Shown here: positions 1-64,000 of the stretch, one piece after another
Position numbering within the stretch: position 1 is the stretch's first letter
Layout: the number at the start of each line of letters is the position of its first letter
Assembly: GCA_016784445.1 (NCBI GenBank)
Contig: JADHUR010000001.1
Coordinates: 19,464-83,463 of the forward strand
Reading direction: 5' to 3'
Origin: Patescibacteria group bacterium
Lineage (GTDB): Bacteria; Patescibacteriota; Patescibacteriia; UBA1558
Length of the DNA: 64,000 nucleotides
The notes under the pieces: model-generated
What the model saw: the letters and a program-made list of their open reading frames with translations, nothing else
Database searches by the model: none
What the model was told of the DNA's origin: nothing
Position numbers and translations under genes: made by a program

Positions 1-1143
1 TACAAGATATTTACTTAATTGATGACTCTGTGATTGCCATATAGTAAATATTGATCTGTATTCTGCTGGTATAATATTTAAGTTTACTTTATCTATCTTA
101 GCAGCCACCGTTGAATAGAGATCATTAATTTCATTAATATTTACAGATAATACTATTAATTTATCTGCTAGTGACATATTCTCATCACTGGTAAGTGAAG
201 CAATTGTATTAAGTTTCACGCTAATCTCTGACATCACAGCTCCTATTGCTACAAGATTAAGTCCAGAACCCACTTCAGTGCTATCTAGTGATATCCAAGC
301 TGGAACTTTATCTAATGTATTTGAATAGGAAGCAAGCATTGCTTGAGCACTTGCAAAACTAAATGATGCTTCAGTAAAACTTCCTTCTGCACCCGCCCAA
401 TCTCCTTGCATCATACTGTCTAGGCCCACCTGCCAAGTCCTAGCCGCCTCTTCACTAATACCCATTACTCTACCTTGAACAGTTTTAGCATTATTATATA
501 GTCCAAATCCAAAGTATGGGAGCATTAACATAACTGCAACTATAATAAAAACTAATAAACTACGACTATATTTTAAAACTAAAGAATCTGTTAATAGTTT
601 TCTACTAGATAATATACCATTTCCAATAGACTTTATTCCATAAGCAGATTTTTTGCCCATTGAAATAATAAAATAATTTATAGTAATAAGTGCCAGCTTC
701 AATAATCTAAAAAAACTATATATTAATTGAACAATAGATAATCTATATATATTTGGAAATTCAAAAGAGAATTTAGGCCTTTTAAAGCTAGCTATTTTTT
801 TTAATTTTACTAAAACATTTACGGGCTTCATTGAATCCAGAACAGGCACTTTAGATTTAACAGGTATTGGTGCTACTTCTTCAAGTTCTTTCTGTTTTAA
901 TTTCTTATCCTGAAGATTAAGTAAATGTGGCGAGTGGGTGAAGATTAATTTCTTTTTATGATTAACAAAAAAAGAATCATTAGACTCTGACTGATGAATT
1001 AATCTATCTAGCTCATAATGTGCAAGAACTTTCTTCTTAGCAACAGATGATAGCTCCTCTGCTATTTCTTCATCACCGATACCAAAATCATTATCTATAT
1101 CTAGATCTTTATGTTTTTTCTTAATTTGTTTTTTCTTGACCAT
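1..1143 (-). CDS. hypothetical protein, partial (start codon at 1141-1143, runs off the window at base 1); hydrophobic segments
   Basis: Hand translation of the minus strand from the ATG at 1143 gives a continuous frame (MVKKKQIKKKHKDLDIDNDFGIGDEEIAEEL...) with no stop before position 1. It is absent from the ORF track, presumably because it is incomplete. Confidence 0.45.
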   Translation of the reverse strand, partial: MVKKKQIKKKHKDLDIDNDFGIGDEEIAEELSSVAKKKVLAHYELDRLIHQSESNDSFFVNHKKKLIFTHSPHLLNLQDKKLKQKELEEVAPIPVKSKVPVLDSMKPVNVLVKLKKIASFKRPKFSFEFPNIYRLSIVQLIYSFFRLLKLALITINYFIISMGKKSAYGIKSIGNGILSSRKLLTDSLVLKYSRSLLVFIIVAVMLMLPYFGFGLYNNAKTVQGRVMGISEEAARTWQVGLDSMMQGDWAGAEGSFTEASFSFASAQAMLASYSNTLDKVPAWISLDSTEVGSGLNLVAIGAVMSEISVKLNTIASLTSDENMSLADKLIVLSVNINEINDLYSTVAAKIDKVNLNIIPAEYRSIFTIWQSQSHQLSKYLV

Positions 1144-1144
1144 T

Positions 1145-2398
1145 TTATGGATTTATATCCAATGTAATAATAATATCTTCGATATCTCCACTAGCTCTTA
1201 ATACAGATAATGTTACTGTACTACCAAGTGGATATTCTTGTAATAGTCTATTTAAGCTTGAACCAGATTCTATAAGTTGATCATTAACTTTTAAAATAAT
1301 ATCTCCACTTACAATCTTAGCTCTGGCTGCTGCTCCATCTTCTACAATCGCATCAATTCCTAACTCTTCATTACCATAAATAAGTGCTCCCTTATTATAT
1401 CCCTGATGAAGATTTGCTGGCAGACCAACTACTTCCGCAAGGTCTATATAATTAGCTCCTAAACTATTATGATTAACCATTGCCTCACTGCTTAGAAAAT
1501 TTCTAACTGTAATCTGAATATTTAAACCACTGAGTGCCATATTATCACCTATAAGTATTCCAATAACATCTCCATTACTATTGGCAAGTGGTGATCCAAT
1601 AAATTCCTGCCCCACGCTATCTTTAATAACTAAATTTAAATCATTTTTATCTGTGCTATGCAGGAAATTATAACTATCTTCAATTAATGTAAAGTCCTTT
1701 GCAATAAGCTTAGTGTGTAACTGAAAAGGCTTATTAAATTTCAAAGTATTTCTAAGTACAAGTAAATTATCTCCAAACTTTACACTATCTGCAGTTCTAA
1801 TTGTAATTGGATTTAAATCTGATTTATCTATCTTCAAAAAAACGAGACCATTATAGCTATCAACTACAAATTCAACGACTTCAAAACCTTGCCTATCATT
1901 AGTAATTATTAAATAATCTTCATTAACATCAGTAATTACTGAATCTGTGGTCACTATCCAACCATCACTAGTTACAATTAGACCATTACCCTGCAAATTA
2001 TCATCTGTATATAATGCATCCCATTCATCTGCAGATGCTGAGTAATTATTAGTATAAATAAGAACAGTTTGATTGCTTAGATTTTGAGTTGTAATATTAT
2101 CAAAACTATTCTTTATATTATCATTTTGCTGGGCCGCAAGATCTAAAATCTCACTAATGCCTGGCCCTGTACTTACATCTGTATAAAGCCAATTTGGCTG
2201 CATCTTAATTTGCCACCAAGAACCAAAAAATCCAGCCATAAGACCAAATAATAAAGAGACAATGACTACTGCTGTCCAATTTAATGCTTGCTGAGGCAAT
2301 CTTATTTCATCTTCTTGTAAATAGATTTCCTTAATTGTTTCTGCTCTTGAATTGTCTGCTTTAGTAGCTTTTGGTTTAGGTTTTTTCTTTAAACTCAT
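1145..2398 (-). CDS. HtrA/DegP-like trypsin-fold serine protease with a C-terminal PDZ domain and an N-terminal TM anchor
   Basis: There is an N-terminal TM helix. The segment EFIGSPLANSNGDVIGILIGDNM resembles the DegP active-site region GNSGGALVNLNGELIGINTA, although the GNSGG box is shortened. The C-terminus is PDZ-like. Confidence 0.55.
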   Translation of the reverse strand: MSLKKKPKPKATKADNSRAETIKEIYLQEDEIRLPQQALNWTAVVIVSLLFGLMAGFFGSWWQIKMQPNWLYTDVSTGPGISEILDLAAQQNDNIKNSFDNITTQNLSNQTVLIYTNNYSASADEWDALYTDDNLQGNGLIVTSDGWIVTTDSVITDVNEDYLIITNDRQGFEVVEFVVDSYNGLVFLKIDKSDLNPITIRTADSVKFGDNLLVLRNTLKFNKPFQLHTKLIAKDFTLIEDSYNFLHSTDKNDLNLVIKDSVGQEFIGSPLANSNGDVIGILIGDNMALSGLNIQITVRNFLSSEAMVNHNSLGANYIDLAEVVGLPANLHQGYNKGALIYGNEELGIDAIVEDGAAARAKIVSGDIILKVNDQLIESGSSLNRLLQEYPLGSTVTLSVLRASGDIEDIIITLDINP

Positions 2399-3086
2399 AT
2401 TGCTTTGTTATTTTATGAAATTGCTTATTAATAATATATTTAAATAATATAAATAAATTTGCAGCTACTATTAAACCTTTTAAGTACAGATCTACCGGTA
2501 AATAATAAAGTATATAGAAGACTTCCATTGTTAAGATAATAACTGCTATATCTACAAATATATAATCCATTTTATGTTTATACCCTTGAAGTCTTAATAG
2601 TAATAATGCAATAAGTATAATCATCACAAGGGATACAAACCATAATGCCCAGTTTAGATATAGTACAAAGTTATAGCCAATCACTGACATAAAAAATACT
2701 AAAGCAACTATTAATACCATTTGCAAATTCGTATTAAAATCAAAGGTCTTACCAAGAAAGGGATGATGTCTATCAAATGCTTCATTTAAAATTAAATAAA
2801 GCATTATTGCAAAGAATATTATCATAATTACAAATAAATAATTCTTTGGTAGAAATACAAGGAAAGATAAACCAATAACTTGTGTAAGTAATGGATATAT
2901 CATTTCATATAAAAATACTTTCACATCTCCTGCTTGCCTCGTAATTGAAAATATACTAATAGCAAGAAGTATAATTACAAATCCGCTGCCATAATAAACC
3001 CAATTACTATGAATAAGCCAAGATAAAGCTACAAGAAAATATATTAAAGGAACAAGATATGTAGATAAACGACTCAGTAATACCAT
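2376..3086 (-). CDS. polytopic integral membrane protein, unknown function
   Basis: At least six hydrophobic helices over 236 aa; no recognisable catalytic motif. Confidence 0.4.
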   Translation of the reverse strand: MVLLSRLSTYLVPLIYFLVALSWLIHSNWVYYGSGFVIILLAISIFSITRQAGDVKVFLYEMIYPLLTQVIGLSFLVFLPKNYLFVIMIIFFAIMLYLILNEAFDRHHPFLGKTFDFNTNLQMVLIVALVFFMSVIGYNFVLYLNWALWFVSLVMIILIALLLLRLQGYKHKMDYIFVDIAVIILTMEVFYILYYLPVDLYLKGLIVAANLFILFKYIINKQFHKITKQYEFKEKT

Positions 3087-3088
3087 TC

Positions 3089-3523
3089 CTATTCAACTAG
3101 GAAATTAAATCTACTAAATAGCCAAATATGCTCAGATTGAAGCTCTTTATAAATACCAATCGCTTCTTCTCTATAACCATTTAAATCTCTACTGAATGCT
3201 AAGACCAATTTTAAATGTAAGTCTTTCATATCAGCTGGTATATGAGCTATGCTCAAAATTTTCTCCCTTATCTCTTTTATGGCATCATCTCTAGTTAAGG
3301 ACTGTAATGCAATCTCTTGCTGATACTCATACAAAATATTACTTAAATCATCTTGATAAGTTTCAAGCATTTCAGTAGGACTTAAAATAACTTTATTATC
3401 TGGAATATTTACAGATAAATTAGCTGGATCATCATAGCTATCATTTTCACCAATAATAATAAAAACTAATACTCCTGTAAGTACTACTAAAATTAGAAAA
3501 AAAGTAAATTTTGTTTTACGCAT
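3089..3523 (-). CDS. hypothetical protein with N-terminal TM anchor
   Basis: An ORF with a single N-terminal hydrophobic helix, tightly packed between its neighbours. Confidence 0.35.
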   Translation of the reverse strand: MRKTKFTFFLILVVLTGVLVFIIIGENDSYDDPANLSVNIPDNKVILSPTEMLETYQDDLSNILYEYQQEIALQSLTRDDAIKEIREKILSIAHIPADMKDLHLKLVLAFSRDLNGYREEAIGIYKELQSEHIWLFSRFNFLVE

Positions 3524-3526
3524 AAT

Positions 3527-4267
3527 TTATTGTTTTTTAGTAAATCCCTCAAATGCTCTTAATACTTCAAGAGGCATTGCAAATATAACCGTATTAGATT
3601 GATCAGAGGATAAATCATTAATAGACTGTAATGTTCTTAAATGAAGTGCTCCTGGAGACTTGCCTAATATATCTGCTGCTGCTCCCATATTATCTGCTGC
3701 AATTTTTTCACCTTCTGCTTTAATAATAACTGCTCTCTTTTCTCTCTCTGCTTCTGCTTGCTTTGCAATTGTTCTCTTCATGTCTTCCGGTAAGGAAATA
3801 TCTTTAAGTTCAACATTATCTACCTGTATACCCCAAGGATCAGTTGCTTTATCTACTGCAATCTTAATTCTGTCAGATATTTCATCTCTATTAGATAATA
3901 ATTCATCTAAATCTACTTCACCCACTGTATTTCTCATAGTAGTTTGTGCAAGTTGAGTTATTGCATAATAGAAATTCTCTACCTCAATAATAGCTTTTGC
4001 CGCATCAGATACTTTATAATAAATAACGGCATTAATTTGTGCAGAAATATTATCCTTTGTAATTGTCTCTTGATCCGGAACATCAACAGCTTTTACACGA
4101 ACATCAACTTTTTTCATGGATTGAAAAATTGGTAATACAATTCTCCAACCTGGTTGCATAGTTCCTGAATATTTACCTAAAGTAAACTTAACTCCTCTTT
4201 CATACTGATTGATCTGACGAATACTAATCAGAATAATAAATACTATAATTCCAATAATGTAATACAT
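3527..4267 (-). CDS. SPFH/band-7 (stomatin/prohibitin-like) membrane protein
   Basis: N-terminal TM followed by the typical SPFH core (ERGVKFTLGKY...VDVPDQETITKDN...QTTMRNTVGEVDLDELLSNRDEISDRI) and a C-terminal coiled-coil AKQAEAEREKRA. Confidence 0.85.
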   Translation of the reverse strand: MYYIIGIIVFIILISIRQINQYERGVKFTLGKYSGTMQPGWRIVLPIFQSMKKVDVRVKAVDVPDQETITKDNISAQINAVIYYKVSDAAKAIIEVENFYYAITQLAQTTMRNTVGEVDLDELLSNRDEISDRIKIAVDKATDPWGIQVDNVELKDISLPEDMKRTIAKQAEAEREKRAVIIKAEGEKIAADNMGAAADILGKSPGALHLRTLQSINDLSSDQSNTVIFAMPLEVLRAFEGFTKKQ

Positions 4268-4285
4268 AATTCTACTTATTAATAT

Positions 4286-4633
4286 TTAAGCGAAAGCGGC
4301 AGCATCAATTCCCTCCCATTTTTGTTCTGCTGCATTCCATTTATATGCGTTTAAATTACAACTCACTTCATCCTCTGAATAGACATAGTCCACCTTTACA
4401 TCAGACCCTATTCTATTACTAAAACTAGTCTTTTTATCAAGTATCCTAGGTTTAATAACAAACTCTAGTTTCATCAACCCCATAGGACCCTCAAATTCAA
4501 TAATCTCTACCTTGCCAATACCATCAATACCCTCCTTTTCAGACTCATTCTGAATATCAAATTTCTCTTTTGCCATTAACTTTATTTGCTCCCATTTTTC
4601 TAAATTCATAGGCATTTTAAAAAGATTAAGCAC
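4286..4633 (-). CDS. hypothetical soluble protein
   Basis: ORF only; it sits downstream of the SPFH gene but is not NfeD-like (no TM segment). Confidence 0.35.
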   Translation of the reverse strand: MLNLFKMPMNLEKWEQIKLMAKEKFDIQNESEKEGIDGIGKVEIIEFEGPMGLMKLEFVIKPRILDKKTSFSNRIGSDVKVDYVYSEDEVSCNLNAYKWNAAEQKWEGIDAAAFA

Positions 4634-4727
4634 AATTATTATACCACTTTTACCTATTTATTGACAACGATACCTCAACATGGTTAGATTAAGTACTGAT
4701 CGTTAATATTTAACAAGGGAGGCTAAA

Positions 4728-4952
4728 ATGACCAGATTATTTTATGAGGACATTATAGCCCTCATCAAAACACAAATTGAACATGGACTTTCCATAGTTC
4801 AAGTTGAAAAATTAGGTAATATTCTTTCTGTAGAAGCTACTTCTGTAAATAAAGAAAATATACTATCTTTGTTGCAGGAGATTATAGATAATAAAGCTCC
4901 TGAAGATATTTCTGTCTATTTAAAAAAATTACAAAAGAAAATTGGAGGATAA
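4728..4952 (+). CDS. small hypothetical protein
   Basis: Strong SD GGGAGG upstream of the ATG; 74 aa. Confidence 0.4.
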   Translation: MTRLFYEDIIALIKTQIEHGLSIVQVEKLGNILSVEATSVNKENILSLLQEIIDNKAPEDISVYLKKLQKKIGG

Positions 4953-5202
4953 AATGTCAAAACAAAAACCAACCGCTCATCAAGTAATCCTAGGTAAAAT
5001 TCAAAATGCTGCAAAATCAGCAATGCATTTACCGGAATTTGAAAAAGATTTAAAATTGCTTTGTTCAATTCTGCATGAAATGCATATTCCAAAACAAGCT
5101 GTTCCCAATGTTTGTTTTAATAAAACTTGGAGAACTCTACAGTCAGTATCCGGAAACATCAACTCCTGGAAAATGTATTATGGATCTTATCCTGGATATT
5201 GA
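4942..5202 (+). CDS. small hypothetical protein
   Basis: SD GGAGGA upstream. An intrinsic terminator hairpin follows (accgttgata/tatcagcggt plus a T-run, about 5228-5256). Confidence 0.4.
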   Translation: MEDKMSKQKPTAHQVILGKIQNAAKSAMHLPEFEKDLKLLCSILHEMHIPKQAVPNVCFNKTWRTLQSVSGNINSWKMYYGSYPGY

Positions 5203-5422
5203 AAACAGGAAATAAAAAATTTAAAAAAAGACCGTTGATAATTATCAGCGGTTTTATTTTTATAATAATATTAACTTAATAAAACGACCCACAAACCTAC
5301 ATAATTAGTAATAATAACCACAACAGCTATAAGCAAATGTTCAAGAGCAATATGCCATGGTTTATTACCCTACTCTTTAGCTATATAGAAACTAAATCCT
5401 TTTTTAATAGATGTACTCATAT

Positions 5423-5842
5423 CTATATAATTTGTTTTAAGAACTCATCAATATATTTAACAGCCTCTTCATAACTCTCATAATCCTTTGTTTTAACATC
5501 CTTACAGCCTCTTACCATAGCAGACAGACGAGTACCTTTTTGCTCCCTATACAGACACAATACTTTCTTTTTATCCATCACTGCTCTACCAATTTCATAA
5601 CCGACACCTAATGAGGGGGTTGTAACTTCTGCTACCATAACATCCGCTTCAAGTAGCCAATTCATATCTCTATTATGTATAAACTCTTCTGTCTTATCTT
5701 TCTCACCCTTTTGTGTTAAATTTCTTTCACCAATATGCTCAGTTAATACTCCACCATATTTCTTTAAATAATTAATTAACTTAATGTATAGATCTACATC
5801 ATTTCTTCCTCCACGAATTGCTCCTGCAAAGTATATTTTCAT
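5423..5842 (-). CDS. 2'-deoxynucleoside 5'-phosphate N-hydrolase (DNPH1/Rcl family; nucleoside 2-deoxyribosyltransferase fold)
   Basis: YFAGAIRGGRNDVDLY...GGVLTEHIG...IHNRDMNWLLEADVMVAEVTTPSLGVGYEIGRAV...KVLCLYREQKGTRLSAMVRG aligns nearly block for block with mammalian Rcl/DNPH1 (YFCGSIRGGREDRTLY...PSLGVGYELGRAV...LSAMIRG). Confidence 0.8.
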   Translation of the reverse strand: MKIYFAGAIRGGRNDVDLYIKLINYLKKYGGVLTEHIGERNLTQKGEKDKTEEFIHNRDMNWLLEADVMVAEVTTPSLGVGYEIGRAVMDKKKVLCLYREQKGTRLSAMVRGCKDVKTKDYESYEEAVKYIDEFLKQII

Positions 5843-5847
5843 ATGAT

Positions 5848-6249
5848 TTATTTAATATTTTTTAAATCTCCTTTTAAAATAATAGGTTTCATAGCCTCTA
5901 TCTCATCACTGTATCCAAGATCTGGTACGGGATTCAATATAAATATCTTCTTATCTAAAACATAAGCAAATGCCATCTCAATCAATGTATTACCACCAAC
6001 ATAATTACTAACTCCATGTTTATCTAAATTAATAACTAATATTGCGTCTGCTTTCTTAATTTCTTCAAAATAGACCTTAAATGGATCAATTTCCATTTTT
6101 CGCCATTTATCCTCATCTACTATTTCACCTGAAGCATGTTGTTCAACATCATCTTGAATTATTACTTCATGACCTAATTTCTCCATATCTTCTTTAGCCT
6201 TAATCATTTCCTTTGCAAAGGCCATACTACTACAAATTGCTATTTTCAT
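5848..6249 (-). CDS. nucleoside 2-deoxyribosyltransferase-like fold protein (second paralogous fold)
   Basis: MKIAICSSMAF...ADAILVINLDKHGVSNYVGGNTLIEMAFAYVLDKKIFIL matches the NDT/Rcl motif D..GT.FE.GYA.A.gKP with the catalytic Glu retained. Confidence 0.55.
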   Translation of the reverse strand: MKIAICSSMAFAKEMIKAKEDMEKLGHEVIIQDDVEQHASGEIVDEDKWRKMEIDPFKVYFEEIKKADAILVINLDKHGVSNYVGGNTLIEMAFAYVLDKKIFILNPVPDLGYSDEIEAMKPIILKGDLKNIK

Positions 6250-6253
6250 ATTT

Positions 6254-6706
6254 TTAGTAAATTACTTCATTATTATCTAAATCTCTAAACATTCTCTTAA
6301 TCTTAGTTTTTAACATAACCCCACCCTTATTGTTCATAAAATCCTCAATACCTACTCTATGGCGTAATAATGTATTTAATGGTAGATTCTCTGGTGAAAA
6401 ATATTCAACTTTATCTGCTTCATCTGTTGTTATTAATTTACCACCAACAACCTCACACTCAAAATCAAAACTTATATCTTCAGCATTAGGCTTTGAATAG
6501 ACATTCACCAGCTTCTTAACCTTAACATCTAGGCCCGTCTCCTCTTTAACTTCTCTTACCACCGCATCCCAGGGTGACTCTCCCTTTTCCATGCGTCCAC
6601 CTGGCAAATTCCATTTCATTAAATCATCTCTATGGCAAAGTAAAACTTTACCTTCTTTGTTAGGAATTATAGCAAATCCACCTATTGTTACTTTATTACT
6701 TTTCAT
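6254..6706 (-). CDS. NUDIX hydrolase
   Basis: Canonical Nudix box GGRMEKGESPWDAVVREVKEETGL (GX5EX7REUXEEXGU). Confidence 0.85.
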   Translation of the reverse strand: MKSNKVTIGGFAIIPNKEGKVLLCHRDDLMKWNLPGGRMEKGESPWDAVVREVKEETGLDVKVKKLVNVYSKPNAEDISFDFECEVVGGKLITTDEADKVEYFSPENLPLNTLLRHRVGIEDFMNNKGGVMLKTKIKRMFRDLDNNEVIY

Positions 6707-6708
6707 GA

Positions 6709-6867
6709 TTAGCTCATGAACTTTCCACGACTAAAACCTAAAACACTACCGCAATGAGGACAAGAATACATTATCTCTTGTTTAATAAACCCCACTCCTT
6801 TAGTTTCTCTCTGAACTGTTTCTAATTTTATTTCCCCTTTACAATGGGGACATTTTGAAGGACTCAT
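6709..6867 (-). CDS. small zinc-ribbon protein (about 52 aa)
   Basis: Hand translation gives MSPSKCPHCKGEIKLETVQRETKGVGFIKQEIMYSCPHCGSVLGFSRGKFMS, with two CxxC pairs. It fills the gap between the NUDIX and MazG genes exactly and is below the ORF-track size cut-off. Confidence 0.4.
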   Translation of the reverse strand: MSPSKCPHCKGEIKLETVQRETKGVGFIKQEIMYSCPHCGSVLGFSRGKFMS

Positions 6868-6877
6868 ATGTTTTAAA

Positions 6878-7138
6878 TTATCTATCTTTATTCTTATTTA
6901 ATTTATGTAAAAATACTTCCTCTAAATCTAGCTTATTTATCCAACATAATTTATTTAATTGCCATAATACATCTGCAATCTCATCTTTAAGCTCTTCTCG
7001 ATCATCTTCGCGAATAGCTTCACAAACCTCCCCGACCTCTTCAACTAAATGCAATACAACTTCAGTCTCATCTTTTGGTAAACAATCTTTAATTGTCATC
7101 TGCTCCATTTGAGCAGCTTGTAATTCTGATAGGTTCAT
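6878..7138 (-). CDS. MazG-like nucleotide pyrophosphohydrolase (small all-alpha NTP-PPase)
   Basis: LVEEVGEVCEAIRE...ELKDEIADVLWQL matches the MazG EExxE...DExaDvL signature. Confidence 0.75.
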   Translation of the reverse strand: MNLSELQAAQMEQMTIKDCLPKDETEVVLHLVEEVGEVCEAIREDDREELKDEIADVLWQLNKLCWINKLDLEEVFLHKLNKNKDR

Positions 7139-7139
7139 A

Positions 7140-7478
7140 TTATTTATCTACTTTTTTAATTCTCTTAATTACAGCATCTTGAAATATTCGAAAAGCATGT
7201 CGTTTTTCTTTCACATAAATATAAGGCATGCCTATGATGAAACCACACTTATTACATTTTAAAACCTTCACATCTTTTATATTCTTCTTTTGTAAATCAA
7301 CTAATTTATCTGGACTCAATATTCTATCCATATACATTCTTCGCAAATTTCCAGGACCATCCTTTTGATACACAGCTACAATATTCTCACACTTACGGCA
7401 CATAATATTAAGTAAACGAGAATATCCACCCCTCGCCGATTTATACTTATCTTTCTTTATTGCTATCGATTTTTTCAT
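7140..7478 (-). CDS. zinc-ribbon protein, unknown function
   Basis: CRKCEN ... CNKCG is a C4 pattern; the protein is basic. It is tightly packed between the MazG-like gene and rarA. Confidence 0.4.
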   Translation of the reverse strand: MKKSIAIKKDKYKSARGGYSRLLNIMCRKCENIVAVYQKDGPGNLRRMYMDRILSPDKLVDLQKKNIKDVKVLKCNKCGFIIGMPYIYVKEKRHAFRIFQDAVIKRIKKVDK

Positions 7479-7482
7479 AGCT

Positions 7483-8724
7483 TTAATCTAAATATTTTTT
7501 ATTCTTAAGCTTCTCCGGTAAATATGTCTGATCTTCTTTATAATCATGATCTGGAGAATATTTATAACCATCACCATAACCTAAGTTTTTCATAAGCTTT
7601 GTAGGCGCATTACGAATATGTAATGGTACTGGCAAATGCATAGTAGCTTTAACATCTTGTTTAACCTTATTATATGCTCTATACAATTCATTACTCTTCT
7701 TACATTTTGCCATATATACAACAGCTTGCGCAAGGGCTAGTTCACACTCAGGCATTCCAATATTATGACAGGCATTATGAGCTGTTACTGCTTGAACAAG
7801 TGCTTGTGAATTAGCCAGGCCAATATCTTCTGATGCAAATCTAATTAATCTCCTGGCTACATATAATGGATTCTCACCAGCCTCTAGCATTCTACTAAGC
7901 CAATATAAAGAAGCATCAGCATCTGAACCACGCATACTCTTATGCAGGGCGGATATAATATTATAATGCTGCTCTCCATCTTTATCATAATATAGATTAC
8001 TATTCTGTATAGCTTGCTCAAAATCGTCTTTAATAATGCTATGTGGTCCTTTTCCCTTAGACTTAGTTAAAACTGCAAACTCGAGTGCATTTAAGGCCAC
8101 ACGGGCATCTCCAGATGCTAGACTAGCTAAATATTTAAGATCTTTTAACTTAATATTCATATCATGCTTTCCTAAGCCATTAACCTTATCTTTTAAAGCT
8201 TTCTTTAATATCTTTACAATATCTTCAATCTGCAGGGGTTCTAATACAAAAACCCTACAACGAGAAAGTAAAGCAGAAATAACTTCAAAGGACGGATTCT
8301 CTGTAGTTGCTCCAATTAAAGTAATTATTCCCCTTTCCACATATGGTAAAAGACCGTCCTGCTGCGCTTTAGTCCAACGATGTATTTCATCTATAAAAAG
8401 TATAGTTTTCTTCTGATGATGCTTTAAATTATCCTGAGCATTAGCAATAACCTGCTGCAAATCTTTCTTACCACTTGAAACAGCAGATAATTGTATAAAT
8501 TCTGAATTTGTCTTATTAGCAATAATAGCAGCCAGTGTTGTTTTACCAGTACCTGGTGGTCCCCAGAATATCATAGATGGTAATTGATCATTAGCAATTG
8601 CTTGCCTTAATATTTTATCCTTAGCTACAATATCTTTTTGACCAAAAAACTGCGTCCAATCATTAGCCCGCATTCTATCTGCCAGTGGTCTTGCTTTTAA
8701 TAAATTGTTATCAAATAAATCCAT
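7483..8724 (-). CDS. rarA: replication-associated recombination protein A (AAA+ ATPase RarA/MgsA)
   Basis: Walker A GPPGTGKTT, Walker B ILFIDEIHR, sensor LLSRCRVF, and the RarA C-terminal helical domain. Confidence 0.9.
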   Translation of the reverse strand: MDLFDNNLLKARPLADRMRANDWTQFFGQKDIVAKDKILRQAIANDQLPSMIFWGPPGTGKTTLAAIIANKTNSEFIQLSAVSSGKKDLQQVIANAQDNLKHHQKKTILFIDEIHRWTKAQQDGLLPYVERGIITLIGATTENPSFEVISALLSRCRVFVLEPLQIEDIVKILKKALKDKVNGLGKHDMNIKLKDLKYLASLASGDARVALNALEFAVLTKSKGKGPHSIIKDDFEQAIQNSNLYYDKDGEQHYNIISALHKSMRGSDADASLYWLSRMLEAGENPLYVARRLIRFASEDIGLANSQALVQAVTAHNACHNIGMPECELALAQAVVYMAKCKKSNELYRAYNKVKQDVKATMHLPVPLHIRNAPTKLMKNLGYGDGYKYSPDHDYKEDQTYLPEKLKNKKYLD

Positions 8725-8783
8725 ATATCTTTAATTATCGTAGCACAAACATAAAAAAAGTACTATAATATTATTAGGAGGTA

Positions 8784-9176
8784 ATGAACCTTAATAATGG
8801 AGGTGTTATCATGTTACAATTAGTTGGTACAGATCCATTTTTTATGTCTATTGACGAGTTTGATGAGGTAGCAATGAAAGGACTGGATTCATTTCAATCT
8901 GGATTGCTTAAATTAGCGGGCTTTGTCCCTATTCATGAACTGGATCAAGGATCGCAAGATGGCTGGAATTTATTTCAGTCTGCACTACGCAAATCTGCTT
9001 CAAGTTTGCCAAATTTCAGTATTGATGGACGTATGGCCGAGCGCCATACAGTACGTTTTTCTGAATTGTTCAACGATAGACCACTGGGCATTACATTAGA
9101 ACAACAACAGTCAGCTGTTGCTGAACTTATGATATGCTTAGATCCAAAAATTGCATTACAAATAACGCAAGGCTAG
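8784..9176 (+). CDS. hypothetical protein (GC-richer stand-alone gene)
   Basis: AGGAGG SD upstream and a terminator hairpin downstream; no recognisable motif. Confidence 0.45.
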   Translation: MNLNNGGVIMLQLVGTDPFFMSIDEFDEVAMKGLDSFQSGLLKLAGFVPIHELDQGSQDGWNLFQSALRKSASSLPNFSIDGRMAERHTVRFSELFNDRPLGITLEQQQSAVAELMICLDPKIALQITQG

Positions 9177-9203
9177 GAGTTTCAATTGAAACATGAAATC
9201 ATT

Positions 9204-9245
9204 CCCCTTAACTAAAGTTTAATACTAAAGTTAGGGGGTTTTTGT
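9204..9245 (+). terminator. intrinsic terminator (stem ccccttaact/agttaggggg plus a T-run)
   Basis: A hairpin of about 10 bp with one G-U pair, followed by TTTTTGTT directly after the 8784..9176 stop. Confidence 0.5.
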
Positions 9246-9261
9246 TATCTTTTACAACCCC

Positions 9262-9290
9262 TTGACAAATCATTAAAAGTATGCTATCAT
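9262..9290 (+). promoter_or_regulatory. sigma70-like promoter TTGACA-N17-TATCAT
   Basis: ttgaca at 9262-9267, a 17-nt spacer, and tatcat at 9285-9290, about 60 nt upstream of the 9353 start. Confidence 0.5.
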
Positions 9291-9352
9291 ACTAAGTATT
9301 GATGGTAAATTGACATTAAAATAAACAATAAATAACAACAAGGAGGCATTAT

Positions 9353-9601
9353 ATGCTTCGATGTAATCACGCCAATTGTGGCGCTAAAAAGGGTGACTGT
9401 TCACCATATCAGGCTGGAGATGTATGTCCCAATGGACATTCAATAACAACAGCTGATCTGGCTAAGGCTGAACCCCATTCAGTCGAGACACAATCTCCCA
9501 CTACATTTGGGGTACACTGTCCAAAATGTGGACACCCTAATGATGATGGTACTCAACGCCAAAGGGGCGATGAGTGCTCAAATTGTCATGAGATTCTTTA
9601 A
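9353..9601 (+). CDS. small Cys/His-rich zinc-ribbon protein
   Basis: AAGGAGG SD; CNHANCG...CPNGH...HCPKCGH...CSNCH; the gene is GC-rich. Confidence 0.45.
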   Translation: MLRCNHANCGAKKGDCSPYQAGDVCPNGHSITTADLAKAEPHSVETQSPTTFGVHCPKCGHPNDDGTQRQRGDECSNCHEIL

Positions 9602-9621
9602 AAGGATTCTCAAAAAAAATT

Positions 9622-9655
9622 CCCCTCGCTATATTAATATGGTGAGGGGTTTTTC
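9622..9655 (+). terminator. intrinsic terminator (cccctc/gagggg plus TTTTT)
   Basis: A hairpin at 9623-9649 followed by a T-run. Confidence 0.55.
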
Positions 9656-9663
9656 ATTTACCA

Positions 9664-9692
9664 TTGACAATGAGCTAATAATGCATTATACT
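9664..9692 (+). promoter_or_regulatory. sigma70-like promoter TTGACA-N17-TATACT
   Basis: ttgaca at 9664-9669 and tatact at 9687-9692, upstream of the 9734 gene. Confidence 0.5.
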
Positions 9693-9733
9693 ATTTTAAC
9701 TGAAAAATGGAGCTCATTAACAAAGGAGAATAA

Positions 9734-10060
9734 ATGACTGTAAGTACTGAATTCATTATGTTAAAACATGATGTGAAATCCAAAGATCTTTTGCAAATGC
9801 ATGCATATTTACACAAGCTTAGAACTCAAGCAAATCCATTAGCAATATTACAGAGTAATATTCTAATGGCCTTGATTGATAACAGGAAAGATAAACAAGG
9901 CTTTTGTGGAGTTAAGGCTGAAGAGTTTATTCATGACAATACTGAACAAATGGTTCTGCGCAATCAAACAATTCAAGCCTGGAATAATCTTACGAGCACC
10001 TTGCAAAATCTCGCACCAAATGCAATCCTTACGGGACTACCTGAAATGCATAATGCATAA
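9734..10060 (+). CDS. hypothetical protein
   Basis: SD AAAGGAG upstream; a terminator downstream. Confidence 0.45.
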   Translation: MTVSTEFIMLKHDVKSKDLLQMHAYLHKLRTQANPLAILQSNILMALIDNRKDKQGFCGVKAEEFIHDNTEQMVLRNQTIQAWNNLTSTLQNLAPNAILTGLPEMHNA

Positions 10061-10071
10061 AAGAATAATTA

Positions 10072-10102
10072 GAACCTCACTAACTAGTGAGGTTCTTTAT
10101 TT
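10072..10102 (+). terminator. intrinsic terminator (perfect 10-bp stem gaacctcact/agtgaggttc plus TTTATTT)
   Basis: A perfect inverted repeat followed by a T-rich tract. Confidence 0.6.
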
Positions 10103-10105
10103 ATC

Positions 10106-10134
10106 TTGACTTTATATCCTTAATATAGTAAAGT
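10106..10134 (+). promoter_or_regulatory. possible promoter TTGACT-N17-TAAAGT
   Basis: Good -35 box, weak -10 box, upstream of the 10168 gene. Confidence 0.35.
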
Positions 10135-10167
10135 GCTCTAAACAATCGCACATTAAAAGGAGATGAA

Positions 10168-10557
10168 ATGGAAACTTTAATAATAGTAGCATTACTGATA
10201 ACTGCCTCACTCACACGTTTATACTTTCATTTTAAGATTGAACAGAACAATCAACCAAAGCCAGTCATGTCTATTTATTACATTGTCATGACTAATGAAG
10301 AAAAAAAAGCTTTAGAGGATTTGAAAGCATACTACGAGAGTAAAGAAACAGCTCACGCTAAACAATGCTTAACATTTCTTAATCATTTAATCTCTGGTCG
10401 AGAAATTAATCTGGGAAATTATGCAAAGATTGACTCAACGCTTCAAGTCAAAGAAAATCTCTATCATTCCTTTCAAGAAATTGGTAAGAAATTACGGCAT
10501 AAAAAGTTTAAAAGCTTTGTACTTCACAGTATTCCAGATGAAATCTTAGCACAATAA
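10168..10557 (+). CDS. hypothetical protein with N-terminal TM helix
   Basis: SD AAAGGAG upstream. A bidirectional terminator lies at about 10571-10596. Confidence 0.45.
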   Translation: METLIIVALLITASLTRLYFHFKIEQNNQPKPVMSIYYIVMTNEEKKALEDLKAYYESKETAHAKQCLTFLNHLISGREINLGNYAKIDSTLQVKENLYHSFQEIGKKLRHKKFKSFVLHSIPDEILAQ

Positions 10558-10593
10558 AAACTTAATCAAAAAACCCTGACAAATGTCGGGGTT

Positions 10594-11133
10594 TTATAAT
10601 AATTTCTTTTTTTTAAGCATCATCCGCCAATACCAGTCTTGTATAATATCTCTCCTTACTCCCAAATCGTCCATTAATTGTTTAATCTGTTTAATAGCTG
10701 TTTGTCTATTATTAGCATTCATTATCTCAACTTCTATAAAACTACCGAGACCTTTCACCTCATCTATAAATATATTGAAATGTCTATACTCATAATAGCT
10801 TCTAACTTTGTCTACTCTTACCTCTTCAATAAATTCTAAATGTTTAAGTATTACATCCATCATATCTCCATCAGATATTGTTACCTCTCTTTCTTTACCA
10901 CCATATATACCAGAAGGAAGATGGTATTCAAAAGAAGCTGTACCAGATGTCATATCTTTTCTAACTCTTAAGCGAGGAGATTTAAAACTAATAAATCTCT
11001 TACCATTTTTTGGGGAGAAATATATATCTACATAATGTTTCTTGGATTTATTACGTATACCTAAAAGCGTAAACTTTTTTAGTAAACGCTTCTTATTCTT
11101 TATCTTTGCTTTCATCTCAATTTCTAATTGCAT
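10594..11133 (-). CDS. CYTH-domain protein (class IV adenylate cyclase / triphosphate tunnel metalloenzyme family)
   Basis: N-terminal EIEMKAKI (the ExExK motif), a central SGTASFEYHLP...ISDGDMM block, and a C-terminal LGSFIEVEI. These are typical of CyaB/ThTPase-like CYTH domains. Confidence 0.6.
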   Translation of the reverse strand: MQLEIEMKAKIKNKKRLLKKFTLLGIRNKSKKHYVDIYFSPKNGKRFISFKSPRLRVRKDMTSGTASFEYHLPSGIYGGKEREVTISDGDMMDVILKHLEFIEEVRVDKVRSYYEYRHFNIFIDEVKGLGSFIEVEIMNANNRQTAIKQIKQLMDDLGVRRDIIQDWYWRMMLKKKKLL

Positions 11134-11172
11134 AATGCAGATATTATATATTCAAAATAATTATCTAGCAAA

Positions 11173-12426
11173 TTAATTTTGTCTGAGTGCTTCAATTGGA
11201 TCAAGCTTAGCAGCTTCTTTTGCTGGATATAGTCCAAATATTAAACCAATAGCAACAGCTACTCCAACAGATATTATTACAGACTCAGGTGGAAGACTAA
11301 AGCGCCATTCAATACCTTGGGATTGAGCAATGATGGCTGTTAGCCAAGCTAGCAATGCTCCAACACCAACACCAACAATAGCCCCTCCAAAGGTTATAAG
11401 TCCTGCCTCAATTAAGAATTGATTCATAATATTTTTACTAGTTGCTCCAACTGCCTTCCTAAGTCCAATTTCATAGGTTCTTTCTGATACAGATACATAC
11501 ATAATATTCATAATACCAACACCACCAACAATTAATGAAATACTAGCAATAGCTATAAGCAACAGACTAATACCACCAAGAATTGAATCCATCATACCCA
11601 TGGCTTCTTGCATAGAAGTAACTGAGAAATCATATTTATCTGGATTACGTTCTTCTATATCATGTCTTGTTCTAAGTATTTCTGTAAACTCATCTATTCC
11701 TCTATCTATATATGAATCATCTTTAAGCCAACTCATTGCATAGGTTAAATGATCTACTCCCATCAGCTGTTTCTGTATAGTTGTTACCGGAATCATCGTA
11801 ACACTATCCATATCCATGCCAAAATATATTCCCTTTTCTTCTAGAACGCCAATAACTCTATAGTTCTTATTACGTATCTTTACATTCTTACCAACAGCTT
11901 GAGACTTGCCAAAAAGTTTTTCCTTAATACCAATGCCAAGTACAACTACTCTAGCCTGACTATCTACATGAGTCTCATCAAGAAAATAACCCTCGCCAAT
12001 AACCATATTATATACATCGAGAAAATTCTGATCAGTTCCAAAAATTAAAGCTGTTTTAGTATTACCTTCATAATTAAATACTTCTTGACCAATCAGTCCT
12101 ACATTTACTTTATCTACATAAGATAATTTAGATAAAGCTTCTGCATCTTCTCTAGTTAAAGTTGTAATACTTAAGCCCTGTGCCATTGATGTAGCATTTT
12201 GAACAGAAGTTTTGCCTACATTTGGAGTTTTAACTTCAACTTGTATAATATTTGTACCAAAACTAGATATTTGATCTGTTACATAATTCTTTATTCCCTC
12301 ACCAGCTGCCATAACCATAATAACTGAACCAATACCAATAATCATACCAAGAACAGTTAAGGCTGTTCTTACCTTATGCTTACTCAATGCTCCATATGCA
12401 GTTTTAAGTGGAAATAAAAATTTCAT
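11173..12426 (-). CDS. ABC transporter permease, MacB/FtsX family
   Basis: N-terminal TM, a large extracytoplasmic domain, and a C-terminal FtsX bundle (LRKAVGATSKNIMNQFLIEAG). Confidence 0.85.
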   Translation of the reverse strand: MKFLFPLKTAYGALSKHKVRTALTVLGMIIGIGSVIMVMAAGEGIKNYVTDQISSFGTNIIQVEVKTPNVGKTSVQNATSMAQGLSITTLTREDAEALSKLSYVDKVNVGLIGQEVFNYEGNTKTALIFGTDQNFLDVYNMVIGEGYFLDETHVDSQARVVVLGIGIKEKLFGKSQAVGKNVKIRNKNYRVIGVLEEKGIYFGMDMDSVTMIPVTTIQKQLMGVDHLTYAMSWLKDDSYIDRGIDEFTEILRTRHDIEERNPDKYDFSVTSMQEAMGMMDSILGGISLLLIAIASISLIVGGVGIMNIMYVSVSERTYEIGLRKAVGATSKNIMNQFLIEAGLITFGGAIVGVGVGALLAWLTAIIAQSQGIEWRFSLPPESVIISVGVAVAIGLIFGLYPAKEAAKLDPIEALRQN

Positions 12427-12428
12427 AA

Positions 12429-13673
12429 TTATTCATAACGTAATGCTTCGACTGGATTAAGCTTTGCTGCTTTACTTGCCGGATATAGTCCAAAGAATAT
12501 TCCAATTGCCACACTAATACCGACACTTAATAATATTGAACTAATACTTACAATAAACTCCCAATGATAACCTAAATAATTTGCTACTAAGGCTATAAGA
12601 CCTGCTACAAATGCTCCAATAATAATACCAATAGCTCCTCCCACAAAAGTTAAGGTAATTGCTTCTACTAAAAATTGAGTAGTAATAACAATAGGTTTTG
12701 CACCAACTGCCTTCCTAAGACCAATTTCTGCCGTTCTTTCAGTAACGGATACAAGCATAATATTCATAATTCCTACTCCACCAACAAGAAGTGCTATTGC
12801 TGCTATTGCTGCTAAAAAGAAATTGAGAGCCCCCGTTACAGACCCTAGTACATCTAAGGCTTGAGCTTGTGACCTTACCGAAAAATCATCTATACCAGCT
12901 TTATCAATATCATGCTGGTCGCGAATTATACGTTTCACTTCCTCAATAACAGCTGGCACATTCTCTTCCTTATCTATTTGGAAGCGAGCGGAAGAAATAT
13001 GATTAATACCAAGCATGATCTTTTGAGCTGTTCTAAGTGGTATATATACCTGATTATCTAAATCTCCAAAAAAAGTAGAGCCTCTTTCCTCTACTACTCC
13101 AACTACTCTAAATATTTCTTTTTTTATCTTAATTTTCTTATTTAATGGATCAATATCCCCAAATGTATCAAGAGCTGCTTGATAACCAAGCACTACAAGT
13201 CTAGACAGTCCTTTATCTTCTACTTCTGTATACCAACGGCCAGATATTAAATTTGCATTCTCTACAATAGGATAAGACTCTGTTGTACCAACAAATGTAG
13301 TATCTACTTTCTGATTCTGATAAACAATATTAGCAACACCTTGCACATATCCAGCACCAGCTACAATAGCATTTGTTGAATCATTATTTAAAATGGCTTC
13401 TAAATCATCGAGTTGAAGAGTTGTTACTGTAATACCCATAGCGGATGCAGGTGGACCTTCATCATCCGAAGCACCAGGTAGTACTGAAACTAAATTCGAA
13501 CCAACACTCTCTATCTCATTAAATATAAGGCTTTGTGCTCCAGCACCAACTGACAGAATCATAATAACACCAGCTACACCAATAATTATTCCAAGCATAG
13601 TTAAAAAAGACCGCCATCTATTGATGTTCAGACTTTTTATCGCTGCTTTAAATAATCCAAGTATAACCATCAC
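12429..13673 (-). CDS. ABC transporter permease, MacB/FtsX family (second copy)
   Basis: Same architecture as its neighbour (LRKAVGAKPIVITTQFLVEAI). Confidence 0.85.
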   Translation of the reverse strand: MMVILGLFKAAIKSLNINRWRSFLTMLGIIIGVAGVIMILSVGAGAQSLIFNEIESVGSNLVSVLPGASDDEGPPASAMGITVTTLQLDDLEAILNNDSTNAIVAGAGYVQGVANIVYQNQKVDTTFVGTTESYPIVENANLISGRWYTEVEDKGLSRLVVLGYQAALDTFGDIDPLNKKIKIKKEIFRVVGVVEERGSTFFGDLDNQVYIPLRTAQKIMLGINHISSARFQIDKEENVPAVIEEVKRIIRDQHDIDKAGIDDFSVRSQAQALDVLGSVTGALNFFLAAIAAIALLVGGVGIMNIMLVSVTERTAEIGLRKAVGAKPIVITTQFLVEAITLTFVGGAIGIIIGAFVAGLIALVANYLGYHWEFIVSISSILLSVGISVAIGIFFGLYPASKAAKLNPVEALRYE

Positions 13674-14389
13674 TTAATAAGTTCACCTTCTTTAACAGAT
13701 CTTCTCTTTTCTACTTTTATATCTGATTCAATTAAACCATCTCTAATTTTAATGATTCTATCTGCATGATTTGCAGTATCTTGCTCATGAGTAACTAAAA
13801 TTATTGTATGCCCTTTATCATTCAAACGTTCAAATATTTCCATTATTTGTGTACCAGATTTTGTATCTAAATTACCAGTTGGTTCATCTGCAAATACTAT
13901 TTTTGGCTGATTAACAATAGCTCTCGCTATTGCTACTCTTTGCTTTTCACCACCAGATAATTGATTAGATAAAAAATCTGAACGATGATCAAGGCCTACT
14001 GATCTAATTGCCTCTTCTGTTAATTTATCTTTATCTAATCTAGTTGAATATGTTAAAGGTAATTTAACATTCTCATAAACAGATGTTTTAGAAAGTAAAT
14101 TAAACTGTTGAAATACAAATCCCACCTCCTCATTACGAATAGATGCTAATTTATTTTCATCAAAAGAAGTAATATCCTGACCATCAAAGATATATTTACC
14201 AGTTGTAAGTTTATCCAAGAAACCAAGAATATGCATAAGAGTAGATTTACCTGAACCAGATGGTCCCATAATAGCAAGATACTCCCCTTTTTTAATTGAG
14301 AAATTTAAACCATGTAAGACTTTTGTTACAACTTCTTCATTAACAAATTCCTTTTTAAGATCTTGTATGTCTATTAATTTATTGTCCAT
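13670..14389 (-). CDS. ABC transporter ATP-binding protein (MacB/LolD-type)
   Basis: Walker A GPSGSGKST, signature LSGGEKQRVAIARA, Walker B IVFADEPTGNLD. Confidence 0.9.
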   Translation of the reverse strand: MDNKLIDIQDLKKEFVNEEVVTKVLHGLNFSIKKGEYLAIMGPSGSGKSTLMHILGFLDKLTTGKYIFDGQDITSFDENKLASIRNEEVGFVFQQFNLLSKTSVYENVKLPLTYSTRLDKDKLTEEAIRSVGLDHRSDFLSNQLSGGEKQRVAIARAIVNQPKIVFADEPTGNLDTKSGTQIMEIFERLNDKGHTIILVTHEQDTANHADRIIKIRDGLIESDIKVEKRRSVKEGELIK

Positions 14390-16034
14390 TACTTTGTGTA
14401 ATAATTATTGTTTCACCAATCTCTACACCTGAAATTATTTCAATATATCCAGTATCATCTTTAAGTCCTGTATCTACTTCCTTTGTAATAGCCTCGTCAT
14501 TATTTAATACTTTTATTTGCTGTATATTATCTACTTCAAATACTGCTCTTGCTGGAACAGCTACAACTGCTTCCTTTTGATCGATTAGAATATCTACATT
14601 AGCAGTCATACCTGGTTTTATTGCCTGATCTGGAAGATCAAAAGCAACTCTTACTTTATAGTAAACAACATCTGATATTGTAGTTTCAGCAGGTTCTATA
14701 AAACTAATATGTCCACTAAATACAAGTGCACTACCATAAGCATCTAATGTTATCTCCGCACCATCACCAACTCTTATATCAGCAATATCTGATTCTGGAA
14801 TATCTACTTCTATTTCATAACTAGATTTACCAATAATGGTAATTACAGAATCAGTTAGTCCTGCTTGTTCACCTAATTTTTTATCTACTTTAACAATTGT
14901 TCCAGAAATAGGAGCTTTAATCATATAATCTGCAAGTCTTGCATAAGCTGTCTGCAAAGTAGCTTGTGCCTGTTGTAATCTAGCTTCATAAGACGATATT
15001 TCAAAATCTCTAGGACCAGCTTCTTTAAATGCCAATTGAGCTTCAGCTAATAATACTGCTTCTTCTTGCGCATTAATATTATCTTCGGCTATCTTTACTT
15101 GATTCTCATAATATACAATATTATTACTTAGATTTGCTTTAGCTGTTTGCAAACTTGTAAGAGCTGTATCTAAATTTGTTTGTTGTGTTCTTACACTTGT
15201 TTTATATGCATCTAATTCTGTTTGAGTAAATGATGAACCAGTCAAACTATTCTCTAACATTAAATATGTATTAACGAGTAGACCTGAAATATCTGACTGA
15301 TAGCTTATTAAACTTGAAAGTCCAAATTCAATCTCATCATTGCTAGACAGGCTTGTAATTGAATTAAGTGTAGCTTGAATTGTCTGATACTGACTATTCA
15401 ATGCAGCATATGAACTTTCAGAAATATTCTTATACTGAGGACTAATTACAGATAAAAGTGGCTTAGCATCTGTATCTGTCAATATTGTCTTTACAGTATC
15501 TAGCGCAGCTCTTGAATAAAAGTTCTTAGTAGCCAGACCATTAAGTGCTGTCTCCCTATATGTTGTAAGTTTATCATCTCTTTCATTTAGAAGATTAGCT
15601 AAACTAGTTCTAGCTTGATTCAAGCTGACATTAGCTTGAACAAGTTGCTGCTCAGTAACCGCAATATCCTCAGAAGATGCTCCAGACAATACCCTATCTA
15701 AGTCTGCTTGTGCTGCTGCAACATTAGCATTGGCATTAGCAACATCTGCTCCAACTGAAGCTGTATTTAGCTGAGCTAGTGTTTGCCCTACCACAACTTC
15801 ATCACCCACTGCAACATTAATGCGAGCAATTCTTCCACTGCTAGAAAAACTTAAATTTATCTCATCGGCAGATTCTACAGATCCAGTAGCTGATACCGTT
15901 TTAATTAAATCACGAATACCAACTTCTTCTGTTATGTACTCAATTTGTTCTCCTCCTTTACTTACACTTGAAATGACAATTAATACTACAATGATAGCAA
16001 TAACTGAAATCCAAATAATCTTTTTCTTTGTCAT
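14379..16034 (-). CDS. HlyD/MacA-family periplasmic adaptor (membrane fusion protein) with a long coiled-coil hairpin
   Basis: N-terminal TM, a lipoyl-like segment, about 300 aa of coiled coil, and a C-terminal beta-barrel; the start overlaps the ATPase gene. Confidence 0.75.
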   Translation of the reverse strand: MTKKKIIWISVIAIIVVLIVISSVSKGGEQIEYITEEVGIRDLIKTVSATGSVESADEINLSFSSSGRIARINVAVGDEVVVGQTLAQLNTASVGADVANANANVAAAQADLDRVLSGASSEDIAVTEQQLVQANVSLNQARTSLANLLNERDDKLTTYRETALNGLATKNFYSRAALDTVKTILTDTDAKPLLSVISPQYKNISESSYAALNSQYQTIQATLNSITSLSSNDEIEFGLSSLISYQSDISGLLVNTYLMLENSLTGSSFTQTELDAYKTSVRTQQTNLDTALTSLQTAKANLSNNIVYYENQVKIAEDNINAQEEAVLLAEAQLAFKEAGPRDFEISSYEARLQQAQATLQTAYARLADYMIKAPISGTIVKVDKKLGEQAGLTDSVITIIGKSSYEIEVDIPESDIADIRVGDGAEITLDAYGSALVFSGHISFIEPAETTISDVVYYKVRVAFDLPDQAIKPGMTANVDILIDQKEAVVAVPARAVFEVDNIQQIKVLNNDEAITKEVDTGLKDDTGYIEIISGVEIGETIIITQSNGQ

Positions 16035-16155
16035 ATTTTTAATTATATTAAAATAACTCAGGGTGATTATATTATCACTTTCTTATATATTTTACCACTT
16101 TTAAGCAAAAAAATCGAGCTATAAGCTCGTTTTAGGATTATATGTCCAAATATAC

Positions 16156-16737
16156 CTATTCTACTACTTCAGAGGGTCTTTTTGGCTTACAAACCATTGG
16201 ATCAACTATTTTCTTACTTACATAATATACAGAGATAATCATAACAATAAGAGCTAATATCATAAACTCCCCGCCATCAAGTGGCAGGAAAGAAATTAGT
16301 GAAGCTGTAAAACCTAAACCAAATATTGAAGTTAAAATAACGGAACCACAGGCGGCACAGCCAATTCCAAACATTCCAGCGACAATACCAAAAAAACTAG
16401 CACCAGCTTCCTTATTGGCCTTTGCCTGTCTTCTTAAAAGATATATAAGCATTGCAATATTTATACCAGCTACTATTGCTAATAATATAACAGTCCAAAA
16501 AGTAAACAATGAAGTAAAGTTTGTATCTATTGATAACAATGATTGAAAAATTAATTTCATTTTAGTAGCAAAATTAAATATATCTGACTTTATAGTAAAA
16601 TCAATAAACTCTGCCTTGTTTGTAAATACAGATAATAGATAAACAAATAAAGCAAAAACGATGCCAGTTAATATATACCTAGTATTTTTAAATACTAATA
16701 TAAATGCTTTATATATTTTTTGAAGTTTATCTTTCAT
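16156..16737 (-). CDS. integral membrane protein, unknown function
   Basis: Four or five TM helices. A terminator hairpin (cgagc/gctcg plus a T-run) follows at about 16110-16132 on the minus strand. Confidence 0.4.
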   Translation of the reverse strand: MKDKLQKIYKAFILVFKNTRYILTGIVFALFVYLLSVFTNKAEFIDFTIKSDIFNFATKMKLIFQSLLSIDTNFTSLFTFWTVILLAIVAGINIAMLIYLLRRQAKANKEAGASFFGIVAGMFGIGCAACGSVILTSIFGLGFTASLISFLPLDGGEFMILALIVMIISVYYVSKKIVDPMVCKPKRPSEVVE

Positions 16738-16741
16738 AGAA

Positions 16742-17998
16742 TTATTCTAACATATCTATTAAGCGAGAGATAGTTTGTTCAAATCTCTCTCTGTTCTCTT
16801 CTAGTATTGGCTTACCAGGAGGCAATACTTCATACATAGGATTTATCTTAACTCCATTCTTTACCATCTCATAATGTAAATGAGGGCCCGTAGAAAAACC
16901 CGTTGAACCAACATAACCAATAACCTCTCCTTGCTTCACCTTCTGTCCATAACCAACAGCTATTCTAGATTGATGAGCATAATTTGTTGTATATGTTCCA
17001 TTATGTCTAATACTTGTTAAGTAACCATAGCCCGCACTACTCCAACCAGCAAAAACTACTGTACCATCACCAACTGTTCTAATTGGTGTGCCATAAGGCG
17101 TTGCATAGTCTATTGCTCTATGTCCGGTTGAAACATTAAAGGCTGCCACATAACGACTACCAGTTGTAAAGCCAGAAGATATATATTTAAAGGCTACTGG
17201 TGCTTTTAAGAACATTTTCTGTACTGAATTACCATCGATATCAAAATAACCTTTATTCTCTTCTGATTCTTCAAAATAAAATAGCTCATAATTCTCACCA
17301 GCATTTACATATCTACCAGCTAGAATCTTTCCAGGCATAATATATTCACCATCTAAATATCTTTCCTCAAATGCAAATTTAAATATATCTCCTACTCTTG
17401 GATCCATAGCAAAGTCTATTGACCATTGAAAGGCATTAGCAAATTCAATGATAGCTCTTTCATCAATATCATTCTCAAGTGCTGCCTGATACATAGAGGA
17501 CTTTACCTCACCTGAAACAACCCTTTCTTTTACTTCATAAGCAATAGCCTGTCTTATTGCACTCCAATTCCCCTCTCCTGCCTCAGATAAATCTTTAGCA
17601 ACAATAAGTTCATCTTCTGAATCTATCTTATACTCCAGCCTAATAATATCTCCTGTATCACCATCATAATATAAGTCTAATTTCTTACCAGCTCTTAAAG
17701 TTACCAAATCATAGTATTCTAAAGATTTATTATATATATCATTAGCTATAGATATTGGCACAGAATTATTCTCCATAATTATTCCATAAGTATCCCCAGT
17801 AGAAATTTCCACTACCACTTTAGTGTCCTCATTAGCTATAACAATATCATCAGCGATTATATCTGTGGTTTTAAATAGCTTAGGTATAAATATTACTAGC
17901 AATAAAAAAACAATCACAATAATACCTATTGCTGCTATTTTAATATATCCCCTATATGAATCTAATCTTCTTTGCTTCCAAACTGTTTGTACTTTCAT
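16742..17998 (-). CDS. M23-family metallopeptidase (LytM domain) with N-terminal TM
   Basis: C-terminal HRAIDYATPYGTPIRTVGDGTVVFAG...GSTGFSTGPHLHYEM, that is the HxxxD and HxH motifs of M23 peptidases. Confidence 0.85.
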   Translation of the reverse strand: MKVQTVWKQRRLDSYRGYIKIAAIGIIVIVFLLLVIFIPKLFKTTDIIADDIVIANEDTKVVVEISTGDTYGIIMENNSVPISIANDIYNKSLEYYDLVTLRAGKKLDLYYDGDTGDIIRLEYKIDSEDELIVAKDLSEAGEGNWSAIRQAIAYEVKERVVSGEVKSSMYQAALENDIDERAIIEFANAFQWSIDFAMDPRVGDIFKFAFEERYLDGEYIMPGKILAGRYVNAGENYELFYFEESEENKGYFDIDGNSVQKMFLKAPVAFKYISSGFTTGSRYVAAFNVSTGHRAIDYATPYGTPIRTVGDGTVVFAGWSSAGYGYLTSIRHNGTYTTNYAHQSRIAVGYGQKVKQGEVIGYVGSTGFSTGPHLHYEMVKNGVKINPMYEVLPPGKPILEENRERFEQTISRLIDMLE

Positions 17999-18073
17999 GG
18001 TTTATATATTTTAGCAAAATTAGACAAAAAAAAGAAGCCCTCATAAACAAGGTGCTCCTAGACAATTTGAATA

Positions 18074-18592
18074 TTATTTAAAATAAACAGGAACCTCTAG
18101 CGAATCATTATATAAAGGAATGCCTGATGGATTATCTTTTCTTAAAATTAATAAACCATGTTTATCCTCTGGCTTACTAAATTGCAATTTAGTTAAGAAT
18201 GGAACAAAGCTTTCAGTCATCCAATCTGACTGTGCAGTTGCTATTCCCCGAGCTAATAAATTACCACTAGCATCATATAATTCCACTGGAAAGTCTGCTT
18301 CGAAAAACCAATTTCCAACAGCTTCTCCAGTAATGCTAAGCGGGCTAGTAATAACAGTATTTGGTCTAGGACTATCTATACGTATTAAGTCCATCTTTTC
18401 CATCTCATTACCAATATATTCAGTGAAAGTATTATTACCATCACTACATTGTCTGGGATAGCTTTCCATAGCTGGATTACCGGTAGCTATACACTCATCA
18501 AAATTAGTAACCGAAACTATCTCAGATACTAAACTACATCCTGTTAAGGAAATAGATAATATTGCGAATACAATTATTCTTTTCATCATCAA
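18074..18592 (-). CDS. putative lipoprotein
   Basis: Signal peptide with lipobox LTGCS. Confidence 0.45.
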   Translation of the reverse strand: MMMKRIIVFAILSISLTGCSLVSEIVSVTNFDECIATGNPAMESYPRQCSDGNNTFTEYIGNEMEKMDLIRIDSPRPNTVITSPLSITGEAVGNWFFEADFPVELYDASGNLLARGIATAQSDWMTESFVPFLTKLQFSKPEDKHGLLILRKDNPSGIPLYNDSLEVPVYFK

Positions 18593-19071
18593 TTACTTAT
18601 TTGATAATACTTAGAAGAACCATTTATACCAAGTATACTCTCAAAAACTCCTGTTCCTCCACCCGGTGTTGGCTTTGTAATACTTTCTAAGGTCACCTTC
18701 TCGTCAACATTTTCCAAATTAGCATAAAGAGTGCAATGATTATCCTCATTAACAATATATGTATATTGTGAATTATCACTAGTACCAGATTTAGGATCTT
18801 TGATATTACTTGGTATAGCATTCGCATACTGCGGGTACTTTGATTTATATTCTTGTATCAATTCTTTTAAATCATACTCACCTGCTCCCGCTTCTGGAGT
18901 AATGCAACCAAAGGATAAAAATCTACCAATTTGAGATAAATCAGCTATACGTTTTGTGTCTCTTGCCTTAAATCGTGAACTACCTAAAGATACCATTACC
19001 ATCGTAGATAAAATACCAATAATACCTATTACCACCAGTATCTCTATTAAACTAAAACCCCTAAACTTCAC
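18589..19071 (-). CDS. type IV pilin / pseudopilin (prepilin-type N-terminal cleavage/methylation domain)
   Basis: N-terminus MKFRGFSLIEILVVIGIIGIL is the classic class III signal, with G at -1 and E at +5. Confidence 0.8.
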   Translation of the reverse strand: MKFRGFSLIEILVVIGIIGILSTMVMVSLGSSRFKARDTKRIADLSQIGRFLSFGCITPEAGAGEYDLKELIQEYKSKYPQYANAIPSNIKDPKSGTSDNSQYTYIVNEDNHCTLYANLENVDEKVTLESITKPTPGGGTGVFESILGINGSSKYYQISN

Positions 19072-19073
19072 AA

Positions 19074-19304
19074 TTAAAGTTCTAATGGCTCTTCTTCTCC
19101 AATATCTTCAATTGGTACAAATTTCTCTGGATCATTAGCTGTAACAAATTCATCATTCTCCTCATCATCTGTTTTCTCTCTATACTCTGTAGGTGCTTGA
19201 TTTACAGCTCGAGCATCTCTTAATCCTGCTTCTGGGTGCATTTGTTGTCTTCTAGCCTCATCTTTGGCCTCTTGATCTTCTAAATTAGGTGTTTCAAATC
19301 CCAT
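19074..19304 (-). CDS. small highly acidic protein
   Basis: 76 aa, rich in D/E, tightly coupled upstream of the pilin gene. Confidence 0.35.
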   Translation of the reverse strand: MGFETPNLEDQEAKDEARRQQMHPEAGLRDARAVNQAPTEYREKTDDEENDEFVTANDPEKFVPIEDIGEEEPLEL

Positions 19305-19378
19305 AATTTTAGTATTAATTGTAATATATATACATTATATCATAATAAAAAATACCCATCATATAGATGAGTGTTTTT

Positions 19379-19453
19379 TGGTAGCCCGTAGGGGAATTGA
19401 ACCCCTGTTGCCAGATTGAGAATCTGGAGTCCTAACCACTAGACGAACGGGCC
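19379..19453 (-). tRNA. tRNA-Glu (anticodon CUC), CCA encoded
   Basis: The reverse complement folds as a cloverleaf: acceptor GGCCCGT/ACGGGCT, anticodon stem CCAGA/TCTGG with loop TTCTCAA, T-arm AGGGG-TTCAATT-CCCCT, and a 3' ACCA. Confidence 0.75.
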
Positions 19454-19502
19454 TAAAAAAATTACTCGCATAGATTAGCAAGAAATTGTTAAAAAATCAA
19501 GT

Positions 19503-20801
19503 CTATCTATTTATCCAATTATCTTCTTGTCTAACTAATAATTCTTGTGCCTTTTGAGGTTCAGCCATAATCTCTTTTGTGATACGTTCCATTCTAGCAC
19601 CTTGAGAACCTTTAATTAATATAACATCCCCTTCTTTGATTCTATTTTGTATAAAATGACCAGCCTCATCATGACTTGTAAAGGTAAATACATGCTCATC
19701 TAACATGCCAGCTTCTTTGGCTCCTCTTGCAAAATCTCTAGCTATTTCACCAACTGTTATAAGTATATCTATATTTTTTTCAGCAATATATTTACCAACA
19801 GAATTATGTTCAAGTTCTGTTTTTTGACCAAGCTCAAGCATATCTCCCAAAACTACAAATCTTCTTGCTCCCTCTGAAAGTGGCAAAGTAAGTAATAAAT
19901 CAATAGCTGCTCTAACTGCTATTGGTGATGAATTATATGTATCATCAATCAATTGCGTATGTTTAATACCCGGTAATAATCTAGTCCTTCCGGCAATGCC
20001 ATCATAATTCTGTACAAGTTCAGAAATTGCCACCAAATTCATATCATACATTACACCAACGGCAACTCCTGCTAAGATTGCATATACATGTTGAAAGCTA
20101 ACAATATTTGGTAAAAATACCGGCACAACTGTTCCTTGATGTCTAAGCTTAAAATTAAGTCCCAATTCATTACCACGACTTAGTAAAATAATATCATCAG
20201 CATGAACAGAAGATTCTTGATGAATGCCATAACTCATTACATTTGCCTTTGTATGAACTTGTTGAGACCAAGCCAATTCATTGTCTTTATTAATAATTGC
20301 TGTACCCTCTTTAGCAAGCTGGCTAATAATTAATCTTTTCTCTGCCGCAATCTTATTCTGTGTTCCGAAGAATTCAATATGTGCATCGCTAATAGCTGTT
20401 AAGATTCCAATCTTACATTTAATAAATGAAAGTAAATACTTAATATCTCCTGGTTTATCTGCGCCCATTTCAAGTATTAATATACTTGGATAAGAATAAT
20501 CTGTTTTAAAAATTAAACCAATACCCTTTTTAAATACTTTTAACCATTTATATATAGATCTATCTCCTGAATATGAGCCAATAATTGTAAGGGGCACTCC
20601 GATCTCATTATTATAGTTCTTAATATTCTTACGAACATTAAAATTTGCAGATAAAACAGCAAAGACAGCTTCTTTGCATGAAGTTTTACCAACACTACCT
20701 GTAATACCAATAATATCTGGATTATATTTCTTAAGTATCCCAGAAGCTATGATTTTAAGTATAAAATGTAATATTCTTTGCATATATCTATTATATCTCA
20801 A
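19503..20801 (-). CDS. murF: UDP-N-acetylmuramoyl-tripeptide--D-alanyl-D-alanine ligase
   Basis: Mur ligase P-loop GITGSVGKTSCKE followed by ...YNNEIGVPLT (MurF-type NNxIGVP). It sits directly downstream of ftsI. Confidence 0.75.
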   Translation of the reverse strand: MRYNRYMQRILHFILKIIASGILKKYNPDIIGITGSVGKTSCKEAVFAVLSANFNVRKNIKNYNNEIGVPLTIIGSYSGDRSIYKWLKVFKKGIGLIFKTDYSYPSILILEMGADKPGDIKYLLSFIKCKIGILTAISDAHIEFFGTQNKIAAEKRLIISQLAKEGTAIINKDNELAWSQQVHTKANVMSYGIHQESSVHADDIILLSRGNELGLNFKLRHQGTVVPVFLPNIVSFQHVYAILAGVAVGVMYDMNLVAISELVQNYDGIAGRTRLLPGIKHTQLIDDTYNSSPIAVRAAIDLLLTLPLSEGARRFVVLGDMLELGQKTELEHNSVGKYIAEKNIDILITVGEIARDFARGAKEAGMLDEHVFTFTSHDEAGHFIQNRIKEGDVILIKGSQGARMERITKEIMAEPQKAQELLVRQEDNWINR

Positions 20802-20805
20802 TTAA

Positions 20806-22551
20806 TTACTTTTCTGTAGGTATTTGTAAATATTGGAGGATAAATTGAGCAAGTTCACCAAATAAAGGAGCTGCAGATGATGCTGCGAATTCTACATTTG
20901 ATGGATGATCAAATTTAGTAAGCATGACAAATCTTGGATTATCTACTGGTGCAAAACCAATAAATGTATGAATTGTTTGAACTTCATCATAACCAACTGT
21001 TCCTCCGCTAGCTACTTGAGCAGTGCCTGTTTTACCACCAATATAATAGCCTGGCACACTGGCTAGTTTTGCATGACCAGATTCAACTACATTTGCAAGC
21101 ATAGCAGATATTGTCATGCTAGTTTTTGGTGATATTACTTGATTTACTACAACTGGTTTATTCTTCTCTTCAATACCAGATGAAAATACTATTCTATCTA
21201 CAATATAGGGTTGCATAAGCTTTCCTCCATTTGCGAGAGCTGCAAAAGCGGTGACAAGCTGAATTGGCGTTGCTGTTAAACCCTGTCCATATGATGCGGT
21301 GGCAAGAAAAACATCACTTTTTTTATCTAATGAAGATATATTTCCAGCTACTTCTTTATTTAAAGATATTCCAGTAAACTTACCAAAACCGAAATTTTCC
21401 ATATAGTCTCTAAATTTATTAATACCAACTTGCTGTGCTATCCATATTGCACCAGTATTAATAGACTTCTCAAGAATCTGTGTAATAGTTTGTTCACCAT
21501 ATACTTTTTCTTGTGCATTTTTAATAGTATACTTACCTATTTCAACAGATCCAGTATCAGTAAACAATGTATTAGGCTCAACCTTATCTTGATCTATTGC
21601 CGCTGCAATTGTTAATGCTTTAAATACTGATCCTGGTTCATAGGCTGTAAATATAGCTGGATTATTATATACCTCCACAGTCTCAACCATATTATATTCA
21701 TTCGGATTAAAGTCTGGATAAGAGCACATGGCCATAATAGCGCCAGTATTTGGCTCCATAATAATAACTGTACCTGTTGCTGCACCATATTTCACGGCAT
21801 GTTTAGCTAGCAAATTACATGTTTGAAATTGAAGAGCTCTATCTATTGTCAGTACTAAATCAAAACCATCTTCAGCTCTTTCATAAATTCTATCTCCGGT
21901 TGGTATAATTCTTCCCAATACATCTCTATGATATTGCATTCTACCGGACTCTCCTGATAATTCCTTATTAAAATATCCTTCTAAACCATATTGACCCTGA
22001 TAGCCATTATCTGTATAACCCACAAAGCCTAATAAATGACTACCAATATTATTCTCAGGATAATATCTCCACACCTCTTCAATGAAATGAATACCTGGCA
22101 GTTCAAATTCTTCAAGTGCTTCTTTCTGCTCGGTTGTTATTTTTTTATATAATGGCTCATAAACATCATCTACTTTAAGTAGTCTATTCAAAATTATATC
22201 TTGATGTTCTTCGTCTTCAATTTTAAGTATATCTATTAATTTATCCAATATATCTTTAGGGTATTTAACTTCATTAGTATTTGCATAAGCTAAATAGTAT
22301 TTTCTATTGGTAGCATATGGATAAATTTTGCTTTCATCTTTATAATCTTGTAAATATATTTCACCACGATTTGGAGATAATTCTGCATCTATCTTATATT
22401 GACTCTCAGCTATATCACTATAATACTCATGTTGAAATATTTGTATTATAAAAAGCTTACCAATAAGAAGTATCACAAATGCCAAAATAACCGTCACTAA
22501 AAAAGCCAGACGATTATCTATAAAATTATCTTTTTTTCTAATTCTCTGCAT
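20806..22551 (-). CDS. ftsI: penicillin-binding protein 2/3 (FtsI-type transpeptidase)
   Basis: N-terminal TM and dimerisation domain; SxxK (GSVFK), SxN and KTGTA motifs. Confidence 0.9.
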   Translation of the reverse strand: MQRIRKKDNFIDNRLAFLVTVILAFVILLIGKLFIIQIFQHEYYSDIAESQYKIDAELSPNRGEIYLQDYKDESKIYPYATNRKYYLAYANTNEVKYPKDILDKLIDILKIEDEEHQDIILNRLLKVDDVYEPLYKKITTEQKEALEEFELPGIHFIEEVWRYYPENNIGSHLLGFVGYTDNGYQGQYGLEGYFNKELSGESGRMQYHRDVLGRIIPTGDRIYERAEDGFDLVLTIDRALQFQTCNLLAKHAVKYGAATGTVIIMEPNTGAIMAMCSYPDFNPNEYNMVETVEVYNNPAIFTAYEPGSVFKALTIAAAIDQDKVEPNTLFTDTGSVEIGKYTIKNAQEKVYGEQTITQILEKSINTGAIWIAQQVGINKFRDYMENFGFGKFTGISLNKEVAGNISSLDKKSDVFLATASYGQGLTATPIQLVTAFAALANGGKLMQPYIVDRIVFSSGIEEKNKPVVVNQVISPKTSMTISAMLANVVESGHAKLASVPGYYIGGKTGTAQVASGGTVGYDEVQTIHTFIGFAPVDNPRFVMLTKFDHPSNVEFAASSAAPLFGELAQFILQYLQIPTEK

Positions 22552-22632
22552 ATACTAAATTGAAAGCCCTCAATTTAAAACAGAGGGCTTATAGTTCTCA
22601 GGCATGGGAGTTATGGCGAATCATATTCGTCA

Positions 22633-22962
22633 TTATTTAACAGCCACTACTGCATCACCACCTATATAGCTATAATGATCCACTTGAACCATATTAAGCT
22701 CTGTTGCCATCTCTTCAATACGAGATATTGCACGTAGATTTGTAATCTGAAGTTGTATTTCCCTATTCTGCTCCTGTAATTCATAGATATTCCTTTGATA
22801 TTCTGAAATAGCTATTCCTAAGGTTGCAGAATTATTAACTACAAATAAATAGACAAATACTGATGCTGTTGCTGTAAAAATTAACAATGAACGTAATTTT
22901 CCAACATTAAAAAAATTTATAAAGTTTCCACTAAAAAGTGAATTTGATTTTGGCCCTCGCAT
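22633..22962 (-). CDS. ftsL: FtsL-like cell-division protein
   Basis: A small bitopic protein (TM plus coiled coil) in the position between rsmH and ftsI. Confidence 0.5.
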   Translation of the reverse strand: MRGPKSNSLFSGNFINFFNVGKLRSLLIFTATASVFVYLFVVNNSATLGIAISEYQRNIYELQEQNREIQLQITNLRAISRIEEMATELNMVQVDHYSYIGGDAVVAVK

Positions 22963-23003
22963 ATTTTTTATTTTTTAATTTTTGCTATTTAATATTTTAA
23001 TTA

Positions 23004-23939
23004 TTATATCTTTTCTATTATTCTCAACTTAGCACTTCTTGAACGTGGATTTACTTTAATTTCATCAGCGCTAGGTTTAATAGGTTTTTTTGTTATCTTC
23101 TTAATACTTGCTTTATGATCACAAACACATTGTGGAAATTCAGGTGGACATATACAGTCTATACTCATTTCCTTAAATACTTGCTTTACTATTCTATCTT
23201 CTAATGAATGAAATGTTATAACCGCTAATTTGGCTCTTGCTGGTAATACTTTAACTGCCAGGGGTAAATACTCCTTTAAATTGTTAAGCTCATCATTTAC
23301 AGCAATTCTTAAAGCCTGAAAGGTTTTAGTAGCTGGATGTATCTTATCTAATGCATGCCTTGGTTTTATCTCTAATATTAAATCTACTAAATCTTTTGTT
23401 ATAACAAACTCTTTTGTTTTTCTTCTTAATACAATTTTATTTGCTATCAGCTTCCAAAACTTCTCTTCCCCATATTCTTTCAATATCTTTCCTATCTCTC
23501 CTTCTGACCAATTATTTAATATATCCGCAGCTGTTACTCCAGCAGTATCTCCAAATTGCATATTAAGCGGTGCATCTATTTGAAAACTGAAACCCTTATC
23601 TTTATCTTTAAGTTGCATTGATGATATTCCTAAGTCTACATATATTCCACCAAGCTTCTTCTTATCTATACTATATTCTTTAACTATATCTTCTATTGAA
23701 GAATAATCTTCATTTATGTATACAACTCTATCCGCATATTCTACTAAATTTTTTTTAGCAATATTTATTGCTTTCTTATCTAAATCTAAGCCATAAACTT
23801 TTCCACCCGGACTACTAAGCTCTAATACTCTCATAGCATGACCACCTGCACCCAATGTACAATCAATATAATCCTTATCTGGCTCAATACTAAGGCCTGC
23901 GATTAATTCAGATAATAATACAGGTATATGTTCTTCCAT
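23004..23939 (-). CDS. rsmH: 16S rRNA (cytosine1402-N4)-methyltransferase
   Basis: HIPVLL...DCTLGAGGHA is the MraW signature. Confidence 0.9.
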   Translation of the reverse strand: MEEHIPVLLSELIAGLSIEPDKDYIDCTLGAGGHAMRVLELSSPGGKVYGLDLDKKAINIAKKNLVEYADRVVYINEDYSSIEDIVKEYSIDKKKLGGIYVDLGISSMQLKDKDKGFSFQIDAPLNMQFGDTAGVTAADILNNWSEGEIGKILKEYGEEKFWKLIANKIVLRRKTKEFVITKDLVDLILEIKPRHALDKIHPATKTFQALRIAVNDELNNLKEYLPLAVKVLPARAKLAVITFHSLEDRIVKQVFKEMSIDCICPPEFPQCVCDHKASIKKITKKPIKPSADEIKVNPRSRSAKLRIIEKI

Positions 23940-23944
23940 AGATA

Positions 23945-24376
23945 TTAGACTCCTAATTCACCCAATGCTTCTGCAATATCTGAACTATTTGTTTCTGTTT
24001 GCTTACTGTATTTTGTCCATTCATTTTCATCCCATATTTCTAATCTGTCATATAGTCCTGTAATAATTACTTTCTTTTTCAACTTAGCATATGTAGTTAG
24101 ATAATCTGGTAAGTTAACTCTTCCCTGCTTATCTAATGACACATCCATAGCACCAGCTAGCATTAAACGAGCAAATGCTCTTGTCTTAGCTTGGCCAATT
24201 GGTAGGGCTGCTAATTTATCTGCGAGCTTTTTCCAATCATTCTTAGGGTAAATAAAAAGACAGTTATCAAGACCTCTTGTGATAACTGCTCCAGATTTGA
24301 AAACTTGGCGAAACTTAATAGGAAGTGCCATTCTACCTTTTGTATCTATACTGTGATTATATTCACCAATCAACAT
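23945..24376 (-). CDS. mraZ: transcriptional regulator MraZ (start taken at the internal ATG, MLIGEY)
   Basis: MraZ normally begins MxxGxY; the tracked ORF carries a 20-aa extension that is probably not translated. The duplicated MraZ fold is recognisable (DTKGRMALP ... DKQGRVNLP). Confidence 0.8.
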   Translation of the reverse strand: MLIGEYNHSIDTKGRMALPIKFRQVFKSGAVITRGLDNCLFIYPKNDWKKLADKLAALPIGQAKTRAFARLMLAGAMDVSLDKQGRVNLPDYLTTYAKLKKKVIITGLYDRLEIWDENEWTKYSKQTETNSSDIAEALGELGV

Positions 24377-24558
24377 ACTTGTTTCTTTTTTGATAGTTAT
24401 TAACAGATAAATGGGGTTATCCCCACCTTCTCCCACTTTTCACCCTTACATATCCATTATACACCACATTGTATAACTGTTCAACCACTTCAATATTACG
24501 ACATAAAAACAAAAAATAGCCAATAAATTGACTATTTCTATATTTATACACAGTTCCC

Positions 24559-24948
24559 CTATTTACCCTTAGTAATATTAGGTTCTTTATAATACTCCGG
24601 AATAATAAAAGATGGTGCTGACTTTCCTTTAATCTTTAACTTAAGTGCTCTAGCAAGTTCTAGGTCTGAAGCATCTTTACTCTTTATCTTATAAACTGCT
24701 ATTCCTAAACTCCAAGCCAATGTATTTGCAATACTAGTAACTGCTCTTAATAGTGAAAATGAAGCAGGACTATATAGCACTGCTATTGCTTGTAATTGAG
24801 TAAGTTTAACTTTCTCCTCTTCAAGAAATTCAACAATGCTGTTTAACAAAATATTCTTATCTACTTTAACGGTCTTTGTAATAACCTCAGCTGGTTTAAC
24901 TAGTTTTAAATCTATACTATCTTTTTCTATCTTAAATATTAATATCAT
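24559..24948 (-). CDS. TsaB/YeaZ-like protein, N-terminal domain only (possible t6A-pathway remnant)
   Basis: LQAIAVLYSPASFSLLRAVTSIANTLAWSLGIAV resembles the TsaB core IAVGRGPGSFTGVRIG...A.gLA, but the protein is truncated to 129 aa. Confidence 0.35.
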   Translation of the reverse strand: MILIFKIEKDSIDLKLVKPAEVITKTVKVDKNILLNSIVEFLEEEKVKLTQLQAIAVLYSPASFSLLRAVTSIANTLAWSLGIAVYKIKSKDASDLELARALKLKIKGKSAPSFIIPEYYKEPNITKGK

Positions 24949-25505
24949 TTGTTTAATTTATTTATAAGGACAATAGACTTTCTCTCAAGTAAGTCATAAA
25001 GAAATCTATCCGTCATACTATTTCTATAATTATATTCCTTGGTTGTAAAATGTGTATATCTAAGTGGCTGATTTGTAATCTTCTCAATCTCTCTAATAAA
25101 GCTAGCAAGATTTGTTTTATTAATTCTACCCACGATTACAATATCTGTTTTAGCTTCATCATCATCTACAAAAAAACCAACCAATGATAGATAACGAATA
25201 CCGTCATACTTTTTGGTTGATTCTAAAATCTTATTCTCCCAAAGTAGTCTTGCTTTAATAAACAAGCTAGTCATCTCGGGTAATAGAATAAAGTCCATAT
25301 TTAAAGAATAGTACTTTCTTCTGTCCTCTTCCTCAGATATAACTAATTGGAATTTCTCTAAATTAGAAAGTTCTCTCCTTACAGAATTCAATCTTTCACC
25401 AATGATTCTTGTTATTTCTCTCACAAAAAACCTCTTATTCTGGTTAAAAAGGAATAAATTGAGTAGTTTTTCACGTGTTCTTGAACTAAATAGTTGTTCT
25501 AGCAT
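24945..25505 (-). CDS. hypothetical protein with N-terminal winged-helix-like segment
   Basis: FFVREITRIIGERLNSVRRELSNLEKFQLV is HTH-like. Confidence 0.3.
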   Translation of the reverse strand: MLEQLFSSRTREKLLNLFLFNQNKRFFVREITRIIGERLNSVRRELSNLEKFQLVISEEEDRRKYYSLNMDFILLPEMTSLFIKARLLWENKILESTKKYDGIRYLSLVGFFVDDDEAKTDIVIVGRINKTNLASFIREIEKITNQPLRYTHFTTKEYNYRNSMTDRFLYDLLERKSIVLINKLNK

Positions 25506-25575
25506 TTATATTAAATTAGGTTTTACTAAACGTTAGCAAATATAGTATAATAAGTTTGAATAATTTTGCAACTCT

Positions 25576-27744
25576 ATGACCAAAAATATACAACTTTCTA
25601 GCATTTTTATACAAGATCCCACTCATGCCAACGCATTAGGTGATGTATATATAGTAGATGACCAGACTTCTGTTGAGGATAGGGGTCATTTTTTTATCCT
25701 TGCAAATATGCAAAATCCGAAGCCAGATTATGAGAGATTCTTGGGTGCTTTTATAAATAGAGCTAAAAGTACATATTATGATTCTCACCTTGAGGATTCA
25801 ACAAAACTTTTAGAACATACACTTAATGATTTAAATAAATGGCTGCCTGAAAACCTTCCCGAACAAAAGAAAGTATTAGCTCAATTGAATATCATTGTTG
25901 GTAATCTAAAAGATAATATTTTAAATATTGCGTCCATTGGAGATTGGAGAGGTTATTTAATGAATAAGACAAAAGCAATTGATGTCTTAGGTAAAACTCC
26001 TCCACCACTTAATCCTATAAAGCTATTTGAGAACATTGTAACTGGTAATTTAGATAAAGGCTTAAGTTTTATTATTACTAATCCATCCTTATTAGATTAT
26101 TTAGCACTGGACAAAGTAAGAAAGATATTAGCAACAATACCGGCAAGATCAGCTGCTGAGCAAATTAAAAATATGGTTGGAGAAGTACCAACTCATGTTA
26201 CCTTTGCAAGTTTAATAATAAAGAATAGTGAGGTAGATTCAGAACAAGCTATTCCAGCCTTTATTGCACACAAAGAAAGAAGAAATGATATTGAAAGCAT
26301 ACCTTCTAATGCCAAAACGCCAAGACAAGCTGCTATACATTCAAGAGAATCTATAGATCGATTAATTAATACTCAAAGTGAGACTCAAAGAGTACTTACT
26401 GTCCCCTCTTCTTGGGAGACAATTAAAGCTGGATTTGCTAATTTAACAGCTTCAATACATGATGCTGGCATAATGGGAAAAGTTATTAAATATATAACAT
26501 TATTATTTTCATATATTTGGCTCGGTCTTAAATTTATATTTCAAATTTTAATATATTTATTGAAACAATTATATTCTGTATTACTTGCACTCATTAGTCC
26601 TGGCAAACAACTATCACGAATAAAGATGCCAGCAAAAATCAAAGAAATTAAATTAGATAAGAAAGCAAAGATAATCACAGCTACTATATTAGCTTTAATT
26701 ATCATTCTATTATTAGTAATAATGCCTGGTAATAATTCAAATTCATTAACAACAGAACAATTAGATGCAATAGATCTTGAATTAAAAACTAGAGAAGAAA
26801 CAATTGAAGCTTCTCTAATATATGGAGATAGAATTAAGGCGCAAGGACTATTAACTGAAATACATGAACTTCTAGCACCACTTCCTACAGAAAATAAGAA
26901 ATTTCAAGCAGAATTAGATACATTAAATCAAAGGGCAGATATTTTAACAGAACGCATTTGGAATATTATGGAAATTGATAATCCAGTAGCTTTATTTAAT
27001 ATTGAAGAAATAGATAATAAGGCAAATTTAATAGCTCTTGCTAATAAAGAAGATCAAGCATATATATTTACAGACACAGATAAATACTATATCTTCGATC
27101 TTACTGATAAAGGTTATCAAGCTATTGAGTATCCGAGTAACTTTGCTGGAGTACACAATACTGCAATCTCACCTGCTCAAGATATTCTAGTAGTAGATAA
27201 TAATAAGCAATTCTTTATAGCTACAACAGAAGGTTTGCAGCCTGTTTTAATTTCACTTGCTGCTGGCTTACAAGACATTACAGCTATGACAAGCTTCTAT
27301 AATAGACTATACATTTTAGATAGTACAACAGATCAAATATATAGACATAGACTATCTGGTAATACTTATCTGTCACCAGATACATGGCTTAAGGAAAATA
27401 CAGATTTAGCATCTACTAAAGACATTTCAATTGATGGTTATGTATATATATTAAATGGAATAGAGATAAATAAATATATAAATGGTAGACAAGAATCATT
27501 CCCACAAATTAGCATATATCCAGAAATATCTAATCCAACTAAACTATATACAAATTTGAATGCTACAGATATATATTTGCTAGAACCAGACAATAAGCGC
27601 GTACTAGTACTTAATAAAGATGGTAAACTAGTAAAACAATTTCATTCTGAATCATTTACAAATATTTCTAATTTCTCTGTTCAAGAAGAAGCAAAACGAA
27701 TGCTTATCATGACAGATAAACAACTATATATAATTCCACTATAA
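25576..27744 (+). CDS. large membrane protein: cytoplasmic N-domain, 2 TM helices, extracytoplasmic coiled coil plus beta-rich C-domain
   Basis: Hydrophobic helices lie around aa 300-380; no catalytic motifs recognised. Confidence 0.45.
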   Translation: MTKNIQLSSIFIQDPTHANALGDVYIVDDQTSVEDRGHFFILANMQNPKPDYERFLGAFINRAKSTYYDSHLEDSTKLLEHTLNDLNKWLPENLPEQKKVLAQLNIIVGNLKDNILNIASIGDWRGYLMNKTKAIDVLGKTPPPLNPIKLFENIVTGNLDKGLSFIITNPSLLDYLALDKVRKILATIPARSAAEQIKNMVGEVPTHVTFASLIIKNSEVDSEQAIPAFIAHKERRNDIESIPSNAKTPRQAAIHSRESIDRLINTQSETQRVLTVPSSWETIKAGFANLTASIHDAGIMGKVIKYITLLFSYIWLGLKFIFQILIYLLKQLYSVLLALISPGKQLSRIKMPAKIKEIKLDKKAKIITATILALIIILLLVIMPGNNSNSLTTEQLDAIDLELKTREETIEASLIYGDRIKAQGLLTEIHELLAPLPTENKKFQAELDTLNQRADILTERIWNIMEIDNPVALFNIEEIDNKANLIALANKEDQAYIFTDTDKYYIFDLTDKGYQAIEYPSNFAGVHNTAISPAQDILVVDNNKQFFIATTEGLQPVLISLAAGLQDITAMTSFYNRLYILDSTTDQIYRHRLSGNTYLSPDTWLKENTDLASTKDISIDGYVYILNGIEINKYINGRQESFPQISIYPEISNPTKLYTNLNATDIYLLEPDNKRVLVLNKDGKLVKQFHSESFTNISNFSVQEEAKRMLIMTDKQLYIIPL

Positions 27745-27801
27745 TTTGACATTATTATATATTTTGCTAATGTATTCATAGAAATTACAATAGGAGGAGA
27801 T

Positions 27802-27909
27802 ATGCAGTGTTTTGAACAACCTTGCGCAAAGCATGTGAAGAAAACTAATGACCAATGCCCCGGATGTGTTAATGGCAAACTTGTAAACTACTACTGGGAC
27901 AGCAACTGA
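27802..27909 (+). CDS. Cys-rich mini-ORF (35 aa) ending at an in-frame TGA; a further 29 codons, also Cys-rich, follow in the same frame to a TAG at 27994-27996
   Basis: AGGAGG SD 4 nt upstream. Translation is MQCFEQPCAKHVKKTNDQCPGCVNGKLVNYYWDSN* GRGNYRSCDQGCGYDEKVEDGKKSTCAT*. The segment is GC-rich. Confidence 0.3.
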   Translation: MQCFEQPCAKHVKKTNDQCPGCVNGKLVNYYWDSN

Positions 27910-28013
27910 GGTCGCGGAAATTATCGCAGTTGCGATCAAGGTTGTGGCTATGATGAGAAAGTTGAAGATGGAAAAAAATCGACTTGCGCTACATAGCTTT
28001 TAAATGTTTAAAC

Positions 28014-28046
28014 AAAAATACCTCGATAAATCGAGGTATTTTTTTT
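28014..28046. terminator. bidirectional intrinsic terminator (perfect 10-bp stem aatacctcga/tcgaggtatt flanked by A/T runs)
   Basis: It lies directly after the rplL stop on the minus strand and after the small plus-strand ORF. Confidence 0.6.
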
Positions 28047-28060
28047 ATCTTTGAAATATA

Positions 28061-28525
28061 TTATTTCAATGTAACAGTACCACCAGCTTCTTCTATTTGC
28101 TTCTTCATTTCTTCAGCTTCTTCTTTCTTAACACCTTCTTTCAAAATTGTTGGTGCACCGTCTACCATATCTTTAGCTTCTTTAAGACCAAGTTGTGTAA
28201 TTGCACGTACTGCTTTAATTACATTAATCTTTGTTTCACCTGCTGCAGTCAATTCAACATTGAATTCACTCTTTTCTTCTGCAGCTTCACCACCAGCTGC
28301 AGCACCAGGTGCCATAGCCATCATAGGTGCAGCGCTTGATACGCCGAACTTATCTTCCAAGATTGTAACTAGTTCAGATAAATCTAGAACTGACATTTTT
28401 TCAACCTCTTCTACTAAGCTCTTGAACTTTGCAGGAACTACAATGTCCTTTTTTTCTTCTTTTGCATCTTCTGCTTTAGTTTCTTCAACTGGAGCATCAG
28501 CTACTTTTTTTTCTTCGTCTGTCAT
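28061..28525 (-). CDS. rplL: 50S ribosomal protein L7/L12
   Basis: [20 protein letters not shown] ... [27 protein letters not shown] ... AGGTVTLK. The tracked ORF has an N-terminal extension of about 30 aa that may not be real. Confidence 0.9.
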
Positions 28526-28566
28526 AATATTATTATTACTTATTTATTAATATATTAATATACAAA

Positions 28567-29100
28567 TTACTTTGTATCTTTAATCGCATTCAAAACATTT
28601 ACAAGTCCTCTTAGATTTCCTGCAAGTACATTTACGAATCCATTTACAGGAGCCTTAATAGAACCTACTACCTTAGCTAATAATTCTTCACGTGAAGGTA
28701 AATTAGCTAAATTTAATACTTCTTCTTGAGATAAGTATTTCCAATCTTCACCAATCTTAAGTAGTCCTGCTCTCATCTCAAAGTTTTTACTGGTTTTAGC
28801 AAAATCATTTGCAATTTTAGCAGCTGAAACTTCATCTTCTGTAGAAAATGCTGCACCAATACTACCCTCTAAATCTGTAATATCTTCATGCTCAATCTTT
28901 GCATCATCTAATGCAATATTTATAAGATTCTTACCACTAGCCTTATATTCTACACCTTGTTCACGGAATTTCCCTCTTAACTCTTCAAGGCCAAATACAT
29001 CTAGTCCAGCATATGATGTAAAAATAATACTTTTAGCTCTAGTTATTTTATCTACTAGATCTTTAATAGCTATTTTCTTTTGTTCTCTTGTTTTTGGCAT
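28567..29100 (-). CDS. rplJ: 50S ribosomal protein L10
   Basis: MPKTREQKKIAIKDLVDKI...IIFTSYAGLDVFGLEELRGKFRE is the typical L10 N-terminus. Confidence 0.9.
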   Translation of the reverse strand: MPKTREQKKIAIKDLVDKITRAKSIIFTSYAGLDVFGLEELRGKFREQGVEYKASGKNLINIALDDAKIEHEDITDLEGSIGAAFSTEDEVSAAKIANDFAKTSKNFEMRAGLLKIGEDWKYLSQEEVLNLANLPSREELLAKVVGSIKAPVNGFVNVLAGNLRGLVNVLNAIKDTK

Positions 29101-29465
29101 ATTATTTAAAAATTTAAATTAATAAAGTGAAATTAATTCTTTAGCAAAGCTAACAACTGGTTGAATCAAATACTCCCATATTCCTATAACCAATAATGTA
29201 TAACTTATTAATATTGAGCTAAACAAAATCTTTTCTTGTTGATCCATATGTGTTAATAAAAAAATCTACGGATAAGCCGTAGAAAAGTATAGCAAAACTG
29301 CTATTTATTTACCTAAATGAGATATTTAAGGCCTTTAGCGACCACTCACTTTCTACGGTAAAAATAGTATATATTATATATATCAACATGTCAATGCTTT
29401 GACCTGTTTAAATATAAGTGCTATCTTCAAAATAGCAGTTGGTTATTGCTAGAAAGGAGGTTTAA

Positions 29466-29675
29466 ATGCATATAATAGCAAATCCTCCACACTGCCAGAT
29501 GTGCCAAGATACCGGTACATTTAGAGGTAAATCACGTTGTCCAAAATGCTGTGGTTATAGAATAATAAATAACATTATCTGTAATCATTGCCGCGGAGTT
29601 GGATATATAAAGATCCAACCAGCATCCTGTCCCTTCTGCAAAATAAAAGAGGAAAAACATGAACAAACAGCCTAA
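29466..29675 (+). CDS. small DnaJ-type zinc-finger protein (CxxCxGxG repeats)
   Basis: GGAGG SD; HCQMCQDTG ... CPKCCG ... CNHCRGVG ... CPFCK. Confidence 0.5.
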   Translation: MHIIANPPHCQMCQDTGTFRGKSRCPKCCGYRIINNIICNHCRGVGYIKIQPASCPFCKIKEEKHEQTA

Positions 29676-29821
29676 CCCTCAAACTTAAGAACCCTTTTGA
29701 ATATAATATTTAAAAGGGTTTTTAAATTATCCACTAGAAAAATAATAAATATAATGCTAATATATTATTAACGGATAAAAGTTACCGTTATCGTACATTA
29801 ACCGTAGAAATGGAGGTTTCA

Positions 29822-30199
29822 ATGATTAAGAAATTAATCTTAGCTCTAGCTCTATCTCTGCTTATCTTTACCGGAATCGTCTTCGGTAACAACAAAGCAT
29901 CCCCTGCACAGAATGCAGATAGCTTTGTAAAGCAGAATGCCTTCATCGTGAAAATCAGCAATGAGATCACTTCTCAGGAGGTCAGTGCCATCCCGGCCGT
30001 TGAAATTGTCCTGAACAACTCAGCAATCTCAAGCGAATCACTATCTGCCTGTGAGGAAATGATGATCAGTGTATCCGGTGAAACAAGAAATGGAGGTGAA
30101 TGTGCCACTTTGGCCACCACCATACCAGTAAGCATTTCATTTGATGCAGCCATGACTACTCGTGAATATGCAAAAAAGAGAAACGCAACATTCACTTAA
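29822..30199 (+). CDS. small secreted protein (signal peptide), two Cys, GC-rich
   Basis: The start is placed at the ATG after a GGAGG SD. The N-terminus MIKKLILALALSLLIFTGIVFG is signal-like. A hairpin ccctgctaa/ttagcaggg follows the stop. Confidence 0.45.
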   Translation: MIKKLILALALSLLIFTGIVFGNNKASPAQNADSFVKQNAFIVKISNEITSQEVSAIPAVEIVLNNSAISSESLSACEEMMISVSGETRNGGECATLATTIPVSISFDAAMTTREYAKKRNATFT

Positions 30200-30270
30200 T
30201 TGCCGAACTATCAAAAAGGCCCTGCTAATAACTTTAGCAGGGTCTTGAATTTGTATAGAATTAAATAAAG

Positions 30271-30630
30271 CTATAAGCAAGCCTTTGCTTTTATAATATC
30301 TAAAACTCCAGGAGTTGCACCATTTGTTATTTCTAATGCCCTTTCTGCTCCCACAGCTTCTGTTAAACATGTTTCTAATTCTGGACTTATCTCTGTCGGT
30401 AAATTTGCAATATCCACACCAAGACCAGATAAAATCTTTTCTTGAGCAGAATCTAATAATGGATTTTCATCCACTACTTGAGAATTGTCTACATTACTTA
30501 TTGGCACGCTTTCATTAATAATACCTTTCAATCCAAAAGGATCAGCGATAAAGAGATATGCAATAAAAATCATCTCAATTACAAATAATACTCCAAAGAC
30601 TACAAATAAAATTGTAAAGAATTTTTTCAT
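30271..30630 (-). CDS. small membrane-anchored protein
   Basis: N-terminal TM; no recognisable motif. Confidence 0.35.
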   Translation of the reverse strand: MKKFFTILFVVFGVLFVIEMIFIAYLFIADPFGLKGIINESVPISNVDNSQVVDENPLLDSAQEKILSGLGVDIANLPTEISPELETCLTEAVGAERALEITNGATPGVLDIIKAKACL

Positions 30631-30633
30631 ATA

Positions 30634-31650
30634 TTAATCTAAATATTTATACTTATTATCTAAATGTTCATCATATGTACGACCATATATCACTCTGCCA
30701 TCATCCTTTGTTGTTAAAAAGAAATAATATGAATTAGGCATTGGATAAAGTACTGCCTTTATTGATGATAAACTAGGGTTTCCAATAGGTCCTGGTGGAA
30801 GTCCAGCATATTTATATGTATTATATGGAGAGTCTATTTTAGTATCTTTTATTGTTGACTGTGCCCTACCAGACTTTGTTATATAATTAACTGTAGCATC
30901 TGATTGAAGTGGATAATTTTCGCTTAAACGTCTTAAAAATAGATCCGCAACTAGCTTCCTATCACTTTCATTGCGAACTTCCATTTCAATAATGGACGCT
31001 AGTGTTACTATTTCATGTAAACTCATAGAGCTCTTAGCAATATCTTTTGCAAGTGGAGAGTATACTTTCTCTTCAAAAGTAGCAAGTAATTTATTTATTA
31101 TATCCTCAGGAGTTGCATTCGGTAAAATACGATAAGTATCTGGGAATAGATAACCCTGCAAATAGTCTGATAAACTAGAACGTGGTAAAAAAGAATGATC
31201 TGAATAATTTCTAGTTGTAGCAGATAAGAAATCATTACCAGATATACTTATACTAGATTCCAAATACTCCGCTATCTCATTATTAGTCCACCCTTCAATA
31301 AGCGTTATTCGTAAATCTTCAAGTGCTGAAGAAATAATTAGCTCATTTACAATTTCTTTAATACTCATATCAGTAGCTAAATAATGCTCACCCGCTTTTA
31401 ACTGAGAACCTTTATCTGTTAATTGAAGATAAGACTTAAATATAAAAATTGAAGATATAAAATTATCTTCTTTTAGTCTATTTGCAATACTATTTACAGA
31501 TTCACCAGTTTCAATAATAAACAGCTGATCACCATCAAGTGCTTGTCTTCCAAATATTGCTGAACCTATAAACCAAATAAATAATATTAAAAGTAATATT
31601 ATTACAAATTTATTAACTTCAAACTTCTCTTTCTTATATTCAGATATCAT
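30634..31650 (-). CDS. mltG: endolytic murein transglycosylase MltG (YceG family)
   Basis: N-terminal TM; the YceG core ...IEGWTNNEIAEYL... and ...YNTYKYAGLPPGPIGNPSLSSIKAVLYP... Confidence 0.85.
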   Translation of the reverse strand: MISEYKKEKFEVNKFVIILLLILFIWFIGSAIFGRQALDGDQLFIIETGESVNSIANRLKEDNFISSIFIFKSYLQLTDKGSQLKAGEHYLATDMSIKEIVNELIISSALEDLRITLIEGWTNNEIAEYLESSISISGNDFLSATTRNYSDHSFLPRSSLSDYLQGYLFPDTYRILPNATPEDIINKLLATFEEKVYSPLAKDIAKSSMSLHEIVTLASIIEMEVRNESDRKLVADLFLRRLSENYPLQSDATVNYITKSGRAQSTIKDTKIDSPYNTYKYAGLPPGPIGNPSLSSIKAVLYPMPNSYYFFLTTKDDGRVIYGRTYDEHLDNKYKYLD

Positions 31651-31660
31651 AAATTAAATA

Positions 31661-32314
31661 TTATTTTTTAACGAATGGTACAAACATGAATCCAGGGAAT
31701 CTTTTCTTCTCAAATCTGTCTTGACCAATTTTTTTGATCACTAACAATTCTTGTACACCTTCACCAACCGGAATCATCAATTTACCACCCAGCCTTAATT
31801 GCTCGAGTAAATCTTTTGGTACTTCACCCTTTGTTGCGCAAGCACATACAATTTTATCATAAGGTGCATTTAAAGAGAAACCTTTATTGCCATCACCATG
31901 TACTATTTGTATATTATTAAAACTATATTTAGAAATATTATTTCTAGCCTTTATGGTTAAATCTTTAATTATTTCTATTCCCGTCACCTTTCCACTGGGC
32001 CCAGTAATTTCAGCAAGAAGTGCAAGTTGCCACCCTGAGCCACATCCAATATCTAAGATATTATCTCCCGTATCAATATTTAATTGCTCAAGCATAAATA
32101 CAACAGTGCTTGGTTGAGAAATTGTCTGACCAAAACCAATACCCAGCGGATAATCTATATACGCCTCTGTTCGACTATTAGTATTCACAAAATCCTGACG
32201 CTTAATCTTATGTAAAGCTTCTTCAATCTTTTGAGACTTAAGTACGCCCTTACCTTTTAGATACTGTATTAAACTTTCTTGAGATATATTCTCCATAAAT
32301 ATATTATACCGCAA
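31661..32314 (-). CDS. pcm: protein-L-isoaspartate O-methyltransferase
   Basis: GQTISQPSTVVFMLEQL ... DIGCGSGWQLALLA are the PIMT motifs. Confidence 0.85.
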   Translation of the reverse strand: MRYNIFMENISQESLIQYLKGKGVLKSQKIEEALHKIKRQDFVNTNSRTEAYIDYPLGIGFGQTISQPSTVVFMLEQLNIDTGDNILDIGCGSGWQLALLAEITGPSGKVTGIEIIKDLTIKARNNISKYSFNNIQIVHGDGNKGFSLNAPYDKIVCACATKGEVPKDLLEQLRLGGKLMIPVGEGVQELLVIKKIGQDRFEKKRFPGFMFVPFVKK

Positions 32315-32366
32315 TTGACAGCATTAAGGCTATATGATTAGATTATATCTAACCCTAATTTACCCC

Positions 32367-32395
32367 TTGACTTTTTATGAATTATGTGCTAAGAT
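32367..32395 (+). promoter_or_regulatory. sigma70-like promoter TTGACT-N17-TAAGAT
   Basis: ttgact at 32367-32372 and taagat at 32390-32395. The tracked ORF start at 32377 lies inside it and is therefore spurious. Confidence 0.45.
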
Positions 32396-32472
32396 GTATG
32401 TATAAAAGCCCTCGAAGTGGGCTTTTTATGTTGCGAAAAAATGTATCGCACAAAAATAAAACAAAAACACAA

Positions 32473-33060
32473 ATGAATATATTTAATAAGAAAATAGGGA
32501 TTATTTTAAGTATTACATTCACAGTAAGCGCTGTTTGCTTGCTGTTTTTTATTCCTATAGGTAAATCTCAATCCCCTAGTATTTTAGATACTGATATTAA
32601 TACAGCAGATTTAATAATATTAACTAATGAGATAAGAAATATTAAAGGTTTAAATCCTTTAACTGAAAATATTAAACTTCAAATTGCAGCTACTAGTAAA
32701 GCTAAGCATTTAATACAGCATGACTACTTCTCGCACAATTCACCTAATGGTAAACAATTTTCAGAATGGATTATTGAATCTGGATATAATTTCCAAATAG
32801 TGGGTGAGAATTTAGCAATTGGTTTTGAAAGTAATAAAGATGTTATGAAGGCTTGGATGGATTCTCCATCTCATAAAGAAAATATTCTAAATGAAAAATA
32901 CAATGAGATTGGACTCATTGTAATGCAAGGAGATATTAATGGTAAACTTGAAACAATTATAGTTCAAATATTCGGCTCTCAACCAGTACTTAGATTATCT
33001 GAAAGCTTTAGTAAATATATTGAAACAAGTCCCCTTTCATTAAATCACTCCTATAGCTAA
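32473..33060 (+). CDS. CAP/SCP (YkwD-like) domain secreted protein
   Basis: HDYFSHNSPNG ... GYNFQIVGENLAIGFES ... AWMDSPSHKENIL is the CAP signature. The start is chosen at MNIFNKK because a signal/TM segment follows; the alternative ATG is at 32428. Confidence 0.7.
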   Translation: MNIFNKKIGIILSITFTVSAVCLLFFIPIGKSQSPSILDTDINTADLIILTNEIRNIKGLNPLTENIKLQIAATSKAKHLIQHDYFSHNSPNGKQFSEWIIESGYNFQIVGENLAIGFESNKDVMKAWMDSPSHKENILNEKYNEIGLIVMQGDINGKLETIIVQIFGSQPVLRLSESFSKYIETSPLSLNHSYS

Positions 33061-33855
33061 ACAAATAATTAAAATAAAAGCTAATGCTAAACGGTAATAT
33101 GCAAAAACCTTAAGTGAATGTGAATTTAAAAACTTAAGTAAAAATTTAATAACAAAAAAAGAAAAAACAAAACTTATGAACAATCCAATCCCCAGCATTA
33201 TAATATTAGTACTCGTCGTGCCTTGGCTAGCCATCATCATCAAACCACGAATACTAGCCCCAAGTATAATAGGAATAGCAAGGAGGAAAGAATAACGAGC
33301 AGCTTCTGCTCGTTTTAGTTTACAGAGCATTCCAGTAATAATAGTAATTCCAGATCTAGACGTACCAGGTATTAAAGCTAGACATTGAGCTAGGCCAATA
33401 TATATTGCTTCCTTAACACCAACCTTAAATACATCTCCCTCTCCCCTGACTTTTCTCTCTACAAGAAGAAATACAATACTTACAATAATAAGCATTGCAA
33501 TCACCCAATAAATTGAACGGAATATATTTGTAATAATATCTTCCATAAAAAAACCTACTAATGCAGCCGGTATCGTAGATAAAATAATAAGCCAACCCAG
33601 TCTACTATATGCGGTCACTTTACCTGAGAATGAAATAAACCATGCTTTGAGTATTCTTACTATATCCTTCCAAAAATATACAATCAAAGCTATTACAGAT
33701 CCCAAATGTAAAACAATATCCAAATGTAATGCAGTTACAGGCGAATTAAACAAATTATGCCAAATAACTAAATGACCAGAGCTAGAAATTGGAAGAAATT
33801 CTGTTAGACTCTGGATTATTCCACTGATTATAATGTATAATATATCCATAAACAT
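33040..33855 (-). CDS. uppP: undecaprenyl-diphosphatase
   Basis: LTEFLPISSSGHLVI ... GTSRSGITI are the BacA/UppP motifs; eight TM helices. Confidence 0.9.
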   Translation of the reverse strand: MFMDILYIIISGIIQSLTEFLPISSSGHLVIWHNLFNSPVTALHLDIVLHLGSVIALIVYFWKDIVRILKAWFISFSGKVTAYSRLGWLIILSTIPAALVGFFMEDIITNIFRSIYWVIAMLIIVSIVFLLVERKVRGEGDVFKVGVKEAIYIGLAQCLALIPGTSRSGITIITGMLCKLKRAEAARYSFLLAIPIILGASIRGLMMMASQGTTSTNIIMLGIGLFISFVFSFFVIKFLLKFLNSHSLKVFAYYRLALAFILIICLAIGVI

Positions 33856-33867
33856 TTAATAACTATT

Positions 33868-34281
33868 ATGCCAATCTATTTAATACCGATTATAGTACTT
33901 GCGGTAAATCAAATTTTAAAACTTATTATTGAAACTATCAAGGGTAAATTCTCCTGGAATCATCTGATGAGTAATGGTGGCATGCCATCTTCTCACTCTT
34001 CTTTTGCAGTATCTGCTGCAACTCTTATATATTTAACTGCTGGTCCTGAATCCCCTATATTTGTACTAGCTCTTACGACTTCATTAGTTATAATCTGGGA
34101 TGCTTTTACAACTAGACATCAAATAGGCTTTCAAGGAAATATCTTAAATAAACTTATTAAAGAGTTACCAGATAAGGAAGAATATAAATACCCATTGCTT
34201 AATGAAAGAACTGGTCATAGTTTAAGTGAAGTAATAGTTGGTATAATTGTTGGTATTGGCCTCACTTGGCTATTGTTCTAA
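33868..34281 (+). CDS. divergent PAP2-family membrane protein (YuiD-like)
   Basis: The GGMPSSHS motif is characteristic of the divergent PAP2 family. Confidence 0.7.
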   Translation: MPIYLIPIIVLAVNQILKLIIETIKGKFSWNHLMSNGGMPSSHSSFAVSAATLIYLTAGPESPIFVLALTTSLVIIWDAFTTRHQIGFQGNILNKLIKELPDKEEYKYPLLNERTGHSLSEVIVGIIVGIGLTWLLF

Positions 34282-34292
34282 AATCTATTAAA

Positions 34293-35876
34293 TTATATTA
34301 AGCTCGTACCAGTCATTTGGTCGGGCTTTTTTAATTTCATAATTTTCAATATTGTAGGAGCAACATCAGATAGAATACCAGTTGGTACTTGTCCTGCTAA
34401 ATTTTGAGGTGTTACACCCGGAATTATTGCCTTACCCTTTAACTCATTTGCTAGAATATATAATGGTACAGGATTTACTGAATGTTCTTTTACCATCTCC
34501 CCTGTTTGCAAATTGAATAACTCTTCTGCATTACCATGATCTGCTGTAATCATAGCTACCCCTTCGCTCTCAAGTACTGCATCTACAATTCTACCAACAC
34601 TTTCATCAATATATTCTATAGCCTCAATAGTTGCCTTAATATTTCCTGTATGTCCCACCATGTCTGCATTGGCAAAGTTTAAAACAATAAAGTCATACTT
34701 ATCTGCCTTAATCTCTTTAAGTACTGCTTCTGTTACTTTATCTGCACTCATTTTAGGCTCTTCATCATATGATGCTATTCTAGGTGATGCAATGAGTACT
34801 CTATCCTCTCCCTCATATTCATTTTCCTTACCACCATTAAAGAAAAATGTTACATGAGCATATTTCTCTGTTTCAGCAATATGTAATTGTTTAAGACCAG
34901 CCTGAGATATAACTTTAGCAAGCGGCTCTTCTATCGCAATTGGTGGGAATGCAACTTTGATTGGTAAATCCTTCTCATACTCTGTCATTGCTACAAAATA
35001 TATATTTGGAAAATACTCACGATCAATTACTAATTTATCAAAACTCGGTAATACAAATGCTTTTGTTAATTGTCTAACTCTATCTGCTCTATAATTAAAA
35101 CATATTATTGAATCTTTATCTTTAATAATGCCTTGAGATTTATCATTCTCAATTACAACAGGAATAAACTCTTCATCATATACGCCCTGTTCATATGAAG
35201 CCTTAATAGCATCGGCTGCTGTTTTAAATTTATTAATAGACTTTCCATTTACCATTGCATCATATGCCTTTGTAATTCTCTCCCAATGATTATCTCTATC
35301 CATTGCATAATATCTTCCAGAGATTGTTGCAATTTTACCGATGCCAATACTTGTAATTTTACTTTCCAGTTTAGCAATAAATTTTTCACCTGCATTATAT
35401 GATGTATCTCTACCATCTAATATTATATGTATATACACATTTTCTACTTCTTGTTGTTTAGCAACTTCAAGTAATGCATAAAGATGTTCATTATAGCTAT
35501 GTATTCCACCATCAGACAAAAGACCAATCATATGCAATGAACTATTATTATCCTTTGCATGTTTACAGGCAGCAATAAATTCTTCATTCTCATAAAATGA
35601 ATTATCTGCAATTGCTTTAGTAATGCGTGGCAGACTCTGATAAATGATAGTACCACTTCCAAGTGATAAATGACCTACCTCTGAGTTGCCCATTTCACCC
35701 CAAGACAGCCCCACAGACTCTCCAGACGCCTGTAATGTCACAACTGGGTATTGCAAGACATAGCCGTCCAAATTAGGCGTTTTAGCAAGTTCTATAGCAT
35801 TAGCTTTAGCAGCTGGTGCTGTACCCCATCCATCTAATATCATTAAGACAACTGGCTTCGGTCTATCTTCAAACAT
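34293..35876 (-). CDS. gpmI: 2,3-bisphosphoglycerate-independent phosphoglycerate mutase (iPGM), copy 1
   Basis: VVLMILDGWG, catalytic-Ser region GNSEVGHLSLGSG, LLSDGGIHS, ISGRYYAMDRDNHWERI, ADHGNAEE. Confidence 0.9.
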   Translation of the reverse strand: MFEDRPKPVVLMILDGWGTAPAAKANAIELAKTPNLDGYVLQYPVVTLQASGESVGLSWGEMGNSEVGHLSLGSGTIIYQSLPRITKAIADNSFYENEEFIAACKHAKDNNSSLHMIGLLSDGGIHSYNEHLYALLEVAKQQEVENVYIHIILDGRDTSYNAGEKFIAKLESKITSIGIGKIATISGRYYAMDRDNHWERITKAYDAMVNGKSINKFKTAADAIKASYEQGVYDEEFIPVVIENDKSQGIIKDKDSIICFNYRADRVRQLTKAFVLPSFDKLVIDREYFPNIYFVAMTEYEKDLPIKVAFPPIAIEEPLAKVISQAGLKQLHIAETEKYAHVTFFFNGGKENEYEGEDRVLIASPRIASYDEEPKMSADKVTEAVLKEIKADKYDFIVLNFANADMVGHTGNIKATIEAIEYIDESVGRIVDAVLESEGVAMITADHGNAEELFNLQTGEMVKEHSVNPVPLYILANELKGKAIIPGVTPQNLAGQVPTGILSDVAPTILKIMKLKKPDQMTGTSLI

Positions 35877-37428
35877 GTTTTTTTGTAATCAAAGAATTAG
35901 CTGTCATAAGTTTAGGTTTCTTTACATCAAGCATATCCAGTATTGTAGGGGCTACATTAGCTAAACTTCCTGTCTTTAATTTATATTTATGCTTATTTAC
36001 AATAATGAAAGGTACTACATTATCTGTATGTTCTGTATGCACTTCTCCTGTTTCTAAATTAATCATCTCTTCAGCATTTCCATGATCGGCAACAATAATT
36101 AAACTACCATTAGTCTTATCTACTGATGCCTGTATTTGACCAACGGCCCTATCTACAGCCTCTACTGCCTTAATACCAGCAAGTAAATTACCCGTATGAC
36201 CAATCATATCTGGATTTGGAAAGTTTACACATATAAAATCATACTGTTTTTCTTTAAGACTATTAACAATTATCTTCGTTAAATCTTTAATAGACATCTC
36301 AGGTCTCATAGCATAGGACTTAACTTTAGGAGATGGAACTTTAATACGGGCCTCACCATCTACTGGATCAGCATATCCACCATTAAAAAAGTATGTAACG
36401 TGTGCAAATTTTTCACTTTCTGAAATATATAATTGAGTATAATCTTTAAGTGCCATAGGTAATGTATCTTTTACATCTTCACTTGGATAGGCAACTAATA
36501 TTTCACCGAGATCTGGACCAAAATCTGTCATCGCAACAAATTTAATATTCTTAAACACTCTTTGCCTATGAAATGACTCTGGATTCATCTTGCCAAAATC
36601 TTTTTGAACAAAAGCTTTTACTAATTGTCTAGCCCTATCTGATCTTAAATTAAAGAAAAATACCGAATCATTTTCTTTAATAGTAACTATAGATTTTGCA
36701 TCTTTAGCAATAATTGTTGGCTTGATATATTCATCTGTCTCATTTCTATTATATGCTTGTAATATAGCTTCCTCTGGAGTACTAACAAGTCTACCAGTAC
36801 CTTTTGTTAAAAGATCATATGCTTTCTGAGTTCTTGTCCATGATTTATTCCTATCCATTGCATAAAATCTACCCATGATAGAAACAATCTTTTCTCCATT
36901 TTTGAAACCTTTCTTCACCTCATCAAGATATGTTAAAGCTGCATGCTGCGGAGCATCTCTACCATCTGTAAATAGATGAATATATACATTAGCAACATTG
37001 TGCTGCTTCATTAATTCTAATAATCTCAATAAATGGCCACGTTCTGCATGCGCTGATTCATGGCCAGATAATAATCCCATTAAATGGATAGCGGATTTAT
37101 TCTTCTTTGCATATTTAATTGCATCAATAAATGCAGGGTTTTTAAAGAACCTACCACTAGCAATGGCATCATTAATAATAACTGAATCTTGCTTTACAAT
37201 TCTTCCTGCTCCTAAATTTAAATGGCCAGCCTCTGAATTACCAAATTGATTACGAGGAAGGCCAACATATTTACCAGAAGCTTGCAAAGTTGTATGAGAA
37301 TAATTATCCCAAAACTTATCTATATTCGGTGTATTAGCTATTGCTATTGCATTACCTTTGGAGGGCTTGGCGAGTCCCCATCCATCTAATATTGCAAGAA
37401 CTATTGGTTTATATTCTTTATTTGTCAT
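35869..37428 (-). CDS. gpmI: iPGM paralog, copy 2 (divergent metal-site motif)
   Basis: IVLAILDGWG, GNSEAGHLNLGAG, MGRFYAMDRNKSWTRT and ADHGNAEE are conserved, but the SDGGVHSH box reads LLSGHESAHAERGH. Confidence 0.85.
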   Translation of the reverse strand: MTNKEYKPIVLAILDGWGLAKPSKGNAIAIANTPNIDKFWDNYSHTTLQASGKYVGLPRNQFGNSEAGHLNLGAGRIVKQDSVIINDAIASGRFFKNPAFIDAIKYAKKNKSAIHLMGLLSGHESAHAERGHLLRLLELMKQHNVANVYIHLFTDGRDAPQHAALTYLDEVKKGFKNGEKIVSIMGRFYAMDRNKSWTRTQKAYDLLTKGTGRLVSTPEEAILQAYNRNETDEYIKPTIIAKDAKSIVTIKENDSVFFFNLRSDRARQLVKAFVQKDFGKMNPESFHRQRVFKNIKFVAMTDFGPDLGEILVAYPSEDVKDTLPMALKDYTQLYISESEKFAHVTYFFNGGYADPVDGEARIKVPSPKVKSYAMRPEMSIKDLTKIIVNSLKEKQYDFICVNFPNPDMIGHTGNLLAGIKAVEAVDRAVGQIQASVDKTNGSLIIVADHGNAEEMINLETGEVHTEHTDNVVPFIIVNKHKYKLKTGSLANVAPTILDMLDVKKPKLMTANSLITKKHV

Positions 37429-38683
37429 TTAATTGATTATATATTTCTAAAAGCCTATTATATTTTACAACTCTTTCCCCTCTTGAAGTTGCTCCTGTTT
37501 TTATGTATTCAGCATTAACAGCTACTGCTAAATCTGCAATGAAATCATCTGTTGTTTCACCACTTCTATGTGAGATAGCAATCTTATATTCATTATCTTG
37601 TGCAAGTTTTATAGCTGCCATTGTCTCTGATACTGACCCAATTTGATTTACTTTAATAAGAATAGCATTAGCTACACTCTCATCTATACCCTTTTGTAAT
37701 CTTTTAACATTAGTTACAAAAAGATCATCTCCAATAAGTGGAATACCTTTAAACGTCTCATTTGCTGTCATCGTTTTCCAACCAGTCCAATCATCTTGAT
37801 CAAGTGGATCTTCAAGTGCAAGTATTGGATAATCTTTTACCCAAGACTCAAACATAGCTATCATATCTTCTGAAGAGGCTTTAATACCTTCTCCTTTTAA
37901 TTCATATAAGCCAGACTCTTTATTATAGAATTCTGATGAACCAGCATCCATTCCCATGTATATATCCATGCCAGGTTTATATCCTGCATCTTTAATTGCT
38001 TTAGCAATAGCTTCCCAAACCTCCTTGGCTGTATTTAATTGTGGTGCATAGCCACCTTCATCACCAACATTTGTAGAATGACCACCAGCTTTTAATTCAG
38101 TACCTAAAGTATGGAAAACCTCAACGCAAGATCTAAGAGCTTCTGGATAATCTTTAATACCAGCTGGAATAATCCAAAACTCCTGCCAATCTAAAACATT
38201 ATCTGCATGCTCTCCTCCATTTACAATATTTGAAAGTGGAGTTGGTAATAGATAATCCTTTTTATCTAATGAATATATATCTCTTAAATGTTCATATAAT
38301 GGTTTATTACTTGCTAGTGCCCCTACTCTAGCTGCTGCTAGTGACACTCCCAAAATTGCATTAGCTCCAAACTTACTCTTATTTTCTGTACCATCTGCTG
38401 CAATCATCATACTATCTAAATTCTGTAAATCATTTACATCTTGCCCAATAAGTAATTTAGCAATATCTTTATTAACATTAATAATAGCTTTTAATACGCC
38501 TTTACCACCAAATCTTTTCTTATCTCCATCTCTCAATTCTAAAGCTTCATGCACACCTGTTGAAGCACCGGAAGGAACGGAAGCTTTTGCCTTAAAGCCA
38601 CCTACCACACCTACAGTTACTTGAATTGTAGGATTACCTCTTGAATCTAATATCTCTATAGCCTCTATTGATTTAATTTTCAT
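37418..38683 (-). CDS. eno: enolase
   Basis: SRGNPTIQV ... GASTGVHEA ... SHRSGETTD. Confidence 0.95.
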   Translation of the reverse strand: MKIKSIEAIEILDSRGNPTIQVTVGVVGGFKAKASVPSGASTGVHEALELRDGDKKRFGGKGVLKAIINVNKDIAKLLIGQDVNDLQNLDSMMIAADGTENKSKFGANAILGVSLAAARVGALASNKPLYEHLRDIYSLDKKDYLLPTPLSNIVNGGEHADNVLDWQEFWIIPAGIKDYPEALRSCVEVFHTLGTELKAGGHSTNVGDEGGYAPQLNTAKEVWEAIAKAIKDAGYKPGMDIYMGMDAGSSEFYNKESGLYELKGEGIKASSEDMIAMFESWVKDYPILALEDPLDQDDWTGWKTMTANETFKGIPLIGDDLFVTNVKRLQKGIDESVANAILIKVNQIGSVSETMAAIKLAQDNEYKIAISHRSGETTDDFIADLAVAVNAEYIKTGATSRGERVVKYNRLLEIYNQLNDK

Positions 38684-38684
38684 A

Positions 38685-39800
38685 TTATTTATTATTTAAT
38701 TTTTTTAATATTGGTAATTGCTTACTCTCTAAATATTGAAGCATTGCTCCCCCTCCAGTAGATATGAAATTATAGTATTTATGTAAATTCAAATGCTTAA
38801 TAATTGCTAATGTTTCGCCTCCACCTACAATTGTTTTTGCCTTAGCTGAAGCTATTGCCATAGCGACTGCATAACTTCCTTTTTCATAACCAACCCTTTC
38901 AAATACTCCCATTGGACCGTTCCAAATAATAGTCTTTGCTCCTTTTATTATATCCGAATAATACTCTATTGTAATTGGCCCAATGTCTAATATTTTATCA
39001 TAATTCTTAACTTCTGCCACAGGTTTAATTATTCTCTTATTCCTTGACTCAACAACCACATCTATTGGTAAAAGTATCTTTTTATTCAATAATTTCTGAC
39101 ACATATCTACCATTTCTGGCTCATATAATGATTTACCGATTGGTAAATCTAATGCTTTCAAAAAATTATTAGCAAGTGCACCACCTACTATTAAATAATC
39201 TACTTGTGGTAATAGTTTTTTAATTAGCTGGACTTTTGTAGATATCTTTGCACCGCCCATTACAGCAACGCCACCTTTAGATTTTCTTAAATCTAAATTC
39301 TGTAATTCATGTTCAAATCTATAGCCAATATATGTTGGTAAATAATCTGGTAAATAATATACTGATGAATCATTTCTATGACTTGATGCGAATGACTCAA
39401 ATACAAAATAATCTCCTAGGTCTGCCAATTCCTTAGCAAATTTTTTACTTCCCTTTTGTTCTTCCTTATTAAAACGAATATTCTCTAAGAGTATTAATTT
39501 CGCACCACTGTCTTCTACTTTCAAATAATCTGTTATAAACTCTACTTTCCGTTTTAGTAACTTCTCTAAACTATTTACAACTGGTTTTAGACTTAAAGAT
39601 CTATCTATTCCCTCGGGTCTTCCAAAATGAGATATTAAAACAACCTTTGCTTTTTGTTTAAGAAGATAATTAATTGTAGGTAATGCTGCCTCAATCTTAA
39701 AATCATCCAAAACTTTTCTACCTTTAAGAGGTACATTAAAATCTACACGTACAAGTACTGTCTTATCCTTTATATTTTTTAATGTTTTAAGTTTTTTCAT
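38685..39800 (-). CDS. pgk: phosphoglycerate kinase
   Basis: VLVRVDFNVPL ... the hinge and ATP-binding motifs; the start overlaps the upstream gene's stop (ATGA). Confidence 0.95.
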   Translation of the reverse strand: MKKLKTLKNIKDKTVLVRVDFNVPLKGRKVLDDFKIEAALPTINYLLKQKAKVVLISHFGRPEGIDRSLSLKPVVNSLEKLLKRKVEFITDYLKVEDSGAKLILLENIRFNKEEQKGSKKFAKELADLGDYFVFESFASSHRNDSSVYYLPDYLPTYIGYRFEHELQNLDLRKSKGGVAVMGGAKISTKVQLIKKLLPQVDYLIVGGALANNFLKALDLPIGKSLYEPEMVDMCQKLLNKKILLPIDVVVESRNKRIIKPVAEVKNYDKILDIGPITIEYYSDIIKGAKTIIWNGPMGVFERVGYEKGSYAVAMAIASAKAKTIVGGGETLAIIKHLNLHKYYNFISTGGGAMLQYLESKQLPILKKLNNK

Positions 39801-42800
39801 TCTACTTTCTTTGGTCTTAATATTACTTCATGCATTGTATCACCGCCCTGAGAATAACTACCTTTCTCTTCCATGATAAACTCTACGCCAATATCTTTAC
39901 CTAACTTATCCAATTGTTTGTTTATTATCTTATATGACGTCTTGTCTCTCAACTGAGCATATATCGGCAGCATATTATCTTTTTCAGCATAATGCTTTTT
40001 ATACAGCTCTGTAAATGCTAGAATCAATGAACCACCTGCCTTAACACTACCATCTGAAGCCATATCTGACACATAGATAACGGATTCTCCATTTTTATCT
40101 ATTTTACCCTCATAAGATAATAGATAGCCATGCATTTTTCCTTTTGTATCCTCATATTTTATACTCATATTTGGCCTATCTTTAGCTGCATTATTAACGT
40201 CCTTTGCTATAAGAGCATTCTCCATGTTATGTAAATACTCTATTAAACTTTCATTGTCTTTATATGCTTTACCCTCGATATAAGAAACTCGCAAACTATC
40301 ATGGAAATCTAAAGGTTTAACTCCTTTAGGTAATTTAATACCCTCACTAACATCAGATTCAACAGCCCTTCTAACTTTCTTTTTAAATCCTTTTGCACCC
40401 TTCTCTTCCTCTAATCCCAACCTATAAGCTTGACGTCCCAAATTATCACTGTAAGCAACTGGTGCTTCTGGGGTAAAAGTATTGGCAACGGTCGGTAAAT
40501 CGGTCAAAGCATCTGTATATCCCATACCAACAATTACTTGGCCCATATCTAGTTCATCTTGCTCTCCATACAAAGATAAGTATTCTCTAAAATAATCCTC
40601 ATATATATCTTTAATAACCGCTTTATCTCCAGAAAAGTTTTGAGCAACCTCAATATTGTCACATGTTATGATTCCCGGCTTATCAATCAATAAATCTTCC
40701 TCTACCAATTCATTTAATTTAACTTTGGACGATGTCATTTGCTTAACTACATCAGCTATATTTTTGTTAATATCTATATTTCTAGTTAAAACACTTTGTG
40801 CAACTGTACGCCACGTGCCATCAGCAGTTTTCCTTTGAATAGTAAATAAAGAACAGATTGGGTTAAAAGTATATACATTGTTCTTACCAGATCCAAAAGG
40901 CATACAACAAGCTGTATCATTGCCAGCCACTACTCCATCAGGATCAGATTTTTTGTTAATTTTAGCTCTATACTCAATCCTAGGTGACTTACTCGATAAA
41001 CCAATCTCACTATCTAACAACAATTCTCTAGCCTGATCTATTACAAGTTCCGCTTCCGGAAAATCCTCAGCTACATTTGCTGATTGCAAATAATCAATTA
41101 ATTTAATATTAGATTGTTTAAATAATTTAGTAAGTTCACTAAAAAGCTTGTTTGGATTTTTAGCTTTACCTTTTATCCCTTCACTCCGCTTACCAACCGC
41201 CTGCCAAATCACATCAGGTAAAGGCTTAGCCTCGGCCTCAACTCCACCAAACTTATATTCAATTTCTAAAGATTTAAAGGATTGAATCTTATCATAGTCA
41301 CCCGCAATCAATGCATCACGTAATTCTTCCCCAGTTAAATCCAAATTTGGAATATCAGTATAGTTCGATGGCTTCTTCCTTCTCTGAACATCCTCTGGCG
41401 TATGAGCATCATCAAGCTCTAAAAAACTATCAATATCTTGCCAAAAATCCATTACTTTCTTTAAAGCTATATTAGGATGAAATGCTAAAGTCTCCACATA
41501 TCTATATAAATCTTCTTTACCCTCAACCTTTAAAGACTGTAGCTTATCTAATATTTCCTTTCTCTTTAATAAATCATTAATCTCACTGTATTTTTTCAAT
41601 AATTTCCAGGACCCAAAAATTTGTTCAGGTGATTCAATCTCATCTAAAAGTTCTTGTAATTTTGTAATGTTTGGATATTTTCTAGCATCATTAATAACAG
41701 CCCCAAAATCAGTGTTAACATTCATAGCTAAACTATTTAATGTATGATGAGCAGTGCCCCATTCATACTCCGCATCATCCTGTTGTACTTGTTTTAATAT
41801 ATTATTGAAAAATTGCTCGGGTTTAAGACCGGACTCTTTATATAAAACATAAATCTGATTAAAATTATGCAACCCATCATGACGTGACAACCCATCCCTG
41901 TCTAAATACTCAAATACAGCAGACGCTCCAAACGCTTCTTTGGCAACATCAAATGGATCTATAATATTCTGCTCATCTTCCCAAATATCTGAATTTTCTT
42001 TTAATATTTCATAGAACTTATCTGCCTGTTCATCCCTACTTAAACTTTCATCAACACTATCTTCCACTAAATAATACTCCGATGGCCTTAAATGATACGA
42101 CTTAGCTTTTTCAAACCAATCTCCTTCGAAACTGTTCACATTTTTATCAACAATTTCCGCCTTGCCATCTTCAAGTAGTCTACTAACTACCTCTTTACTG
42201 AGAGAAGAAAAATTACCAAGATTTTCAGAAACTGCTCCACTCATAAATGAATCCAATATTTTAAGAGCTACTTCATTATGATTAATTCCTGAAAAATTAT
42301 TAAGATTTTCTGCAAGAGCATAACATTCTTGGGCATCTATCATTCTATATACTATCTCCTCATGATTAATACCTGAAAACTGATCAAGATTTCTTGCTAC
42401 AGACTTAGCTGCATGATGTTCAACCATCATAAGCGCAACCTGATTATCAAGACCTGAAAATGCCTGAAAATTATCGGCTACACCCTCTGATTGTTCCAAC
42501 TCTATTAACTTCATAGCAATCTCTTTATCGAGCCCACTAAAACTACTAGAATATCCATGAACCATCCACGGCTTCTCAGACTTTATTAGTTCTAGTGCCA
42601 CCTCTTTATCTAGTCCACTAAAATTTCTCAGAGTTTCTCCAAAATCAATGGAAAGATTGCCAGCCTTAATTATTTTTAAAGCTATCTGCTTATGATCAAG
42701 TCCGGAAAACTTATGCAAATGAGTTGCAACTACACTTCCTTGACCCGCGTTAATCATCTTAAGGGCTATCTTCTTGCGATCAAGATCCGAAAAATTGTTT

Positions 42801-44314
42801 AAATTTATAGCTAAAAATTCTGCTTGATCTGTTTCTATCATTTTTAAGGCCACCCATTTATGATCAAGTCCAGAAAAATTATTTAAATTCTCAACTACTA
42901 CTGATGCCTGATCTGTTACCATCATTTTTAAAACAATCTCTTTATGATCAAGTCCTGGAAATTTATTAAGATTCTCAGCCACTACTGATGCCCATCGTGC
43001 TTCTATTATTTTTAAAGCTGACTCTCGATTTAAATTGTCAAAAGAATCAAAATTTAAAAATATGGCCTTCATGCTGTTAACTGATATCAATTGCGATGCT
43101 ACTTCTCCGTCCAAGTTAGAAAATTTATCGAGATTATTTAACACTACACCCAAATCACCTGCATTAATGGCCATTAGAGCTATTTTCTTGTAATTTATTT
43201 TTGTAAAATTATTAATTTTTCTAACCACAGTAGCAGCTGCGCCCAATTCAATCATCTTTAAAGCTATCTCGTTATCAAGTCTAGAAAATAAACTTAAATG
43301 CTCCACTAAAGGCATGACCTGACCCATATCAAGAATTTTAATAGCTAATTCTTTATGATCTAAACCCTTAAAATTATTTAAATATTTTGCTACATATCTA
43401 CCTTTACCTTCCTCAACCATTTTCATAGCTATCTCTTTGTGATTCAAATTTCTAAAATTTGATAAGTACTCAGCTACATATTCACACCCATCCTCTGTAT
43501 CAGCTTCAATTAATTTCATAGCTATCTCCCAATTATCTACCTCTTTAAGTTTATATAAATTACTTGTTACAAACTTTACATCACCGACTTCGATTGACTT
43601 TAAAATTACTTTAGTATCAATATTTTTAAAGAAAACAAAATTTTCAGTGACACTCTTGCCATCACCTGCCTCAATTAGTTTCATAGCAATATCTTTATGA
43701 TATGCCTCGTTAACTTTATCAATGTGTCTAGCTACGTATTTACCAGCACCTGCATCTATTACTCTGATAAGGATTTCCTTTTGATTCTCCTTAGCAAATT
43801 CATTAATAAACTCAGCTGCATATTCACCCGCACCTGCATCTATAGTCTTCATAATGAATTCTTTACGATCTACTCCTGTAAAATGTTTTAAACTCCTCAA
43901 TACGACACTGGGGTAATTAGCATTTATTAAGGCCATTGCAATTTGCTCATGATCTGTTTCTTTAAAATTATCAATATACTTAACCAAAAGAACAATGTCG
44001 TCCCCTAATACTTCTATTATTTTTGAGACCAACTCCTTATGATTTACTCCATTGATAAACTGTAAATTTTTTAAAAGAAAATCTACCCTTCCCGATTTCA
44101 TAAATTTACTTATATCACGCTTCCTATCCCAAGGAGCTTGAAAACCATCATCAGACCGTGTTTCTAAAAAACTACCGTCTAGTAAATCTGAAACTACTCC
44201 ATCCAAGTCTACCTGCTGTTTACTCGTAAGAGTGTCCACGTTACCATTTTCTTCATTTTCAATAGAATTTTTATTTTCAATCGGAATATTCGGTTGTTGT
44301 TCTGGATTAAACAT
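39797..44314 (-). CDS. giant (1505 aa) tandem-repeat protein: about 24 copies of a 28-aa alpha-helical-type repeat, then a roughly 700-aa non-repetitive C-terminal region; no signal peptide or TM
   Basis: An uninterrupted 4.5-kb ORF. The repeat consensus is roughly NLNNFSGLDHKEIALKMIEAGQGSVVAE, with period 28 aa, spanning about aa 90-790. The start is 1 nt after the hypC stop and the stop overlaps the pgk start. Confidence 0.7.
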   Translation of the reverse strand: MFNPEQQPNIPIENKNSIENEENGNVDTLTSKQQVDLDGVVSDLLDGSFLETRSDDGFQAPWDRKRDISKFMKSGRVDFLLKNLQFINGVNHKELVSKIIEVLGDDIVLLVKYIDNFKETDHEQIAMALINANYPSVVLRSLKHFTGVDRKEFIMKTIDAGAGEYAAEFINEFAKENQKEILIRVIDAGAGKYVARHIDKVNEAYHKDIAMKLIEAGDGKSVTENFVFFKNIDTKVILKSIEVGDVKFVTSNLYKLKEVDNWEIAMKLIEADTEDGCEYVAEYLSNFRNLNHKEIAMKMVEEGKGRYVAKYLNNFKGLDHKELAIKILDMGQVMPLVEHLSLFSRLDNEIALKMIELGAAATVVRKINNFTKINYKKIALMAINAGDLGVVLNNLDKFSNLDGEVASQLISVNSMKAIFLNFDSFDNLNRESALKIIEARWASVVAENLNKFPGLDHKEIVLKMMVTDQASVVVENLNNFSGLDHKWVALKMIETDQAEFLAINLNNFSDLDRKKIALKMINAGQGSVVATHLHKFSGLDHKQIALKIIKAGNLSIDFGETLRNFSGLDKEVALELIKSEKPWMVHGYSSSFSGLDKEIAMKLIELEQSEGVADNFQAFSGLDNQVALMMVEHHAAKSVARNLDQFSGINHEEIVYRMIDAQECYALAENLNNFSGINHNEVALKILDSFMSGAVSENLGNFSSLSKEVVSRLLEDGKAEIVDKNVNSFEGDWFEKAKSYHLRPSEYYLVEDSVDESLSRDEQADKFYEILKENSDIWEDEQNIIDPFDVAKEAFGASAVFEYLDRDGLSRHDGLHNFNQIYVLYKESGLKPEQFFNNILKQVQQDDAEYEWGTAHHTLNSLAMNVNTDFGAVINDARKYPNITKLQELLDEIESPEQIFGSWKLLKKYSEINDLLKRKEILDKLQSLKVEGKEDLYRYVETLAFHPNIALKKVMDFWQDIDSFLELDDAHTPEDVQRRKKPSNYTDIPNLDLTGEELRDALIAGDYDKIQSFKSLEIEYKFGGVEAEAKPLPDVIWQAVGKRSEGIKGKAKNPNKLFSELTKLFKQSNIKLIDYLQSANVAEDFPEAELVIDQARELLLDSEIGLSSKSPRIEYRAKINKKSDPDGVVAGNDTACCMPFGSGKNNVYTFNPICSLFTIQRKTADGTWRTVAQSVLTRNIDINKNIADVVKQMTSSKVKLNELVEEDLLIDKPGIITCDNIEVAQNFSGDKAVIKDIYEDYFREYLSLYGEQDELDMGQVIVGMGYTDALTDLPTVANTFTPEAPVAYSDNLGRQAYRLGLEEEKGAKGFKKKVRRAVESDVSEGIKLPKGVKPLDFHDSLRVSYIEGKAYKDNESLIEYLHNMENALIAKDVNNAAKDRPNMSIKYEDTKGKMHGYLLSYEGKIDKNGESVIYVSDMASDGSVKAGGSLILAFTELYKKHYAEKDNMLPIYAQLRDKTSYKIINKQLDKLGKDIGVEFIMEEKGSYSQGGDTMHEVILRPKKVE
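41950..44050. repeat. intragenic tandem repeat array, period about 84 bp, about 24 units (encodes the 28-aa protein repeats)
   Basis: Recurrent nucleotide blocks such as tcaagtcc(a/g)gaaaa...ttaa(a/g)ttctca are visible by eye; the coordinates are approximate and derived from the protein repeat span. Confidence 0.55.
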
Positions 44315-44315
44315 A

Positions 44316-44519
44316 TTAGTTAAATAGTTTCATTAAATTATCTGCATCCTCTGTCGGAATAATTTGTAATACATAACCATTCTGAGCCAAGAAGAAATCT
44401 CCTATCTTAATATCCCCTTCTAAGACATCTGTTTTAAATTCCTTCTCTTCATCACTAATAACGCCAATAACAATATTGTCTTTAATGCTTTTTACTTTGT
44501 ATGGAATAGTCATGCACAT
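44316..44519 (-). CDS. hypC: [NiFe]-hydrogenase maturation chaperone HypC (start at the internal ATG, MCMTIP)
   Basis: The HypC family begins MC(L/I)x(I/V)P; the tracked ORF's 26-aa extension overlaps the upstream gene and is discounted. The 68-aa protein is ...VIGVISDEEKEFKTDVLEGDIKIGDFFLAQNGYVLQ. Confidence 0.7.
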   Translation of the reverse strand: MCMTIPYKVKSIKDNIVIGVISDEEKEFKTDVLEGDIKIGDFFLAQNGYVLQIIPTEDADNLMKLFN

Positions 44520-44520
44520 A

Positions 44521-44775
44521 TTAATTTCCGTCAATTGATACAAGCTCCCAATCATCACCTTCAACAACTGATATATTAACAAGGGCCGTTTCAGCAATAG
44601 TTCCCTTTGCTAAATTCTTTATATTAAATTCTAAATTACTTGGATTTATAATTTCACCATGTTCTTCTATTTGCCCAAGGCGAATATCCATCTCCTTAAC
44701 TATCTTAAGCCTATTCTCTACTGCCTTTTCCAAAACAAGTTTTAAAATTCTATTTGCTTCGTGTAAATCATGCAT
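44521..44775 (-). CDS. HypA-like protein: N-terminal Ni-binding (MHE-motif) domain only, no zinc-finger Cys
   Basis: MHDLHEANRILKLVLEKA...KIVKEMDIRLGQIE...LEFNIKNLAKGTIAE resembles the HypA N-domain (MHE...), but the protein has 85 aa and no cysteine. Its stop is 1 nt before the hypC ATG. Confidence 0.45.
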   Translation of the reverse strand: MHDLHEANRILKLVLEKAVENRLKIVKEMDIRLGQIEEHGEIINPSNLEFNIKNLAKGTIAETALVNISVVEGDDWELVSIDGN

Positions 44776-44780
44776 AAAAT

Positions 44781-46031
44781 TTAATGTGTTGCGCAACTAA
44801 TACAAGGATCGTATGCGCGTATTAATAGTCTAATCTTTTGTCTTCTTTCTTTTGCTGTCATATCTTTAATATTTGGTAAATACATTGCTAAATCATCCTC
44901 AAGATTAAATAAAAATTGAGCTGTTGGAGTAATAATATTACAATCTTGAATAATTCCATCCTTGTCTAATTTATAATAATGGAATAATGTACCACGTGGT
45001 GCCTCCATGGCAGCTACTGCAAAACATTCCTTTACCCTATACTCTACCTGTCCTTCTTCCTTTAATTTTAAATCTTTCAATATCTTTTGTGATTCTTCCA
45101 ACATATGCACCAGCTCGACAGCTTGAGCTAGAATATTATAGAAAGAATTATATGTAGGTAATTTTACCCCAGATTCTTTTAATAGAGCTTTAGCTCTTGG
45201 ATTAAGTTGACTATGATTATTATTTAGCCTGGCAATAGCACCCACCATAAAAGACTTACCGGATAATTTAGCCTTCTTTACAGCTTCATACTGTTTTTTA
45301 ATCTCCGTTATCTTCTTACTAAATTTAGTACTAGATATTGTTTCTTCTTCTGAAGATTTAATATCTCCAGAATATATGCCATATTCCTTATCATTAAATA
45401 AACAAATATATTCTGTCTTTCTATTAAGTTCCGGATAATTTAATTTAATAAATAATTTAACAAGCTTTTCTGCTTTTTTAATTAAAGCTGGTAAACGATC
45501 ATTGATTTCATCTAAATCTTCTTGGGCTGGTAATATTTTAAACCCACCAACTTGTGAAGTAATGGGGTGAACAGTTCTACCACCAATTAAACGAATAAGG
45601 TCTGTTGCCCATCTACGAATATCCATTGCCATGTCCGCTTCCTTTGGATGTTTCTTTATTAATTGAAGGTCATTGAGTATTCCATAGAAATCGGGTAATG
45701 ATAAAAAGAATAAATGTAAACCATGACTATGTATTATTTGAGAATATTGCATTAACTTTCTTAAAGTCCTTGTTTGATCTGTTACTTTTACCTCTAATGC
45801 TTTTTCTAAGGACTCAATAGCTGTTAAATTATGTACAACCGGACAAATACCACAAATACGGGCAGTAATAATTGGAGCATCCATATAGTGACGACCAATG
45901 AGCATACCCTCAATAAGTCTAGCTCCTTCTTGTGTTTCAATTTTAGCTAATGCGACATTACCTTCTAAAATATGACCAACAAAACCAGCATGACCTTCCA
46001 TTTTTGCTAAATGATTTATTTGTATCTTCAT
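44781..46031 (-). CDS. [NiFe]-hydrogenase large (alpha) subunit, cytoplasmic group-3-type; ends exactly at the C-terminal His (no cleavable extension)
   Basis: L1 motif RICGICPVVH near the N-terminus and L2 motif DPCISCATH as the last residues; 416 aa. Confidence 0.9.
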   Translation of the reverse strand: MKIQINHLAKMEGHAGFVGHILEGNVALAKIETQEGARLIEGMLIGRHYMDAPIITARICGICPVVHNLTAIESLEKALEVKVTDQTRTLRKLMQYSQIIHSHGLHLFFLSLPDFYGILNDLQLIKKHPKEADMAMDIRRWATDLIRLIGGRTVHPITSQVGGFKILPAQEDLDEINDRLPALIKKAEKLVKLFIKLNYPELNRKTEYICLFNDKEYGIYSGDIKSSEEETISSTKFSKKITEIKKQYEAVKKAKLSGKSFMVGAIARLNNNHSQLNPRAKALLKESGVKLPTYNSFYNILAQAVELVHMLEESQKILKDLKLKEEGQVEYRVKECFAVAAMEAPRGTLFHYYKLDKDGIIQDCNIITPTAQFLFNLEDDLAMYLPNIKDMTAKERRQKIRLLIRAYDPCISCATH

Positions 46032-46780
46032 AGTTTTTCTTCTATATCATCTCTCAGGCCAAAGATTTCTATTATTCTATTCATTTTCTCTTGGCCGTGC
46101 TCTTTAATTAATTTTTTCATCATTATTTGTACTTGGGCACCATCAAATAGCCCTCTACAACCTTGACATGCCATTTTGCTCTTTAAACAAATTGCTTCAC
46201 AACCACCAAGTATTATTGGTCCAAGACAAGGTTCACCTTTTTGTAATAAACATTCATAACCTCTTGCTTGACATTCAAAACAAACTGGACGCTGTGGAAT
46301 ATTAACTCTCTCATCCCTCATTAATGCATATACCACTTTGTAAAACTCATCAGCATTAATTGGACAACCAGATATCTTAAAGTCTACCTTAACAATATTA
46401 TCTATCTCTTTAATGTCTGGATTCGCTACTGTAGACTTCTGTCCATAAATATATTCTTTAATCTTTTTCTTATCATGATAATTCTTAATCTCATGTACAC
46501 CACCCATAGCAGCACAATTACCAAGTGCAATTAAATACTTAGACTTCTCTCTAGCTTCTTTTAATGTCTTAACATTCTCTTTAGTAATTGGAGAACCCTC
46601 AATAAAACAAATATCATAATATGTATTATGATCAAACTCTTCTTCAAGTAATCTAAACTCTGCAAGATCTATTTGTTTTAAGAAATCTAGAAATTCTCTA
46701 CCGGTATCAAGTAATGCAAACTCACACCCTTCGCAGGATGTTAGACCAATAATTGCAATTTTTAACTTACGTTTCTGCAT
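46028..46780 (-). CDS. [NiFe]-hydrogenase small (delta) subunit with Fe-S clusters
   Basis: Proximal-cluster motif IIGLTSCEGCE; a C-terminal Cys-rich region CPINADEF...CFECQARGYECL...CLGPIILGGCEAICLKSKMACQGCRG. Confidence 0.85.
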   Translation of the reverse strand: MQKRKLKIAIIGLTSCEGCEFALLDTGREFLDFLKQIDLAEFRLLEEEFDHNTYYDICFIEGSPITKENVKTLKEAREKSKYLIALGNCAAMGGVHEIKNYHDKKKIKEYIYGQKSTVANPDIKEIDNIVKVDFKISGCPINADEFYKVVYALMRDERVNIPQRPVCFECQARGYECLLQKGEPCLGPIILGGCEAICLKSKMACQGCRGLFDGAQVQIMMKKLIKEHGQEKMNRIIEIFGLRDDIEEKL

Positions 46781-47254
46781 TTACATTAAGTTCTGCTTAA
46801 TTAAATCTACAATTTGTTCTGGATTATCTGTTGTAAAATAAAATTTCTTATTCTCAAGCTCTAGCAATACTCCCATATCATTTCCTGCAATATATCCCCA
46901 AGATCTATCCAATCTACCATATCTAATTCCATAACCCCAATAATTCTTAAATTCAAATTTCTTTATACTGACATTCTTTATATCCCCCTTATTAACTTTC
47001 TTTTTAAATATACCGAAACCAAATTGAACAAATTCAGTAGTGATTACAACTTTCAAGTTTTTAAAGAATATAAATAATAGAATAAAAATAACAGCCATTA
47101 TTAGAAATGCCATTCCATCTTCTTGCCTGAAAGCTGCAATGCCATATTCATAATAGTTGCTAACAAGTGACACAATCAAGACAAATGCAACAACAAGGAA
47201 TACTATTATTGCCATTATGCTTGAGTTTTGTTTTTCTTCGTAAATATTATTCAT
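46781..47254 (-). CDS. small membrane protein (2 TM plus a soluble C-domain)
   Basis: ORF overlapping its neighbours by 1 nt and embedded between the hydrogenase subunit genes. Confidence 0.35.
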   Translation of the reverse strand: MNNIYEEKQNSSIMAIIVFLVVAFVLIVSLVSNYYEYGIAAFRQEDGMAFLIMAVIFILLFIFFKNLKVVITTEFVQFGFGIFKKKVNKGDIKNVSIKKFEFKNYWGYGIRYGRLDRSWGYIAGNDMGVLLELENKKFYFTTDNPEQIVDLIKQNLM

Positions 47255-48039
47255 TAATTCGTAAATGTTATTTTATTAATCTTAGTATTATTTTCAACAG
47301 CTTGATCTATTTCTCTCTGACCAGCTACTTGTTTGTAATTATCCCCCCGTCTATTTTCTATTTCACTAATAATATTCATATAAACATTCTTTTTAAAAAT
47401 CTTCTCATCTGTATAATCTATTACTCTATCCTTAACTGTTTCTAATATATCTTTCCAATATTTATGATCTGCTTGTTTAAGTAAAATATCATCATCTGTT
47501 TTAGATTTCTTGTCTACTACTACTCCAAAATGTTGCCAAACAATGTTCCCCACAACGACATTCAAATTGTTTGGAATAATTACATTTCTGTACACTATAT
47601 TATCTCCTTCAAGCTCTGCAATAGTCGCTCCTTCACTTTCATATATTTTAATTATATTAGCTATAGACAAGGTATGAGCTAAAGCATAGCTAGCACCCTT
47701 CAACTTAATAATTTCATTATTCTCAATAGTGTTTAAATGATCAAGGGCAAAACATTTTATTACATCATCTCTTGAAAGGTATAGCTTTTTATGTTCCTGA
47801 GCATACTGCGCAAGGGTTGCTGGGGCGGCTGTTAATATATGTTTTGAAATATCTGCAAGTAATACAAATTCTTTATCTATATAATCTTCTAAATTAATAT
47901 CTATTAAACAGTCTGGATTTAGGAATAGATTAGAAATTATCCTTAGTCCATCTCCAGATACCTTAATTTTATCGAAATCTACAAAACTCAACCTCCTGGT
48001 CTTTTCAACAAGCTCTATCTGTTTCTTAGTAAACGCCAT
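47254..48039 (-). CDS. hypothetical soluble protein (261 aa)
   Basis: ORF with coupled starts and stops; no motif recognised. Confidence 0.4.
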   Translation of the reverse strand: MAFTKKQIELVEKTRRLSFVDFDKIKVSGDGLRIISNLFLNPDCLIDINLEDYIDKEFVLLADISKHILTAAPATLAQYAQEHKKLYLSRDDVIKCFALDHLNTIENNEIIKLKGASYALAHTLSIANIIKIYESEGATIAELEGDNIVYRNVIIPNNLNVVVGNIVWQHFGVVVDKKSKTDDDILLKQADHKYWKDILETVKDRVIDYTDEKIFKKNVYMNIISEIENRRGDNYKQVAGQREIDQAVENNTKINKITFTN

Positions 48040-48929
48040 TGTTTTATATTTAATGACTTGAGGCTATACATAATATACAAACCAAAGATAATAAATGCTA
48101 TTCCGATAAAGGCCATGCCTGACATACTCTTATCTAAAAATACCATTGTTAAAATAGCTGTAATTGGAGCGCCAAGTGCTAAGACAGAAGTTGCCTCAAC
48201 AGCACTTACATGTTTAAGTCCTGAATAAAAAGTTGTCACATAAGCAATAAGTAATACTGCGGTAATACCAACCCAACCCCATTGTTCCATGGATAAATTT
48301 GTTACTAAGCTAAACTTACCCGTAATAAGCAAAAATACCCAAATAAAAATACTACCAAAAAACATTCTAGAACCGGCTACAATATTTGCGGGTAAATCAT
48401 TTAATAGTTTTTTAGAAAGTAATATTTCAACAGACCACAATAATACTGAGCCAAAAACAAGAAGGTCTCCAATATTTAATGCCTGAGGTTTAATATTTAA
48501 AAATAGTATATTACCAATAAGTAATGAAATAATTCCCACCCAAACATATTTACTTGGCTTATTCTTTAAAAATACAACTGACATTAATGCTATTACTAAA
48601 AACATGCTCTTGTGAATGAAACCAGCTTTTACAGCTAATGTTAAACTTAAACCTTTAAAAAACATCAAGAACGGAATAGCGCCACCAATAAGTCCAATAA
48701 GTAATAACAATAGCCATTGTTTACCTTTGATCTCTTTTAAGGACTGTTTGTTTATAAGCAATAATGCTCCAACAAGGAATACTGCAACAACTGTATTTTT
48801 TAAACCTGCAAAAACATACGGATCACTCATTGCAATACCAAACTTGTTTACAAATATTGAAATACCTGAAATAAAAGCGGTAGCAAGTACTAATAGAAAA
48901 CCTTTTTTTGTTTTATCTTTCATTATCAT
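48015..48929 (-). CDS. EamA/DMT-superfamily transporter (10 TM)
   Basis: Two repeated five-TM halves, typical of drug/metabolite transporter permeases. Confidence 0.65.
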   Translation of the reverse strand: MIMKDKTKKGFLLVLATAFISGISIFVNKFGIAMSDPYVFAGLKNTVVAVFLVGALLLINKQSLKEIKGKQWLLLLLIGLIGGAIPFLMFFKGLSLTLAVKAGFIHKSMFLVIALMSVVFLKNKPSKYVWVGIISLLIGNILFLNIKPQALNIGDLLVFGSVLLWSVEILLSKKLLNDLPANIVAGSRMFFGSIFIWVFLLITGKFSLVTNLSMEQWGWVGITAVLLIAYVTTFYSGLKHVSAVEATSVLALGAPITAILTMVFLDKSMSGMAFIGIAFIIFGLYIMYSLKSLNIKQWRLLRNR

Positions 48930-49783
48930 ATTAAATCTGGATTATTTATTAAATCATTAACATTAAATACAGGCCCATCTTTGCATATATATACATCATT
49001 CACTGCACAATGCTGACAAACACCAATACCACAATACATTCTTCTTTCCAGTGAAAAATATATATCTTCATCTGCAAATCCTAATTCCTGTAATTTTTTT
49101 ATAACCGGCTTATACATTGCAGGCGGCCCCACCATAAATACCGTTGAATCTTTATCTATATTATCTCCATTTAAAAGTTGAGTAATTACCCCCTTAACTA
49201 CCTTAGCATTTGCAACTGCAGTTGCCCTTTTAAGTCTATCTACTGAAATACCTAGCCTTATATCATTATTAACCCAATTAGCCATCTCATCTTGATACAT
49301 TAAATACTCTATTTCATTACTACCACATAATACCTGTACTGTATTTTCTTTAAAATATTTAGAACTAATTATATGTTCAATCTCACCTCTTATAGGAGCT
49401 ACCCCAGAACCACCAGCAATTAAAATAATATTTGGTTTTGCAAGTTTATTTAAATTTGGCCAACCATTACCAAATGGCCCCCTAAATGTTAATATATCTC
49501 CGACTTTTGAATCTACTAATTTCTTAGTTAAAAAACCAACCTGCTTAACAGTAACTTGCATATATTTAGACGACTTGTCCGAAGGAGAGCAGATATCTAA
49601 AGCACATTCACCTGCTCCTATAATACCAACCATTGCAAATTGCCCCTGTATAAAAGCATACTTCTTTTGAACTTTAGAATCTTCAAATTGCAGAGTAAAT
49701 AAAGCTGCATCATCTGCCACTGCTTTTATCTTTACTATTTTAACTCTTTGTGGTAAATATGGATCAATCATTTTTCTTCTCAA
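48926..49783 (-). CDS. hydrogenase gamma subunit (FAD/NAD(P)-binding PyrK/AsrB-like reductase with C-terminal 2Fe-2S)
   Basis: FRGPFGNGW, IAGGSGVAPI (NAD-binding), and a C-terminal CGIGVCQHCAVNDVYICKDGPVF. Confidence 0.8.
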   Translation of the reverse strand: MRRKMIDPYLPQRVKIVKIKAVADDAALFTLQFEDSKVQKKYAFIQGQFAMVGIIGAGECALDICSPSDKSSKYMQVTVKQVGFLTKKLVDSKVGDILTFRGPFGNGWPNLNKLAKPNIILIAGGSGVAPIRGEIEHIISSKYFKENTVQVLCGSNEIEYLMYQDEMANWVNNDIRLGISVDRLKRATAVANAKVVKGVITQLLNGDNIDKDSTVFMVGPPAMYKPVIKKLQELGFADEDIYFSLERRMYCGIGVCQHCAVNDVYICKDGPVFNVNDLINNPDLI

Positions 49784-50759
49784 GCTTGTTTAATACTTCA
49801 ATTATATTTATTCCAACAGGACAAACTTTAAAACACCTCATACAACTAACACATCCTGGTACTTTATACTCTGCTGGTGTTCTACTAAATTTATGCTCAT
49901 ACCAAAAGAATAGTTTCTGTTTAACAGTATCTACAAATTTTTTACCGCCAGCCACTTGTGAAAACTCTGGATAAAAGCAATTACCCCAAACTCTTTTTTT
50001 AGAAACTGTATTGTCTGCACCAGCTTCATCTAATAGATCAAAACAAAAACATGTAGGACATGCTGTTGAACATTTACCACAAGCTGTACAAATCTTTGCA
50101 ATTTCATCCCAAACTGGATTATCTTCAGACCCCTTAACAATGGGCATTAACTTTAACATTCTTTGATCCGGACCCTCTTCTTGTATAAGACCAGCAAATT
50201 GAATATTTTCAAAGACATCAATGCCAGCACCTCTTAATACTTTTCTACCTTTAGCTGAACCAGAATATACTTTAAACTCACCTTCTTTATTTTTTTCTAA
50301 GAAAATATCGAAAGGAATATGTTCAAGTACATTCTCCACCTTATCCATTGAGAATATCTTATATTCCTCATAATCTGCTGGAGCGCCAGATGAAATACCA
50401 ACAACTAAACCATTTTCTCTTTTTGCTAAATAATATGGATCATTTGTAAACACTAAATCAAAAAGACCAAGTGCCTTTAAATCTAAAACATTCATGCCAT
50501 ATGCCGCCTTACCTTTTACTTTACTTAAATCTGGTTTAATTAATTTATCTTTCTTCCAAGAAAAAAGCTCTTCTTGGTCTGGCAAGAAAAGCTGCTTAAA
50601 AGTATTATCTGGAATACGACTAGAATAGTCTATATTATCAATATTATTTACACCCTTTACAATTAGTTCATCCTTAGAAAGAACTGGTGCATAAATATCG
50701 TATTGTTTAGCAATATATATTGCTAATTTATCTATCTCATTTTTTAGCATAAGTAGCAT
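49764..50759 (-). CDS. hydrogenase beta subunit (AsrA/HydB-like, two [4Fe-4S] ferredoxin motifs)
   Basis: CTACGKCSTACPTCFC and CVSCMRCFKVCPVG. Confidence 0.8.
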   Translation of the reverse strand: MLLMLKNEIDKLAIYIAKQYDIYAPVLSKDELIVKGVNNIDNIDYSSRIPDNTFKQLFLPDQEELFSWKKDKLIKPDLSKVKGKAAYGMNVLDLKALGLFDLVFTNDPYYLAKRENGLVVGISSGAPADYEEYKIFSMDKVENVLEHIPFDIFLEKNKEGEFKVYSGSAKGRKVLRGAGIDVFENIQFAGLIQEEGPDQRMLKLMPIVKGSEDNPVWDEIAKICTACGKCSTACPTCFCFDLLDEAGADNTVSKKRVWGNCFYPEFSQVAGGKKFVDTVKQKLFFWYEHKFSRTPAEYKVPGCVSCMRCFKVCPVGINIIEVLNKLEKKND

Positions 50760-50790
50760 TATTATACTAAAAAATGCTTATATTGTAAAT

Positions 50791-51357
50791 TTAATCTGAT
50801 TGCAAGAATTTCTGATAATCCAAGTCATTTCTAATAATTTCTTGAACTATATGCCCTCTCAACCAATTAGCCTTTGTTTTACCAGAAACAGAAGTCTTCC
50901 ATCTTAAATATCTTTCAATTCTTGGAGTAATTCGCCAAGTAAACTTAACAGATGGCGTGTCCCATCTAGAATCACCATTCTCAATTAAGTCTAAAAACTC
51001 CGACACCTTTGTCTTAATATTACAATCATTATAGTGTTTAACAATTAAAAACTTAGAAACATCTTTATTATTCTTTATAAATAACAATTCATCGGGCAGT
51101 GGTTGTCCCTTTTCAAGTAAATACAATATAGGACGCTTTTGAGAAATAGCTAAGGCAATTAAGTATCCCGCATCCTGATTATTCTCTCCTCCAGCTATAA
51201 TAAGCCCATCAAGTCTTGAAAAAGATATATTATTAGATATATTACTCTTGTCATTCTGAGTAAAAACAATTACGCCAAGATCAGACAAAACTCTATCGAT
51301 ATCAAATATCTTAGATTGAGAATTATTATTAATATTTGAACTTAAGAATAATTTCAT
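50791..51357 (-). CDS. hypothetical protein, possibly NDT/SLOG-like Rossmannoid fold
   Basis: LDGLIIAGGENNQDAGYLIALAISQKRPILYL loosely resembles the deoxyribosyltransferase motif but has no Glu at the catalytic position; a weak call. Confidence 0.3.
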   Translation of the reverse strand: MKLFLSSNINNNSQSKIFDIDRVLSDLGVIVFTQNDKSNISNNISFSRLDGLIIAGGENNQDAGYLIALAISQKRPILYLLEKGQPLPDELLFIKNNKDVSKFLIVKHYNDCNIKTKVSEFLDLIENGDSRWDTPSVKFTWRITPRIERYLRWKTSVSGKTKANWLRGHIVQEIIRNDLDYQKFLQSD

Positions 51358-52271
51358 TGTTTTATAGTAAATATCTTTTTAAATTCCATAGTAGACTTAG
51401 ACTGTGCCAAACACCACATCGTTCTAATTATCATCATCTCCCAAGACATTAGTGATGTAATAATATAATTACTAGGTAGTGGATTTTCTCTTACTATCCC
51501 AAGTCTGTTATATATTATAATTGGTTTATTCCTAAAGTTTTCTTTAAGCCATAAAATATCATTATCCAGAAGTCCGTCTGTATGAATACTTTTAATTATT
51601 AAAGCTTTACTCTTTTTTAAAACAGCTTTATGTTTATCCCAAGCAAAACCAGGGTGTAAATAAAATACAGATAAATTATTATTAAACTTATTTATAAACT
51701 CAACATCTCTATTTTTCTTCTTTGGCTTGGCAAGTAATTCTAAACTAAAATCTACTGTTGCAATATATTCTCCTGTTAAGCTATCAAATGAATTTAAATG
51801 TGAGACACTTACCTTTCTAGCAAGAGAAGCCTGTATGGCTTTCTGTCCATAGACTAACATCACGTCACTAATATTACTGTTTATAAGCTGCAAGGCATTT
51901 ATTAAATTAGTCTTTAATGATAAATCAGATAATTTTTTAAACTTAAAACCACCGCCTGAAAGTAATGCGGTGGTAAATACTATTGGTTTATAATTTTTAA
52001 TAAAGGCTGTATCTGTAGCTACTGCTGAGTATATTAAATTATCTCCCTTAGCAACAATCACAAACCCATCATATCTATCATAATTACTATATATTGTATC
52101 ATTTATAGCAAGCCAAGACTCCAATTGAGAACTGCCTGTTTTAATATGTAATGGTAATGTTACTATCTCAGCTAGAAGGTCTAGTTCGGGCATTTTAGAG
52201 GCTATTAAATCAGCCTGCTGCAGGCTATTTCTCATATCTAAATAGATTATTAATACCCTATTCTTAGCCAT
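51354..52271 (-). CDS. L-asparaginase/glutaminase-fold protein lacking both catalytic threonines (probable pseudo-enzyme)
   Basis: YDRYDGFVIVAKGDNLIYSAVATD...NYKPIVFTTALLS aligns with AnsA [24 protein letters not shown]...NLGKPVIVTGSQ. The N-terminal TGGTIGM box is replaced by YLDMRNS and HGTDTM by AKGDNL. Confidence 0.55.
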   Translation of the reverse strand: MAKNRVLIIYLDMRNSLQQADLIASKMPELDLLAEIVTLPLHIKTGSSQLESWLAINDTIYSNYDRYDGFVIVAKGDNLIYSAVATDTAFIKNYKPIVFTTALLSGGGFKFKKLSDLSLKTNLINALQLINSNISDVMLVYGQKAIQASLARKVSVSHLNSFDSLTGEYIATVDFSLELLAKPKKKNRDVEFINKFNNNLSVFYLHPGFAWDKHKAVLKKSKALIIKSIHTDGLLDNDILWLKENFRNKPIIIYNRLGIVRENPLPSNYIITSLMSWEMMIIRTMWCLAQSKSTMEFKKIFTIKQ

Positions 52272-52338
52272 TTTATTGAATTGTACCCTTTTTAATATTA
52301 AGCGACGGCGCTTATATTCACGACGGCTTAATAAAGCA

Positions 52339-52368
52339 ACTTAGCACCAGTTAAATATATTGTCAAGT
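52339..52368 (-). promoter_or_regulatory. candidate promoter TTGACA-N17-TAAGTT for the long minus-strand gene train
   Basis: Reverse-complement reading: ttgaca (52363-52368), a 17-nt spacer, taagtt (52339-52344), about 70 nt upstream of the 52271 start. Confidence 0.3.
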
Positions 52369-52410
52369 ATAAAGGTAAAATAAAAACCCTTTTAATATAA
52401 AGGGTTAATA

Positions 52411-52432
52411 TGGTTCGGAGGCAGGGATTCGA
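52411..52432. repeat. 22-bp direct repeat identical to the 3' end (T-loop to CCA) of the tRNA-Gln gene at 53469-53490: att-site-like
   Basis: tggttcggaggcagggattcga occurs at 52411-52432 and again at 53469-53490; the first copy is preceded by a hairpin aaccctt-taatat-aagggtt. Confidence 0.6.
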
Positions 52433-52451
52433 TGTCAAGAAGCAGTAAATA

Positions 52452-53396
52452 CTAACCAGTCTGCTTAAAAACTCTCATCCAATTATCATAGAATATTTTC
52501 TTAACAAGCTTCCTATCTAATCTTTTAAGTAAATACTCTTCTATTCCGTTTAAAACTAATACATCTTTATGGCCACCCAAGAATGGATACTCTTTTAAGG
52601 GATAAATATCTGAACTAATTGCAATACAATCTTCCCCCCATTTATTTAAGATATATTCTATATGATTATAGAACTCATCAAAACTTCCCTTGTCTCCGAC
52701 ATCTTCAGAAAGAGGAAATAAAGATATAACTCCTCCTCTATCAACAATCAATTGGATTTCTTGATCAGTTAAATTATGTACTGAATTATGAACAGAACGA
52801 ACATTTCCGTGTGTAGAAACAATCATACCATTGAAATTTTTAGCTACATCTACCACAGATTTTTCACTCAAATGAGCAATATCAATAATTAATGATTTAT
52901 CATTCATTCTTTCTAGTACATCAAATCCTTTTTGACTGATTCCTTTATCTTTTTTTGAACCTCTTCCGCAAGCATAATCATTGTCATCTTCCCAAGATAA
53001 ACCAAAAATCCTTACTCCTAAATTATAAAAATAGTCAAAATCATCTGGACTGCGAAAACACTGAAGTCCCTCAATAGTATAAATACAAGAAATATCATTT
53101 GATTTTTCATCTATCTCACTAAATTCAGCAATAGATTTAATTGCCGGACTAAGAGAAAAAAGATTTTCACACCAATAATAAAAACTAGTAACTCCATCAT
53201 AAAAGCTTGTTTTAAGAAAATCCTTATCAAAATACAAAGACACTCCTAAAACCTTAACTCCTGCTTCTTTAAGTTTTTCTAAAGAAACTGGCAAATCCTT
53301 CTTAGAATAAAAATCATTCTGACTATACTTAAAATGTTTAAATATATCTGCTATATCTATATGAGTGTCAATTTTCTGAATTCTATTATTTTTCAT
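52452..53396 (-). CDS. metal-dependent amidohydrolase, M19 (renal) dipeptidase-like
   Basis: N-terminal IDTHIDI (His-x-Asp metal ligands), an internal DIAHLSEKS motif and a TIM-barrel-like length; the family assignment is tentative. Confidence 0.45.
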   Translation of the reverse strand: MKNNRIQKIDTHIDIADIFKHFKYSQNDFYSKKDLPVSLEKLKEAGVKVLGVSLYFDKDFLKTSFYDGVTSFYYWCENLFSLSPAIKSIAEFSEIDEKSNDISCIYTIEGLQCFRSPDDFDYFYNLGVRIFGLSWEDDNDYACGRGSKKDKGISQKGFDVLERMNDKSLIIDIAHLSEKSVVDVAKNFNGMIVSTHGNVRSVHNSVHNLTDQEIQLIVDRGGVISLFPLSEDVGDKGSFDEFYNHIEYILNKWGEDCIAISSDIYPLKEYPFLGGHKDVLVLNGIEEYLLKRLDRKLVKKIFYDNWMRVFKQTG

Positions 53397-53468
53397 AAAT
53401 ATACAATATTTATTTAATATATAATTATAATATCAAAAAACCACCTATTTTCATAGATGACCTTTTAA

Positions 53469-53542
53469 TGGTTCGGAGGCAGGGATTCGAACCCCAATTG
53501 GCTGGACCAGAACCAGCAGTCCTACCATTAGACGACCTCCGA
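53469..53542 (-). tRNA. tRNA-Gln (anticodon CUG), CCA encoded
   Basis: Reverse complement TCGGAGGTCGTCTAATGGTAGGACTGCTGGTTCTGGTCCAGCCAATTGGGGTTCGAATCCCTGCCTCCGAACCA: acceptor TCGGAGG/CCTCCGA, anticodon stem GCTGG/CCAGC with loop TTCTGGT, T-loop TTCGAAT. Confidence 0.7.
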
Positions 53543-53554
53543 TCGTTAAACATT

Positions 53555-55204
53555 TTAACTGAAAGCTGTTGCTACGTCAACTTTTACATCCTGATCAATA
53601 GGTTTTTCTTGAATCGAATTAGTTTGATCACCTTCAGGTGGTAATTCTTCAATGAATACTTCCCAAACTACTCTTTTCTCATAATCTTTATCTACAATTC
53701 CTTGAACAGTTACCTTCTCGCCAATATGATTACTAATTATTTCTTCCAAGGCGTGCTTTTTAGAGCTATCTTCTAAGACTTCACCATGAAAAGAATACTG
53801 AAAGCCAAAAGTAAATAAACCATTCTCATAACTTACTGGCCTTGCTACCTTCATCAAAGCAGACAAAGAATTATTATATTTCTTAACTTCAATTAAAATG
53901 TCCAGCCACTTGGGCTGGATATCATCTAACTTTAATTTAGATATATTAGCGGGCGGCGACTCAAATACTTTTTCACTTTTTATCTCAGGTTCTTCCTTAG
54001 ATTCCTCTTTAGGAACTTCTTCTTTCTTATCTTCCTTGGGAGTTTCCTTAGGAGGCTTAACAGTAGTATCTGGTTTTGACTGATCATCATTTATAGAAAT
54101 ATTTTCACCCTGACACATAATTACAATAGCAAGTTCTATTGGTAAATGTGGAATTGAAGATAATTTAATTTGTTGAAACTTAGCAAGTAATGTATCTATC
54201 ATAAATACTAAATGATCAGCAGTGATTTTCTCTGTCTGATTAGTCATATTTTTCTGAACTTCTTTATCGAAATTTTGTTGTAATATTCTATTGTCTGCAG
54301 CTAATTTAAATAATAATAACTGCCTTAAATAGTCTATCCAGTCCATAGTTAGCTGATTTAAATCAATTCCTTCCATTAATGATTGATTTAATAGATTCAC
54401 GCCATCAGCTGCTGACTTTTTTATAATATATTCTGTTAAGGATGAAACGATCTTAATATCTGATCTTGGCAGGACAAGTGATGCTTGATCAAAAGTAATT
54501 TTTTTATCAGATAATGTTAATACTTGCCCCAAAACACTTAATGCATCTCTTGCTCCACCTTCTGCTTGTTTAGCAATAGCCTGAAGTACATCATTACTCA
54601 CTTCATATTTTTCTGATATACAAATACCCTCCATCCATTTAACCAAATCTGCAGTTGCAATACGATGATAATCAAATCTCTGACACCTTGAAATTATTGT
54701 TTCAGGAACTTTATGAATTTCTGTAGTAGCTAAAATAAAAAGAACCTTAGCTGGTGGTTCTTCTAATGTTTTAAGTAATGCATTAAATGAAGCAGTAGAT
54801 AACATATGCACCTCATCTATAATGAAAACCTTTGTCTTACCGGAACTTGCAGATATTCTAGAGGCTGCAATAATATTCTCTCTTGTTTGATCTACCTTAG
54901 TTTGAGAAGCAGCATCTATCTCTACCATGGATAATGATTTACCTTCATCTACTTCTTTACATGCATCACATTTATTACACGGCTCAGACTCATTGTCTTT
55001 TCTATTCTCACAATTAACAGCCTTAGCAAGTATTCTGGCAATAGTAGTCTTACCAATGCCTCTAGGTCCATTAAATAAATAAGCGTGAGCTAGCTTATTA
55101 CTTGCTATCTCATTTTGCAGAGTAATCTTAATATGATTCTGATTGACTACATCAGCAAAAGATAGGGGTCTATACTTATTATATAATGTTTGTTTTGATT
55201 GCAT
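53555..55204 (-). CDS. dnaX: DNA polymerase III subunit gamma/tau
   Basis: YRP...GPRGIGKTTIARILAKAVNCEN, zinc module C..C..C, Walker B FIIDEVHML, sensor SRCQRF. The start is taken at MQSKQTLYNKYRP (ATG at 55202-55204); the tracked ORF has 14 extra codons. Confidence 0.9.
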   Translation of the reverse strand: MQSKQTLYNKYRPLSFADVVNQNHIKITLQNEIASNKLAHAYLFNGPRGIGKTTIARILAKAVNCENRKDNESEPCNKCDACKEVDEGKSLSMVEIDAASQTKVDQTRENIIAASRISASSGKTKVFIIDEVHMLSTASFNALLKTLEEPPAKVLFILATTEIHKVPETIISRCQRFDYHRIATADLVKWMEGICISEKYEVSNDVLQAIAKQAEGGARDALSVLGQVLTLSDKKITFDQASLVLPRSDIKIVSSLTEYIIKKSAADGVNLLNQSLMEGIDLNQLTMDWIDYLRQLLLFKLAADNRILQQNFDKEVQKNMTNQTEKITADHLVFMIDTLLAKFQQIKLSSIPHLPIELAIVIMCQGENISINDDQSKPDTTVKPPKETPKEDKKEEVPKEESKEEPEIKSEKVFESPPANISKLKLDDIQPKWLDILIEVKKYNNSLSALMKVARPVSYENGLFTFGFQYSFHGEVLEDSSKKHALEEIISNHIGEKVTVQGIVDKDYEKRVVWEVFIEELPPEGDQTNSIQEKPIDQDVKVDVATAFS

Positions 55205-55294
55205 AAATTGAAAATTAGCATTGGTATTGTAGCAAATATTTAGCAAAAATAAAAGCCGGGAAAATCCCGGCTTTAAATATACAATTTATTGAAT

Positions 55295-55867
55295 TTATGA
55301 ACTGGAACTTTTAATAACATTTTCAATAGCCGCCCATTGACTCTCTGTATCTTTTGGTACCAAAATTACGGCTTCTTCACCTTCACTACCGTGGAAATAT
55401 GTTACTGCTGCTACTATTACCTTAAACATCTTATTGCCAACCATTACTCCATAATTACCTTCGGCGTCTTTAATAAGTCTACCAACCTTTCTATCTCTAT
55501 CTACCGGTCCAATTTGTTTATATATAAATGATCCGTCACCACTTATTCTTAACTTTAAAATATCTCCTTCAACAAGTTTAGATTTTGAAATATAATTTGC
55601 AGGTATTGAATAATGCTTACCATCTGGTCCGATCATCTGTTGACCATCAAATACACCTTCTACAACCTTTTCATCTTCTGTTATCTCTTCACTTAAATCT
55701 TTAAGCTTTGGAGAAAAGTCTGGGCTACGTCCGGTAATAAGTCCTGCTTTAGATAGTTCAAGTTTTATTCTTTGCAGTTCTGTTTCAATTTTATCCAATG
55801 TTAATTGAATACCTGAAACTGCATCTTGATCTATGTCCTGATTGTTTTGTTTTAATTCTTCTTCCAT
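55295..55867 (-). CDS. hypothetical protein (N-terminal coiled coil plus beta-rich C-domain)
   Basis: ORF only. Confidence 0.4.
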   Translation of the reverse strand: MEEELKQNNQDIDQDAVSGIQLTLDKIETELQRIKLELSKAGLITGRSPDFSPKLKDLSEEITEDEKVVEGVFDGQQMIGPDGKHYSIPANYISKSKLVEGDILKLRISGDGSFIYKQIGPVDRDRKVGRLIKDAEGNYGVMVGNKMFKVIVAAVTYFHGSEGEEAVILVPKDTESQWAAIENVIKSSSS

Positions 55868-56076
55868 AATTTTATTGTTTTATTTTAGTTTTAATTTTAT
55901 TTGATTTTTGTTTTATTTCAACATAAGTATATATTATTTTCAAGAAATAAGAAAAGGGCTTTTATCAGCTAAAAATGACCTATTTTTTAATATATTATTA
56001 TTTATTTTAAAATAAACAAAAAATGTGGATAAATGTACCCACATTATTAACAACTTAATTAAGCTCTTATACACAA

Positions 56077-58629
56077 TTACATAATTTTTTCCGGAGCAGA
56101 TGATAGCTTTGTACCCATCTGTGCTCTCTTCTTAATGTCCGCTTCAACCTGTTCACGAGGTCTACCATACTTTAATCTAGACAACTGTATAACAGCATCT
56201 GCCATCTCTTGTTTACCCTGTGGCTCTCTATCGAATGAAATATTGAATGCTGGTGGATTAGCATTGTCTATTAATAATTTAGCATAGGCTGTATATTTTG
56301 GAACATTAACAACATCATATTGATCAAATACTGGGGCAAATTGTTTAGATAAAATCTCTGCATCATCTACACCAACTCTATATGCAATAGTTGTACCAAC
56401 ATTACCAAAGACTGCATCACGAATCGTTGTATCATTATTTTTAGTAAGCTGGCCAATATATTGATGAGCAATAATTAAATTGAGTTTATACTTTCTAGCC
56501 TCAGATAAAATGATTGCAATACTATCTGTTGTGAAGTTTTGAAACTCATCAATGTATAAATAGAAATCTTTTCTCTTATCTTCGTCCATATCTACTCTAG
56601 ATAAAGATGCTAGTAATATCTTACCCACAATAATCATACCAAGTAGGCTTGAGTTAATGTCTCCAAGCTTTCCTTTTGTTAAATTAACAATAAATATTTT
56701 ACCTTCATCCATTGCCTTCCTAAAATCTATACTGCTAGTTTGCTGAGCAATAATAGGTCGCATAAGATCATTAGCTATAAATGGTGTTAGCTTACTGGTA
56801 ATATATGGAACCATATTAGCAAGTGCTGCTTCACCACCAGCTTTTTGTGCTTCTTTTTCCCAAAAATCCTTTACACTTTGATTATTACATTTACTCAATT
56901 TTAAAGCTCTGAAATCTTCATCAGCAAGTACTCTAGGTATTTCCATTAAAGTCATACCAGATTCTGGATCATCCATGATAAGAAGTAATGCATTACGCAT
57001 ATACTGTTCAAACATTGGTCCACCAGTTGCTTTTAAGTCATAAAGTTTATCAAATATAGAAAGTAATTCATTAACAACAAATGTTTTTTGTTCTGGACTA
57101 CTATACTCAAGCATATTAAGAGACATTGGTCTTTCTGTATCCATTGGATTGAAATAGATAACATCCTCTGCTCTTTCTTTAGGAATATTTTTTAACATGT
57201 CCAGTGCAAAATCTCCATGAGGATCTATAACACAACAACCTTCGCCATTTTGCATATCCTGAATCATCATATTTTTCATAACTGTAGACTTACCAACACC
57301 AGTTTGACCAATAATATATACATGACGTCTTCTGTCTGCTCTCTTCATTCTCACTTCTCTTGTAATACCCCTATACTCGCTCTTACCAAGTATAATACCT
57401 TCATTAGGTAAGTTTACAGGCGGCGCTGCTTTCCTAGCTCCCAGCCAACGAATATTAGGTGTAGCATTATTAAAAAGAGGCATATGCCATAAAGAAACAG
57501 CTTCCTCTGTATTCATGATCATCTTATAATTCTCGTCAAAGTTACGATAAATATAATCATGTATAATCTGATTACGCTTTGATTCTTTCTTTGGTTGCCA
57601 TATCTTAAAACTATTCCCCTGTTGAAACATACTAAATTGACTAAATGAATTTAACATATCATTTAATTTAGCATTTGCTACCTGTTCTGAATTAGCAGAT
57701 ACAATAACTCTTAAATTTACATCCAGTCCAGCCTTTGCAGATTTTTCCTCAATATTTTTAATAAGTTCTTGTTCCATTGGAGAAATTTGCCTCATTGGTG
57801 GTCTGTCCATTCCATCGCTTCCAGCTGACTCTCTTGTTGCCTTAAGTAGATTTAAAATAAAATTAAATAATTTACCAGCTTTAGAACCAAAGCCAACAGA
57901 TTGCATAGCCTGACTTAAAGACTTTCCCTGTTGCATTGTACTAGCCACCTTATTACCCATATAATGCCATCTTCTATGTGCAGAACGAATAATAAGCTGA
58001 ACGGCAGCTCCTTCTGTTTCATCGATTTTACCCAAACTTGTAGTTATAATATTAAGAGGATCATTCTCAAGTTTTAAATATGTCTTAATTGGAAATATAT
58101 ATTCTCTCTTAAACTTTAGAACAGCAGCTGCAATATGACTTTGCGCCTGAAAAATATTATAATCCTCTATTGTATCAATATTTATATGTGGGTAAATAGC
58201 ATGTAATTGCTGAGTAACAAAATCCTTATTTATCTCAGGCACAGCTAAATAGAATTCAATCATCCCTTTATTTGCTACCATTTCCATTGCAAATACATCT
58301 GTTCTACCATAAAGCCAGGCCTTAAATCCACGCTGCGCATCAAGACCACCTAAAGTTGAGAATAAATTCTCGGCCATAGATATTGCTTCATGGTTCTTTT
58401 GAATTGTCTCTTCCCCATCCTTATCCTTACTAATTTTAGGTATAGTTAAGGCAAGTACAATTGGTTTCCATTCCTCTGGAAATTTATTATTTTTTCTAAT
58501 ATATTTAAGAATCTGTTTGAATATAATCCACGAAACGATTAATACTACAATTAAAATAGCAAGTCCAATGAAATAGTTTGGATTAATTTCAACATTTATT
58601 TGATTCTCTGGTACTGCAATAGGATTCAT
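56077..58629 (-). CDS. membrane-anchored VirD4/TraG/TraD-like P-loop ATPase (type IV coupling-protein-like, HerA/FtsK superfamily)
   Basis: N-terminal TM; Walker A GQTGVGKST followed by CCVIDPHGDF (the VirD4-type vIDPkGe box); Walker B LYIDEFQNF; 850 aa. Confidence 0.6.
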   Translation of the reverse strand: MNPIAVPENQINVEINPNYFIGLAILIVVLIVSWIIFKQILKYIRKNNKFPEEWKPIVLALTIPKISKDKDGEETIQKNHEAISMAENLFSTLGGLDAQRGFKAWLYGRTDVFAMEMVANKGMIEFYLAVPEINKDFVTQQLHAIYPHINIDTIEDYNIFQAQSHIAAAVLKFKREYIFPIKTYLKLENDPLNIITTSLGKIDETEGAAVQLIIRSAHRRWHYMGNKVASTMQQGKSLSQAMQSVGFGSKAGKLFNFILNLLKATRESAGSDGMDRPPMRQISPMEQELIKNIEEKSAKAGLDVNLRVIVSANSEQVANAKLNDMLNSFSQFSMFQQGNSFKIWQPKKESKRNQIIHDYIYRNFDENYKMIMNTEEAVSLWHMPLFNNATPNIRWLGARKAAPPVNLPNEGIILGKSEYRGITREVRMKRADRRRHVYIIGQTGVGKSTVMKNMMIQDMQNGEGCCVIDPHGDFALDMLKNIPKERAEDVIYFNPMDTERPMSLNMLEYSSPEQKTFVVNELLSIFDKLYDLKATGGPMFEQYMRNALLLIMDDPESGMTLMEIPRVLADEDFRALKLSKCNNQSVKDFWEKEAQKAGGEAALANMVPYITSKLTPFIANDLMRPIIAQQTSSIDFRKAMDEGKIFIVNLTKGKLGDINSSLLGMIIVGKILLASLSRVDMDEDKRKDFYLYIDEFQNFTTDSIAIILSEARKYKLNLIIAHQYIGQLTKNNDTTIRDAVFGNVGTTIAYRVGVDDAEILSKQFAPVFDQYDVVNVPKYTAYAKLLIDNANPPAFNISFDREPQGKQEMADAVIQLSRLKYGRPREQVEADIKKRAQMGTKLSSAPEKIM

Positions 58630-59117
58630 TATCTAACTTTACGATTAAGAAATATCTTATCTGCTTTAATTTTAGCTGATTGCTCTACAAAAAATATATT
58701 AAGTCCTGGAACTGTCCCTAGCCATTTTTTAATTATACCTATAATTTCTTCAATTTTAACAACAGCCTTTTGTAATAGTGTGTTTACTTCACTAGCTGCT
58801 TGTTCGCCAGACTCCTTAAACTTCTTCTGATCGGAAGGATTAAGTTTCATATAATAATCTTCAAGTCCTGCTGCTAAAACATCCTCAATCTGCTTAATCT
58901 GAGGATCTTTAATAACTGGTACTTGTTTTACAATGGGTACTGGCTTGTTAATTACCTGTTTAGCAGATGCAGTCTTATCAGATTTATCCTCTGCTACTTT
59001 CTCAGTTTTTACTTCCGTCTTAGCCTCAGGCTTTATCTCTTGAGACTGATCTGGGCTATTTGGTTGCTCTAAATTTATGAATTCATTTTCCATGGTTTTA
59101 TTATACCAAAAAAACAC
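58629..59117 (-). CDS. hypothetical Lys/Glu-rich protein
   Basis: ORF coupled (1-nt overlap) to the ATPase gene; the real start is probably the internal MENEF. Confidence 0.35.
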   Translation of the reverse strand: MFFWYNKTMENEFINLEQPNSPDQSQEIKPEAKTEVKTEKVAEDKSDKTASAKQVINKPVPIVKQVPVIKDPQIKQIEDVLAAGLEDYYMKLNPSDQKKFKESGEQAASEVNTLLQKAVVKIEEIIGIIKKWLGTVPGLNIFFVEQSAKIKADKIFLNRKVR

Positions 59118-59158
59118 AATTTTTTTAAGACTTTGTAAAATTATGTTATAATATATCC

Positions 59159-60085
59159 ATGATAAATGGTATTAGCAAAATTAAGACAAATAGACTTACT
59201 TGGACACACTTCAATAAATTTGATAGTGATGAAGCAGAATACTTAAGGGAGAATTATGATTTTCATCCTTTAGATATTGAAGATTGTCTATCGCCTGCTC
59301 AAAGACCAAAACTAGATGAATATCCTAGCTATATTTTTTTAATACTCACCTTCCCTATATATGTGCCAGAGAATAAGGAAATAGTATCTGCTGAAGTTAA
59401 TTTCTTTATTGGACCTGAATTTGTCATTACAGTAAATAAAGATAAATTATCCCCACTTACAAAATTCTTTGAACAATGTCAGCTCAATGACACAATGAGA
59501 GATAAGTTTATGGAGGGAAATCCAACTAAACTTCTTTATGAAATTTTAAACAGATTACAAGAGTATTGTTTCCCGATGCTAGATCACATTAGTGATGATA
59601 TAGATTATTTAGAAAAAGGTATCTTTGAAGGATATGAAAGAGCGATGGTTGAAAAGATATTAATTGTTAGACGTAATATTGTAAATTTCAGAAAGATAAT
59701 GCAAGCACATAAAAATGTTATCAAAAAGATCATATCAAAAAATACTAAATACTTTATTCCAACAAGTATAGAAACATATTATGCAAATATCTTAGAGCAA
59801 ACAAAAGATATTTGGGATATATTAAATAATCAAAGAGAAACAATTGAAGCCTTACATAGTACTAATGAATCATTAATATCTTTTCGTTTGAATGATATTA
59901 TGAAAATATTAACAGTAATATCCGTTATTATAGTGCCAGCTAATCTTATGGCATCTATCTTTGGTATGAATGCTATCTTTATGCCAATTGTTCAACATAG
60001 ATATGGCTTTTGGATACTATTAGGATTTATGATGATTGTCATGCTAATACTGGCATACTATTTTAGAAAGAAAAAATGGCTATAA
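59159..60085 (+). CDS. corA: CorA-family Mg2+/Co2+ transporter
   Basis: A cytoplasmic N-domain and two C-terminal TM helices with the GMN motif (IFGMNAIFMP). A terminator hairpin (acctct/agaggt plus T-run) lies at about 60111-60139. Confidence 0.85.
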   Translation: MINGISKIKTNRLTWTHFNKFDSDEAEYLRENYDFHPLDIEDCLSPAQRPKLDEYPSYIFLILTFPIYVPENKEIVSAEVNFFIGPEFVITVNKDKLSPLTKFFEQCQLNDTMRDKFMEGNPTKLLYEILNRLQEYCFPMLDHISDDIDYLEKGIFEGYERAMVEKILIVRRNIVNFRKIMQAHKNVIKKIISKNTKYFIPTSIETYYANILEQTKDIWDILNNQRETIEALHSTNESLISFRLNDIMKILTVISVIIVPANLMASIFGMNAIFMPIVQHRYGFWILLGFMMIVMLILAYYFRKKKWL

Positions 60086-60169
60086 TCTATATATAGTTTT
60101 TATCAAATACCTCTTTTATAGAGGTTTTTTTAATTGGGCAAAACTCTAAGATTAGTATAAAATATATAT

Positions 60170-61546
60170 ATGAATAAAATATACTTAAGTAATACAATTA
60201 CAAAGAAAAAGGAAGAATTCATACCTATTAAAAAAAATAGGGTTGGTTTCTATTCATGTGGTCCAACAGTATATGCATATCCACATATTGGTAATATGCG
60301 TACATATATCATGAATGACATACTAAAAAGAACTTTTGTGTTCAATGGATATATAGTTAAACATATAATGAATATTACAGATGTTGGTCATTTAACATCT
60401 GATGCAGACTCTGGTGAAGATAAATTAGAAAAAGCAAAGCTTAAAGAAAAGAAATCTGCTTGGGATATTGCCAAATATTATACAGATATTTTTAAAGACT
60501 ATAGCAATCAATTAAATATATTACCCCCTACAAAATATGTACGAGCAACAGATTGTATTAAACAACAAATAAAGCTTGTTAAAATACTAGATAAAAAAGG
60601 ATATATATATAAAACAAAAGACGGCATGTATTTTGATACATCTAAATTAAAAGACTATGGTAAACTTTCTGGTCAAGATTTAAAGAGCCTAAAAGCGGGT
60701 GCTAGAATCGATATGGCAGATAAAAAGAATCCTACAGACTTTTCTGTATGGAAATTCTCTCCAGAAAACTCACAAAGGGATATGGAATGGAAATCTCCTT
60801 GGGGTATAGGCTTTCCTGGTTGGCATTTAGAATGTTCAGTAATATCTACTAAATATTTAAGTCAACCTTTTGACATACATACCGGTGGTATTGAACATAT
60901 TCCTATTCACCATACAAATGAAATTGCACAATCTGAAGCAGCTTATGGTAAAAAGATGGCTAATTATTGGATACACTTTGAACATTTAATTATGCGTGAA
61001 GCTAAAATGTCTAAATCATCCGGTGATAGCATTACTTTAAACAATCTTAAAGAAAAGAACATTAATCCCCTAGCTCTTCGTTATTTAACCTTGCAAACAC
61101 ATTACTCTAAACATTTAGAATTTTCTTGGGACTCTTTAAATGCTGCTTATATAGCATATAATAAACTGGGTAATAAATTATCTACATTTGATAATAATGG
61201 TACTGTTAATATGAAATATATAAATAAGTTTAATAGTGTTATTAATGATGATATAAACACACCTCAAGCGCTTGCTATTATTTGGACTATTATGAAAGAT
61301 GATAATATTAAAGACGAAGACAAGAAAGCTACTATTTACTCAATAGATAATGTACTAGGTCTTAATTTAGAAATGTATGAAGTTCCAGAAATTCCAACAA
61401 ATATTATTGAACTTGCAGATAAAAGATGGCAAGCAAAGAAAAATAAAGAATGGGATATAGCAGATAATCTAAGAAAGGAAATATTTAGTAAAGGTTATAC
61501 AATAAAAGATTTAGCAGATAAATATATAATAATAGCCAATGACTAA
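60170..61546 (+). CDS. cysS: cysteine--tRNA ligase
   Basis: FYSCGPTVYAYPHIGNMRTY (the HIGH motif), Zn-binding Cys residues, and KMSKSSGD. Confidence 0.95.
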   Translation: MNKIYLSNTITKKKEEFIPIKKNRVGFYSCGPTVYAYPHIGNMRTYIMNDILKRTFVFNGYIVKHIMNITDVGHLTSDADSGEDKLEKAKLKEKKSAWDIAKYYTDIFKDYSNQLNILPPTKYVRATDCIKQQIKLVKILDKKGYIYKTKDGMYFDTSKLKDYGKLSGQDLKSLKAGARIDMADKKNPTDFSVWKFSPENSQRDMEWKSPWGIGFPGWHLECSVISTKYLSQPFDIHTGGIEHIPIHHTNEIAQSEAAYGKKMANYWIHFEHLIMREAKMSKSSGDSITLNNLKEKNINPLALRYLTLQTHYSKHLEFSWDSLNAAYIAYNKLGNKLSTFDNNGTVNMKYINKFNSVINDDINTPQALAIIWTIMKDDNIKDEDKKATIYSIDNVLGLNLEMYEVPEIPTNIIELADKRWQAKKNKEWDIADNLRKEIFSKGYTIKDLADKYIIIAND

Positions 61547-62474
61547 TTTTTGGAGTAAATTAAACAAACCAATAATAGCATTGGCCCCCATGGCTGGAAT
61601 TACAGATTCCAGTTTTCGTATTGTATGTAAACAATTTGGAGCAGATGTTTTGTACACAGAAATGGTATCTGCTGCTGGACTTACATTTGAAGGAGCCAAA
61701 ACTCTACGATATTTAAAACACAAAAAGAAAGAAAGACCTGTTGTATTACAACTATTTGGATCTAATCCTAAACAATTTGCAGTCGCTGCTAAAAAGGTTG
61801 AAAAAGCTGGCTTTTCTGGAATAGATATTAACTTTGGTTGTCCTGCAAAAAAAGTTGTTCAAAACCAATCAGGTTGTACTTTAATGGACAATTTAGATAA
61901 TGCATATAATATTATTAAAGCTACTTGTGATGCTACTTCCCTACCTGTTTCTATTAAACTAAGGAGAAGTAAAGGAAAGACCACTGCATCAATGCTTATT
62001 GAAAAAGTAAAAGACTTACCTATTAAAGCTATTATGATTCATGGTAGAAGTTTTGAACAAGCTTTTGCAGGAGATCCTGAATGGGATGAGATTATAAAAG
62101 TTAGAAAAATATATAAAGGTATACTACTTGCTAATGGTGGAATATATAGCCCAGAAGATGCTAAGAAAGTATTAGCAATAACTGGAGCAGATGGCATTGG
62201 CCTTGCTCAAGGTGTTTGGGGTAGTCCATGGTTATTTAAACAAGTTAAAGATTATCTAAAGAAAGATAAATATACGAATCTTAATTGGAAACAAATAAAA
62301 AAAGTTATCCTGAAACATGCAAAACTTTCTGTTAAGGATAAAGATAATCTTATTGAATTACGTAAGCATTTACTTTGGTATGTTAAAGGTCATAAACAAG
62401 CAAAAGAATTAAAAAAAGAGTTAATACATATTACAACTCTTAAAGATATTAAATCTATTTTGAAGAAATACTAA
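61539..62474 (+). CDS. dus: tRNA-dihydrouridine synthase
   Basis: IIALAPMAGITDSSFRIVCKQFGADVLYTEMVSA is the Dus signature; a TIM barrel with an FMN site. Confidence 0.9.
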   Translation: MTNFWSKLNKPIIALAPMAGITDSSFRIVCKQFGADVLYTEMVSAAGLTFEGAKTLRYLKHKKKERPVVLQLFGSNPKQFAVAAKKVEKAGFSGIDINFGCPAKKVVQNQSGCTLMDNLDNAYNIIKATCDATSLPVSIKLRRSKGKTTASMLIEKVKDLPIKAIMIHGRSFEQAFAGDPEWDEIIKVRKIYKGILLANGGIYSPEDAKKVLAITGADGIGLAQGVWGSPWLFKQVKDYLKKDKYTNLNWKQIKKVILKHAKLSVKDKDNLIELRKHLLWYVKGHKQAKELKKELIHITTLKDIKSILKKY

Positions 62475-63053
62475 TTATTCAGACTCTTCTTCTGCCTCAA
62501 GCTGTTTTTTAGACGGTTTTTTTATTAAACCTAAAGTGAGAATAGGTGCTACTATCCAAAAGAATTGAGCACCCTCTGATACAAATACAGATTTTGTAAA
62601 GAAAGATAAATACTCTACTAAATAAGCCGGTAAAAAAGATAAGGTTAATGATATTAACAAGCCTGTATATAATAAAGACAGGGCCATTATTTGCCATGAA
62701 GGCGTATATTGAGAAGAACCTCTCATATATCTCAATAAAGCTGACTTGTTTAAAAATGTAAATAGACCAATAAATACAGATAAAAATACTGCAATTTTTA
62801 CAGCAAATAATTTATCTATCCAATTACTAGAAAATATATTCTCTAAATACGGTAATGTATTAACAACTGCAAGTGAAATATATATTGAAAATAATAATAC
62901 GATAACTCTTCTTCTTCCAAAGGACATACTAAATACCACAGCAGCTACAATAAAAAAAAGTATCAACATAATATCCCAGCTGGGTGATGCCCAACCGAGC
63001 GTTGATACTTCTTCTGTAAGCTGTGTAGTTGCTATATTTAATCCTTCACTCAT
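62475..63053 (-). CDS. integral membrane protein, unknown function
   Basis: Five hydrophobic helices. Confidence 0.4.
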   Translation of the reverse strand: MSEGLNIATTQLTEEVSTLGWASPSWDIMLILFFIVAAVVFSMSFGRRRVIVLLFSIYISLAVVNTLPYLENIFSSNWIDKLFAVKIAVFLSVFIGLFTFLNKSALLRYMRGSSQYTPSWQIMALSLLYTGLLISLTLSFLPAYLVEYLSFFTKSVFVSEGAQFFWIVAPILTLGLIKKPSKKQLEAEEESE

Positions 63054-63077
63054 GACTATATTATAGCACAGCTATAT

Positions 63078-64000
63078 TTATAACCCTTCTTTTTGTAATT
63101 TCTCAAGTAATTTCTTTTGATCGCGTGTTAGTTTATTTGGTATTGATATATCTACCTCAACATATAAATTACCATAACCTCTACCGCCTAATTTTGGCAT
63201 TCCTTTACCTCGAATAATAAACTGTTTACCAGATTTTGTTCCTGCTGGTATTTTTAATTTAACTTCATTCTCTACAGTTTGTACAGCAACTTTATCTCCA
63301 AGAGTTGCTTGAGTAATACTGATAGGAATTGTTACAAACAGATTCTCTCCTTCTCTTTTGAATTTATTGGATGGAGATACTCTTAAACTAATATATAAAT
63401 CCCCTGCAGCTGCACCTTTACTACCGGCCTCACCTTTACCAGACATCTTCAAGCTTTGATCATTGCCAATACCTGCAGGTATTTTAACCTTAATTTGCTC
63501 AATACCTTCAGATAAACCTTGCCCATTACATTTAGTACATTTCTGCGATGGTGTTTCTCCCTCACCATCACAATCTGAACACATGCCGACAGTAGCCATT
63601 TGTCCAAATATACTATTTCGTACTTGTCTTATTTTTCCTGAACCATTACAAGTTTTACACTTATCTATCTTCGCTCCTGGCTCAGCTCCATCACCCTTGC
63701 AGTGTTCACAGACAATAGCTTTTCTAAGTTGAATAGTTTTCTCAGCTCCATAATAAGAATCATCAAAAGATATATTCATACTTGATTCAATATCCCTACC
63801 TCTTTGTGGCCCAGATTTTCGCCTACTACCACCAAATATATCGCCAAAGCCACCCCCAAACATATCACTTAAATCATCCATATTAATACCACCTGAAAAT
63901 CCTTGACTACCACCAAAACCACCTTGCCCATTATTAGCACGAGCACCATCAAAACCAAAAGGACCAGATGATCCAAATTGATCATATTGATGACGCTTAT
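63078..64000 (-). CDS. dnaJ: chaperone DnaJ, partial (the J-domain runs off the window end)
   Basis: G/F-rich linker and four CxxCxGxG zinc-finger repeats (CEHCKGDG, CKTCNGSG, CSDCDGEG, CTKCNGQG) plus the C-terminal domains. Hand translation upstream of the tracked start continues in frame (...KRHQYDQFG... is the end of a J-domain) to position 64000. Confidence 0.85.
   Translation of the reverse strand, partial: KRHQYDQFGSSGPFGFDGARANNGQGGFGGSQGFSGGINMDDLSDMFGGGFGDIFGGSRRKSGPQRGRDIESSMNISFDDSYYGAEKTIQLRKAIVCEHCKGDGAEPGAKIDKCKTCNGSGKIRQVRNSIFGQMATVGMCSDCDGEGETPSQKCTKCNGQGLSEGIEQIKVKIPAGIGNDQSLKMSGKGEAGSKGAAAGDLYISLRVSPSNKFKREGENLFVTIPISITQATLGDKVAVQTVENEVKLKIPAGTKSGKQFIIRGKGMPKLGGRGYGNLYVEVDISIPNKLTRDQKKLLEKLQKEGL

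What the first reader, a model, noticed from the sequence alone, without database searches (positions are those of the whole stretch)
5423..7478. Compact nucleotide-sanitation/salvage cluster: DNPH1/Rcl-like, a second deoxyribosyltransferase-fold protein, NUDIX, MazG-like, two zinc ribbons
Seen in the sequence, six tightly packed minus-strand genes:
- The first aligns block for block with mammalian DNPH1/Rcl (PSLGVGYEIGRAV ... LSAMVRG).
- The second has the NDT catalytic-Glu box (GGNTLIEMAFA).
- Then come a canonical Nudix box, a 52-aa CxxC...CxxC ORF, a MazG EExxE/DExxD protein, and a 112-aa C4 zinc ribbon.
- rarA is immediately upstream.

Established knowledge:
- DNPH1 cleaves dNMPs to base plus deoxyribose-5-P.
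- Nudix and MazG enzymes remove non-canonical (d)NTPs.
- The same enzyme set is typical of phage nucleotide-modification modules.

Inference: in an organism expected to lack de novo nucleotide synthesis, this could be a dedicated deoxynucleotide scavenging and cleansing module. It could also be a captured phage module that edits the dNTP pool, which might be relevant to defence.
Basis: partly seen in the sequence, partly recalled or inferred. Interest (0 to 1): 0.6.

Follow-up and report, generated by a model that had tools for sequence, protein, structure and literature searches.

The report
Nucleotide clean-up operon in Patescibacteria
A run of small genes in a tiny-genome bacterium encodes enzymes that probably destroy faulty DNA/RNA building blocks in two steps; most are ordinary, but one belongs to an unannotated enzyme family that is repeatedly found fused to such clean-up enzymes.

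Summary
The six minus-strand ORFs exist as described and follow rarA in one tightly packed run that ends at a hairpin terminator. ORF1 is a true DNPH1/Rcl orthologue: E ~5e-38 to solved structures, with every catalytic and phosphate-binding residue conserved. ORF3 is a NUDIX hydrolase with a canonical Nudix box. ORF5 is a short MazG.

The best reading is a chromosomal two-step disposal set: aberrant (d)NTP to (d)NMP + PPi, then N-glycosidic cleavage.

The "112-aa zinc ribbon" is a basic beta-tent protein with an independent distribution, and the 52-aa CxxC ORF is lineage-specific. Neither is shown to belong to the module. The phage-capture and defence readings have no support. Tight packing is the genome's norm. 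The full six-gene order recurs in one relative, and only MazG–x–NUDIX–ORF2 recurs in another.

Overall the cluster is mostly ordinary, apart from one uncharacterised family that is worth assaying.

The parts
5423..5842 (-). ORF1, DNPH1/Rcl-type 2'-deoxynucleoside 5'-phosphate N-hydrolase (139 aa). The catalytic Glu83 codon is at 5594-5596.
   Evidence: PF05014 E 5.8e-15, 55.9 bits against a cut-off of 28.8. Solved rat and human DNPH1 match at E 5e-38 to 2e-35. Y4, H36, D59, S77, E83 and S107 are invariant and E35 is nearly invariant in the family alignment A2. They correspond to human Y24, H56, D80, S98, E104, S128 and E55 (PMC10603095).
5848..6249 (-). ORF2, an unannotated NDT-fold protein (133 aa) from a Patescibacteria/DPANN family. 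The near-invariant Glu91 codon is at 5977-5979.
6254..6706 (-). ORF3, NUDIX hydrolase (150 aa). The Nudix box (residues 37-59) lies at 6530-6598.
   Evidence: PF00293 E 6.6e-20, 71.9 bits against a cut-off of 21.1. The box was read from the translation. The closest solved structures are generic MutT/NUDIX proteins, E 1e-14. No NCBIfam equivalog reaches its cut-off.
6709..6867 (-). ORF4, a 52-aa CxxC...CxxC protein. Its role in the module is not established.
   Evidence: Only sub-threshold zinc-ribbon matches, the best being PF08274 at 24.5 bits against a cut-off of 30.8. It is conserved in relative L004. In L001 an unrelated 85-aa hydrophobic ORF without Cys takes its place.
6878..7138 (-). 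ORF5, a short single-domain MazG-type NTP pyrophosphohydrolase (86 aa). The EExxE...DExxD metal-binding motifs (residues 33-56) lie at 6971-7042.
   Evidence: PF03819 E 2.5e-14, 53.7 bits against a cut-off of 22. The closest solved structure is SSO3215 (1vmg), E 3.6e-5.
7140..7478 (-). ORF6, a 112-aa very basic C4 zinc protein with a beta-tent (Yippee/Mis18, MsrB, CULT, RIG-I-CTD-like) fold. It is co-transcribed here but is probably not part of the nucleotide module.
7483..8724 (-). rarA/mgsA (413 aa), the replication-associated AAA+ ATPase and first gene of the seven-gene run.
   Evidence: PF12002 E 3e-59, plus PF16193 and PF00004. The gap to ORF6 is 4 bp. rarA occupies the same position in relatives L001 and L004.
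5228..5255 (.). A 12-bp-stem hairpin flanked by T-runs. It is the likely bidirectional terminator that closes the rarA-to-ORF1 unit and the convergent plus-strand pair.
   Evidence: Terminator scan and the sequence read.
5274..5420 (-). Internally deleted remnant (pseudogene) of the VIT1-family gene that follows the cluster in relatives.
   Evidence: tblastn against L004 VIT1 matches residues 1-14 and 115-157, E 2e-22, with an in-frame stop. blastn identity is 84%. The intact L004 gene matches PF01988.

Best explanation
This is an ordinary chromosomal operon, rarA to ORF1, of a Patescibacteria (CPR) bacterium. Its 3' part encodes a two-stage system for removing non-canonical nucleotides.

Stage 1 (family membership shown, substrates inferred): the MazG-type and NUDIX-type pyrophosphohydrolases convert aberrant (d)NTPs into (d)NMP + PPi, so polymerases cannot use them.

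Stage 2: two deoxyribosyltransferase-fold proteins cleave the N-glycosidic bond of the monophosphates. This gives free base plus (deoxy)ribose-5-phosphate, so the aberrant nucleotide cannot be re-phosphorylated and its sugar phosphate returns to metabolism.
- ORF1 is a full DNPH1 orthologue. Its active site is shown by sequence; its activity is inferred from the family.
- ORF2 belongs to a previously unannotated family of the same fold, restricted mostly to Patescibacteria and DPANN archaea. It keeps the catalytic-position Glu but has an otherwise different set of conserved residues. Its link to NTP pyrophosphatases is shown by gene fusions and neighbourhoods. Its chemistry and substrate are inferred.

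The 52-aa CxxC ORF and the 112-aa beta-tent protein are co-transcribed passengers with no demonstrated role in this chemistry.
For: - Family assignments rest on curated cut-offs and solved structures.
- ORF1 conserves all DNPH1 catalytic and phosphate-binding residues.
- Divergent ORF2-family members give repeated sub-threshold PF05014 hits in one register, profile positions about 15-100.
- The best profile-profile alignment is full length and places E91 on DNPH1 E83. E91 is conserved in 105 of 106 diverse members.
- Among 32 long family representatives, 7 are fused to NTPase_I-T, 2 to NUDIX, 2 to MazG and 1 to Maf.
- Among 111 immediate same-strand neighbours in about 75 species genomes, NUDIX is the commonest family (12). 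Maf, NTPase_I-T, UDG and HD occur twice each, and H+-PPase three times.
- MazG-x-NUDIX-ORF2 is kept between rarA and Band_7 in all three related genomes. Relative L004 adds an inorganic-pyrophosphatase-like gene right after DNPH1.
- There is an experimental precedent for the same two-step logic. In phages, the dNTP pyrophosphatase DutZ is encoded next to, or fused with, the NDT-fold dNMP N-glycosidase DmtZ (PMC12884076).
Against: - ORF2 itself passes no sequence-family threshold. hhalign against the DNPH1 family is not significant (probability 1-3%).
- ORF2 lacks the Tyr and Asp of the NDT/DNPH1 triad and lacks DNPH1's phosphate-binding loop and serines. N-glycosidase activity on monophosphates is therefore only an inference.
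- Most ORF2-family genes (about 85% of loci) are not next to any recognisable NTP pyrophosphatase.
- DNPH1 is adjacent to ORF2 only in this lineage.
- Tight packing is the genome's norm, so co-transcription says little.
- The NUDIX and MazG substrates are unassigned.
Confidence: 0.6

Rival explanations
1. Coincidental juxtaposition. These are independent small housekeeping genes that sit side by side only because the genome is extremely compact and this rarA-to-Band_7 interval accumulates and loses small genes. There is no pathway-level coupling.
For: - The median same-strand gap is 4 bp, coding density is 93%, and other 6-7-gene runs exist.
- The interval's content varies between relatives. 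Ser_hydrolase, DUF1653, PPase-like, VIT1, ORF6 and DNPH1 come and go, and a VIT1 pseudogene lies in the window.
- DNPH1 is next to ORF2 in only 2 of roughly 75 lineages.
- ORF6 is unlinked elsewhere.
Against: - ORF2 domains are fused to four different NTP pyrophosphatase families.
- NUDIX makes up 12 of 111 neighbours, the top family.
- The four nucleotide-hydrolase-type genes are the only ones in 64 kb and they are contiguous.
Confidence: 0.2
2. ORF2 is a classical nucleoside 2-deoxyribosyltransferase. It would swap bases between deoxynucleosides for salvage in an auxotrophic symbiont, acting on nucleosides rather than on the monophosphate products of the pyrophosphatases.
For: - ORF2 lacks DNPH1's phosphate-binding residues.
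- The family is concentrated in Patescibacteria and DPANN, which depend on salvage (background in PMC7304191, listed).
Against: - The Tyr and Asp partners of the NDT triad are not conserved.
- Fusions are to NTP pyrophosphatases, whose products are monophosphates.
- No nucleoside kinase or phosphorylase appears among the top neighbour families.
Confidence: 0.12
3. ORF2 is a TIR-like NAD+/ADP-ribose glycohydrolase that works with the NUDIX protein (as an ADP-ribose pyrophosphatase), possibly in signalling or defence.
For: - TIR and NDT share the catalytic-Glu position (established knowledge).
- NUDIX is the commonest neighbour.
Against: - The sub-threshold sequence hits are to PF05014, not to TIR families.
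- Fusion partners such as NTPase_I-T, Maf and MazG act on (d)NTPs, not NAD.
- There is no PADLOC match and the context is housekeeping.
Confidence: 0.05
4. This is a captured phage nucleotide-modification module, or an anti-phage defence module that edits the dNTP pool.
For: - Phages do encode NDT-like, MazG and NUDIX genes. PHROG families match ORF1, ORF3 and ORF5 generically.
- The NUDIX protein matches the candidate PADLOC family PDC-S07.
Against: - tblastn finds no hit for ORF1 or ORF2 in 50,697 phage genomes, and there are no relatives in IMG/VR.
- GC content, about 31%, is the same as the flanks.
- No integrase, tRNA junction or phage structural genes are nearby.
- The chromosomal position is the same in relatives.
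Confidence: 0.03

Closest known systems
DNPH1 / Rcl (2'-deoxynucleoside 5'-phosphate N-hydrolase; hmdUMP hydrolase), PDB 4fyh, 2khz, 8os9
   Same: ORF1 aligns over about 125 residues at E ~1e-37. It carries Tyr, Glu-His, Asp, Ser, Glu and Ser at all functional positions. It has the same size and no extra domains.
   Different: ORF1 is prokaryotic. It belongs to a very large bacterial and archaeal set (more than 6,000 homologues) that pipelines label 'nucleoside 2-deoxyribosyltransferase'. Its physiological substrate in a CPR bacterium is unknown.
DutZ-DmtZ of Z-genome phages (dNTP pyrophosphatase plus NDT-fold dNMP N-glycosidase/phosphodeoxyribosyltransferase), PMC12884076
   Same: The logic and architecture are the same: an NTP pyrophosphatase encoded next to, or fused with, an NDT-fold enzyme that acts on the resulting monophosphate. 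ORF2-family proteins show the same adjacency and fusion pattern.
   Different: The partners here are NUDIX, MazG, NTPase_I-T and Maf, not Dut-like. The genes are cellular and chromosomal (Patescibacteria, DPANN), not phage. ORF2 has no detectable sequence similarity to DNPH1-type proteins. No activity data exist for it.
Nucleoside 2-deoxyribosyltransferases (PF05014; e.g. 6evs, 7o62, 1f8x)
   Different: ORF2 does not reach the PF05014 cut-off. It lacks the Tyr/Asp partners. It has a beta-hairpin insertion (residues 75-83) before the Glu helix. Its own conserved set is S8, H/Y60, D68, N74, K77, Y83, E91, K100 and E116.
CMP/hmCMP N-glycosidases MilB and BcmB
   Different: They are antibiotic-biosynthesis enzymes in actinomycete or clostridial clusters, and they show no sequence-level relationship to ORF2.
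House-cleaning NTP pyrophosphatases (MutT-type NUDIX, MazG, Maf, ITPase/NTPase_I-T)
   Same: ORF3 and ORF5 are members by curated cut-offs and motifs. Maf activity on modified NTPs is documented in PMC3899018.
   Different: No equivalog-level assignment is possible. Every NCBIfam hit is far below its cut-off, so substrates are unknown.

Membership tests
DNPH1/Rcl subfamily of PF05014 (ORF1) | Matches the Nuc_deoxyrib_tr profile above the curated cut-off | tested here: met
   55.9 bits against 28.8, E 5.8e-15
DNPH1/Rcl subfamily of PF05014 (ORF1) | Catalytic triad Tyr24 / Asp80 / Glu104 (human numbering) | tested here: met
   Y4, D59 and E83 are present and invariant in 24 homologues. Residue roles are from PMC10603095.
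DNPH1/Rcl subfamily of PF05014 (ORF1) | 5'-phosphate binding serines (S98, S128') and the Glu55-His56 helical element | tested here: met
   S77, S107 and H36 are invariant and E35 is nearly invariant
DNPH1/Rcl subfamily of PF05014 (ORF1) | Hydrolyses dNMP/hmdUMP to base plus deoxyribose-5-phosphate | not testable with these tools
   Needs an enzyme assay
Nucleoside 2-deoxyribosyltransferase superfamily (ORF2) | NDT-type flavodoxin-like alpha/beta fold | tested here: met
Nucleoside 2-deoxyribosyltransferase superfamily (ORF2) | Sequence-profile membership (PF05014, PF15891 or related) at the curated cut-off | tested here: not met
   ORF2 has no Pfam family at E <= 0.1. The A1 profile finds no NDT in PDB sequences. 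hhalign probability is 1-3%. Only sub-threshold PF05014 hits (19-28 bits) occur, on divergent members.
Nucleoside 2-deoxyribosyltransferase superfamily (ORF2) | Nucleophilic Glu at the start of the helix after the central strand | tested here: inconclusive
   E91 is conserved in 105 of 106 members. It lies in helix 86-97 after strand 80-83 and aligns with DNPH1 E83 in the best, but non-significant, alignment. No structural superposition output was available.
Nucleoside 2-deoxyribosyltransferase superfamily (ORF2) | Tyr (strand 1) and Asp (helix 3) partners of the catalytic triad | tested here: not met
   Strand 1 reads IAICSSM, with C6 and S8 conserved and no Tyr. The Asp position aligns to Y/H60-F61.
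NUDIX hydrolases (ORF3) | PF00293 above the cut-off and the Nudix box GX5EX7REUXEEXGU | tested here: met
   71.9 bits against 21.1. The box spans residues 37-59, read from the translation.
MutT / other NUDIX equivalogs (ORF3) | Reaches an NCBIfam equivalog cut-off | tested here: not met
   The best hit is 41.6 bits against a cut-off of 245; MutT scores 41.2 against 97.9
MazG all-alpha NTP pyrophosphohydrolases (ORF5) | PF03819 above the cut-off and the EExxE...DExxD metal-binding motifs | tested here: met
   53.7 bits against 22. The motifs are E33-E34-x-x-E37 and D52-E53-x-x-D56.
Zinc ribbon (ORF4) | Two CxxC knuckles, and membership of a defined zinc-ribbon family | tested here: inconclusive
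   CPHC...CPHC is present. All Pfam and NCBIfam zinc-ribbon hits are below their cut-offs.
Beta-tent fold proteins: Yippee/Mis18, MsrB, CULT, RIG-I CTD (ORF6) | Beta-tent fold with a Zn site formed by two CxxC motifs | tested here: inconclusive
Phage nucleotide-modification module / anti-phage defence system | Homologues in phage genomes or defence-system models, and a mobile or island context | tested here: not met
   No phage or IMG/VR relatives of ORF1 or ORF2. PADLOC gives only a generic NUDIX hit. Neighbours are housekeeping genes and the position is conserved. GC content is uniform.
TIR-domain NADases (ORF2, considered) | TIR sequence-family match, or TIRs as best structural match | tested here: not met

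The most novel reading that the evidence does not exclude
The ORF2 family is a new class of nucleotide N-glycosidase, or phospho(deoxy)ribosyl-transferase like phage DmtZ. It is widespread in Patescibacteria and DPANN archaea and has its own catalytic constellation (Ser8, His/Tyr60, Asn74, Lys77, Tyr83, Glu91, Glu116). It would act directly on the monophosphate products of four different house-cleaning pyrophosphatase families. This would give ultra-small symbionts a dedicated 'second step' that irreversibly destroys damaged nucleotides while recycling the sugar phosphate, or even re-loading it with a correct base.
Probability: 0.35. Interest if true: 0.6.

Novelty: new variant of a known kind. 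Interest (0 to 1): 0.4.

Why it matters
Patescibacteria and DPANN archaea live on scavenged nucleotides, so the quality of their (d)NTP pool depends on what they import. A dedicated two-step route (pyrophosphatase, then N-glycosidase) would explain how they stop damaged or modified nucleotides from cycling back into the pool.

The practical gain is a concrete, testable function for a large protein family (about 1,500 cluster representatives) that has no annotation today. The natural fusion proteins (ORF2 domain with NTPase_I-T, NUDIX, MazG or Maf) are ready-made candidates for coupled assays. NDT-fold enzymes are also used as biocatalysts for nucleoside analogues, so a divergent active site could be useful.

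The rest of the cluster (DNPH1, NUDIX, MazG, rarA) is ordinary and already recognised by standard annotation.

Tried and rejected
- **Sequence routes to classify ORF2.** Pfam, NCBIfam, PHROGs, PADLOC, phmmer against PDB, and a family profile against PDB all gave nothing meaningful.
- **hhalign of the ORF2 family against the DNPH1 family.** The result was not significant, both with the tool and locally with a more diverse alignment. I used the latter only to show residue register.
- **The afdb50 fold library** was unavailable.
- **The phage-origin idea** was rejected after four negative searches.
- **The defence idea** was rejected. PADLOC gave only a generic NUDIX match to a candidate family and a spurious Cas8b hit.
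- **The JGI label 'predicted RNA-binding protein with PUA domain'** on some ORF2 homologues is not supported by any profile or by the fold.
- **Tight gene spacing as evidence of coupling** was rejected, because it is the genome-wide norm.
- **Looking for deoC, deoB or nucleoside kinases.** None appears in the annotated parts of the window. The window is only 64 kb and its last ~8 kb were not annotated, so this says nothing about the whole genome.
- **Literature searches** for a described NDT-like partner of house-cleaning NTPases in CPR/DPANN found none in the held library. The only precedent found is the phage DutZ-DmtZ pair.
Full report
**1. The observation**

One search confirms six minus-strand ORFs at exactly the reported coordinates. 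They are 5423-5842 (139 aa), 5848-6249 (133 aa), 6254-6706 (150 aa), 6709-6867 (52 aa), 6878-7138 (86 aa) and 7140-7478 (112 aa). Gaps between them are 1-10 bp. They are preceded, 4 bp upstream, by a 413-aa rarA/mgsA gene (PF12002, E 3e-59).

A 12-bp-stem hairpin with flanking T-runs at 5228-5255 closes the unit. All quoted motifs are present in the translations.

The window is about 31% GC throughout, with no compositional break at the cluster. An exact copy of ORF2 is on record as a hypothetical protein of a 'Patescibacteria group bacterium'.

**2. What each gene is**

*ORF1* passes PF05014 (55.9 bits against a cut-off of 28.8). It matches solved rat and human DNPH1/Rcl at E 5e-38 to 2e-35 over about 125 residues. 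The residues that PMC10603095 defines are the triad Y24/D80/E104, the E55-H56 element, and the phosphate-binding S98 and S128'. They correspond to Y4, D59, E83, E35, H36, S77 and S107 of ORF1. Six of these are invariant and E35 is nearly invariant in an alignment of 24 homologues. ORF1 is therefore a bona fide DNPH1 orthologue. It is not rare: more than 6,000 homologues, and all 120 listed carry PF05014, occur across bacteria and archaea.

*ORF3* is a NUDIX hydrolase (71.9 bits against 21.1) with a canonical Nudix box at residues 37-59. *ORF5* is a short MazG (53.7 bits against 22) with EExxE and DExxD motifs. Neither reaches any equivalog-level model or has a close characterised structure. 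Their substrates therefore remain open.

*ORF2* was the real unknown. It has no hit in Pfam, NCBIfam, PHROGs, PADLOC or PDB sequences, and its family profile also finds nothing in PDB.
- It belongs to a strongly conserved family of about 133 aa (55-88% identity among the first 120 hits) found in Patescibacteria and in DPANN archaea.
- An exhaustive profile search finds 1,509 cluster representatives.
- Of 80 species-level loci, 33 carry explicit Patescibacteria names and 23 carry DPANN names. Ten are unspecific, and 14 carry other labels that look unreliable. One 'Gammaproteobacteria' locus shares its synteny with a Falkowbacteria locus.
- An AlphaFold model built from 35 sequences is confident (pLDDT 89.6, pTM 0.83).
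- Foldseek's best matches are all from the deoxyribosyltransferase superfamily: NDTs, BcmB, DNPH1 and YtoQ, probability 1.0.

At the sequence level the link is weak:
- hhalign against the DNPH1 family is not significant.
- The best alignment is nevertheless full length and collinear, and it puts E91 (EMAFA) on DNPH1 E83 (EIGRA).
- Several divergent members give sub-threshold PF05014 hits in one consistent register.
- E91 is conserved in 105 of 106 diverse representatives, and N74 and E116 in all 106.
- ORF2 lacks the Tyr and Asp of the NDT/DNPH1 triad and DNPH1's phosphate-binding elements. It also has a beta-hairpin insertion before the Glu helix.

ORF2 is therefore a distinct family of the superfamily, not a member of PF05014 as currently defined.

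*ORF4* has two CxxC knuckles but no family above cut-off.

**3. Is the cluster a unit?**

Tight spacing is not informative. The window's median same-strand gap is 4 bp, coding density is about 93%, and other 6-7-gene runs exist.

Synteny is partial:
- Relative L004 has all six genes in the same order between rarA and Band_7. It also has DUF1653, an inorganic-pyrophosphatase-like gene (PF00719, 28.8 bits against 23.5) and an intact VIT1 gene.
- Relative L001 (Komeilibacteria) keeps only MazG, an unrelated 85-aa ORF, NUDIX and ORF2. A serine hydrolase replaces ORF6 and VIT1 replaces DNPH1.
- In the window itself the VIT1 gene is an internally deleted remnant.

The interval therefore gains and loses small genes around a stable MazG...NUDIX-ORF2 core.

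Across about 75 other species, ORF2-family genes sit in many contexts. Among 111 immediate same-strand neighbours, NUDIX is the most frequent Pfam family (12). Maf, NTPase_I-T, UDG and HD occur twice each. H+-pyrophosphatase (3), RFC-type AAA+ (3-4) and Pol III alpha (2) also recur.

The strongest functional evidence comes from gene fusions. Among 32 long family representatives, 7 carry NTPase_I-T (the ITP/XTPase family), 2 carry NUDIX, 2 carry MazG and 1 carries Maf. Two more are tandem ORF2 domains. All four partner families are pyrophosphatases that turn non-canonical (d)NTPs into monophosphates. Maf activity is documented in PMC3899018.

**4. Mechanism**

The best-supported reading is a two-step disposal route. 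In step one, MazG and NUDIX hydrolyse aberrant (d)NTPs to (d)NMP + PPi. In step two, DNPH1 and, by inference, ORF2 cleave the N-glycosidic bond of the monophosphate.

Shown:
- family memberships;
- the intact DNPH1 active site;
- the ORF2 fold and its near-invariant Glu;
- the fusion and neighbourhood link of ORF2 to NTP pyrophosphatases.

Inferred:
- the actual substrates;
- that ORF2 is catalytically an N-glycosidase or transferase;
- that it acts on monophosphates.

The same architecture has an experimentally characterised precedent in Z-genome phages. There the dNTP pyrophosphatase DutZ is adjacent to, or fused with, the NDT-fold dAMP N-glycosidase/phosphodeoxyribosyltransferase DmtZ (PMC12884076).

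The position downstream of rarA, and the recurrence of RFC, Pol III alpha and UDG next to ORF2 homologues, fit a role in protecting replication. This is only suggestive.

**5. Rivals**

- *Pure coincidence in a compact genome* remains possible for the full six-gene set, especially for DNPH1, ORF4 and ORF6. It does not explain the fusions.
- *A classical nucleoside NDT role for ORF2* is compatible with the fold and with the missing phosphate site. It is less compatible with the fusion partners.
- *A TIR-like NADase role* is weakly possible from the fold alone.
- *The phage-capture/defence reading* is not supported. ORF1 and ORF2 have no relatives in 50,697 phage genomes or in IMG/VR. Composition is uniform. 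The chromosomal position is conserved. The surrounding 64 kb is ordinary Patescibacteria chromosome: an ABC exporter, CYTH, HtrA-like protease, the dcw cluster, L10/L12, glycolysis genes, NiFe hydrogenase and DnaX.

**6. Novelty and verdict**

DNPH1, NUDIX, MazG and rarA are already recognised by standard annotation, and a sanitation cluster of this kind is unsurprising in a salvage-dependent organism. What is new is the assignment of ORF2's large, unannotated Patescibacteria/DPANN family to the deoxyribosyltransferase fold, with a divergent active site. Also new is its repeated fusion to four families of house-cleaning pyrophosphatases.

This makes it a new variant of a known kind with a directly testable function. 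Interest is moderate (0.4).

Noticed in passing
window 5274-5420 (-): The 'empty' stretch downstream of DNPH1 is a decayed VIT1-family gene. Residues 1-14 are joined to residues 115-157 of the intact orthologue in L004/L001, with an in-frame stop. The deletion appears to lie between two GFSF-encoding repeats. Relative L004 also has a 114-aa inorganic-pyrophosphatase-like gene here that the window lacks.
   Followed up: yes
window 4728-4952 (+) and 4954-5202 (+): Two small convergent genes (74 and 82 aa) abut each other. They are conserved at the same position in relatives L001 and L004 (phmmer E 1e-10 to 1e-18) and have no Pfam family. The arrangement resembles a toxin-antitoxin pair, but nothing supports that.
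   Followed up: partly
window 7140-7478 (-): ORF6 belongs to a highly conserved, very basic, roughly 112-aa C4 protein family. It is found across many Patescibacteria lineages, has a beta-tent (Yippee/CULT/RIG-I-CTD-like) predicted fold, and has no Pfam model. Its high conservation and charge suggest a nucleic-acid-binding housekeeping role.
   Followed up: partly
P0482; loci L007-L086: The ORF2-type domain is fused once to a class II Asp/Asn-tRNA synthetase, and four of its neighbours carry the tRNA_anti-codon OB domain. In DPANN loci it often sits beside RFC subunits, in Falkowbacteria beside Pol III alpha, and in three loci beside H+-pyrophosphatase. None of this is explained.
   Followed up: no
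P0369, P0419, P0444, P0465, P0499: Several ORF2-family proteins carry an N-terminal extension of about 115-125 aa. It has no confident Pfam match and no similarity to the ORF2 domain. P0361 and P0362 are tandem duplications of the domain.
   Followed up: partly
window 34293-35876 and 35869-37428 (-): Two tandem, overlapping paralogues of cofactor-independent phosphoglycerate mutase (PF01676 + PF06415, 527 and 519 aa) lie next to enolase and PGK.
   Followed up: no
window 39797-44314 (-): A 1,505-aa ORF with no Pfam hit on record lies between hypC/hypA-like genes and pgk, downstream of a NiFe-hydrogenase gene cluster (44781-50759).
   Followed up: no
loci L013, L019, L031, L039, L051, L060, L074, L077, L078, L086, L008, L027, L030, L043: Fourteen of the 80 genomes that encode ORF2 homologues are labelled Gammaproteobacteria, Methanosarcinales or Verrucomicrobiota. 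All are co-assembly TPA MAGs. L078 ('Gammaproteobacteria') shares gene order with L081 (Falkowbacteria), so these taxonomic labels are probably wrong.
   Followed up: partly
window 29249-29376 (-): An Rfam L10_leader match (46.6 bits against a gathering score of 44) lies upstream of the rplJ-rplL genes.
   Followed up: no

What the first reader, a model, noticed from the sequence alone, without database searches (positions are those of the whole stretch)
8784..10600. Plus-strand islet of four stand-alone small genes with own promoters, strong SDs, terminators and elevated GC
Seen in the sequence:
- Within a long minus-strand stretch, four plus-strand ORFs of 130, 82, 108 and 129 aa sit in a row.
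- Each is preceded by an AGGAGG-type SD, and three are preceded by TTGACA-N17-TATNNT boxes.
- Each is followed by a hairpin plus T-run.
- By eye their GC (low 40s %) is clearly above the surrounding roughly 30%.
- One is a Cys/His-rich zinc ribbon. None has a recognisable function.

Inference: this is either a horizontally acquired or phage-derived cassette, or a set of highly and individually expressed small proteins, for example stress-related or toxin-like.
Basis: seen in the sequence. Interest (0 to 1): 0.5.

Follow-up and report, generated by a model that had tools for sequence, protein, structure and literature searches.

The report
Hypervariable small-gene array in CPR bacterium
Four tiny genes of unknown function, each with its own strong promoter and terminator, sit at one fixed spot in a clade of ultra-small Komeilibacteria; there the coding sequences are swapped between lineages and diverge far faster than the neighbouring genes, while the expression signals stay the same.

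Summary
The four plus-strand ORFs, their Shine-Dalgarno sites, promoters and terminator hairpins are real. The GC claim is overstated: the islet is 35.0% GC against 32.1% for the window, and only B reaches 45%.

The window is a Patescibacteria (Ca. Komeilibacteria-like) MAG. The islet is not a recent foreign or phage insert. The same array lies between the CYTH gene and rarA/mgsA in five related lineages. A 79%-related genome has one gene there, and a 77%-related genome has none.

All four genes encode proteins (dN/dS 0.17-0.49, flanks 0.02-0.09). They have no homologues outside this clade and match no known family or fold.

The main result is a decoupled genealogy:
- Against the closest relative, flanking proteins are 95-99% identical. 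A, B and C are 55%, 36% and 49% identical, with saturated synonymous sites, while the spacers between them stay 81-89% identical.
- Two other relatives whose flanks differ by 3% share an almost identical islet (4 differences where 54 are expected).
- The four gene trees disagree with one another.
- One lineage carries an unrelated gene behind the invariant B promoter, and another has that promoter duplicated.

Best reading: a recombination-shuffled array of single-gene expression slots, probably encoding binding proteins involved in some biological conflict. That function is inferred, not shown.

The parts
7483..8724 (-). rarA/mgsA (replication-associated recombination protein A). Conserved left anchor of the slot, transcribed divergently from A.
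   Evidence: Pfam MgsA_C, AAA and AAA_assoc_2. 94.7% aa identity to L013. Used to fetch relatives.
8741..8769 (+). Promoter region of A: perfect -10 TATAAT at 8764-8769 with a weak -35. Part of spacer IG1, which is shared with the divergent mgsA.
   Evidence: Sequence. The block TATCGTAGCA.AAACATAA.AAAAGTACTATAAT is near-invariant in four lineages and also in L025.
8811..9176 (+). Gene A, 121 aa (the 130-aa form starting at 8784 is unlikely). Acidic (pI 4.6). Contains an internal repeat of about 27 aa (LDxxxQxGWxxFQSxxxKS) present in one or two copies among orthologues.
   Evidence: Only 3 true homologues among 1.84 billion representative proteins. dN/dS 0.21-0.42. AF2 model unusable, pLDDT 45.
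9204..9238 (+). Intrinsic terminator of A
   Evidence: -16.5 kcal/mol, z -3.55. Kept in 5 lineages.
9262..9290 (+). B-slot promoter TTGACAAA-N4-TAAAAGTATGCTATCAT (extended -10)
   Evidence: 11 of 12 consensus matches. Invariant in 5 lineages, including L025 where the downstream CDS is unrelated. Duplicated in L021. Unique in the window.
9291..9352 (+). 5' leader of B with SD AAGGAGG (9340-9346). The first ~25 nt are conserved across lineages.
9353..9601 (+). Gene B, 82 aa: a double zinc-knuckle/zinc-ribbon protein (C4, C9, C25, H29; C56, C59, C75, C78 invariant) with a hypervariable linker. Apparently not annotated in the NCBI record of this MAG.
   Evidence: 36% aa identity to L013 but 52-56% to the more distant L019 and L021. 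dN/dS 0.30-0.45.
9622..9649 (+). Intrinsic terminator of B
   Evidence: 12-bp stem plus T-run. -20.3 kcal/mol, z -6.1. 4 compensated pairs.
9664..9692 (+). Promoter of C, TTGACA-17-TATACT
   Evidence: 11 of 12 matches. Same hexamers as the promoter ahead of the L10 leader. IG3 is 80-97% identical to L013 although the CDSs on both sides are not alignable.
9734..10060 (+). Gene C, 108 aa: a three-helix bundle with a small sheet; no known fold relative.
10071..10096 (+). Intrinsic terminator of C (perfect palindrome, also reads as a terminator on the - strand)
   Evidence: z -5.6; 5 compensated pairs
10106..10134 (+). Promoter of D, TTGACT-17-TAAAGT; the leader ...GCTCTAAACAATCGCACATTAAAAGGAGA follows.
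   Evidence: 9 of 12 matches. The -35 and the leader are conserved in four lineages although the D proteins are 19-29% identical.
10168..10557 (+). Gene D, 129 aa, basic (pI 8.9), with an N-terminal hydrophobic segment (residues 4-22) found only in the window/L013 type. NCBI's 89-aa call is probably truncated.
   Evidence: 84.5% identity to L013, dN/dS 0.18.
10570..10595 (.). Terminator hairpin shared by the convergent D and CYTH genes
   Evidence: -16 kcal/mol, z -5.0
10594..11133 (-). CYTH-domain protein. Conserved right anchor of the slot.
   Evidence: Pfam CYTH 3.7e-14. 97.2% identity to L013.

Best explanation
SHOWN.
- The islet is a lineage-restricted array of four monocistronic small-protein genes. 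It occupies a fixed chromosomal slot between the CYTH gene and rarA/mgsA in one clade of Ca. Komeilibacteria (Patescibacteria/CPR).
- Each gene is a self-contained expression unit: a sigma-70 consensus promoter, a short leader with a strong SD, the CDS, and an intrinsic terminator.
- The genes are translated and under purifying selection, but their proteins evolve 3-10 times faster than those of the flanking genes.
- Their genealogy is decoupled from the chromosome around them. Alleles, and sometimes unrelated genes, replace one another while the promoter and terminator scaffold is retained.

INFERRED (mechanism). Homologous recombination with DNA from related lineages swaps either the whole ~2-kb islet or single coding blocks. 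The conserved regulatory spacers and the conserved flanks serve as the homology.

INFERRED (function, much weaker). The products are abundant, non-enzymatic binding proteins: an acidic repeat protein, a double zinc ribbon, a helical bundle and a membrane-anchored alpha/beta protein. They would act in an antagonistic or partner-specific interaction, such as immunity-type or anti-defence-type inhibition, or interaction with a host cell or phage. Selection of that kind would maintain old, divergent alleles and occasionally sweep one through a population.
For: Synteny and growth of the slot. The array is present in L013 and L018 (95% MgsA identity), L019 (88%), L021 (87%) and L025. L023 (79%) has one gene in the slot. 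L024 (77%) has none, with CYTH 33 bp from MgsA.

Coding status. ORFs and SDs are kept through saturated divergence. dN/dS is 0.17-0.49 against 0.02-0.09 in the flanks. The Cys/His ligands of B are invariant. The C model has pLDDT 84.5.

Decoupled genealogy.
1. Window vs L013/L018: neighbouring proteins are 91-99% identical, but A is 55%, B 36%, C 49% and D 84.5%.
2. At residues that are conserved, identical codons make up 0.80-0.84 in the flanks but 0.58, 0.52 and 0.32 in A, B and C. Codon usage alone would give 0.50-0.59. These alleles are therefore far older than the flanks, which amino-acid selection alone cannot produce.
3. The spacers between the genes are 81-89% identical. A 40-nt identity profile shows sharp steps at the borders of B and C; the steps around A are more gradual.
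4. L013 vs L018: the flanks differ by 2.4-4.7%, but a ~2-kb tract covering the islet has 4 differences where 54 are expected (P = 2e-18).
5. The gene trees conflict. C groups the window with L019, A groups L013 with L019, and D groups the window with L013.

Slot behaviour. The B promoter is invariant in five lineages. In L025 it drives an unrelated 81-aa non-zinc protein. In L021 the promoter is duplicated, with an extra gene behind the first copy.

Expression strength. Two of the five best sigma-70 matches in the window are the B and C promoters, and another precedes the L10 leader.

No enzyme or known family. Pfam, NCBIfam, PHROGs, PADLOC and PDB sequence and fold searches were all negative.
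Against: - There is no direct evidence of function: no homology to any immunity, anti-defence, toxin or effector family.
- No dN/dS exceeds 1, so positive selection is not demonstrated.
- A, B and C have no signal peptide.
- The neighbourhood contains other variable spots (NUDIX at 43.5% identity, presence/absence of p112 and p133, and the second + strand pair at 40-49%). The region may therefore simply be a recombination-prone plasticity zone.
- Only six independent lineages were available, and all are metagenome assemblies. Strain-chimeric assembly cannot be fully excluded for the relatives. The window version, though, is identical in 8 loci representing at least 6 assemblies, and L013 and L018 are independent assemblies.
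- No transcript data exist, so promoter strength is inferred from sequence alone.
- Breakpoints exactly at CDS edges are inferred from one pairwise profile.
Confidence: 0.55

Rival explanations
1. These are ordinary young 'orphan' genes under weak constraint, with no conflict role. The four are lineage-specific small proteins of marginal or redundant function that drift quickly. The mosaic pattern reflects the background rate of homologous recombination in these populations, which is more visible here because the sequences diverge fast.
For: dN/dS is 0.17-0.49 and never above 1. The families are restricted to one clade. Other nearby genes also vary in sequence or presence (NUDIX, p112, p133, the second + strand pair). 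Window vs L019 synonymous divergence of A-C (1.15-1.47) is only slightly above the flanks (0.66-1.01).
Against: Marginal genes would not be expected to keep consensus promoters, SDs and terminators invariant while their CDSs saturate. ORFs of 80-130 codons stay open in AT-rich DNA in every lineage. The near-identical islet in L013 and L018, against 3% diverged flanks (P = 2e-18), looks like a selected or very recent transfer. Other small hypothetical genes nearby (p115, p144, p236) are 96-97% conserved.
Confidence: 0.3
2. This is a recently acquired foreign or phage-derived cassette, analogous to phage 'morons', inserted into a housekeeping stretch.
For: Each gene has the promoter-gene-terminator anatomy of a moron. 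GC, GC3 and codon typicality are mildly atypical. One phage contig carries an exact copy of the 25 specified bases of the B promoter.
Against: The array is syntenic in five related lineages. No relative of A-D was found in IMG/VR, PHROGs or BFVD. There are no flanking direct or inverted repeats, integrase or tRNA. The phage contig is 47% GC and shares only the promoter-like 32 nt.
Confidence: 0.05
3. The coding blocks undergo targeted hypermutation, by a diversity-generating retroelement or another local mutator, rather than allele exchange.
For: Divergence is concentrated in the coding blocks while the spacers stay similar. DGRs are common in CPR genomes (own knowledge: Paul et al. 2017, Nat Microbiol).
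Against: L013 and L018 differ by 3% in the flanks yet have almost no differences in the islet. That is the opposite of a continuously mutating locus. No template-repeat-like copy of any islet segment exists in the 64-kb window. No reverse transcriptase appears in the neighbouring gene tables. Whole genes are affected rather than a ~100-bp C-terminal variable region. In L025 the B slot holds a non-homologous gene.
Confidence: 0.03
4. The ORFs are spurious, and the region encodes non-coding RNAs or nothing at all.
For: NCBI annotation omits B and shortens C and D. There is no family match.
Against: dN/dS is below 0.5 in all four. The reading frames, SDs and start contexts are conserved in five lineages. 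The zinc ligands are invariant. The C model is confident. There is no Rfam match.
Confidence: 0.02

Closest known systems
Phage 'morons' (own knowledge: Juhala et al. 2000 J Mol Biol; Hendrix et al. 2000 Trends Microbiol)
   Same: Each gene is an autonomous unit of promoter, small ORF and intrinsic terminator. The units sit between conserved genes in the opposite orientation, have slightly deviant composition and no recognisable function.
   Different: The islet is not in a phage or prophage. The flanks are chromosomal housekeeping genes, the array is vertically syntenic in a bacterial clade, and no viral relatives were found.
[quoted passage not shown]
   Same: Both are arrays of small, rapidly diverging, non-enzymatic genes that vary between strains. 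Divergent alleles are retained and selected in populations.
   Different: There is no adjacent recombinase and no SUKH or other known immunity domain. No toxin genes are nearby, and the organism is a CPR bacterium with no known T6SS context. The resemblance is functional speculation only.
Integron cassette arrays
   Same: Both are a fixed chromosomal site holding a variable series of small, mostly unknown, same-orientation genes that can be replaced by unrelated genes.
   Different: There is no intI integrase and no attC-like repeats. Every gene has its own promoter and terminator, whereas integron cassettes are typically promoterless and read from Pc. Exchange appears to occur by homologous rather than site-specific recombination.
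Hypervariable islands and gene-specific sweeps in natural bacterial populations (own knowledge: e.g. Shapiro et al. 2012 Science; Bendall et al. 2016 ISME J; SAR11 HVR2)
   Same: The locus genealogy is decoupled from the flanks. It is far more diverged than the genome between close relatives and far less diverged between others, and its chromosomal position is fixed.
   Different: The scale is very small (1.8 kb, four genes). It encodes small soluble proteins rather than surface-glycan or transport genes. The mosaic is resolved to single CDS blocks between conserved regulatory spacers.
Small stand-alone zinc-ribbon proteins (Pfam Zn_Ribbon_1 / Zn_ribbon_3 type)
   Same: B has two Cys/His knuckle pairs with invariant ligands and a weak Pfam signal at the second knuckle.
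   Different: Scores are below the Pfam thresholds (17.8 bits against 25). The linker is hypervariable in sequence and length (75-105 aa in total). No functional subfamily can be assigned.

Membership tests
Phage moron | Autonomous transcription unit: own promoter, ORF and own terminator | tested here: met
   Promoter and terminator scans and folds. Conserved in relatives.
Phage moron | Located within a phage or prophage genome, between conserved phage genes | tested here: not met
   The flanks are rarA/mgsA, CYTH and a MacB-type ABC transporter. No viral relatives were found.
Phage moron | Nucleotide composition differs from the surrounding genome | tested here: inconclusive
   GC is +3 points overall. 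GC3 is 0.27-0.29 against 0.20 +/- 0.05 (z 1.4-2.0 per gene).
Integron | intI tyrosine recombinase next to the array | tested here: not met
   No recombinase appears in the gene tables 10 kb either side, in the window or in relatives.
Integron | attC-type imperfect inverted repeats after each cassette; cassettes mostly promoterless | tested here: not met
   The repeats found are ordinary GC-rich terminator hairpins followed by T-runs, with no shared attC-like family. Each gene has its own promoter.
rAID / orphan immunity array | Associated recombinase, and genes belonging to known immunity families (e.g. SUKH) | tested here: not met
   There is no recombinase. No Pfam immunity-domain or PADLOC hit was found for 10 family members.
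rAID / orphan immunity array | Products neutralise cognate toxins | not testable with these tools
   Needs co-expression or binding assays.
Diversity-generating retroelement target | Reverse transcriptase plus template repeat/variable repeat pair with adenine-specific differences | tested here: not met
   The 64-kb window has no repeat of islet sequence. No RT appears in the neighbouring gene tables. The islet is invariant between L013 and L018. The rest of the genome was not examined.
Type II toxin-antitoxin module | Bicistronic operon of a toxin and an antitoxin from known families | tested here: not met
   The genes are separated by terminators and have separate promoters. No TA family hit was found.
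Zinc ribbon (gene B) | Two CxxC-type knuckles providing four zinc ligands | tested here: met
   C56, C59, C75 and C78 are invariant. A second site, C4, C9, C25 and H29, is also invariant.
Zinc ribbon (gene B) | Score above the Pfam gathering threshold for a zinc-ribbon family | tested here: not met
   Best hit is PF13240 at 17.8 bits against a cut-off of 25.
Hypervariable island / gene-specific sweep locus | Fixed position, with divergence decoupled from the flanks in both directions, and incongruent gene trees | tested here: met

The most novel reading that the evidence does not exclude
The conserved promoter and terminator blocks are more than expression signals. They act as portable homology arms that let these DNA-scavenging, naturally transformable CPR cells capture and swap unrelated small genes into ready-made, highly expressed 'slots'. 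That would be an integron-like cassette platform with no integrase. Its cargo would be a fast-turnover repertoire of inhibitor or immunity proteins that decides which hosts, competitors or phages a Komeilibacteria lineage can cope with.
Probability: 0.15. Interest if true: 0.75.

Novelty: new variant of a known kind. Interest (0 to 1): 0.5.

Why it matters
CPR/Patescibacteria genomes are tiny, and about half of their genes are unknown. What decides their partner specificity and phage resistance is largely open.

A 1.8-kb locus that is kept at one position, driven by promoters as consensus-like as a ribosomal-protein promoter, and yet exchanged and replaced among close relatives, is a strong candidate for a strain-specific interaction determinant. 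It supplies four new, small and tractable protein families to test.

The pattern of invariant regulatory scaffold with swappable coding block would also be a useful model of how streamlined genomes without mobile-element machinery renew accessory genes.

Practically, the analysis adds one unannotated gene (B) and suggests corrected starts for A, C and D in the public MAG annotation.

Tried and rejected
- A single search with A, B, C and D concatenated returned nothing. Self-matches were also missing, although single-protein queries do return self. That null is therefore unreliable and was not used.
- Exhaustive HMMER search for A: three real homologues. Three long repeat proteins (PKD/Big_2, HTH repeats, FG-GAP) scored only through summed weak repeats and were rejected as spurious.
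- Profile-profile tests for paralogy among the A, C and D families were not significant.
- PDB profile searches for all four families found nothing significant.
- Pfam, PHROGs, PADLOC and NCBIfam found nothing above threshold.
- Rfam found no RNA family in the islet.
- The repeat search around 8.75 and 10.6 kb gave only chance-level 12-nt matches.
- Same-strain contigs L001-L008 are 100% identical and so carry no information.
- The genome-contig scan gave only relatives at 51-66% MgsA identity, with no synteny.
- L022 (83% MgsA identity) has a broken neighbourhood.
- The A model was too poor to search with.
- Fold searches with the C model gave only generic helical bundles. Small inhibitors such as AcrIIC4 and Tsi6 appear among the non-significant Foldseek rows and are not evidence.
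- My early statement that GC3 is 'ordinary' was wrong once a gene-wise background was computed.
- A literature search found no description of this locus or of Komeilibacteria small-gene arrays.


Full report
**1. What is in the sequence**

The window is AT-rich, with 32.1% GC. Between 1145 and 25505, every ORF of at least 90 aa that is not nested inside a longer opposite-strand ORF lies on the minus strand, apart from two small plus-strand groups. The flagged group holds four ORFs: A 8784/8811-9176, B 9353-9601, C 9734-10060 and D 10168-10557. It lies between rarA/mgsA (7483-8724, -) and a CYTH-domain gene (10594-11133, -).

- **SD sites.** All four have strong SD sequences.
- **Promoters.** B and C are preceded by TTGACA-17-TATCAT (with a TG extension) and TTGACA-17-TATACT, each 11 of 12 matches. 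D has TTGACT-17-TAAAGT. A has a perfect TATAAT and a weak -35.
- **Promoter rarity.** The scan as a whole is not enriched (17 sites found, 15.9 expected). However, only five sites in the 64-kb window reach 11 of 12. Two of them are these, and another sits in front of the Rfam L10 leader.
- **Terminators.** Each gene is followed by a GC-rich hairpin and a T-run that folds far better than shuffled controls, z -3.6 to -6.1.
- **GC.** The claim is only partly right. The islet is 35.0% GC, with A 39%, B 45%, C 35% and D 31.5%. Against 59 background genes, GC3 is modestly but consistently raised (0.27-0.29 against 0.204 +/- 0.046). Synonymous codon choice is slightly atypical, z about -1.7 to -2.0 each.

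**2. Source and annotation**

The exact proteins occur in a Patescibacteria MAG (NCBI proteins MBL7021735-37, locus tags ISR92_00175-185) and on contigs from several ENA/Logan samples. Across the islet those contigs are 100% identical to the window. The closest named relatives are Ca. Komeilibacteria.

NCBI lists consecutive accessions for A, a shorter C (100 aa) and a shorter D (89 aa), and apparently no B. Comparison with relatives supports four points:
- A starts at 8811, because the 8784 ATG is missing or out of frame in three of five orthologues.
- C is the 108-aa form.
- D is the 129-aa form.
- B is a real gene.

This rests.

**3. Not a foreign or phage insert**

None of the four proteins has a relative in IMG/VR, PHROGs, PADLOC, Pfam or NCBIfam. 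There are no meaningful flanking repeats and no RNA family.

An exhaustive HMMER scan of 1.84 billion representatives found only three true homologues of A, all 95-124 aa. A profile of C found five clusters among 5.8 billion proteins.

Loci were fetched through MgsA homologues and one C homologue. They show the same plus-strand array between CYTH and MgsA in these relatives:
- L013 and L018 (95% MgsA identity)
- L019 (88%)
- L021 (87%, with two extra genes)
- L025

Further out the array shrinks:
- L020 (85%) has two different genes there.
- L023 (79%) has one gene.
- L024 (77%) has none; CYTH ends 33 bp before MgsA.

**4. The genes are real**

Reading frames, SDs and start contexts persist through saturating divergence. 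dN/dS is 0.17-0.49 for A-D, against 0.02-0.09 for MgsA, CYTH and MacB.

- **B** keeps eight invariant Cys/His ligands flanking a hypervariable linker.
- **A** is acidic and carries a ~27-aa repeat present once or twice among orthologues. Its model was unusable.
- **D** is basic, with an N-terminal hydrophobic segment only in the window/L013 type.

**5. The unexpected part: a decoupled, mosaic genealogy**

*Window against its closest relatives (L013/L018).*
- Conserved neighbours are 90-99% identical in protein. Examples are MacB 98-99%, CYTH 97-98%, MgsA 95%, and the small hypotheticals p115, p144 and p236 at 96-97%.
- A is 55%, B 36%, C 49% and D 84.5% identical.
- This is not just fast protein evolution. 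At residues that are conserved, the fraction of identical codons is 0.80-0.84 in the flanks. It is 0.58, 0.52 and 0.32 in A, B and C, at or below the 0.50-0.59 expected from codon usage alone. NG86 dS is saturated for B and C.
- The spacers between the genes are 81-89% identical, similar to neutral sites in the flanks.
- A 40-nt identity profile steps sharply at the CDS borders. Spacer IG3 is 0.80-0.97, lying between B at 0.29-0.52 and C at 0.42-0.68.
- IG3 is not intrinsically constrained to that degree, because it is poorly conserved between the window and L019.

*The reverse pattern in L013 against L018.* Their flanks differ by 2.4-4.7%. A ~2-kb tract running from the last 135 nt of CYTH to the A promoter has 4 differences where 54 are expected (P = 2e-18).

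*Conflicting gene trees.*
- C: window-L019 73%, window-L013 48.5%.
- B: window-L021 56% and window-L019 52%, against window-L013 36%.
- A: L013-L019 66%, against window-L013 55%.
- D: window-L013 84.5%, against 19-29% to L019 and L021.

*Ruling out hypermutation.* A locally hypermutating locus is excluded by the L013/L018 identity. There is also no template-like repeat in the window.

**6. Slots**

The regulatory blocks behave as a conserved scaffold. The B promoter, TTGACAAA-N4-TAAAAGTATGCTATCAT, and the first ~25 nt of its leader are invariant in five lineages. In L025 this promoter drives an unrelated 81-aa protein with no zinc ligands. In L021 the promoter occurs twice, the first copy in front of an additional gene. 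It occurs once in the window.

The D promoter and leader are conserved in four lineages whose D proteins are 19-29% identical. The terminator hairpins persist, with 2, 4 and 5 compensated pairs respectively.

**7. Interpretation**

*Shown:* this is a clade-restricted array of four monocistronic, probably strongly expressed small-protein genes. Their alleles have histories independent of the surrounding chromosome and of each other, and they sit on a conserved promoter/terminator scaffold.

*Inferred:* exchange occurs by homologous recombination. It sometimes covers the whole islet (L013/L018) and sometimes a single coding block. The conserved spacers and flanks provide the homology.

*Inferred more weakly:* the four products are non-enzymatic, their alleles are old and divergent, one allele shows an apparent sweep, and one slot holds a non-homologous replacement. 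That combination is the population-genetic signature usually seen at loci involved in antagonistic or partner-specific interactions, such as immunity, anti-defence or host/phage interplay. No homology supports a specific role. No dN/dS exceeds 1. The neighbourhood also has other variable genes (NUDIX, p112/p133, and a second plus-strand pair). The main rival is therefore weakly constrained orphan genes in a recombination-prone zone.

**8. Comparison with known systems**

- **Phage morons.** The units look like morons anatomically, but they are not in a phage.
- **Integron cassettes.** The array behaves like a cassette array, but it lacks an integrase and attC sites, and every gene has its own promoter.
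- **rAID orphan immunity arrays (PMC12247911).** It resembles them in variability, but it lacks the recombinase and any immunity domain.
- **Hypervariable island or gene-specific sweep locus.** This is the best fit. The unusual features are the fine (single-CDS) mosaic and the invariant expression scaffold.

I rate it a new variant of a known kind, with four new clade-restricted protein families.

**9. Caveats**

- All sequences are metagenome assemblies, and only six independent lineages were available.
- There are no expression data.
- Promoter strength, and the placement of breakpoints at CDS edges, are inferred from sequence.
- One exact match of the B promoter in a 47%-GC phage contig shares nothing else with the window. 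It is probably a convergent consensus promoter.

Noticed in passing
window 4661-5255 (+), ORFs 4728-4952 and 4954-5202: There is a second plus-strand islet in the minus-strand stretch. It is a bicistronic pair (74 and 82 aa) with its own TTGACA-18-TAGATT promoter and a 12-bp terminator hairpin at 5228-5255. It matches no family. It is also hypervariable: 40% and 49% identity to L018, where the flanking genes are 91-97% identical, and the relatives' genes differ in size.
   Followed up: partly
window 5848-7478 (-): The other side of mgsA is also plastic. NUDIX (6254-6706) is only 43.5% identical to L018. p133 (5848-6249) has no match in L018, and p112 (7140-7478) is missing from L018 but 90% identical in L013. 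Relatives carry different small genes there (DUF1653, Ser_hydrolase, DUF4145). mgsA is thus a conserved island between two variable zones.
   Followed up: partly
window 9353-9601, 9734-10060, 10168-10557: Public annotation of this MAG appears incomplete. The accessions for A, C and D are consecutive (MBL7021735-37), which suggests the zinc-ribbon gene B is not called. C is called as 100 aa and D as 89 aa, whereas conserved SDs and N-termini in relatives support 108 and 129 aa.
   Followed up: yes
window 29249-29394 (-): A ribosomal protein L10 leader (Rfam RF00557, 46.6 bits) is preceded by a TTGACA-17-TATACT promoter, the same hexamers as the promoter of gene C. It is a useful internal yardstick for a strong promoter in this organism.
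   Followed up: no
L026 13128-13156 (IMG/VR UViG_3300022690_000257): A 47%-GC phage contig (large ORFs only, not scanned against any protein library) contains an exact match to the 25 specified bases of the B-slot promoter, just after a 2262-aa ORF. Nothing else is similar to the window at DNA or protein level. It is probably a convergent consensus promoter, but the exactness of the spacer match is unexplained.
   Followed up: partly
window 9291-9316 (leader of B): The first ~25 nt of the B transcript (ACTAAGTATTGATGGTAAATTGACA) are conserved in five lineages, even where the CDS has been replaced. In L013 and L021 the distal part reads TTGTCAA, an inverted copy of the -35 TTGACAA. It could be an operator or an RNA element.
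   Followed up: no
L013 4607-4630 (-), orthologous to window 10037-10060: In L013 and L018, gene C ends five codons early (GAA to TAA). The old C-terminal codons ATG CAT AAT GCA TAA (MHNA*) survive untranslated downstream. High nucleotide identity with the window resumes at this point.
   Followed up: partly
window 8850-9000 (gene A): A contains a tandem duplication of a ~27-residue unit (..LDxxxQxGWxxFQSxxxKS). It is present twice in the window, L013, L019 and L025, and once in L021 and in P0129, so repeat number varies within the family.
   Followed up: partly
tool behaviour: A concatenated four-protein query to the word-indexed protein search returned no hits, not even the proteins themselves. 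Single-protein and profile queries do return self. Nulls from concatenated queries should not be trusted.
   Followed up: yes

What the first reader, a model, noticed from the sequence alone, without database searches (positions are those of the whole stretch)
34293..52271. An 18-kb single-strand gene train fusing a group-3b-type [NiFe] hydrogenase, Hyp chaperones and lower glycolysis
Seen in the sequence, sixteen consecutive minus-strand genes with overlapping or at most 32-nt gaps. In transcription order they are:
- the asparaginase-fold pseudo-enzyme
- a 188-aa protein
- hydrogenase beta subunit (HydB-like)
- hydrogenase gamma subunit (HydG-like)
- DMT transporter
- a 261-aa unknown protein
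- a 157-aa membrane protein
- hydrogenase small subunit
- hydrogenase large subunit
- zinc-less HypA-like gene
- hypC
- the repeat giant
- pgk
- eno
- iPGM copy 2
- iPGM copy 1

Established knowledge: cytoplasmic bidirectional group-3b hydrogenases (alpha/beta/gamma/delta) couple NAD(P)H to H2 and serve as electron sinks in fermenters.

Inference: hard-wiring this hydrogenase to the ATP-yielding steps of glycolysis in one transcription unit suggests co-regulation of redox disposal with substrate-level phosphorylation. That arrangement is economical for a minimal-genome fermenter.
Basis: partly seen in the sequence, partly recalled or inferred. Interest (0 to 1): 0.65.

Follow-up and report, generated by a model that had tools for sequence, protein, structure and literature searches.

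The report
Hydrogenase genes embedded in glycolysis operon
A tiny-genome (Patescibacteria/CPR) bacterium carries an intact NAD(P)-linked hydrogen-making enzyme packed head-to-tail with sugar-breakdown genes. That pairing recurs across this bacterial radiation but almost nowhere else, and the enzyme comes with an unusually stripped-down assembly kit.

Summary
Sixteen intact minus-strand genes occupy 34293-52271, and the largest gap between them is 40 nt.

**Classification.** All four hydrogenase subunits best match Pyrococcus sulfhydrogenase I (group 3b). The enzyme belongs to the CPR-specific 'hyd1' clade already in the literature.

**Not one 16-gene unit.** The train is a composite:
- The asparaginase-like gene and the 188-aa gene form an independent two-gene module, with their own promoter and an operator-like repeat.
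- The 1505-aa repeat protein is a lineage-specific insertion.
- An invariant TTTACA-N17-TATAAT promoter lies immediately upstream of hydB.

**What is conserved.** The core is hydB-hydG-(EamA-p261)-small-large-short HypA-(HypC)-pgk-eno-iPGM-iPGM.
- Glycolysis genes flank the hydrogenase in 18 of 23 CPR hyd1 loci, against 2 of 61 non-CPR group 3b loci.
- In some genomes gap or tpi-fba sit directly upstream of hydB.

**Clade-wide oddities.**
- HypA lacks its zinc domain.
- The large subunit has no C-terminal extension for a protease to cleave.
- p261 is an unknown accessory with an OB fold for which HypC is among the closest matches.
- No hypB/D/E/F lie in the window.

**Interpretation.** A redox valve co-expressed with glycolysis is plausible but inferred. 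Only PGK yields ATP, GAPDH is not in the window, and the direction of H2 flux is unknown.

**Novelty.** The enzyme is known. I did not find the conserved glycolysis linkage or the minimal maturation set described in the searchable literature.

The parts
52385..52406 (-). Terminator-like hairpin plus T-run that closes the upstream M19 peptidase gene and marks the 5' boundary of the train
   Evidence: AACCCTTTATATTAAAAGGGTT + TTTATTTT. Analogous hairpins occupy the same position in L008 and L009. Sequence read.
52338..52366 (-). Promoter-like site P1 for asnL-p188: TTGACA, 17 nt, TAAGTT
   Evidence: The TTGACA is invariant in window, L007, L008 and L009. Coordinates. The -10 element is weak. No transcription start site has been measured.
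52303..52327 (-). Operator-like direct repeat: two GCCGTCG copies, 18 nt start to start, in the asnL leader
   Evidence: These are the only two copies in 64 kb (expected 0.09). Sequence and spacing are conserved in L007, L008, L009 and L014. The same core lies in reverse orientation, also 18 nt apart, upstream of asnL in L095. No Rfam match.
51354..52271 (-). Asparaginase-fold protein (305 aa) lacking the catalytic motifs
   Evidence: Pfam Asparaginase N-terminal domain, 64 bits. 'AKGDNL' replaces 'HGTDT', and the N-terminal TGGT motif has no counterpart in the alignment. Always paired with p188, including away from hydrogenases.
50791..51357 (-). p188: CPR-only protein, a DNPH1/nucleoside-deoxyribosyltransferase-like domain plus a C-terminal ribbon-helix-helix-like tail; candidate regulator
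   Evidence: 80 homologues, all from CPR where a name is given. AF2 model pLDDT 79.6. Foldseek 4fyi E = 1e-5 for residues 1-128. The ribbon-helix-helix reading of residues 138-188 is my inference from the conserved KFTxRITPRIERYL...SKADxLR pattern.
50761..50789 (-). Promoter P2: TTTACA-N17-TATAAT directly upstream of hydB
   Evidence: Best match in the region, 11 of 12. Invariant in window, L007, L008 and L009, while the flanking coding DNA diverges. The conserved hydB ATG lies 10 nt after the -10 element, so the transcript would be nearly leaderless.
49764..50750 (-). hydB: beta subunit, two [4Fe-4S] clusters, AsrA-like
   Evidence: Pfam Fer4_22. Best PDB hit is P. furiosus SHI beta, 9nez_B, 88 bits. 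NCBIfam ShyB/HydB.
48926..49771 (-). hydG: gamma subunit, FAD/NAD(P)-binding plus [2Fe-2S], AsrB-like
   Evidence: Pfam FAD_binding_6, NAD_binding_1 and DHODB_Fe-S_bind. Best PDB hit is SHI gamma, 9nez_C, 152 bits.
48015..48929 (-). EamA/DMT permease, a conserved accessory of CPR hyd1 clusters
   Evidence: Pfam EamA, 127 bits. In the same slot in L008, L009, L011, L019, L020, L027, L028, L096 and L097.
47254..48039 (-). p261: CPR-only hydrogenase-cluster accessory; helical domains around an OB barrel for which HypC is among the closest matches; invariant Cys/His/Asp
   Evidence: 68 homologues, no Pfam match. Two distant members lie after EamA inside hyd clusters. AF2 model pLDDT 93.6. HypC is among the top OB-fold hits. 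Invariant C44, C96, D100, H101, H122 and H170. It occupies the slot that DUF6390 fills in other lineages, but is not detectably homologous.
46781..47254 (-). p157: small membrane protein, patchily conserved in the cluster
   Evidence: Homologues in L007, L011 and L020; absent from L008 and L009. No Pfam match.
46028..46780 (-). hydD: hydrogenase small (delta) subunit, 250 aa, no Tat signal
   Evidence: Pfam Oxidored_q6. Best PDB hit is SHI delta, 131 bits, against MvhG at 94 bits. The N-terminus MQKRKLKIAIIG has no twin-arginine motif.
44781..46031 (-). hydA: [NiFe] large (alpha) subunit, 416 aa, ending at the L2 histidine
   Evidence: Best PDB hits are T. kodakarensis HyhL (225 bits) and P. 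furiosus SHI alpha (223 bits), against MvhA 168, HoxH 128 and FrhA 118. RICGICPVVH and DPCISCATH-stop. The extension is 0 aa in every CPR hyd1 locus.
44521..44775 (-). Short HypA (84 aa): nickel-binding domain only, N-terminal MHD, no cysteines
   Evidence: Profile match to TkHypA residues 1-66, E = 1.9e-8. M1-H2-D3 invariant in 17 CPR sequences. 65 cluster representatives, almost all 74-95 aa. Follows the large subunit in most CPR hyd1 loci.
44316..44519 (-). hypC (67 aa, N-terminal Met-Cys)
   Evidence: Pfam HupF_HypC, 39.6 bits. NCBIfam TIGR00074 scores 34.7 bits, below its 48-bit cut-off.
39797..44314 (-). 1505-aa repeat protein: about 23 helical repeats of 28 aa plus a C-terminal region of about 780 aa with no match; a lineage-specific insertion
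   Evidence: An orthologue is present only in L007 (1340 aa). It is absent in L008, L009 and L014, where hypC abuts pgk.
38685..39800 (-). pgk: phosphoglycerate kinase
   Evidence: Pfam PGK, 393 bits.
37418..38683 (-). eno: enolase
   Evidence: Pfam Enolase_N and Enolase_C.
35869..37428 (-). gpmI copy 2: cofactor-independent phosphoglycerate mutase, the more divergent copy
   Evidence: TIGR01307, 581 bits against a 330.65-bit cut-off. Catalytic and metal residues are kept relative to 1EJJ.
34293..35876 (-). gpmI copy 1: cofactor-independent phosphoglycerate mutase
   Evidence: TIGR01307, 638 bits. Catalytic residues kept. The tandem pair is conserved in L007, L008, L009, L012, L015, L017 and L020.

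Best explanation
**What the region is.** This is a compact, intact gene array in a Komeilibacteria-like Patescibacteria genome. Its conserved core is a cytosolic four-subunit group 3b [NiFe]-hydrogenase of the CPR 'hyd1' clade.
- HydB and HydG form the NAD(P)-linked diaphorase.
- HydD and HydA form the hydrogenase proper.
- Clade-specific accessory genes accompany them: an EamA permease, p261, p157, a zinc-domain-less HypA and HypC.
- pgk-eno-gpmI-gpmI follow directly.

**Proposed working (inferred).**
- The hydrogenase and the triose-phosphate-to-PEP enzymes are expressed together.
- Transcription would start at a conserved sigma-70-type promoter immediately upstream of hydB, with possible read-through from the upstream asnL-p188 module.
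- Translation would be largely coupled through stop/start overlaps.
- In an organism without a respiratory chain, the NAD(P)H made by GAPDH would be re-oxidised by proton reduction to H2, or by polysulfide reduction to H2S. That keeps glycolytic ATP formation running.

**What is not part of the unit.** The asparaginase-like/p188 pair and the giant repeat protein are lineage-specific neighbours, not part of the conserved unit.

**Shown:** gene content, classification, conserved synteny, conserved promoter motifs, intact cofactor motifs.

**Inferred:** co-transcription, physiological direction, and any coupling to GAPDH.
For: **Classification**
- all four subunits best match P. furiosus SHI or T. 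kodakarensis Hyh.
- NCBIfam sulfhydrogenase models are the top hit for the alpha, beta and delta subunits; for gamma a 'cytochrome-c3 hydrogenase subunit gamma' model ranks first and the sulfhydrogenase model second.
- the literature already defines CPR hyd1.

**Synteny**
- layout A is (gap or tpi-fba)-hydBG-...-hydDA-hypA-pgk-eno-gpmI. It appears in the window and in L007-9, L011, L012, L014, L015, L017, L019 and L020.
- Layout B is tpi-fba-hypCDE(F)-hydDA-desulfoferrodoxin-hypA-gap, complete in L013. L016, L018, L021, L022, L024, L025 and L026 show parts of it.
- Searches confirm the linkage independently through p261.
- 18 of 23 CPR hyd1 loci against 2 of 61 non-CPR loci: Fisher odds ratio 106, p = 6e-12.
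- Accessory genes between the conserved ones turn over, while the hydrogenase-to-glycolysis adjacency persists at about 50% large-subunit identity.

**Compactness**
- 15 tight junctions, against a background of 57.5% tight junctions.

**Promoter**
- invariant TTTACA-N17-TATAAT.

**Intactness**
- L1 and L2 motifs are invariant. The Fe-S cysteine motifs are present.
Against: - There are no transcript data.
- Promoter and terminator consensus matches are not enriched over shuffled sequence.
- GAPDH, the step that actually makes NADH, is not in the window.
- H2 evolution from NAD(P)H is thermodynamically uphill unless H2 is kept very low (established knowledge). Characterised Thermococcales 3b enzymes are thought to work mainly in H2 uptake for NADPH supply.
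- The synteny statistic is not corrected for shared ancestry among CPR loci.
- Three CPR hyd1 loci with full flanks (L010, L028, L030) lack the linkage.
- hypD/E/F are not in the window, so an active enzyme cannot be assumed from this sequence alone.
Confidence: 0.6

Rival explanations
1. The complex and its operon linkage are the same, but the flux runs the other way. The hydrogenase takes up environmental or host-derived H2 to make NAD(P)H. That NAD(P)H feeds anabolism, or the reductive (gluconeogenic) direction of GAPDH and PGK.
For: - Published views on Parcubacteria 3b enzymes list H2 uptake for NADPH as an option.
- The thermodynamics favour uptake (established knowledge).
- pgk, eno and gpmI are all reversible enzymes.
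- Layout B places desulfoferrodoxin (superoxide reductase), which needs reductant, between the large subunit and hypA.
Against: - CPR bacteria are generally inferred to be fermenters with few biosynthetic pathways that would consume NADPH.
- Nothing in the window indicates gluconeogenic demand.
Confidence: 0.2
2. The adjacency is historical rather than functional. An ancestral gene order has been frozen in small, rarely rearranged genomes, or the block was transferred as a whole. The hydrogenase and glycolysis genes are regulated and used independently.
For: - All CPR loci are related.
- Identities of the large subunit and of the PGK, ENO and iPGM proteins fall in parallel, as expected for co-inheritance.
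- Tight packing is common in this genome.
- L008 has 122-174-nt gaps and a terminator-like hairpin around the large-subunit gene.
Against: - Many unrelated genes have been inserted, lost or swapped inside and around the cluster without breaking the link. Examples are EamA, DUF6390/p261, PAP2, PSD, Ldh_2, IVP, GIY-YIG and the giant protein.
- Two different layouts both pair the hydrogenase with glycolysis genes.
- Two DPANN archaeal loci show the same association (L033, L038).
Confidence: 0.15
3. The enzyme acts mainly as a sulfhydrogenase, that is an NAD(P)H:polysulfide or S0 reductase. It would dispose of glycolytic electrons as H2S rather than H2.
For: - The beta and gamma subunits are AsrA/AsrB-like.
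- P. furiosus SHI has this activity in vitro (established knowledge; cited).
- Papers on CPR bacteria from sulfide springs propose it.
Against: - The physiological relevance of S0 reduction by SHI is doubted even in Pyrococcus (my knowledge).
- There are no sulfur-handling genes in the window.
Confidence: 0.1
4. The hydrogenase is a non-functional relic, because the maturation machinery (HypB/D/E/F and the protease) is missing.
For: - No hypB/D/E/F or protease gene lies in the 64-kb window.
- None lies within 10 kb in any layout-A locus.
Against: - All 16 ORFs are intact.
- Every Ni-Fe and Fe-S ligand is invariant across species at 50-85% identity.
- hypA and hypC are retained next to the enzyme. 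Layout-B relatives and L010 carry hypCDEF.
- The rest of the genome was not visible.
Confidence: 0.05

Closest known systems
Pyrococcus furiosus sulfhydrogenase I (HydBGDA) and Thermococcus kodakarensis Hyh: group 3b [NiFe]-hydrogenases
   Same: - The same four subunit types, each the best PDB match.
- Same L1 and L2 motifs.
- Cytosolic, with no Tat signal.
- Beta and gamma subunits are AsrA/AsrB-like.
   Different: - Roughly 30-35% identity, by my reading of the printed alignment.
- The genes are not contiguous: three accessory genes split hydBG from hydDA.
- The large subunit lacks the C-terminal extension that is cleaved in HyhL and SHI alpha.
- HypA lacks the zinc domain present in TkHypA.
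- The cluster is embedded in glycolysis genes.
CPR 'hyd1' group 3b hydrogenases (Jaffe et al. 2020, PMC7304191)
   Same: - CPR-specific clade.
- Small subunit of about 250 aa.
- Beta and gamma subunits present but 'not immediately upstream' of the small subunit.
- A hypC-like family nearby.
   Different: The text of that paper does not report:
- the glycolysis linkage;
- the short HypA;
- the missing C-terminal extension;
- the EamA-p261/DUF6390 accessories.

I could not see its figures or supplements.
Bacterial central glycolytic gene operons (for example Bacillus subtilis cggR-gapA-pgk-tpiA-pgm-eno)
   Same: - Co-directional gap/pgk/tpi/gpmI/eno genes.
- In L017, L019 and L020, gap or tpi-fba lie upstream and pgk-eno-gpmI downstream of the hydrogenase. 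The whole therefore resembles a gap operon with a hydrogenase inserted.
   Different: - A complete hydrogenase cluster lies in the middle.
- No CggR homologue was identified.
- In the window the upstream half (gap, tpi) is replaced by asnL-p188.
Mycobacterium smegmatis Hyh (Hyd3), a group 3b hydrogenase used as a fermentative redox valve in hypoxia
   Same: Proposed role: a 3b enzyme re-oxidises NAD(P)H by evolving H2 when no respiratory acceptor is available. The reference (Berney et al. 2014) appears in the reference list of PMC10811913; the content is from my knowledge.
   Different: - It is regulated by DosR and is not linked to glycolysis genes.
- It has a full Hyp set.
- Non-CPR actinobacterial 3b loci here show contiguous hydBGDA, and three of them (L049, L050, L054) have hypFDE downstream.

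Membership tests
Group 3b [NiFe]-hydrogenase (NAD(P)-coupled, sulfhydrogenase type) | The large subunit is most similar to group 3b references rather than to 3a, 3c, 3d or groups 1, 2 and 4. | tested here: met
   HyhL 225 bits and SHI alpha 223 bits, against MvhA (3c) 168, HoxH (3d) 128, FrhA (3a) 118 and group 1 at or below 102. ShyA and HydA models rank first. No HydDB classifier or tree was run.
Group 3b [NiFe]-hydrogenase (NAD(P)-coupled, sulfhydrogenase type) | Ni-Fe ligand motifs L1 (RxCGxCxxxH) and L2 (DPCxxCxxH) are intact. | tested here: met
   RICGICPVVH and DPCISCATH. Both are invariant in 19 CPR sequences.
Group 3b [NiFe]-hydrogenase (NAD(P)-coupled, sulfhydrogenase type) | Heterotetramer: alpha and delta subunits, plus a beta subunit (2x[4Fe-4S], AsrA-like) and a gamma subunit (FAD/NAD(P) plus [2Fe-2S], AsrB-like). 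| tested here: met
   All four genes are present, and each best matches the corresponding SHI subunit. Physical assembly was not tested.
Group 3b [NiFe]-hydrogenase (NAD(P)-coupled, sulfhydrogenase type) | Reversible NAD(P)H-linked H2 evolution or uptake (biochemical activity). | not testable with these tools
   Needs an enzyme assay.
CPR 'hyd1' subclade (Jaffe et al. 2020) | CPR origin, full-length (~250 aa) small subunit, and beta and gamma genes on the same strand nearby. | tested here: met
   The source is named as a Patescibacteria group bacterium. The small subunit is 250 aa. hydB and hydG lie about 2.1-4 kb upstream on the same strand. Placement in their tree was not reproduced.
HypA nickel metallochaperone | N-terminal Met-His-Glu nickel-binding motif and the nickel-domain fold. 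| tested here: inconclusive
   MHD replaces MHE and is invariant in 17 sequences. The profile matches TkHypA residues 1-66 at E = 1.9e-8. Pfam (25.5 against 28.9 bits) and NCBIfam (34 against 146 bits) scores are below their cut-offs.
HypA nickel metallochaperone | Zinc domain with two CxxC pairs. | tested here: not met
   The window protein has no cysteine, and no conserved Cys appears in the family. The family is 74-95 aa long, against 110-140 aa for canonical HypA. It is therefore not a canonical HypA but a nickel-domain-only relative.
Canonical [NiFe] maturation pathway (HypA-F plus endopeptidase) | HypB, HypD, HypE, HypF and a C-terminal-specific protease are present. | tested here: inconclusive
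   None lies in the 64-kb window (tblastn; Pfam). The rest of the genome was not available. The protease substrate, the C-terminal extension, is absent.
Single operon (one transcription unit of 16 genes) | No internal promoters or terminators, and one transcript. | tested here: not met
   A conserved internal promoter motif lies upstream of hydB. The asnL-p188 module is separable. From hydB to gpmI-1 no junction exceeds 5 nt, which is compatible with one 14-gene unit. Transcripts cannot be tested here.

The most novel reading that the evidence does not exclude
CPR hyd1 hydrogenases may be assembled by a reduced, non-canonical maturation route.
- Nickel would be inserted by a zinc-domain-less HypA, without HypB.
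- No proteolytic finishing step would be needed, because the large subunit ends at the L2 histidine.
- In layout-A genomes such as this one, the Fe(CN)2CO step would be served or assisted by clade-specific proteins instead of, or in addition to, HypD/E/F.
  - Candidates are p261 or DUF6390, together with the EamA permease. p261 has an OB barrel for which HypC is among the closest matches, and both families have invariant Cys/His residues.
  - In relatives such as L012, a HypC-HydE-like radical SAM fusion is another candidate.
- The whole set would be hard-wired into the glycolytic operon as the cell's only NAD(P)H sink.
Probability: 0.15. Interest if true: 0.85.

Novelty: new variant of a known kind. 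Interest (0 to 1): 0.55.

Why it matters
CPR bacteria make up a large share of bacterial diversity. They are thought to live by fermentation with almost no redox machinery.

**Metabolism.** A hydrogenase physically nested in the glycolytic operon across many CPR lineages, and in some DPANN archaea, would identify H2 (or H2S) formation as the built-in partner of glycolysis in these episymbionts. It would also point to interspecies hydrogen transfer as part of their dependence on hosts or neighbours.

**Hydrogenase biochemistry.** The clade offers a naturally minimal system:
- an 84-aa HypA with only the nickel-binding domain;
- a large subunit that needs no protease;
- unknown accessory proteins, p261 and DUF6390.

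These can be tested directly by heterologous co-expression, and they could simplify the engineering of [NiFe]-hydrogenases.

Tried and rejected
1. **p261 as a diverged DUF6390.** Both occupy the same slot after EamA. Rejected as homologues: hhalign probability 2% and no Pfam or NCBIfam hit. A shared OB motif resembling HypC remains possible.
2. **The GCCGTCG pair as an RNA leader or riboswitch.** There is no Rfam hit. In L095 the motif is on the opposite strand with the same 18-nt spacing. That argues for a DNA operator rather than an RNA element.
3. **Intragenic hairpin plus U-run about 160 nt into hydB (50593-50566) as a conserved attenuator.** It is kept only in the window, L007 and L008. 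It is explained by codons for FLPxxEELF and is lost in more distant loci.
4. **asnL-p188 as hydrogenase-specific regulators.** The pair is found far from hydrogenases in L094 and L095.
5. **Generic promoter and terminator scans as operon evidence.** Counts do not exceed shuffled controls. Only motifs conserved across taxa were used.
6. **The giant repeat protein as part of the functional unit.** It is absent from sister genomes. It has no Pfam or PDB match.
7. **The afdb50 structure library.** It was unavailable, so p261 could not be compared with DUF6390 models.
8. **Literature searches for a prior description of the hydrogenase-glycolysis linkage**. None found it. Figures, supplements and subscription papers (for example Wrighton et al. 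2012) were not readable.

Full report
**1. Observation**

Three starts are better placed downstream of the mechanical ORF starts:
- hydB at the ATG at 50750, which is conserved in four taxa.
- The HypA-like gene at 44775 (MHD...).
- hypC at 44519 (MCMTIP...). Independent gene calls on other contigs agree.

With these starts, 13 of the 15 junctions run from -25 to +1 nt. One junction is +5 nt, and the p188-hydB spacer is 40 nt.

Almost the whole 64-kb window is minus-strand (56 of 71 ORFs), so strand alone means little. The run length does mean something. Outside the train only 57.5% of same-strand junctions are <=35 nt, and the longest other run has 5 genes.

The identical locus was assembled at least six times from different samples. 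The large subunit is 100% identical to an NCBI protein from a 'Patescibacteria group bacterium'. Flanking synteny matches Komeilibacteria MAGs: DUF212, BacA, CAP and PCMT downstream, and DnaJ upstream.

**2. The hydrogenase**

Each of the four subunits has a P. furiosus sulfhydrogenase I or T. kodakarensis Hyh subunit as its best solved-structure match:

| Subunit | Best 3b match (bits) | Next group (bits) |
|---|---|---|
| alpha | 225 / 223 | MvhA 168, HoxH 128, FrhA 118 |
| beta | 88 | formate dehydrogenase beta 21.9 (only other hit) |
| gamma | 152 | dihydroorotate dehydrogenase B PyrK 55.4 |
| delta | 131 | MvhG 94 |

NCBIfam ranks the sulfhydrogenase Shy/Hyd models first for alpha, beta and delta. 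For gamma a 'cytochrome-c3 hydrogenase subunit gamma' model ranks first and ShyC second. All scores are far below the equivalog cut-offs, so this is a distant member.

The L1 and L2 nickel-iron motifs and the Fe-S cysteine patterns are intact and invariant across 19 CPR homologues. The small subunit is 250 aa and has no twin-arginine signal.

This matches the CPR-specific 'hyd1' clade of Jaffe et al. 2020. That paper already noted that the beta and gamma genes are often not directly upstream of the small subunit, and that a hypC-like family lies nearby. The enzyme as such is therefore known.

**3. The train is a composite**

(a) **asnL-p188 is a separate module.**
- The p188 family is CPR-only, with 80 proteins.
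- In Buchananbacteria-like genomes the same pair lies far from any hydrogenase.
- The asparaginase-fold protein lacks the catalytic threonine motifs.
- p188 models as a DNPH1/nucleoside-deoxyribosyltransferase-like domain. I read its conserved C-terminal beta-helix-helix as ribbon-helix-helix-like.
- The asnL leader carries an invariant TTGACA and then two GCCGTCG copies exactly 18 nt apart. These are the only two copies in 64 kb.
- In L095 the same core appears on the other strand with the same spacing. That suggests a DNA operator, possibly for p188.

(b) **The 40-nt p188-hydB spacer carries a promoter motif.** It contains TTTACA-N17-TATAAT, unchanged in the window, L007, L008 and L009, although the flanking proteins are only 52-79% identical. 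The conserved hydB ATG lies 10 nt after the -10 element, so this transcript would be nearly leaderless.

(c) **The 1505-aa protein is an insertion.**
- It has about 23 helical repeats of 28 aa plus an unmatched C-terminal region of about 780 aa.
- It is present only here and in the 80%-identity relative L007.
- In L008, L009 and L014 hypC directly abuts pgk.

(d) **From hydB to gpmI-1 nothing separates the genes by more than 5 nt.** Most genes lack a Shine-Dalgarno-like sequence. Co-transcription and translational coupling of these 14 genes is the simplest reading, but it is untested.

**4. The conserved linkage to glycolysis**

I collected loci in three ways:
- from exact-protein look-ups of progressively more distant large subunits;
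- from 80 GTDB species-representative loci;
- independently, through p261.

A tblastn survey gave the following:

| Set of loci | With a glycolysis gene within 10 kb |
|---|---|
| CPR hyd1 (large subunit >=44% identical to the window) | 18 of 23 |
| Non-CPR group 3b | 2 of 61 |

- In the CPR loci the glycolysis gene is on the same strand.
- Two of the five CPR exceptions are truncated contigs.
- Both non-CPR cases are DPANN-like archaea: L033 (Woesearchaeota) and L038 (labelled only 'archaeon').
- Fisher odds ratio 106, p = 6e-12, not corrected for phylogeny.
- Four of the loci treated as CPR are labelled only 'bacterium' and one is labelled 'Bdellovibrionales'. I assigned them by large-subunit similarity and cluster features.

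Two layouts recur:
- **Layout A** (this window): (gap or tpi-fba)-hydB-hydG-(hypC)-(EamA-p261/DUF6390-p157)-small-large-short hypA-pgk-eno-gpmI-gpmI.
- **Layout B** (mostly in genomes labelled Moraniibacteriota): tpi-fba-hypC-hypD-hypE-hypF-small-large-desulfoferrodoxin-short hypA-gap. L013 has the complete order; the other layout-B loci show parts of it.

In L017, L019 and L020 the hydrogenase sits between the upper and lower halves of a glycolytic gene string.

Unrelated genes have been inserted or swapped within the cluster without breaking the adjacency. Examples are PAP2, PSD, Ldh_2, 23S-IVP, GIY-YIG and the giant protein.

I found no description of this linkage in the searchable literature. 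Figures and supplements were not visible.

**5. Maturation genes**

- **Short HypA.** The HypA-like protein is 84 aa, starts with MHD and has no cysteine. Seventeen CPR orthologues share an invariant M-H-D and lack the zinc-binding CxxC pairs.
  - Their profile matches only the nickel domain (residues 1-66) of T. kodakarensis HypA.
  - A search of 1.84 billion cluster representatives returned 65 relatives, almost all 74-95 aa.
- **No C-terminal extension.** All 23 CPR hyd1 large subunits stop exactly at the L2 histidine. Most non-CPR 3b enzymes surveyed carry a 5-14-residue extension; eight of the 60 that could be read do not. No endopeptidase step is therefore expected.
- **Missing Hyp genes.** No hypB/D/E/F, protease or nickel transporter gene lies in the window, nor within 10 kb in any layout-A locus. 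The rest of the genome could not be examined.
- **p261.**
  - It is a CPR-only family of 68 proteins, always found after EamA in hydrogenase clusters.
  - It has invariant Cys, His and Asp residues.
  - A confident model (pLDDT 93.6) has no global PDB match.
  - Other lineages carry DUF6390 in the same slot. It is not detectably homologous to p261.

**6. Mechanism and rivals**

**Best-supported reading (confidence about 0.6).** An NAD(P)-linked hydrogenase is co-expressed with the triose-phosphate-to-PEP enzymes. It serves as the redox outlet for GAPDH in a cell without respiration.

**Caveats.**
- Only PGK is ATP-yielding.
- GAPDH is not in the window.
- H2 evolution from NAD(P)H needs a low H2 partial pressure.
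- Thermococcales 3b enzymes are thought to work mostly in uptake.

**Rivals.** These are H2 uptake for NAD(P)H supply, sulfhydrogenase activity, frozen ancestral synteny with no functional meaning, and a non-functional relic. The last is unlikely, given the invariant ligands.

**7. Verdict**

- The group 3b call is supported.
- 'One 16-gene transcription unit' is not supported as stated.
- The idea of a hydrogenase wired to glycolysis is strengthened by comparative evidence, but it remains an inference.
- The object is a member of a known enzyme clade.
- I did not find the conserved glycolytic embedding or the reduced maturation set described, and both deserve follow-up.

Noticed in passing
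L012:5175-6455; also L034:12407-13603, L031:15580-16782 and L040:12164-13273: A 426-aa fusion of HypC (residues 1-67) to a radical SAM enzyme lies inside or just downstream of group 3b hydrogenase clusters. The radical SAM part passes the NCBIfam equivalog cut-off for the [FeFe]-hydrogenase maturase HydE (257 against 254.6 bits). It occurs in one CPR locus and three non-CPR phyla. None of these loci has hypD/E/F within 10 kb.
   Followed up: partly
window 52303-52327 (minus strand); L095:9024-9062: Two GCCGTCG copies lie 18 nt apart in the leader of the asparaginase-like gene. They are the only copies in 64 kb and are conserved in four taxa. In L095 the motif is on the opposite strand with the same spacing. 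It looks like an operator, possibly for the adjacent p188 protein.
   Followed up: partly
window 50791-51357 (p188) and 51354-52271 (asparaginase-like): This is a CPR-wide two-gene module. It pairs a catalytically dead asparaginase fold with a protein that joins a DNPH1/nucleoside-deoxyribosyltransferase-like domain to a ribbon-helix-helix-like tail. It may be a small-molecule-sensing regulator pair.
   Followed up: partly
window 34293-37428: The two iPGM genes are tandem paralogues, 44% identical. Both keep all catalytic and metal-binding residues, and both pass the TIGR01307 cut-off. The tandem pair is conserved in seven other CPR loci, so the duplication is old. Copy 2 has SGHESAH where the reference has SDGGVHS.
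   Followed up: partly
window 39797-44314: The 1505-aa protein has about 23 helical repeats of 28 aa (residues ~75-730). Its C-terminal region of about 780 aa contains a CCMPFGSG motif and has no Pfam or PDB sequence match. It is found only here and in L007.
   Followed up: partly
L011, L015, L017, L019 (two copies), L020, L027 and L028, between hypC/EamA and the small-subunit gene: DUF6390 (PF19927) proteins with invariant Cys and His residues (consensus motifs CGP, PHHSFHV, CRIxWG) are a recurrent accessory of CPR hyd1 clusters. In L019 the C-terminal part of one gives a weak BLAST hit to HypC.
   Followed up: partly
L033 (Woesearchaeota) and L038 (archaeon): These two DPANN-like archaeal group 3b loci also have glycolysis genes next to the hydrogenase. 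In L038 PGK lies directly upstream of hydB. In L033 FBA, PGK and a bacterial-type GAPDH lie 2-6 kb downstream on the other strand.
   Followed up: no
L013, L016, L018, L022, L023 and L025, between the large-subunit gene and hypA or gap: A desulfoferrodoxin (superoxide reductase) gene is inserted directly after the hydrogenase large-subunit gene in layout-B clusters. This hints that the hydrogenase may also supply reductant for oxygen detoxification.
   Followed up: no
window 50566-50593 (minus strand): A terminator-like hairpin plus U-run lies about 160 nt inside hydB. It is also present in L007 and L008 with one compensatory pair, but is lost in more distant loci. It is probably a by-product of the FLPxxEELF codons.
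   Followed up: yes
L096:10073-11044 and L097:10989-11927: An Ldh_2-family (malate/L-lactate dehydrogenase type 2) gene is inserted between the small- and large-subunit genes in two CPR hyd1 clusters. It is another NAD(P)H-linked enzyme inside the cluster.
   Followed up: no
window 5423-5842: A stand-alone nucleoside 2-deoxyribosyltransferase-family protein (Pfam PF05014) lies next to a NUDIX hydrolase gene. It has the same fold class as the p188 N-terminal domain.
   Followed up: no
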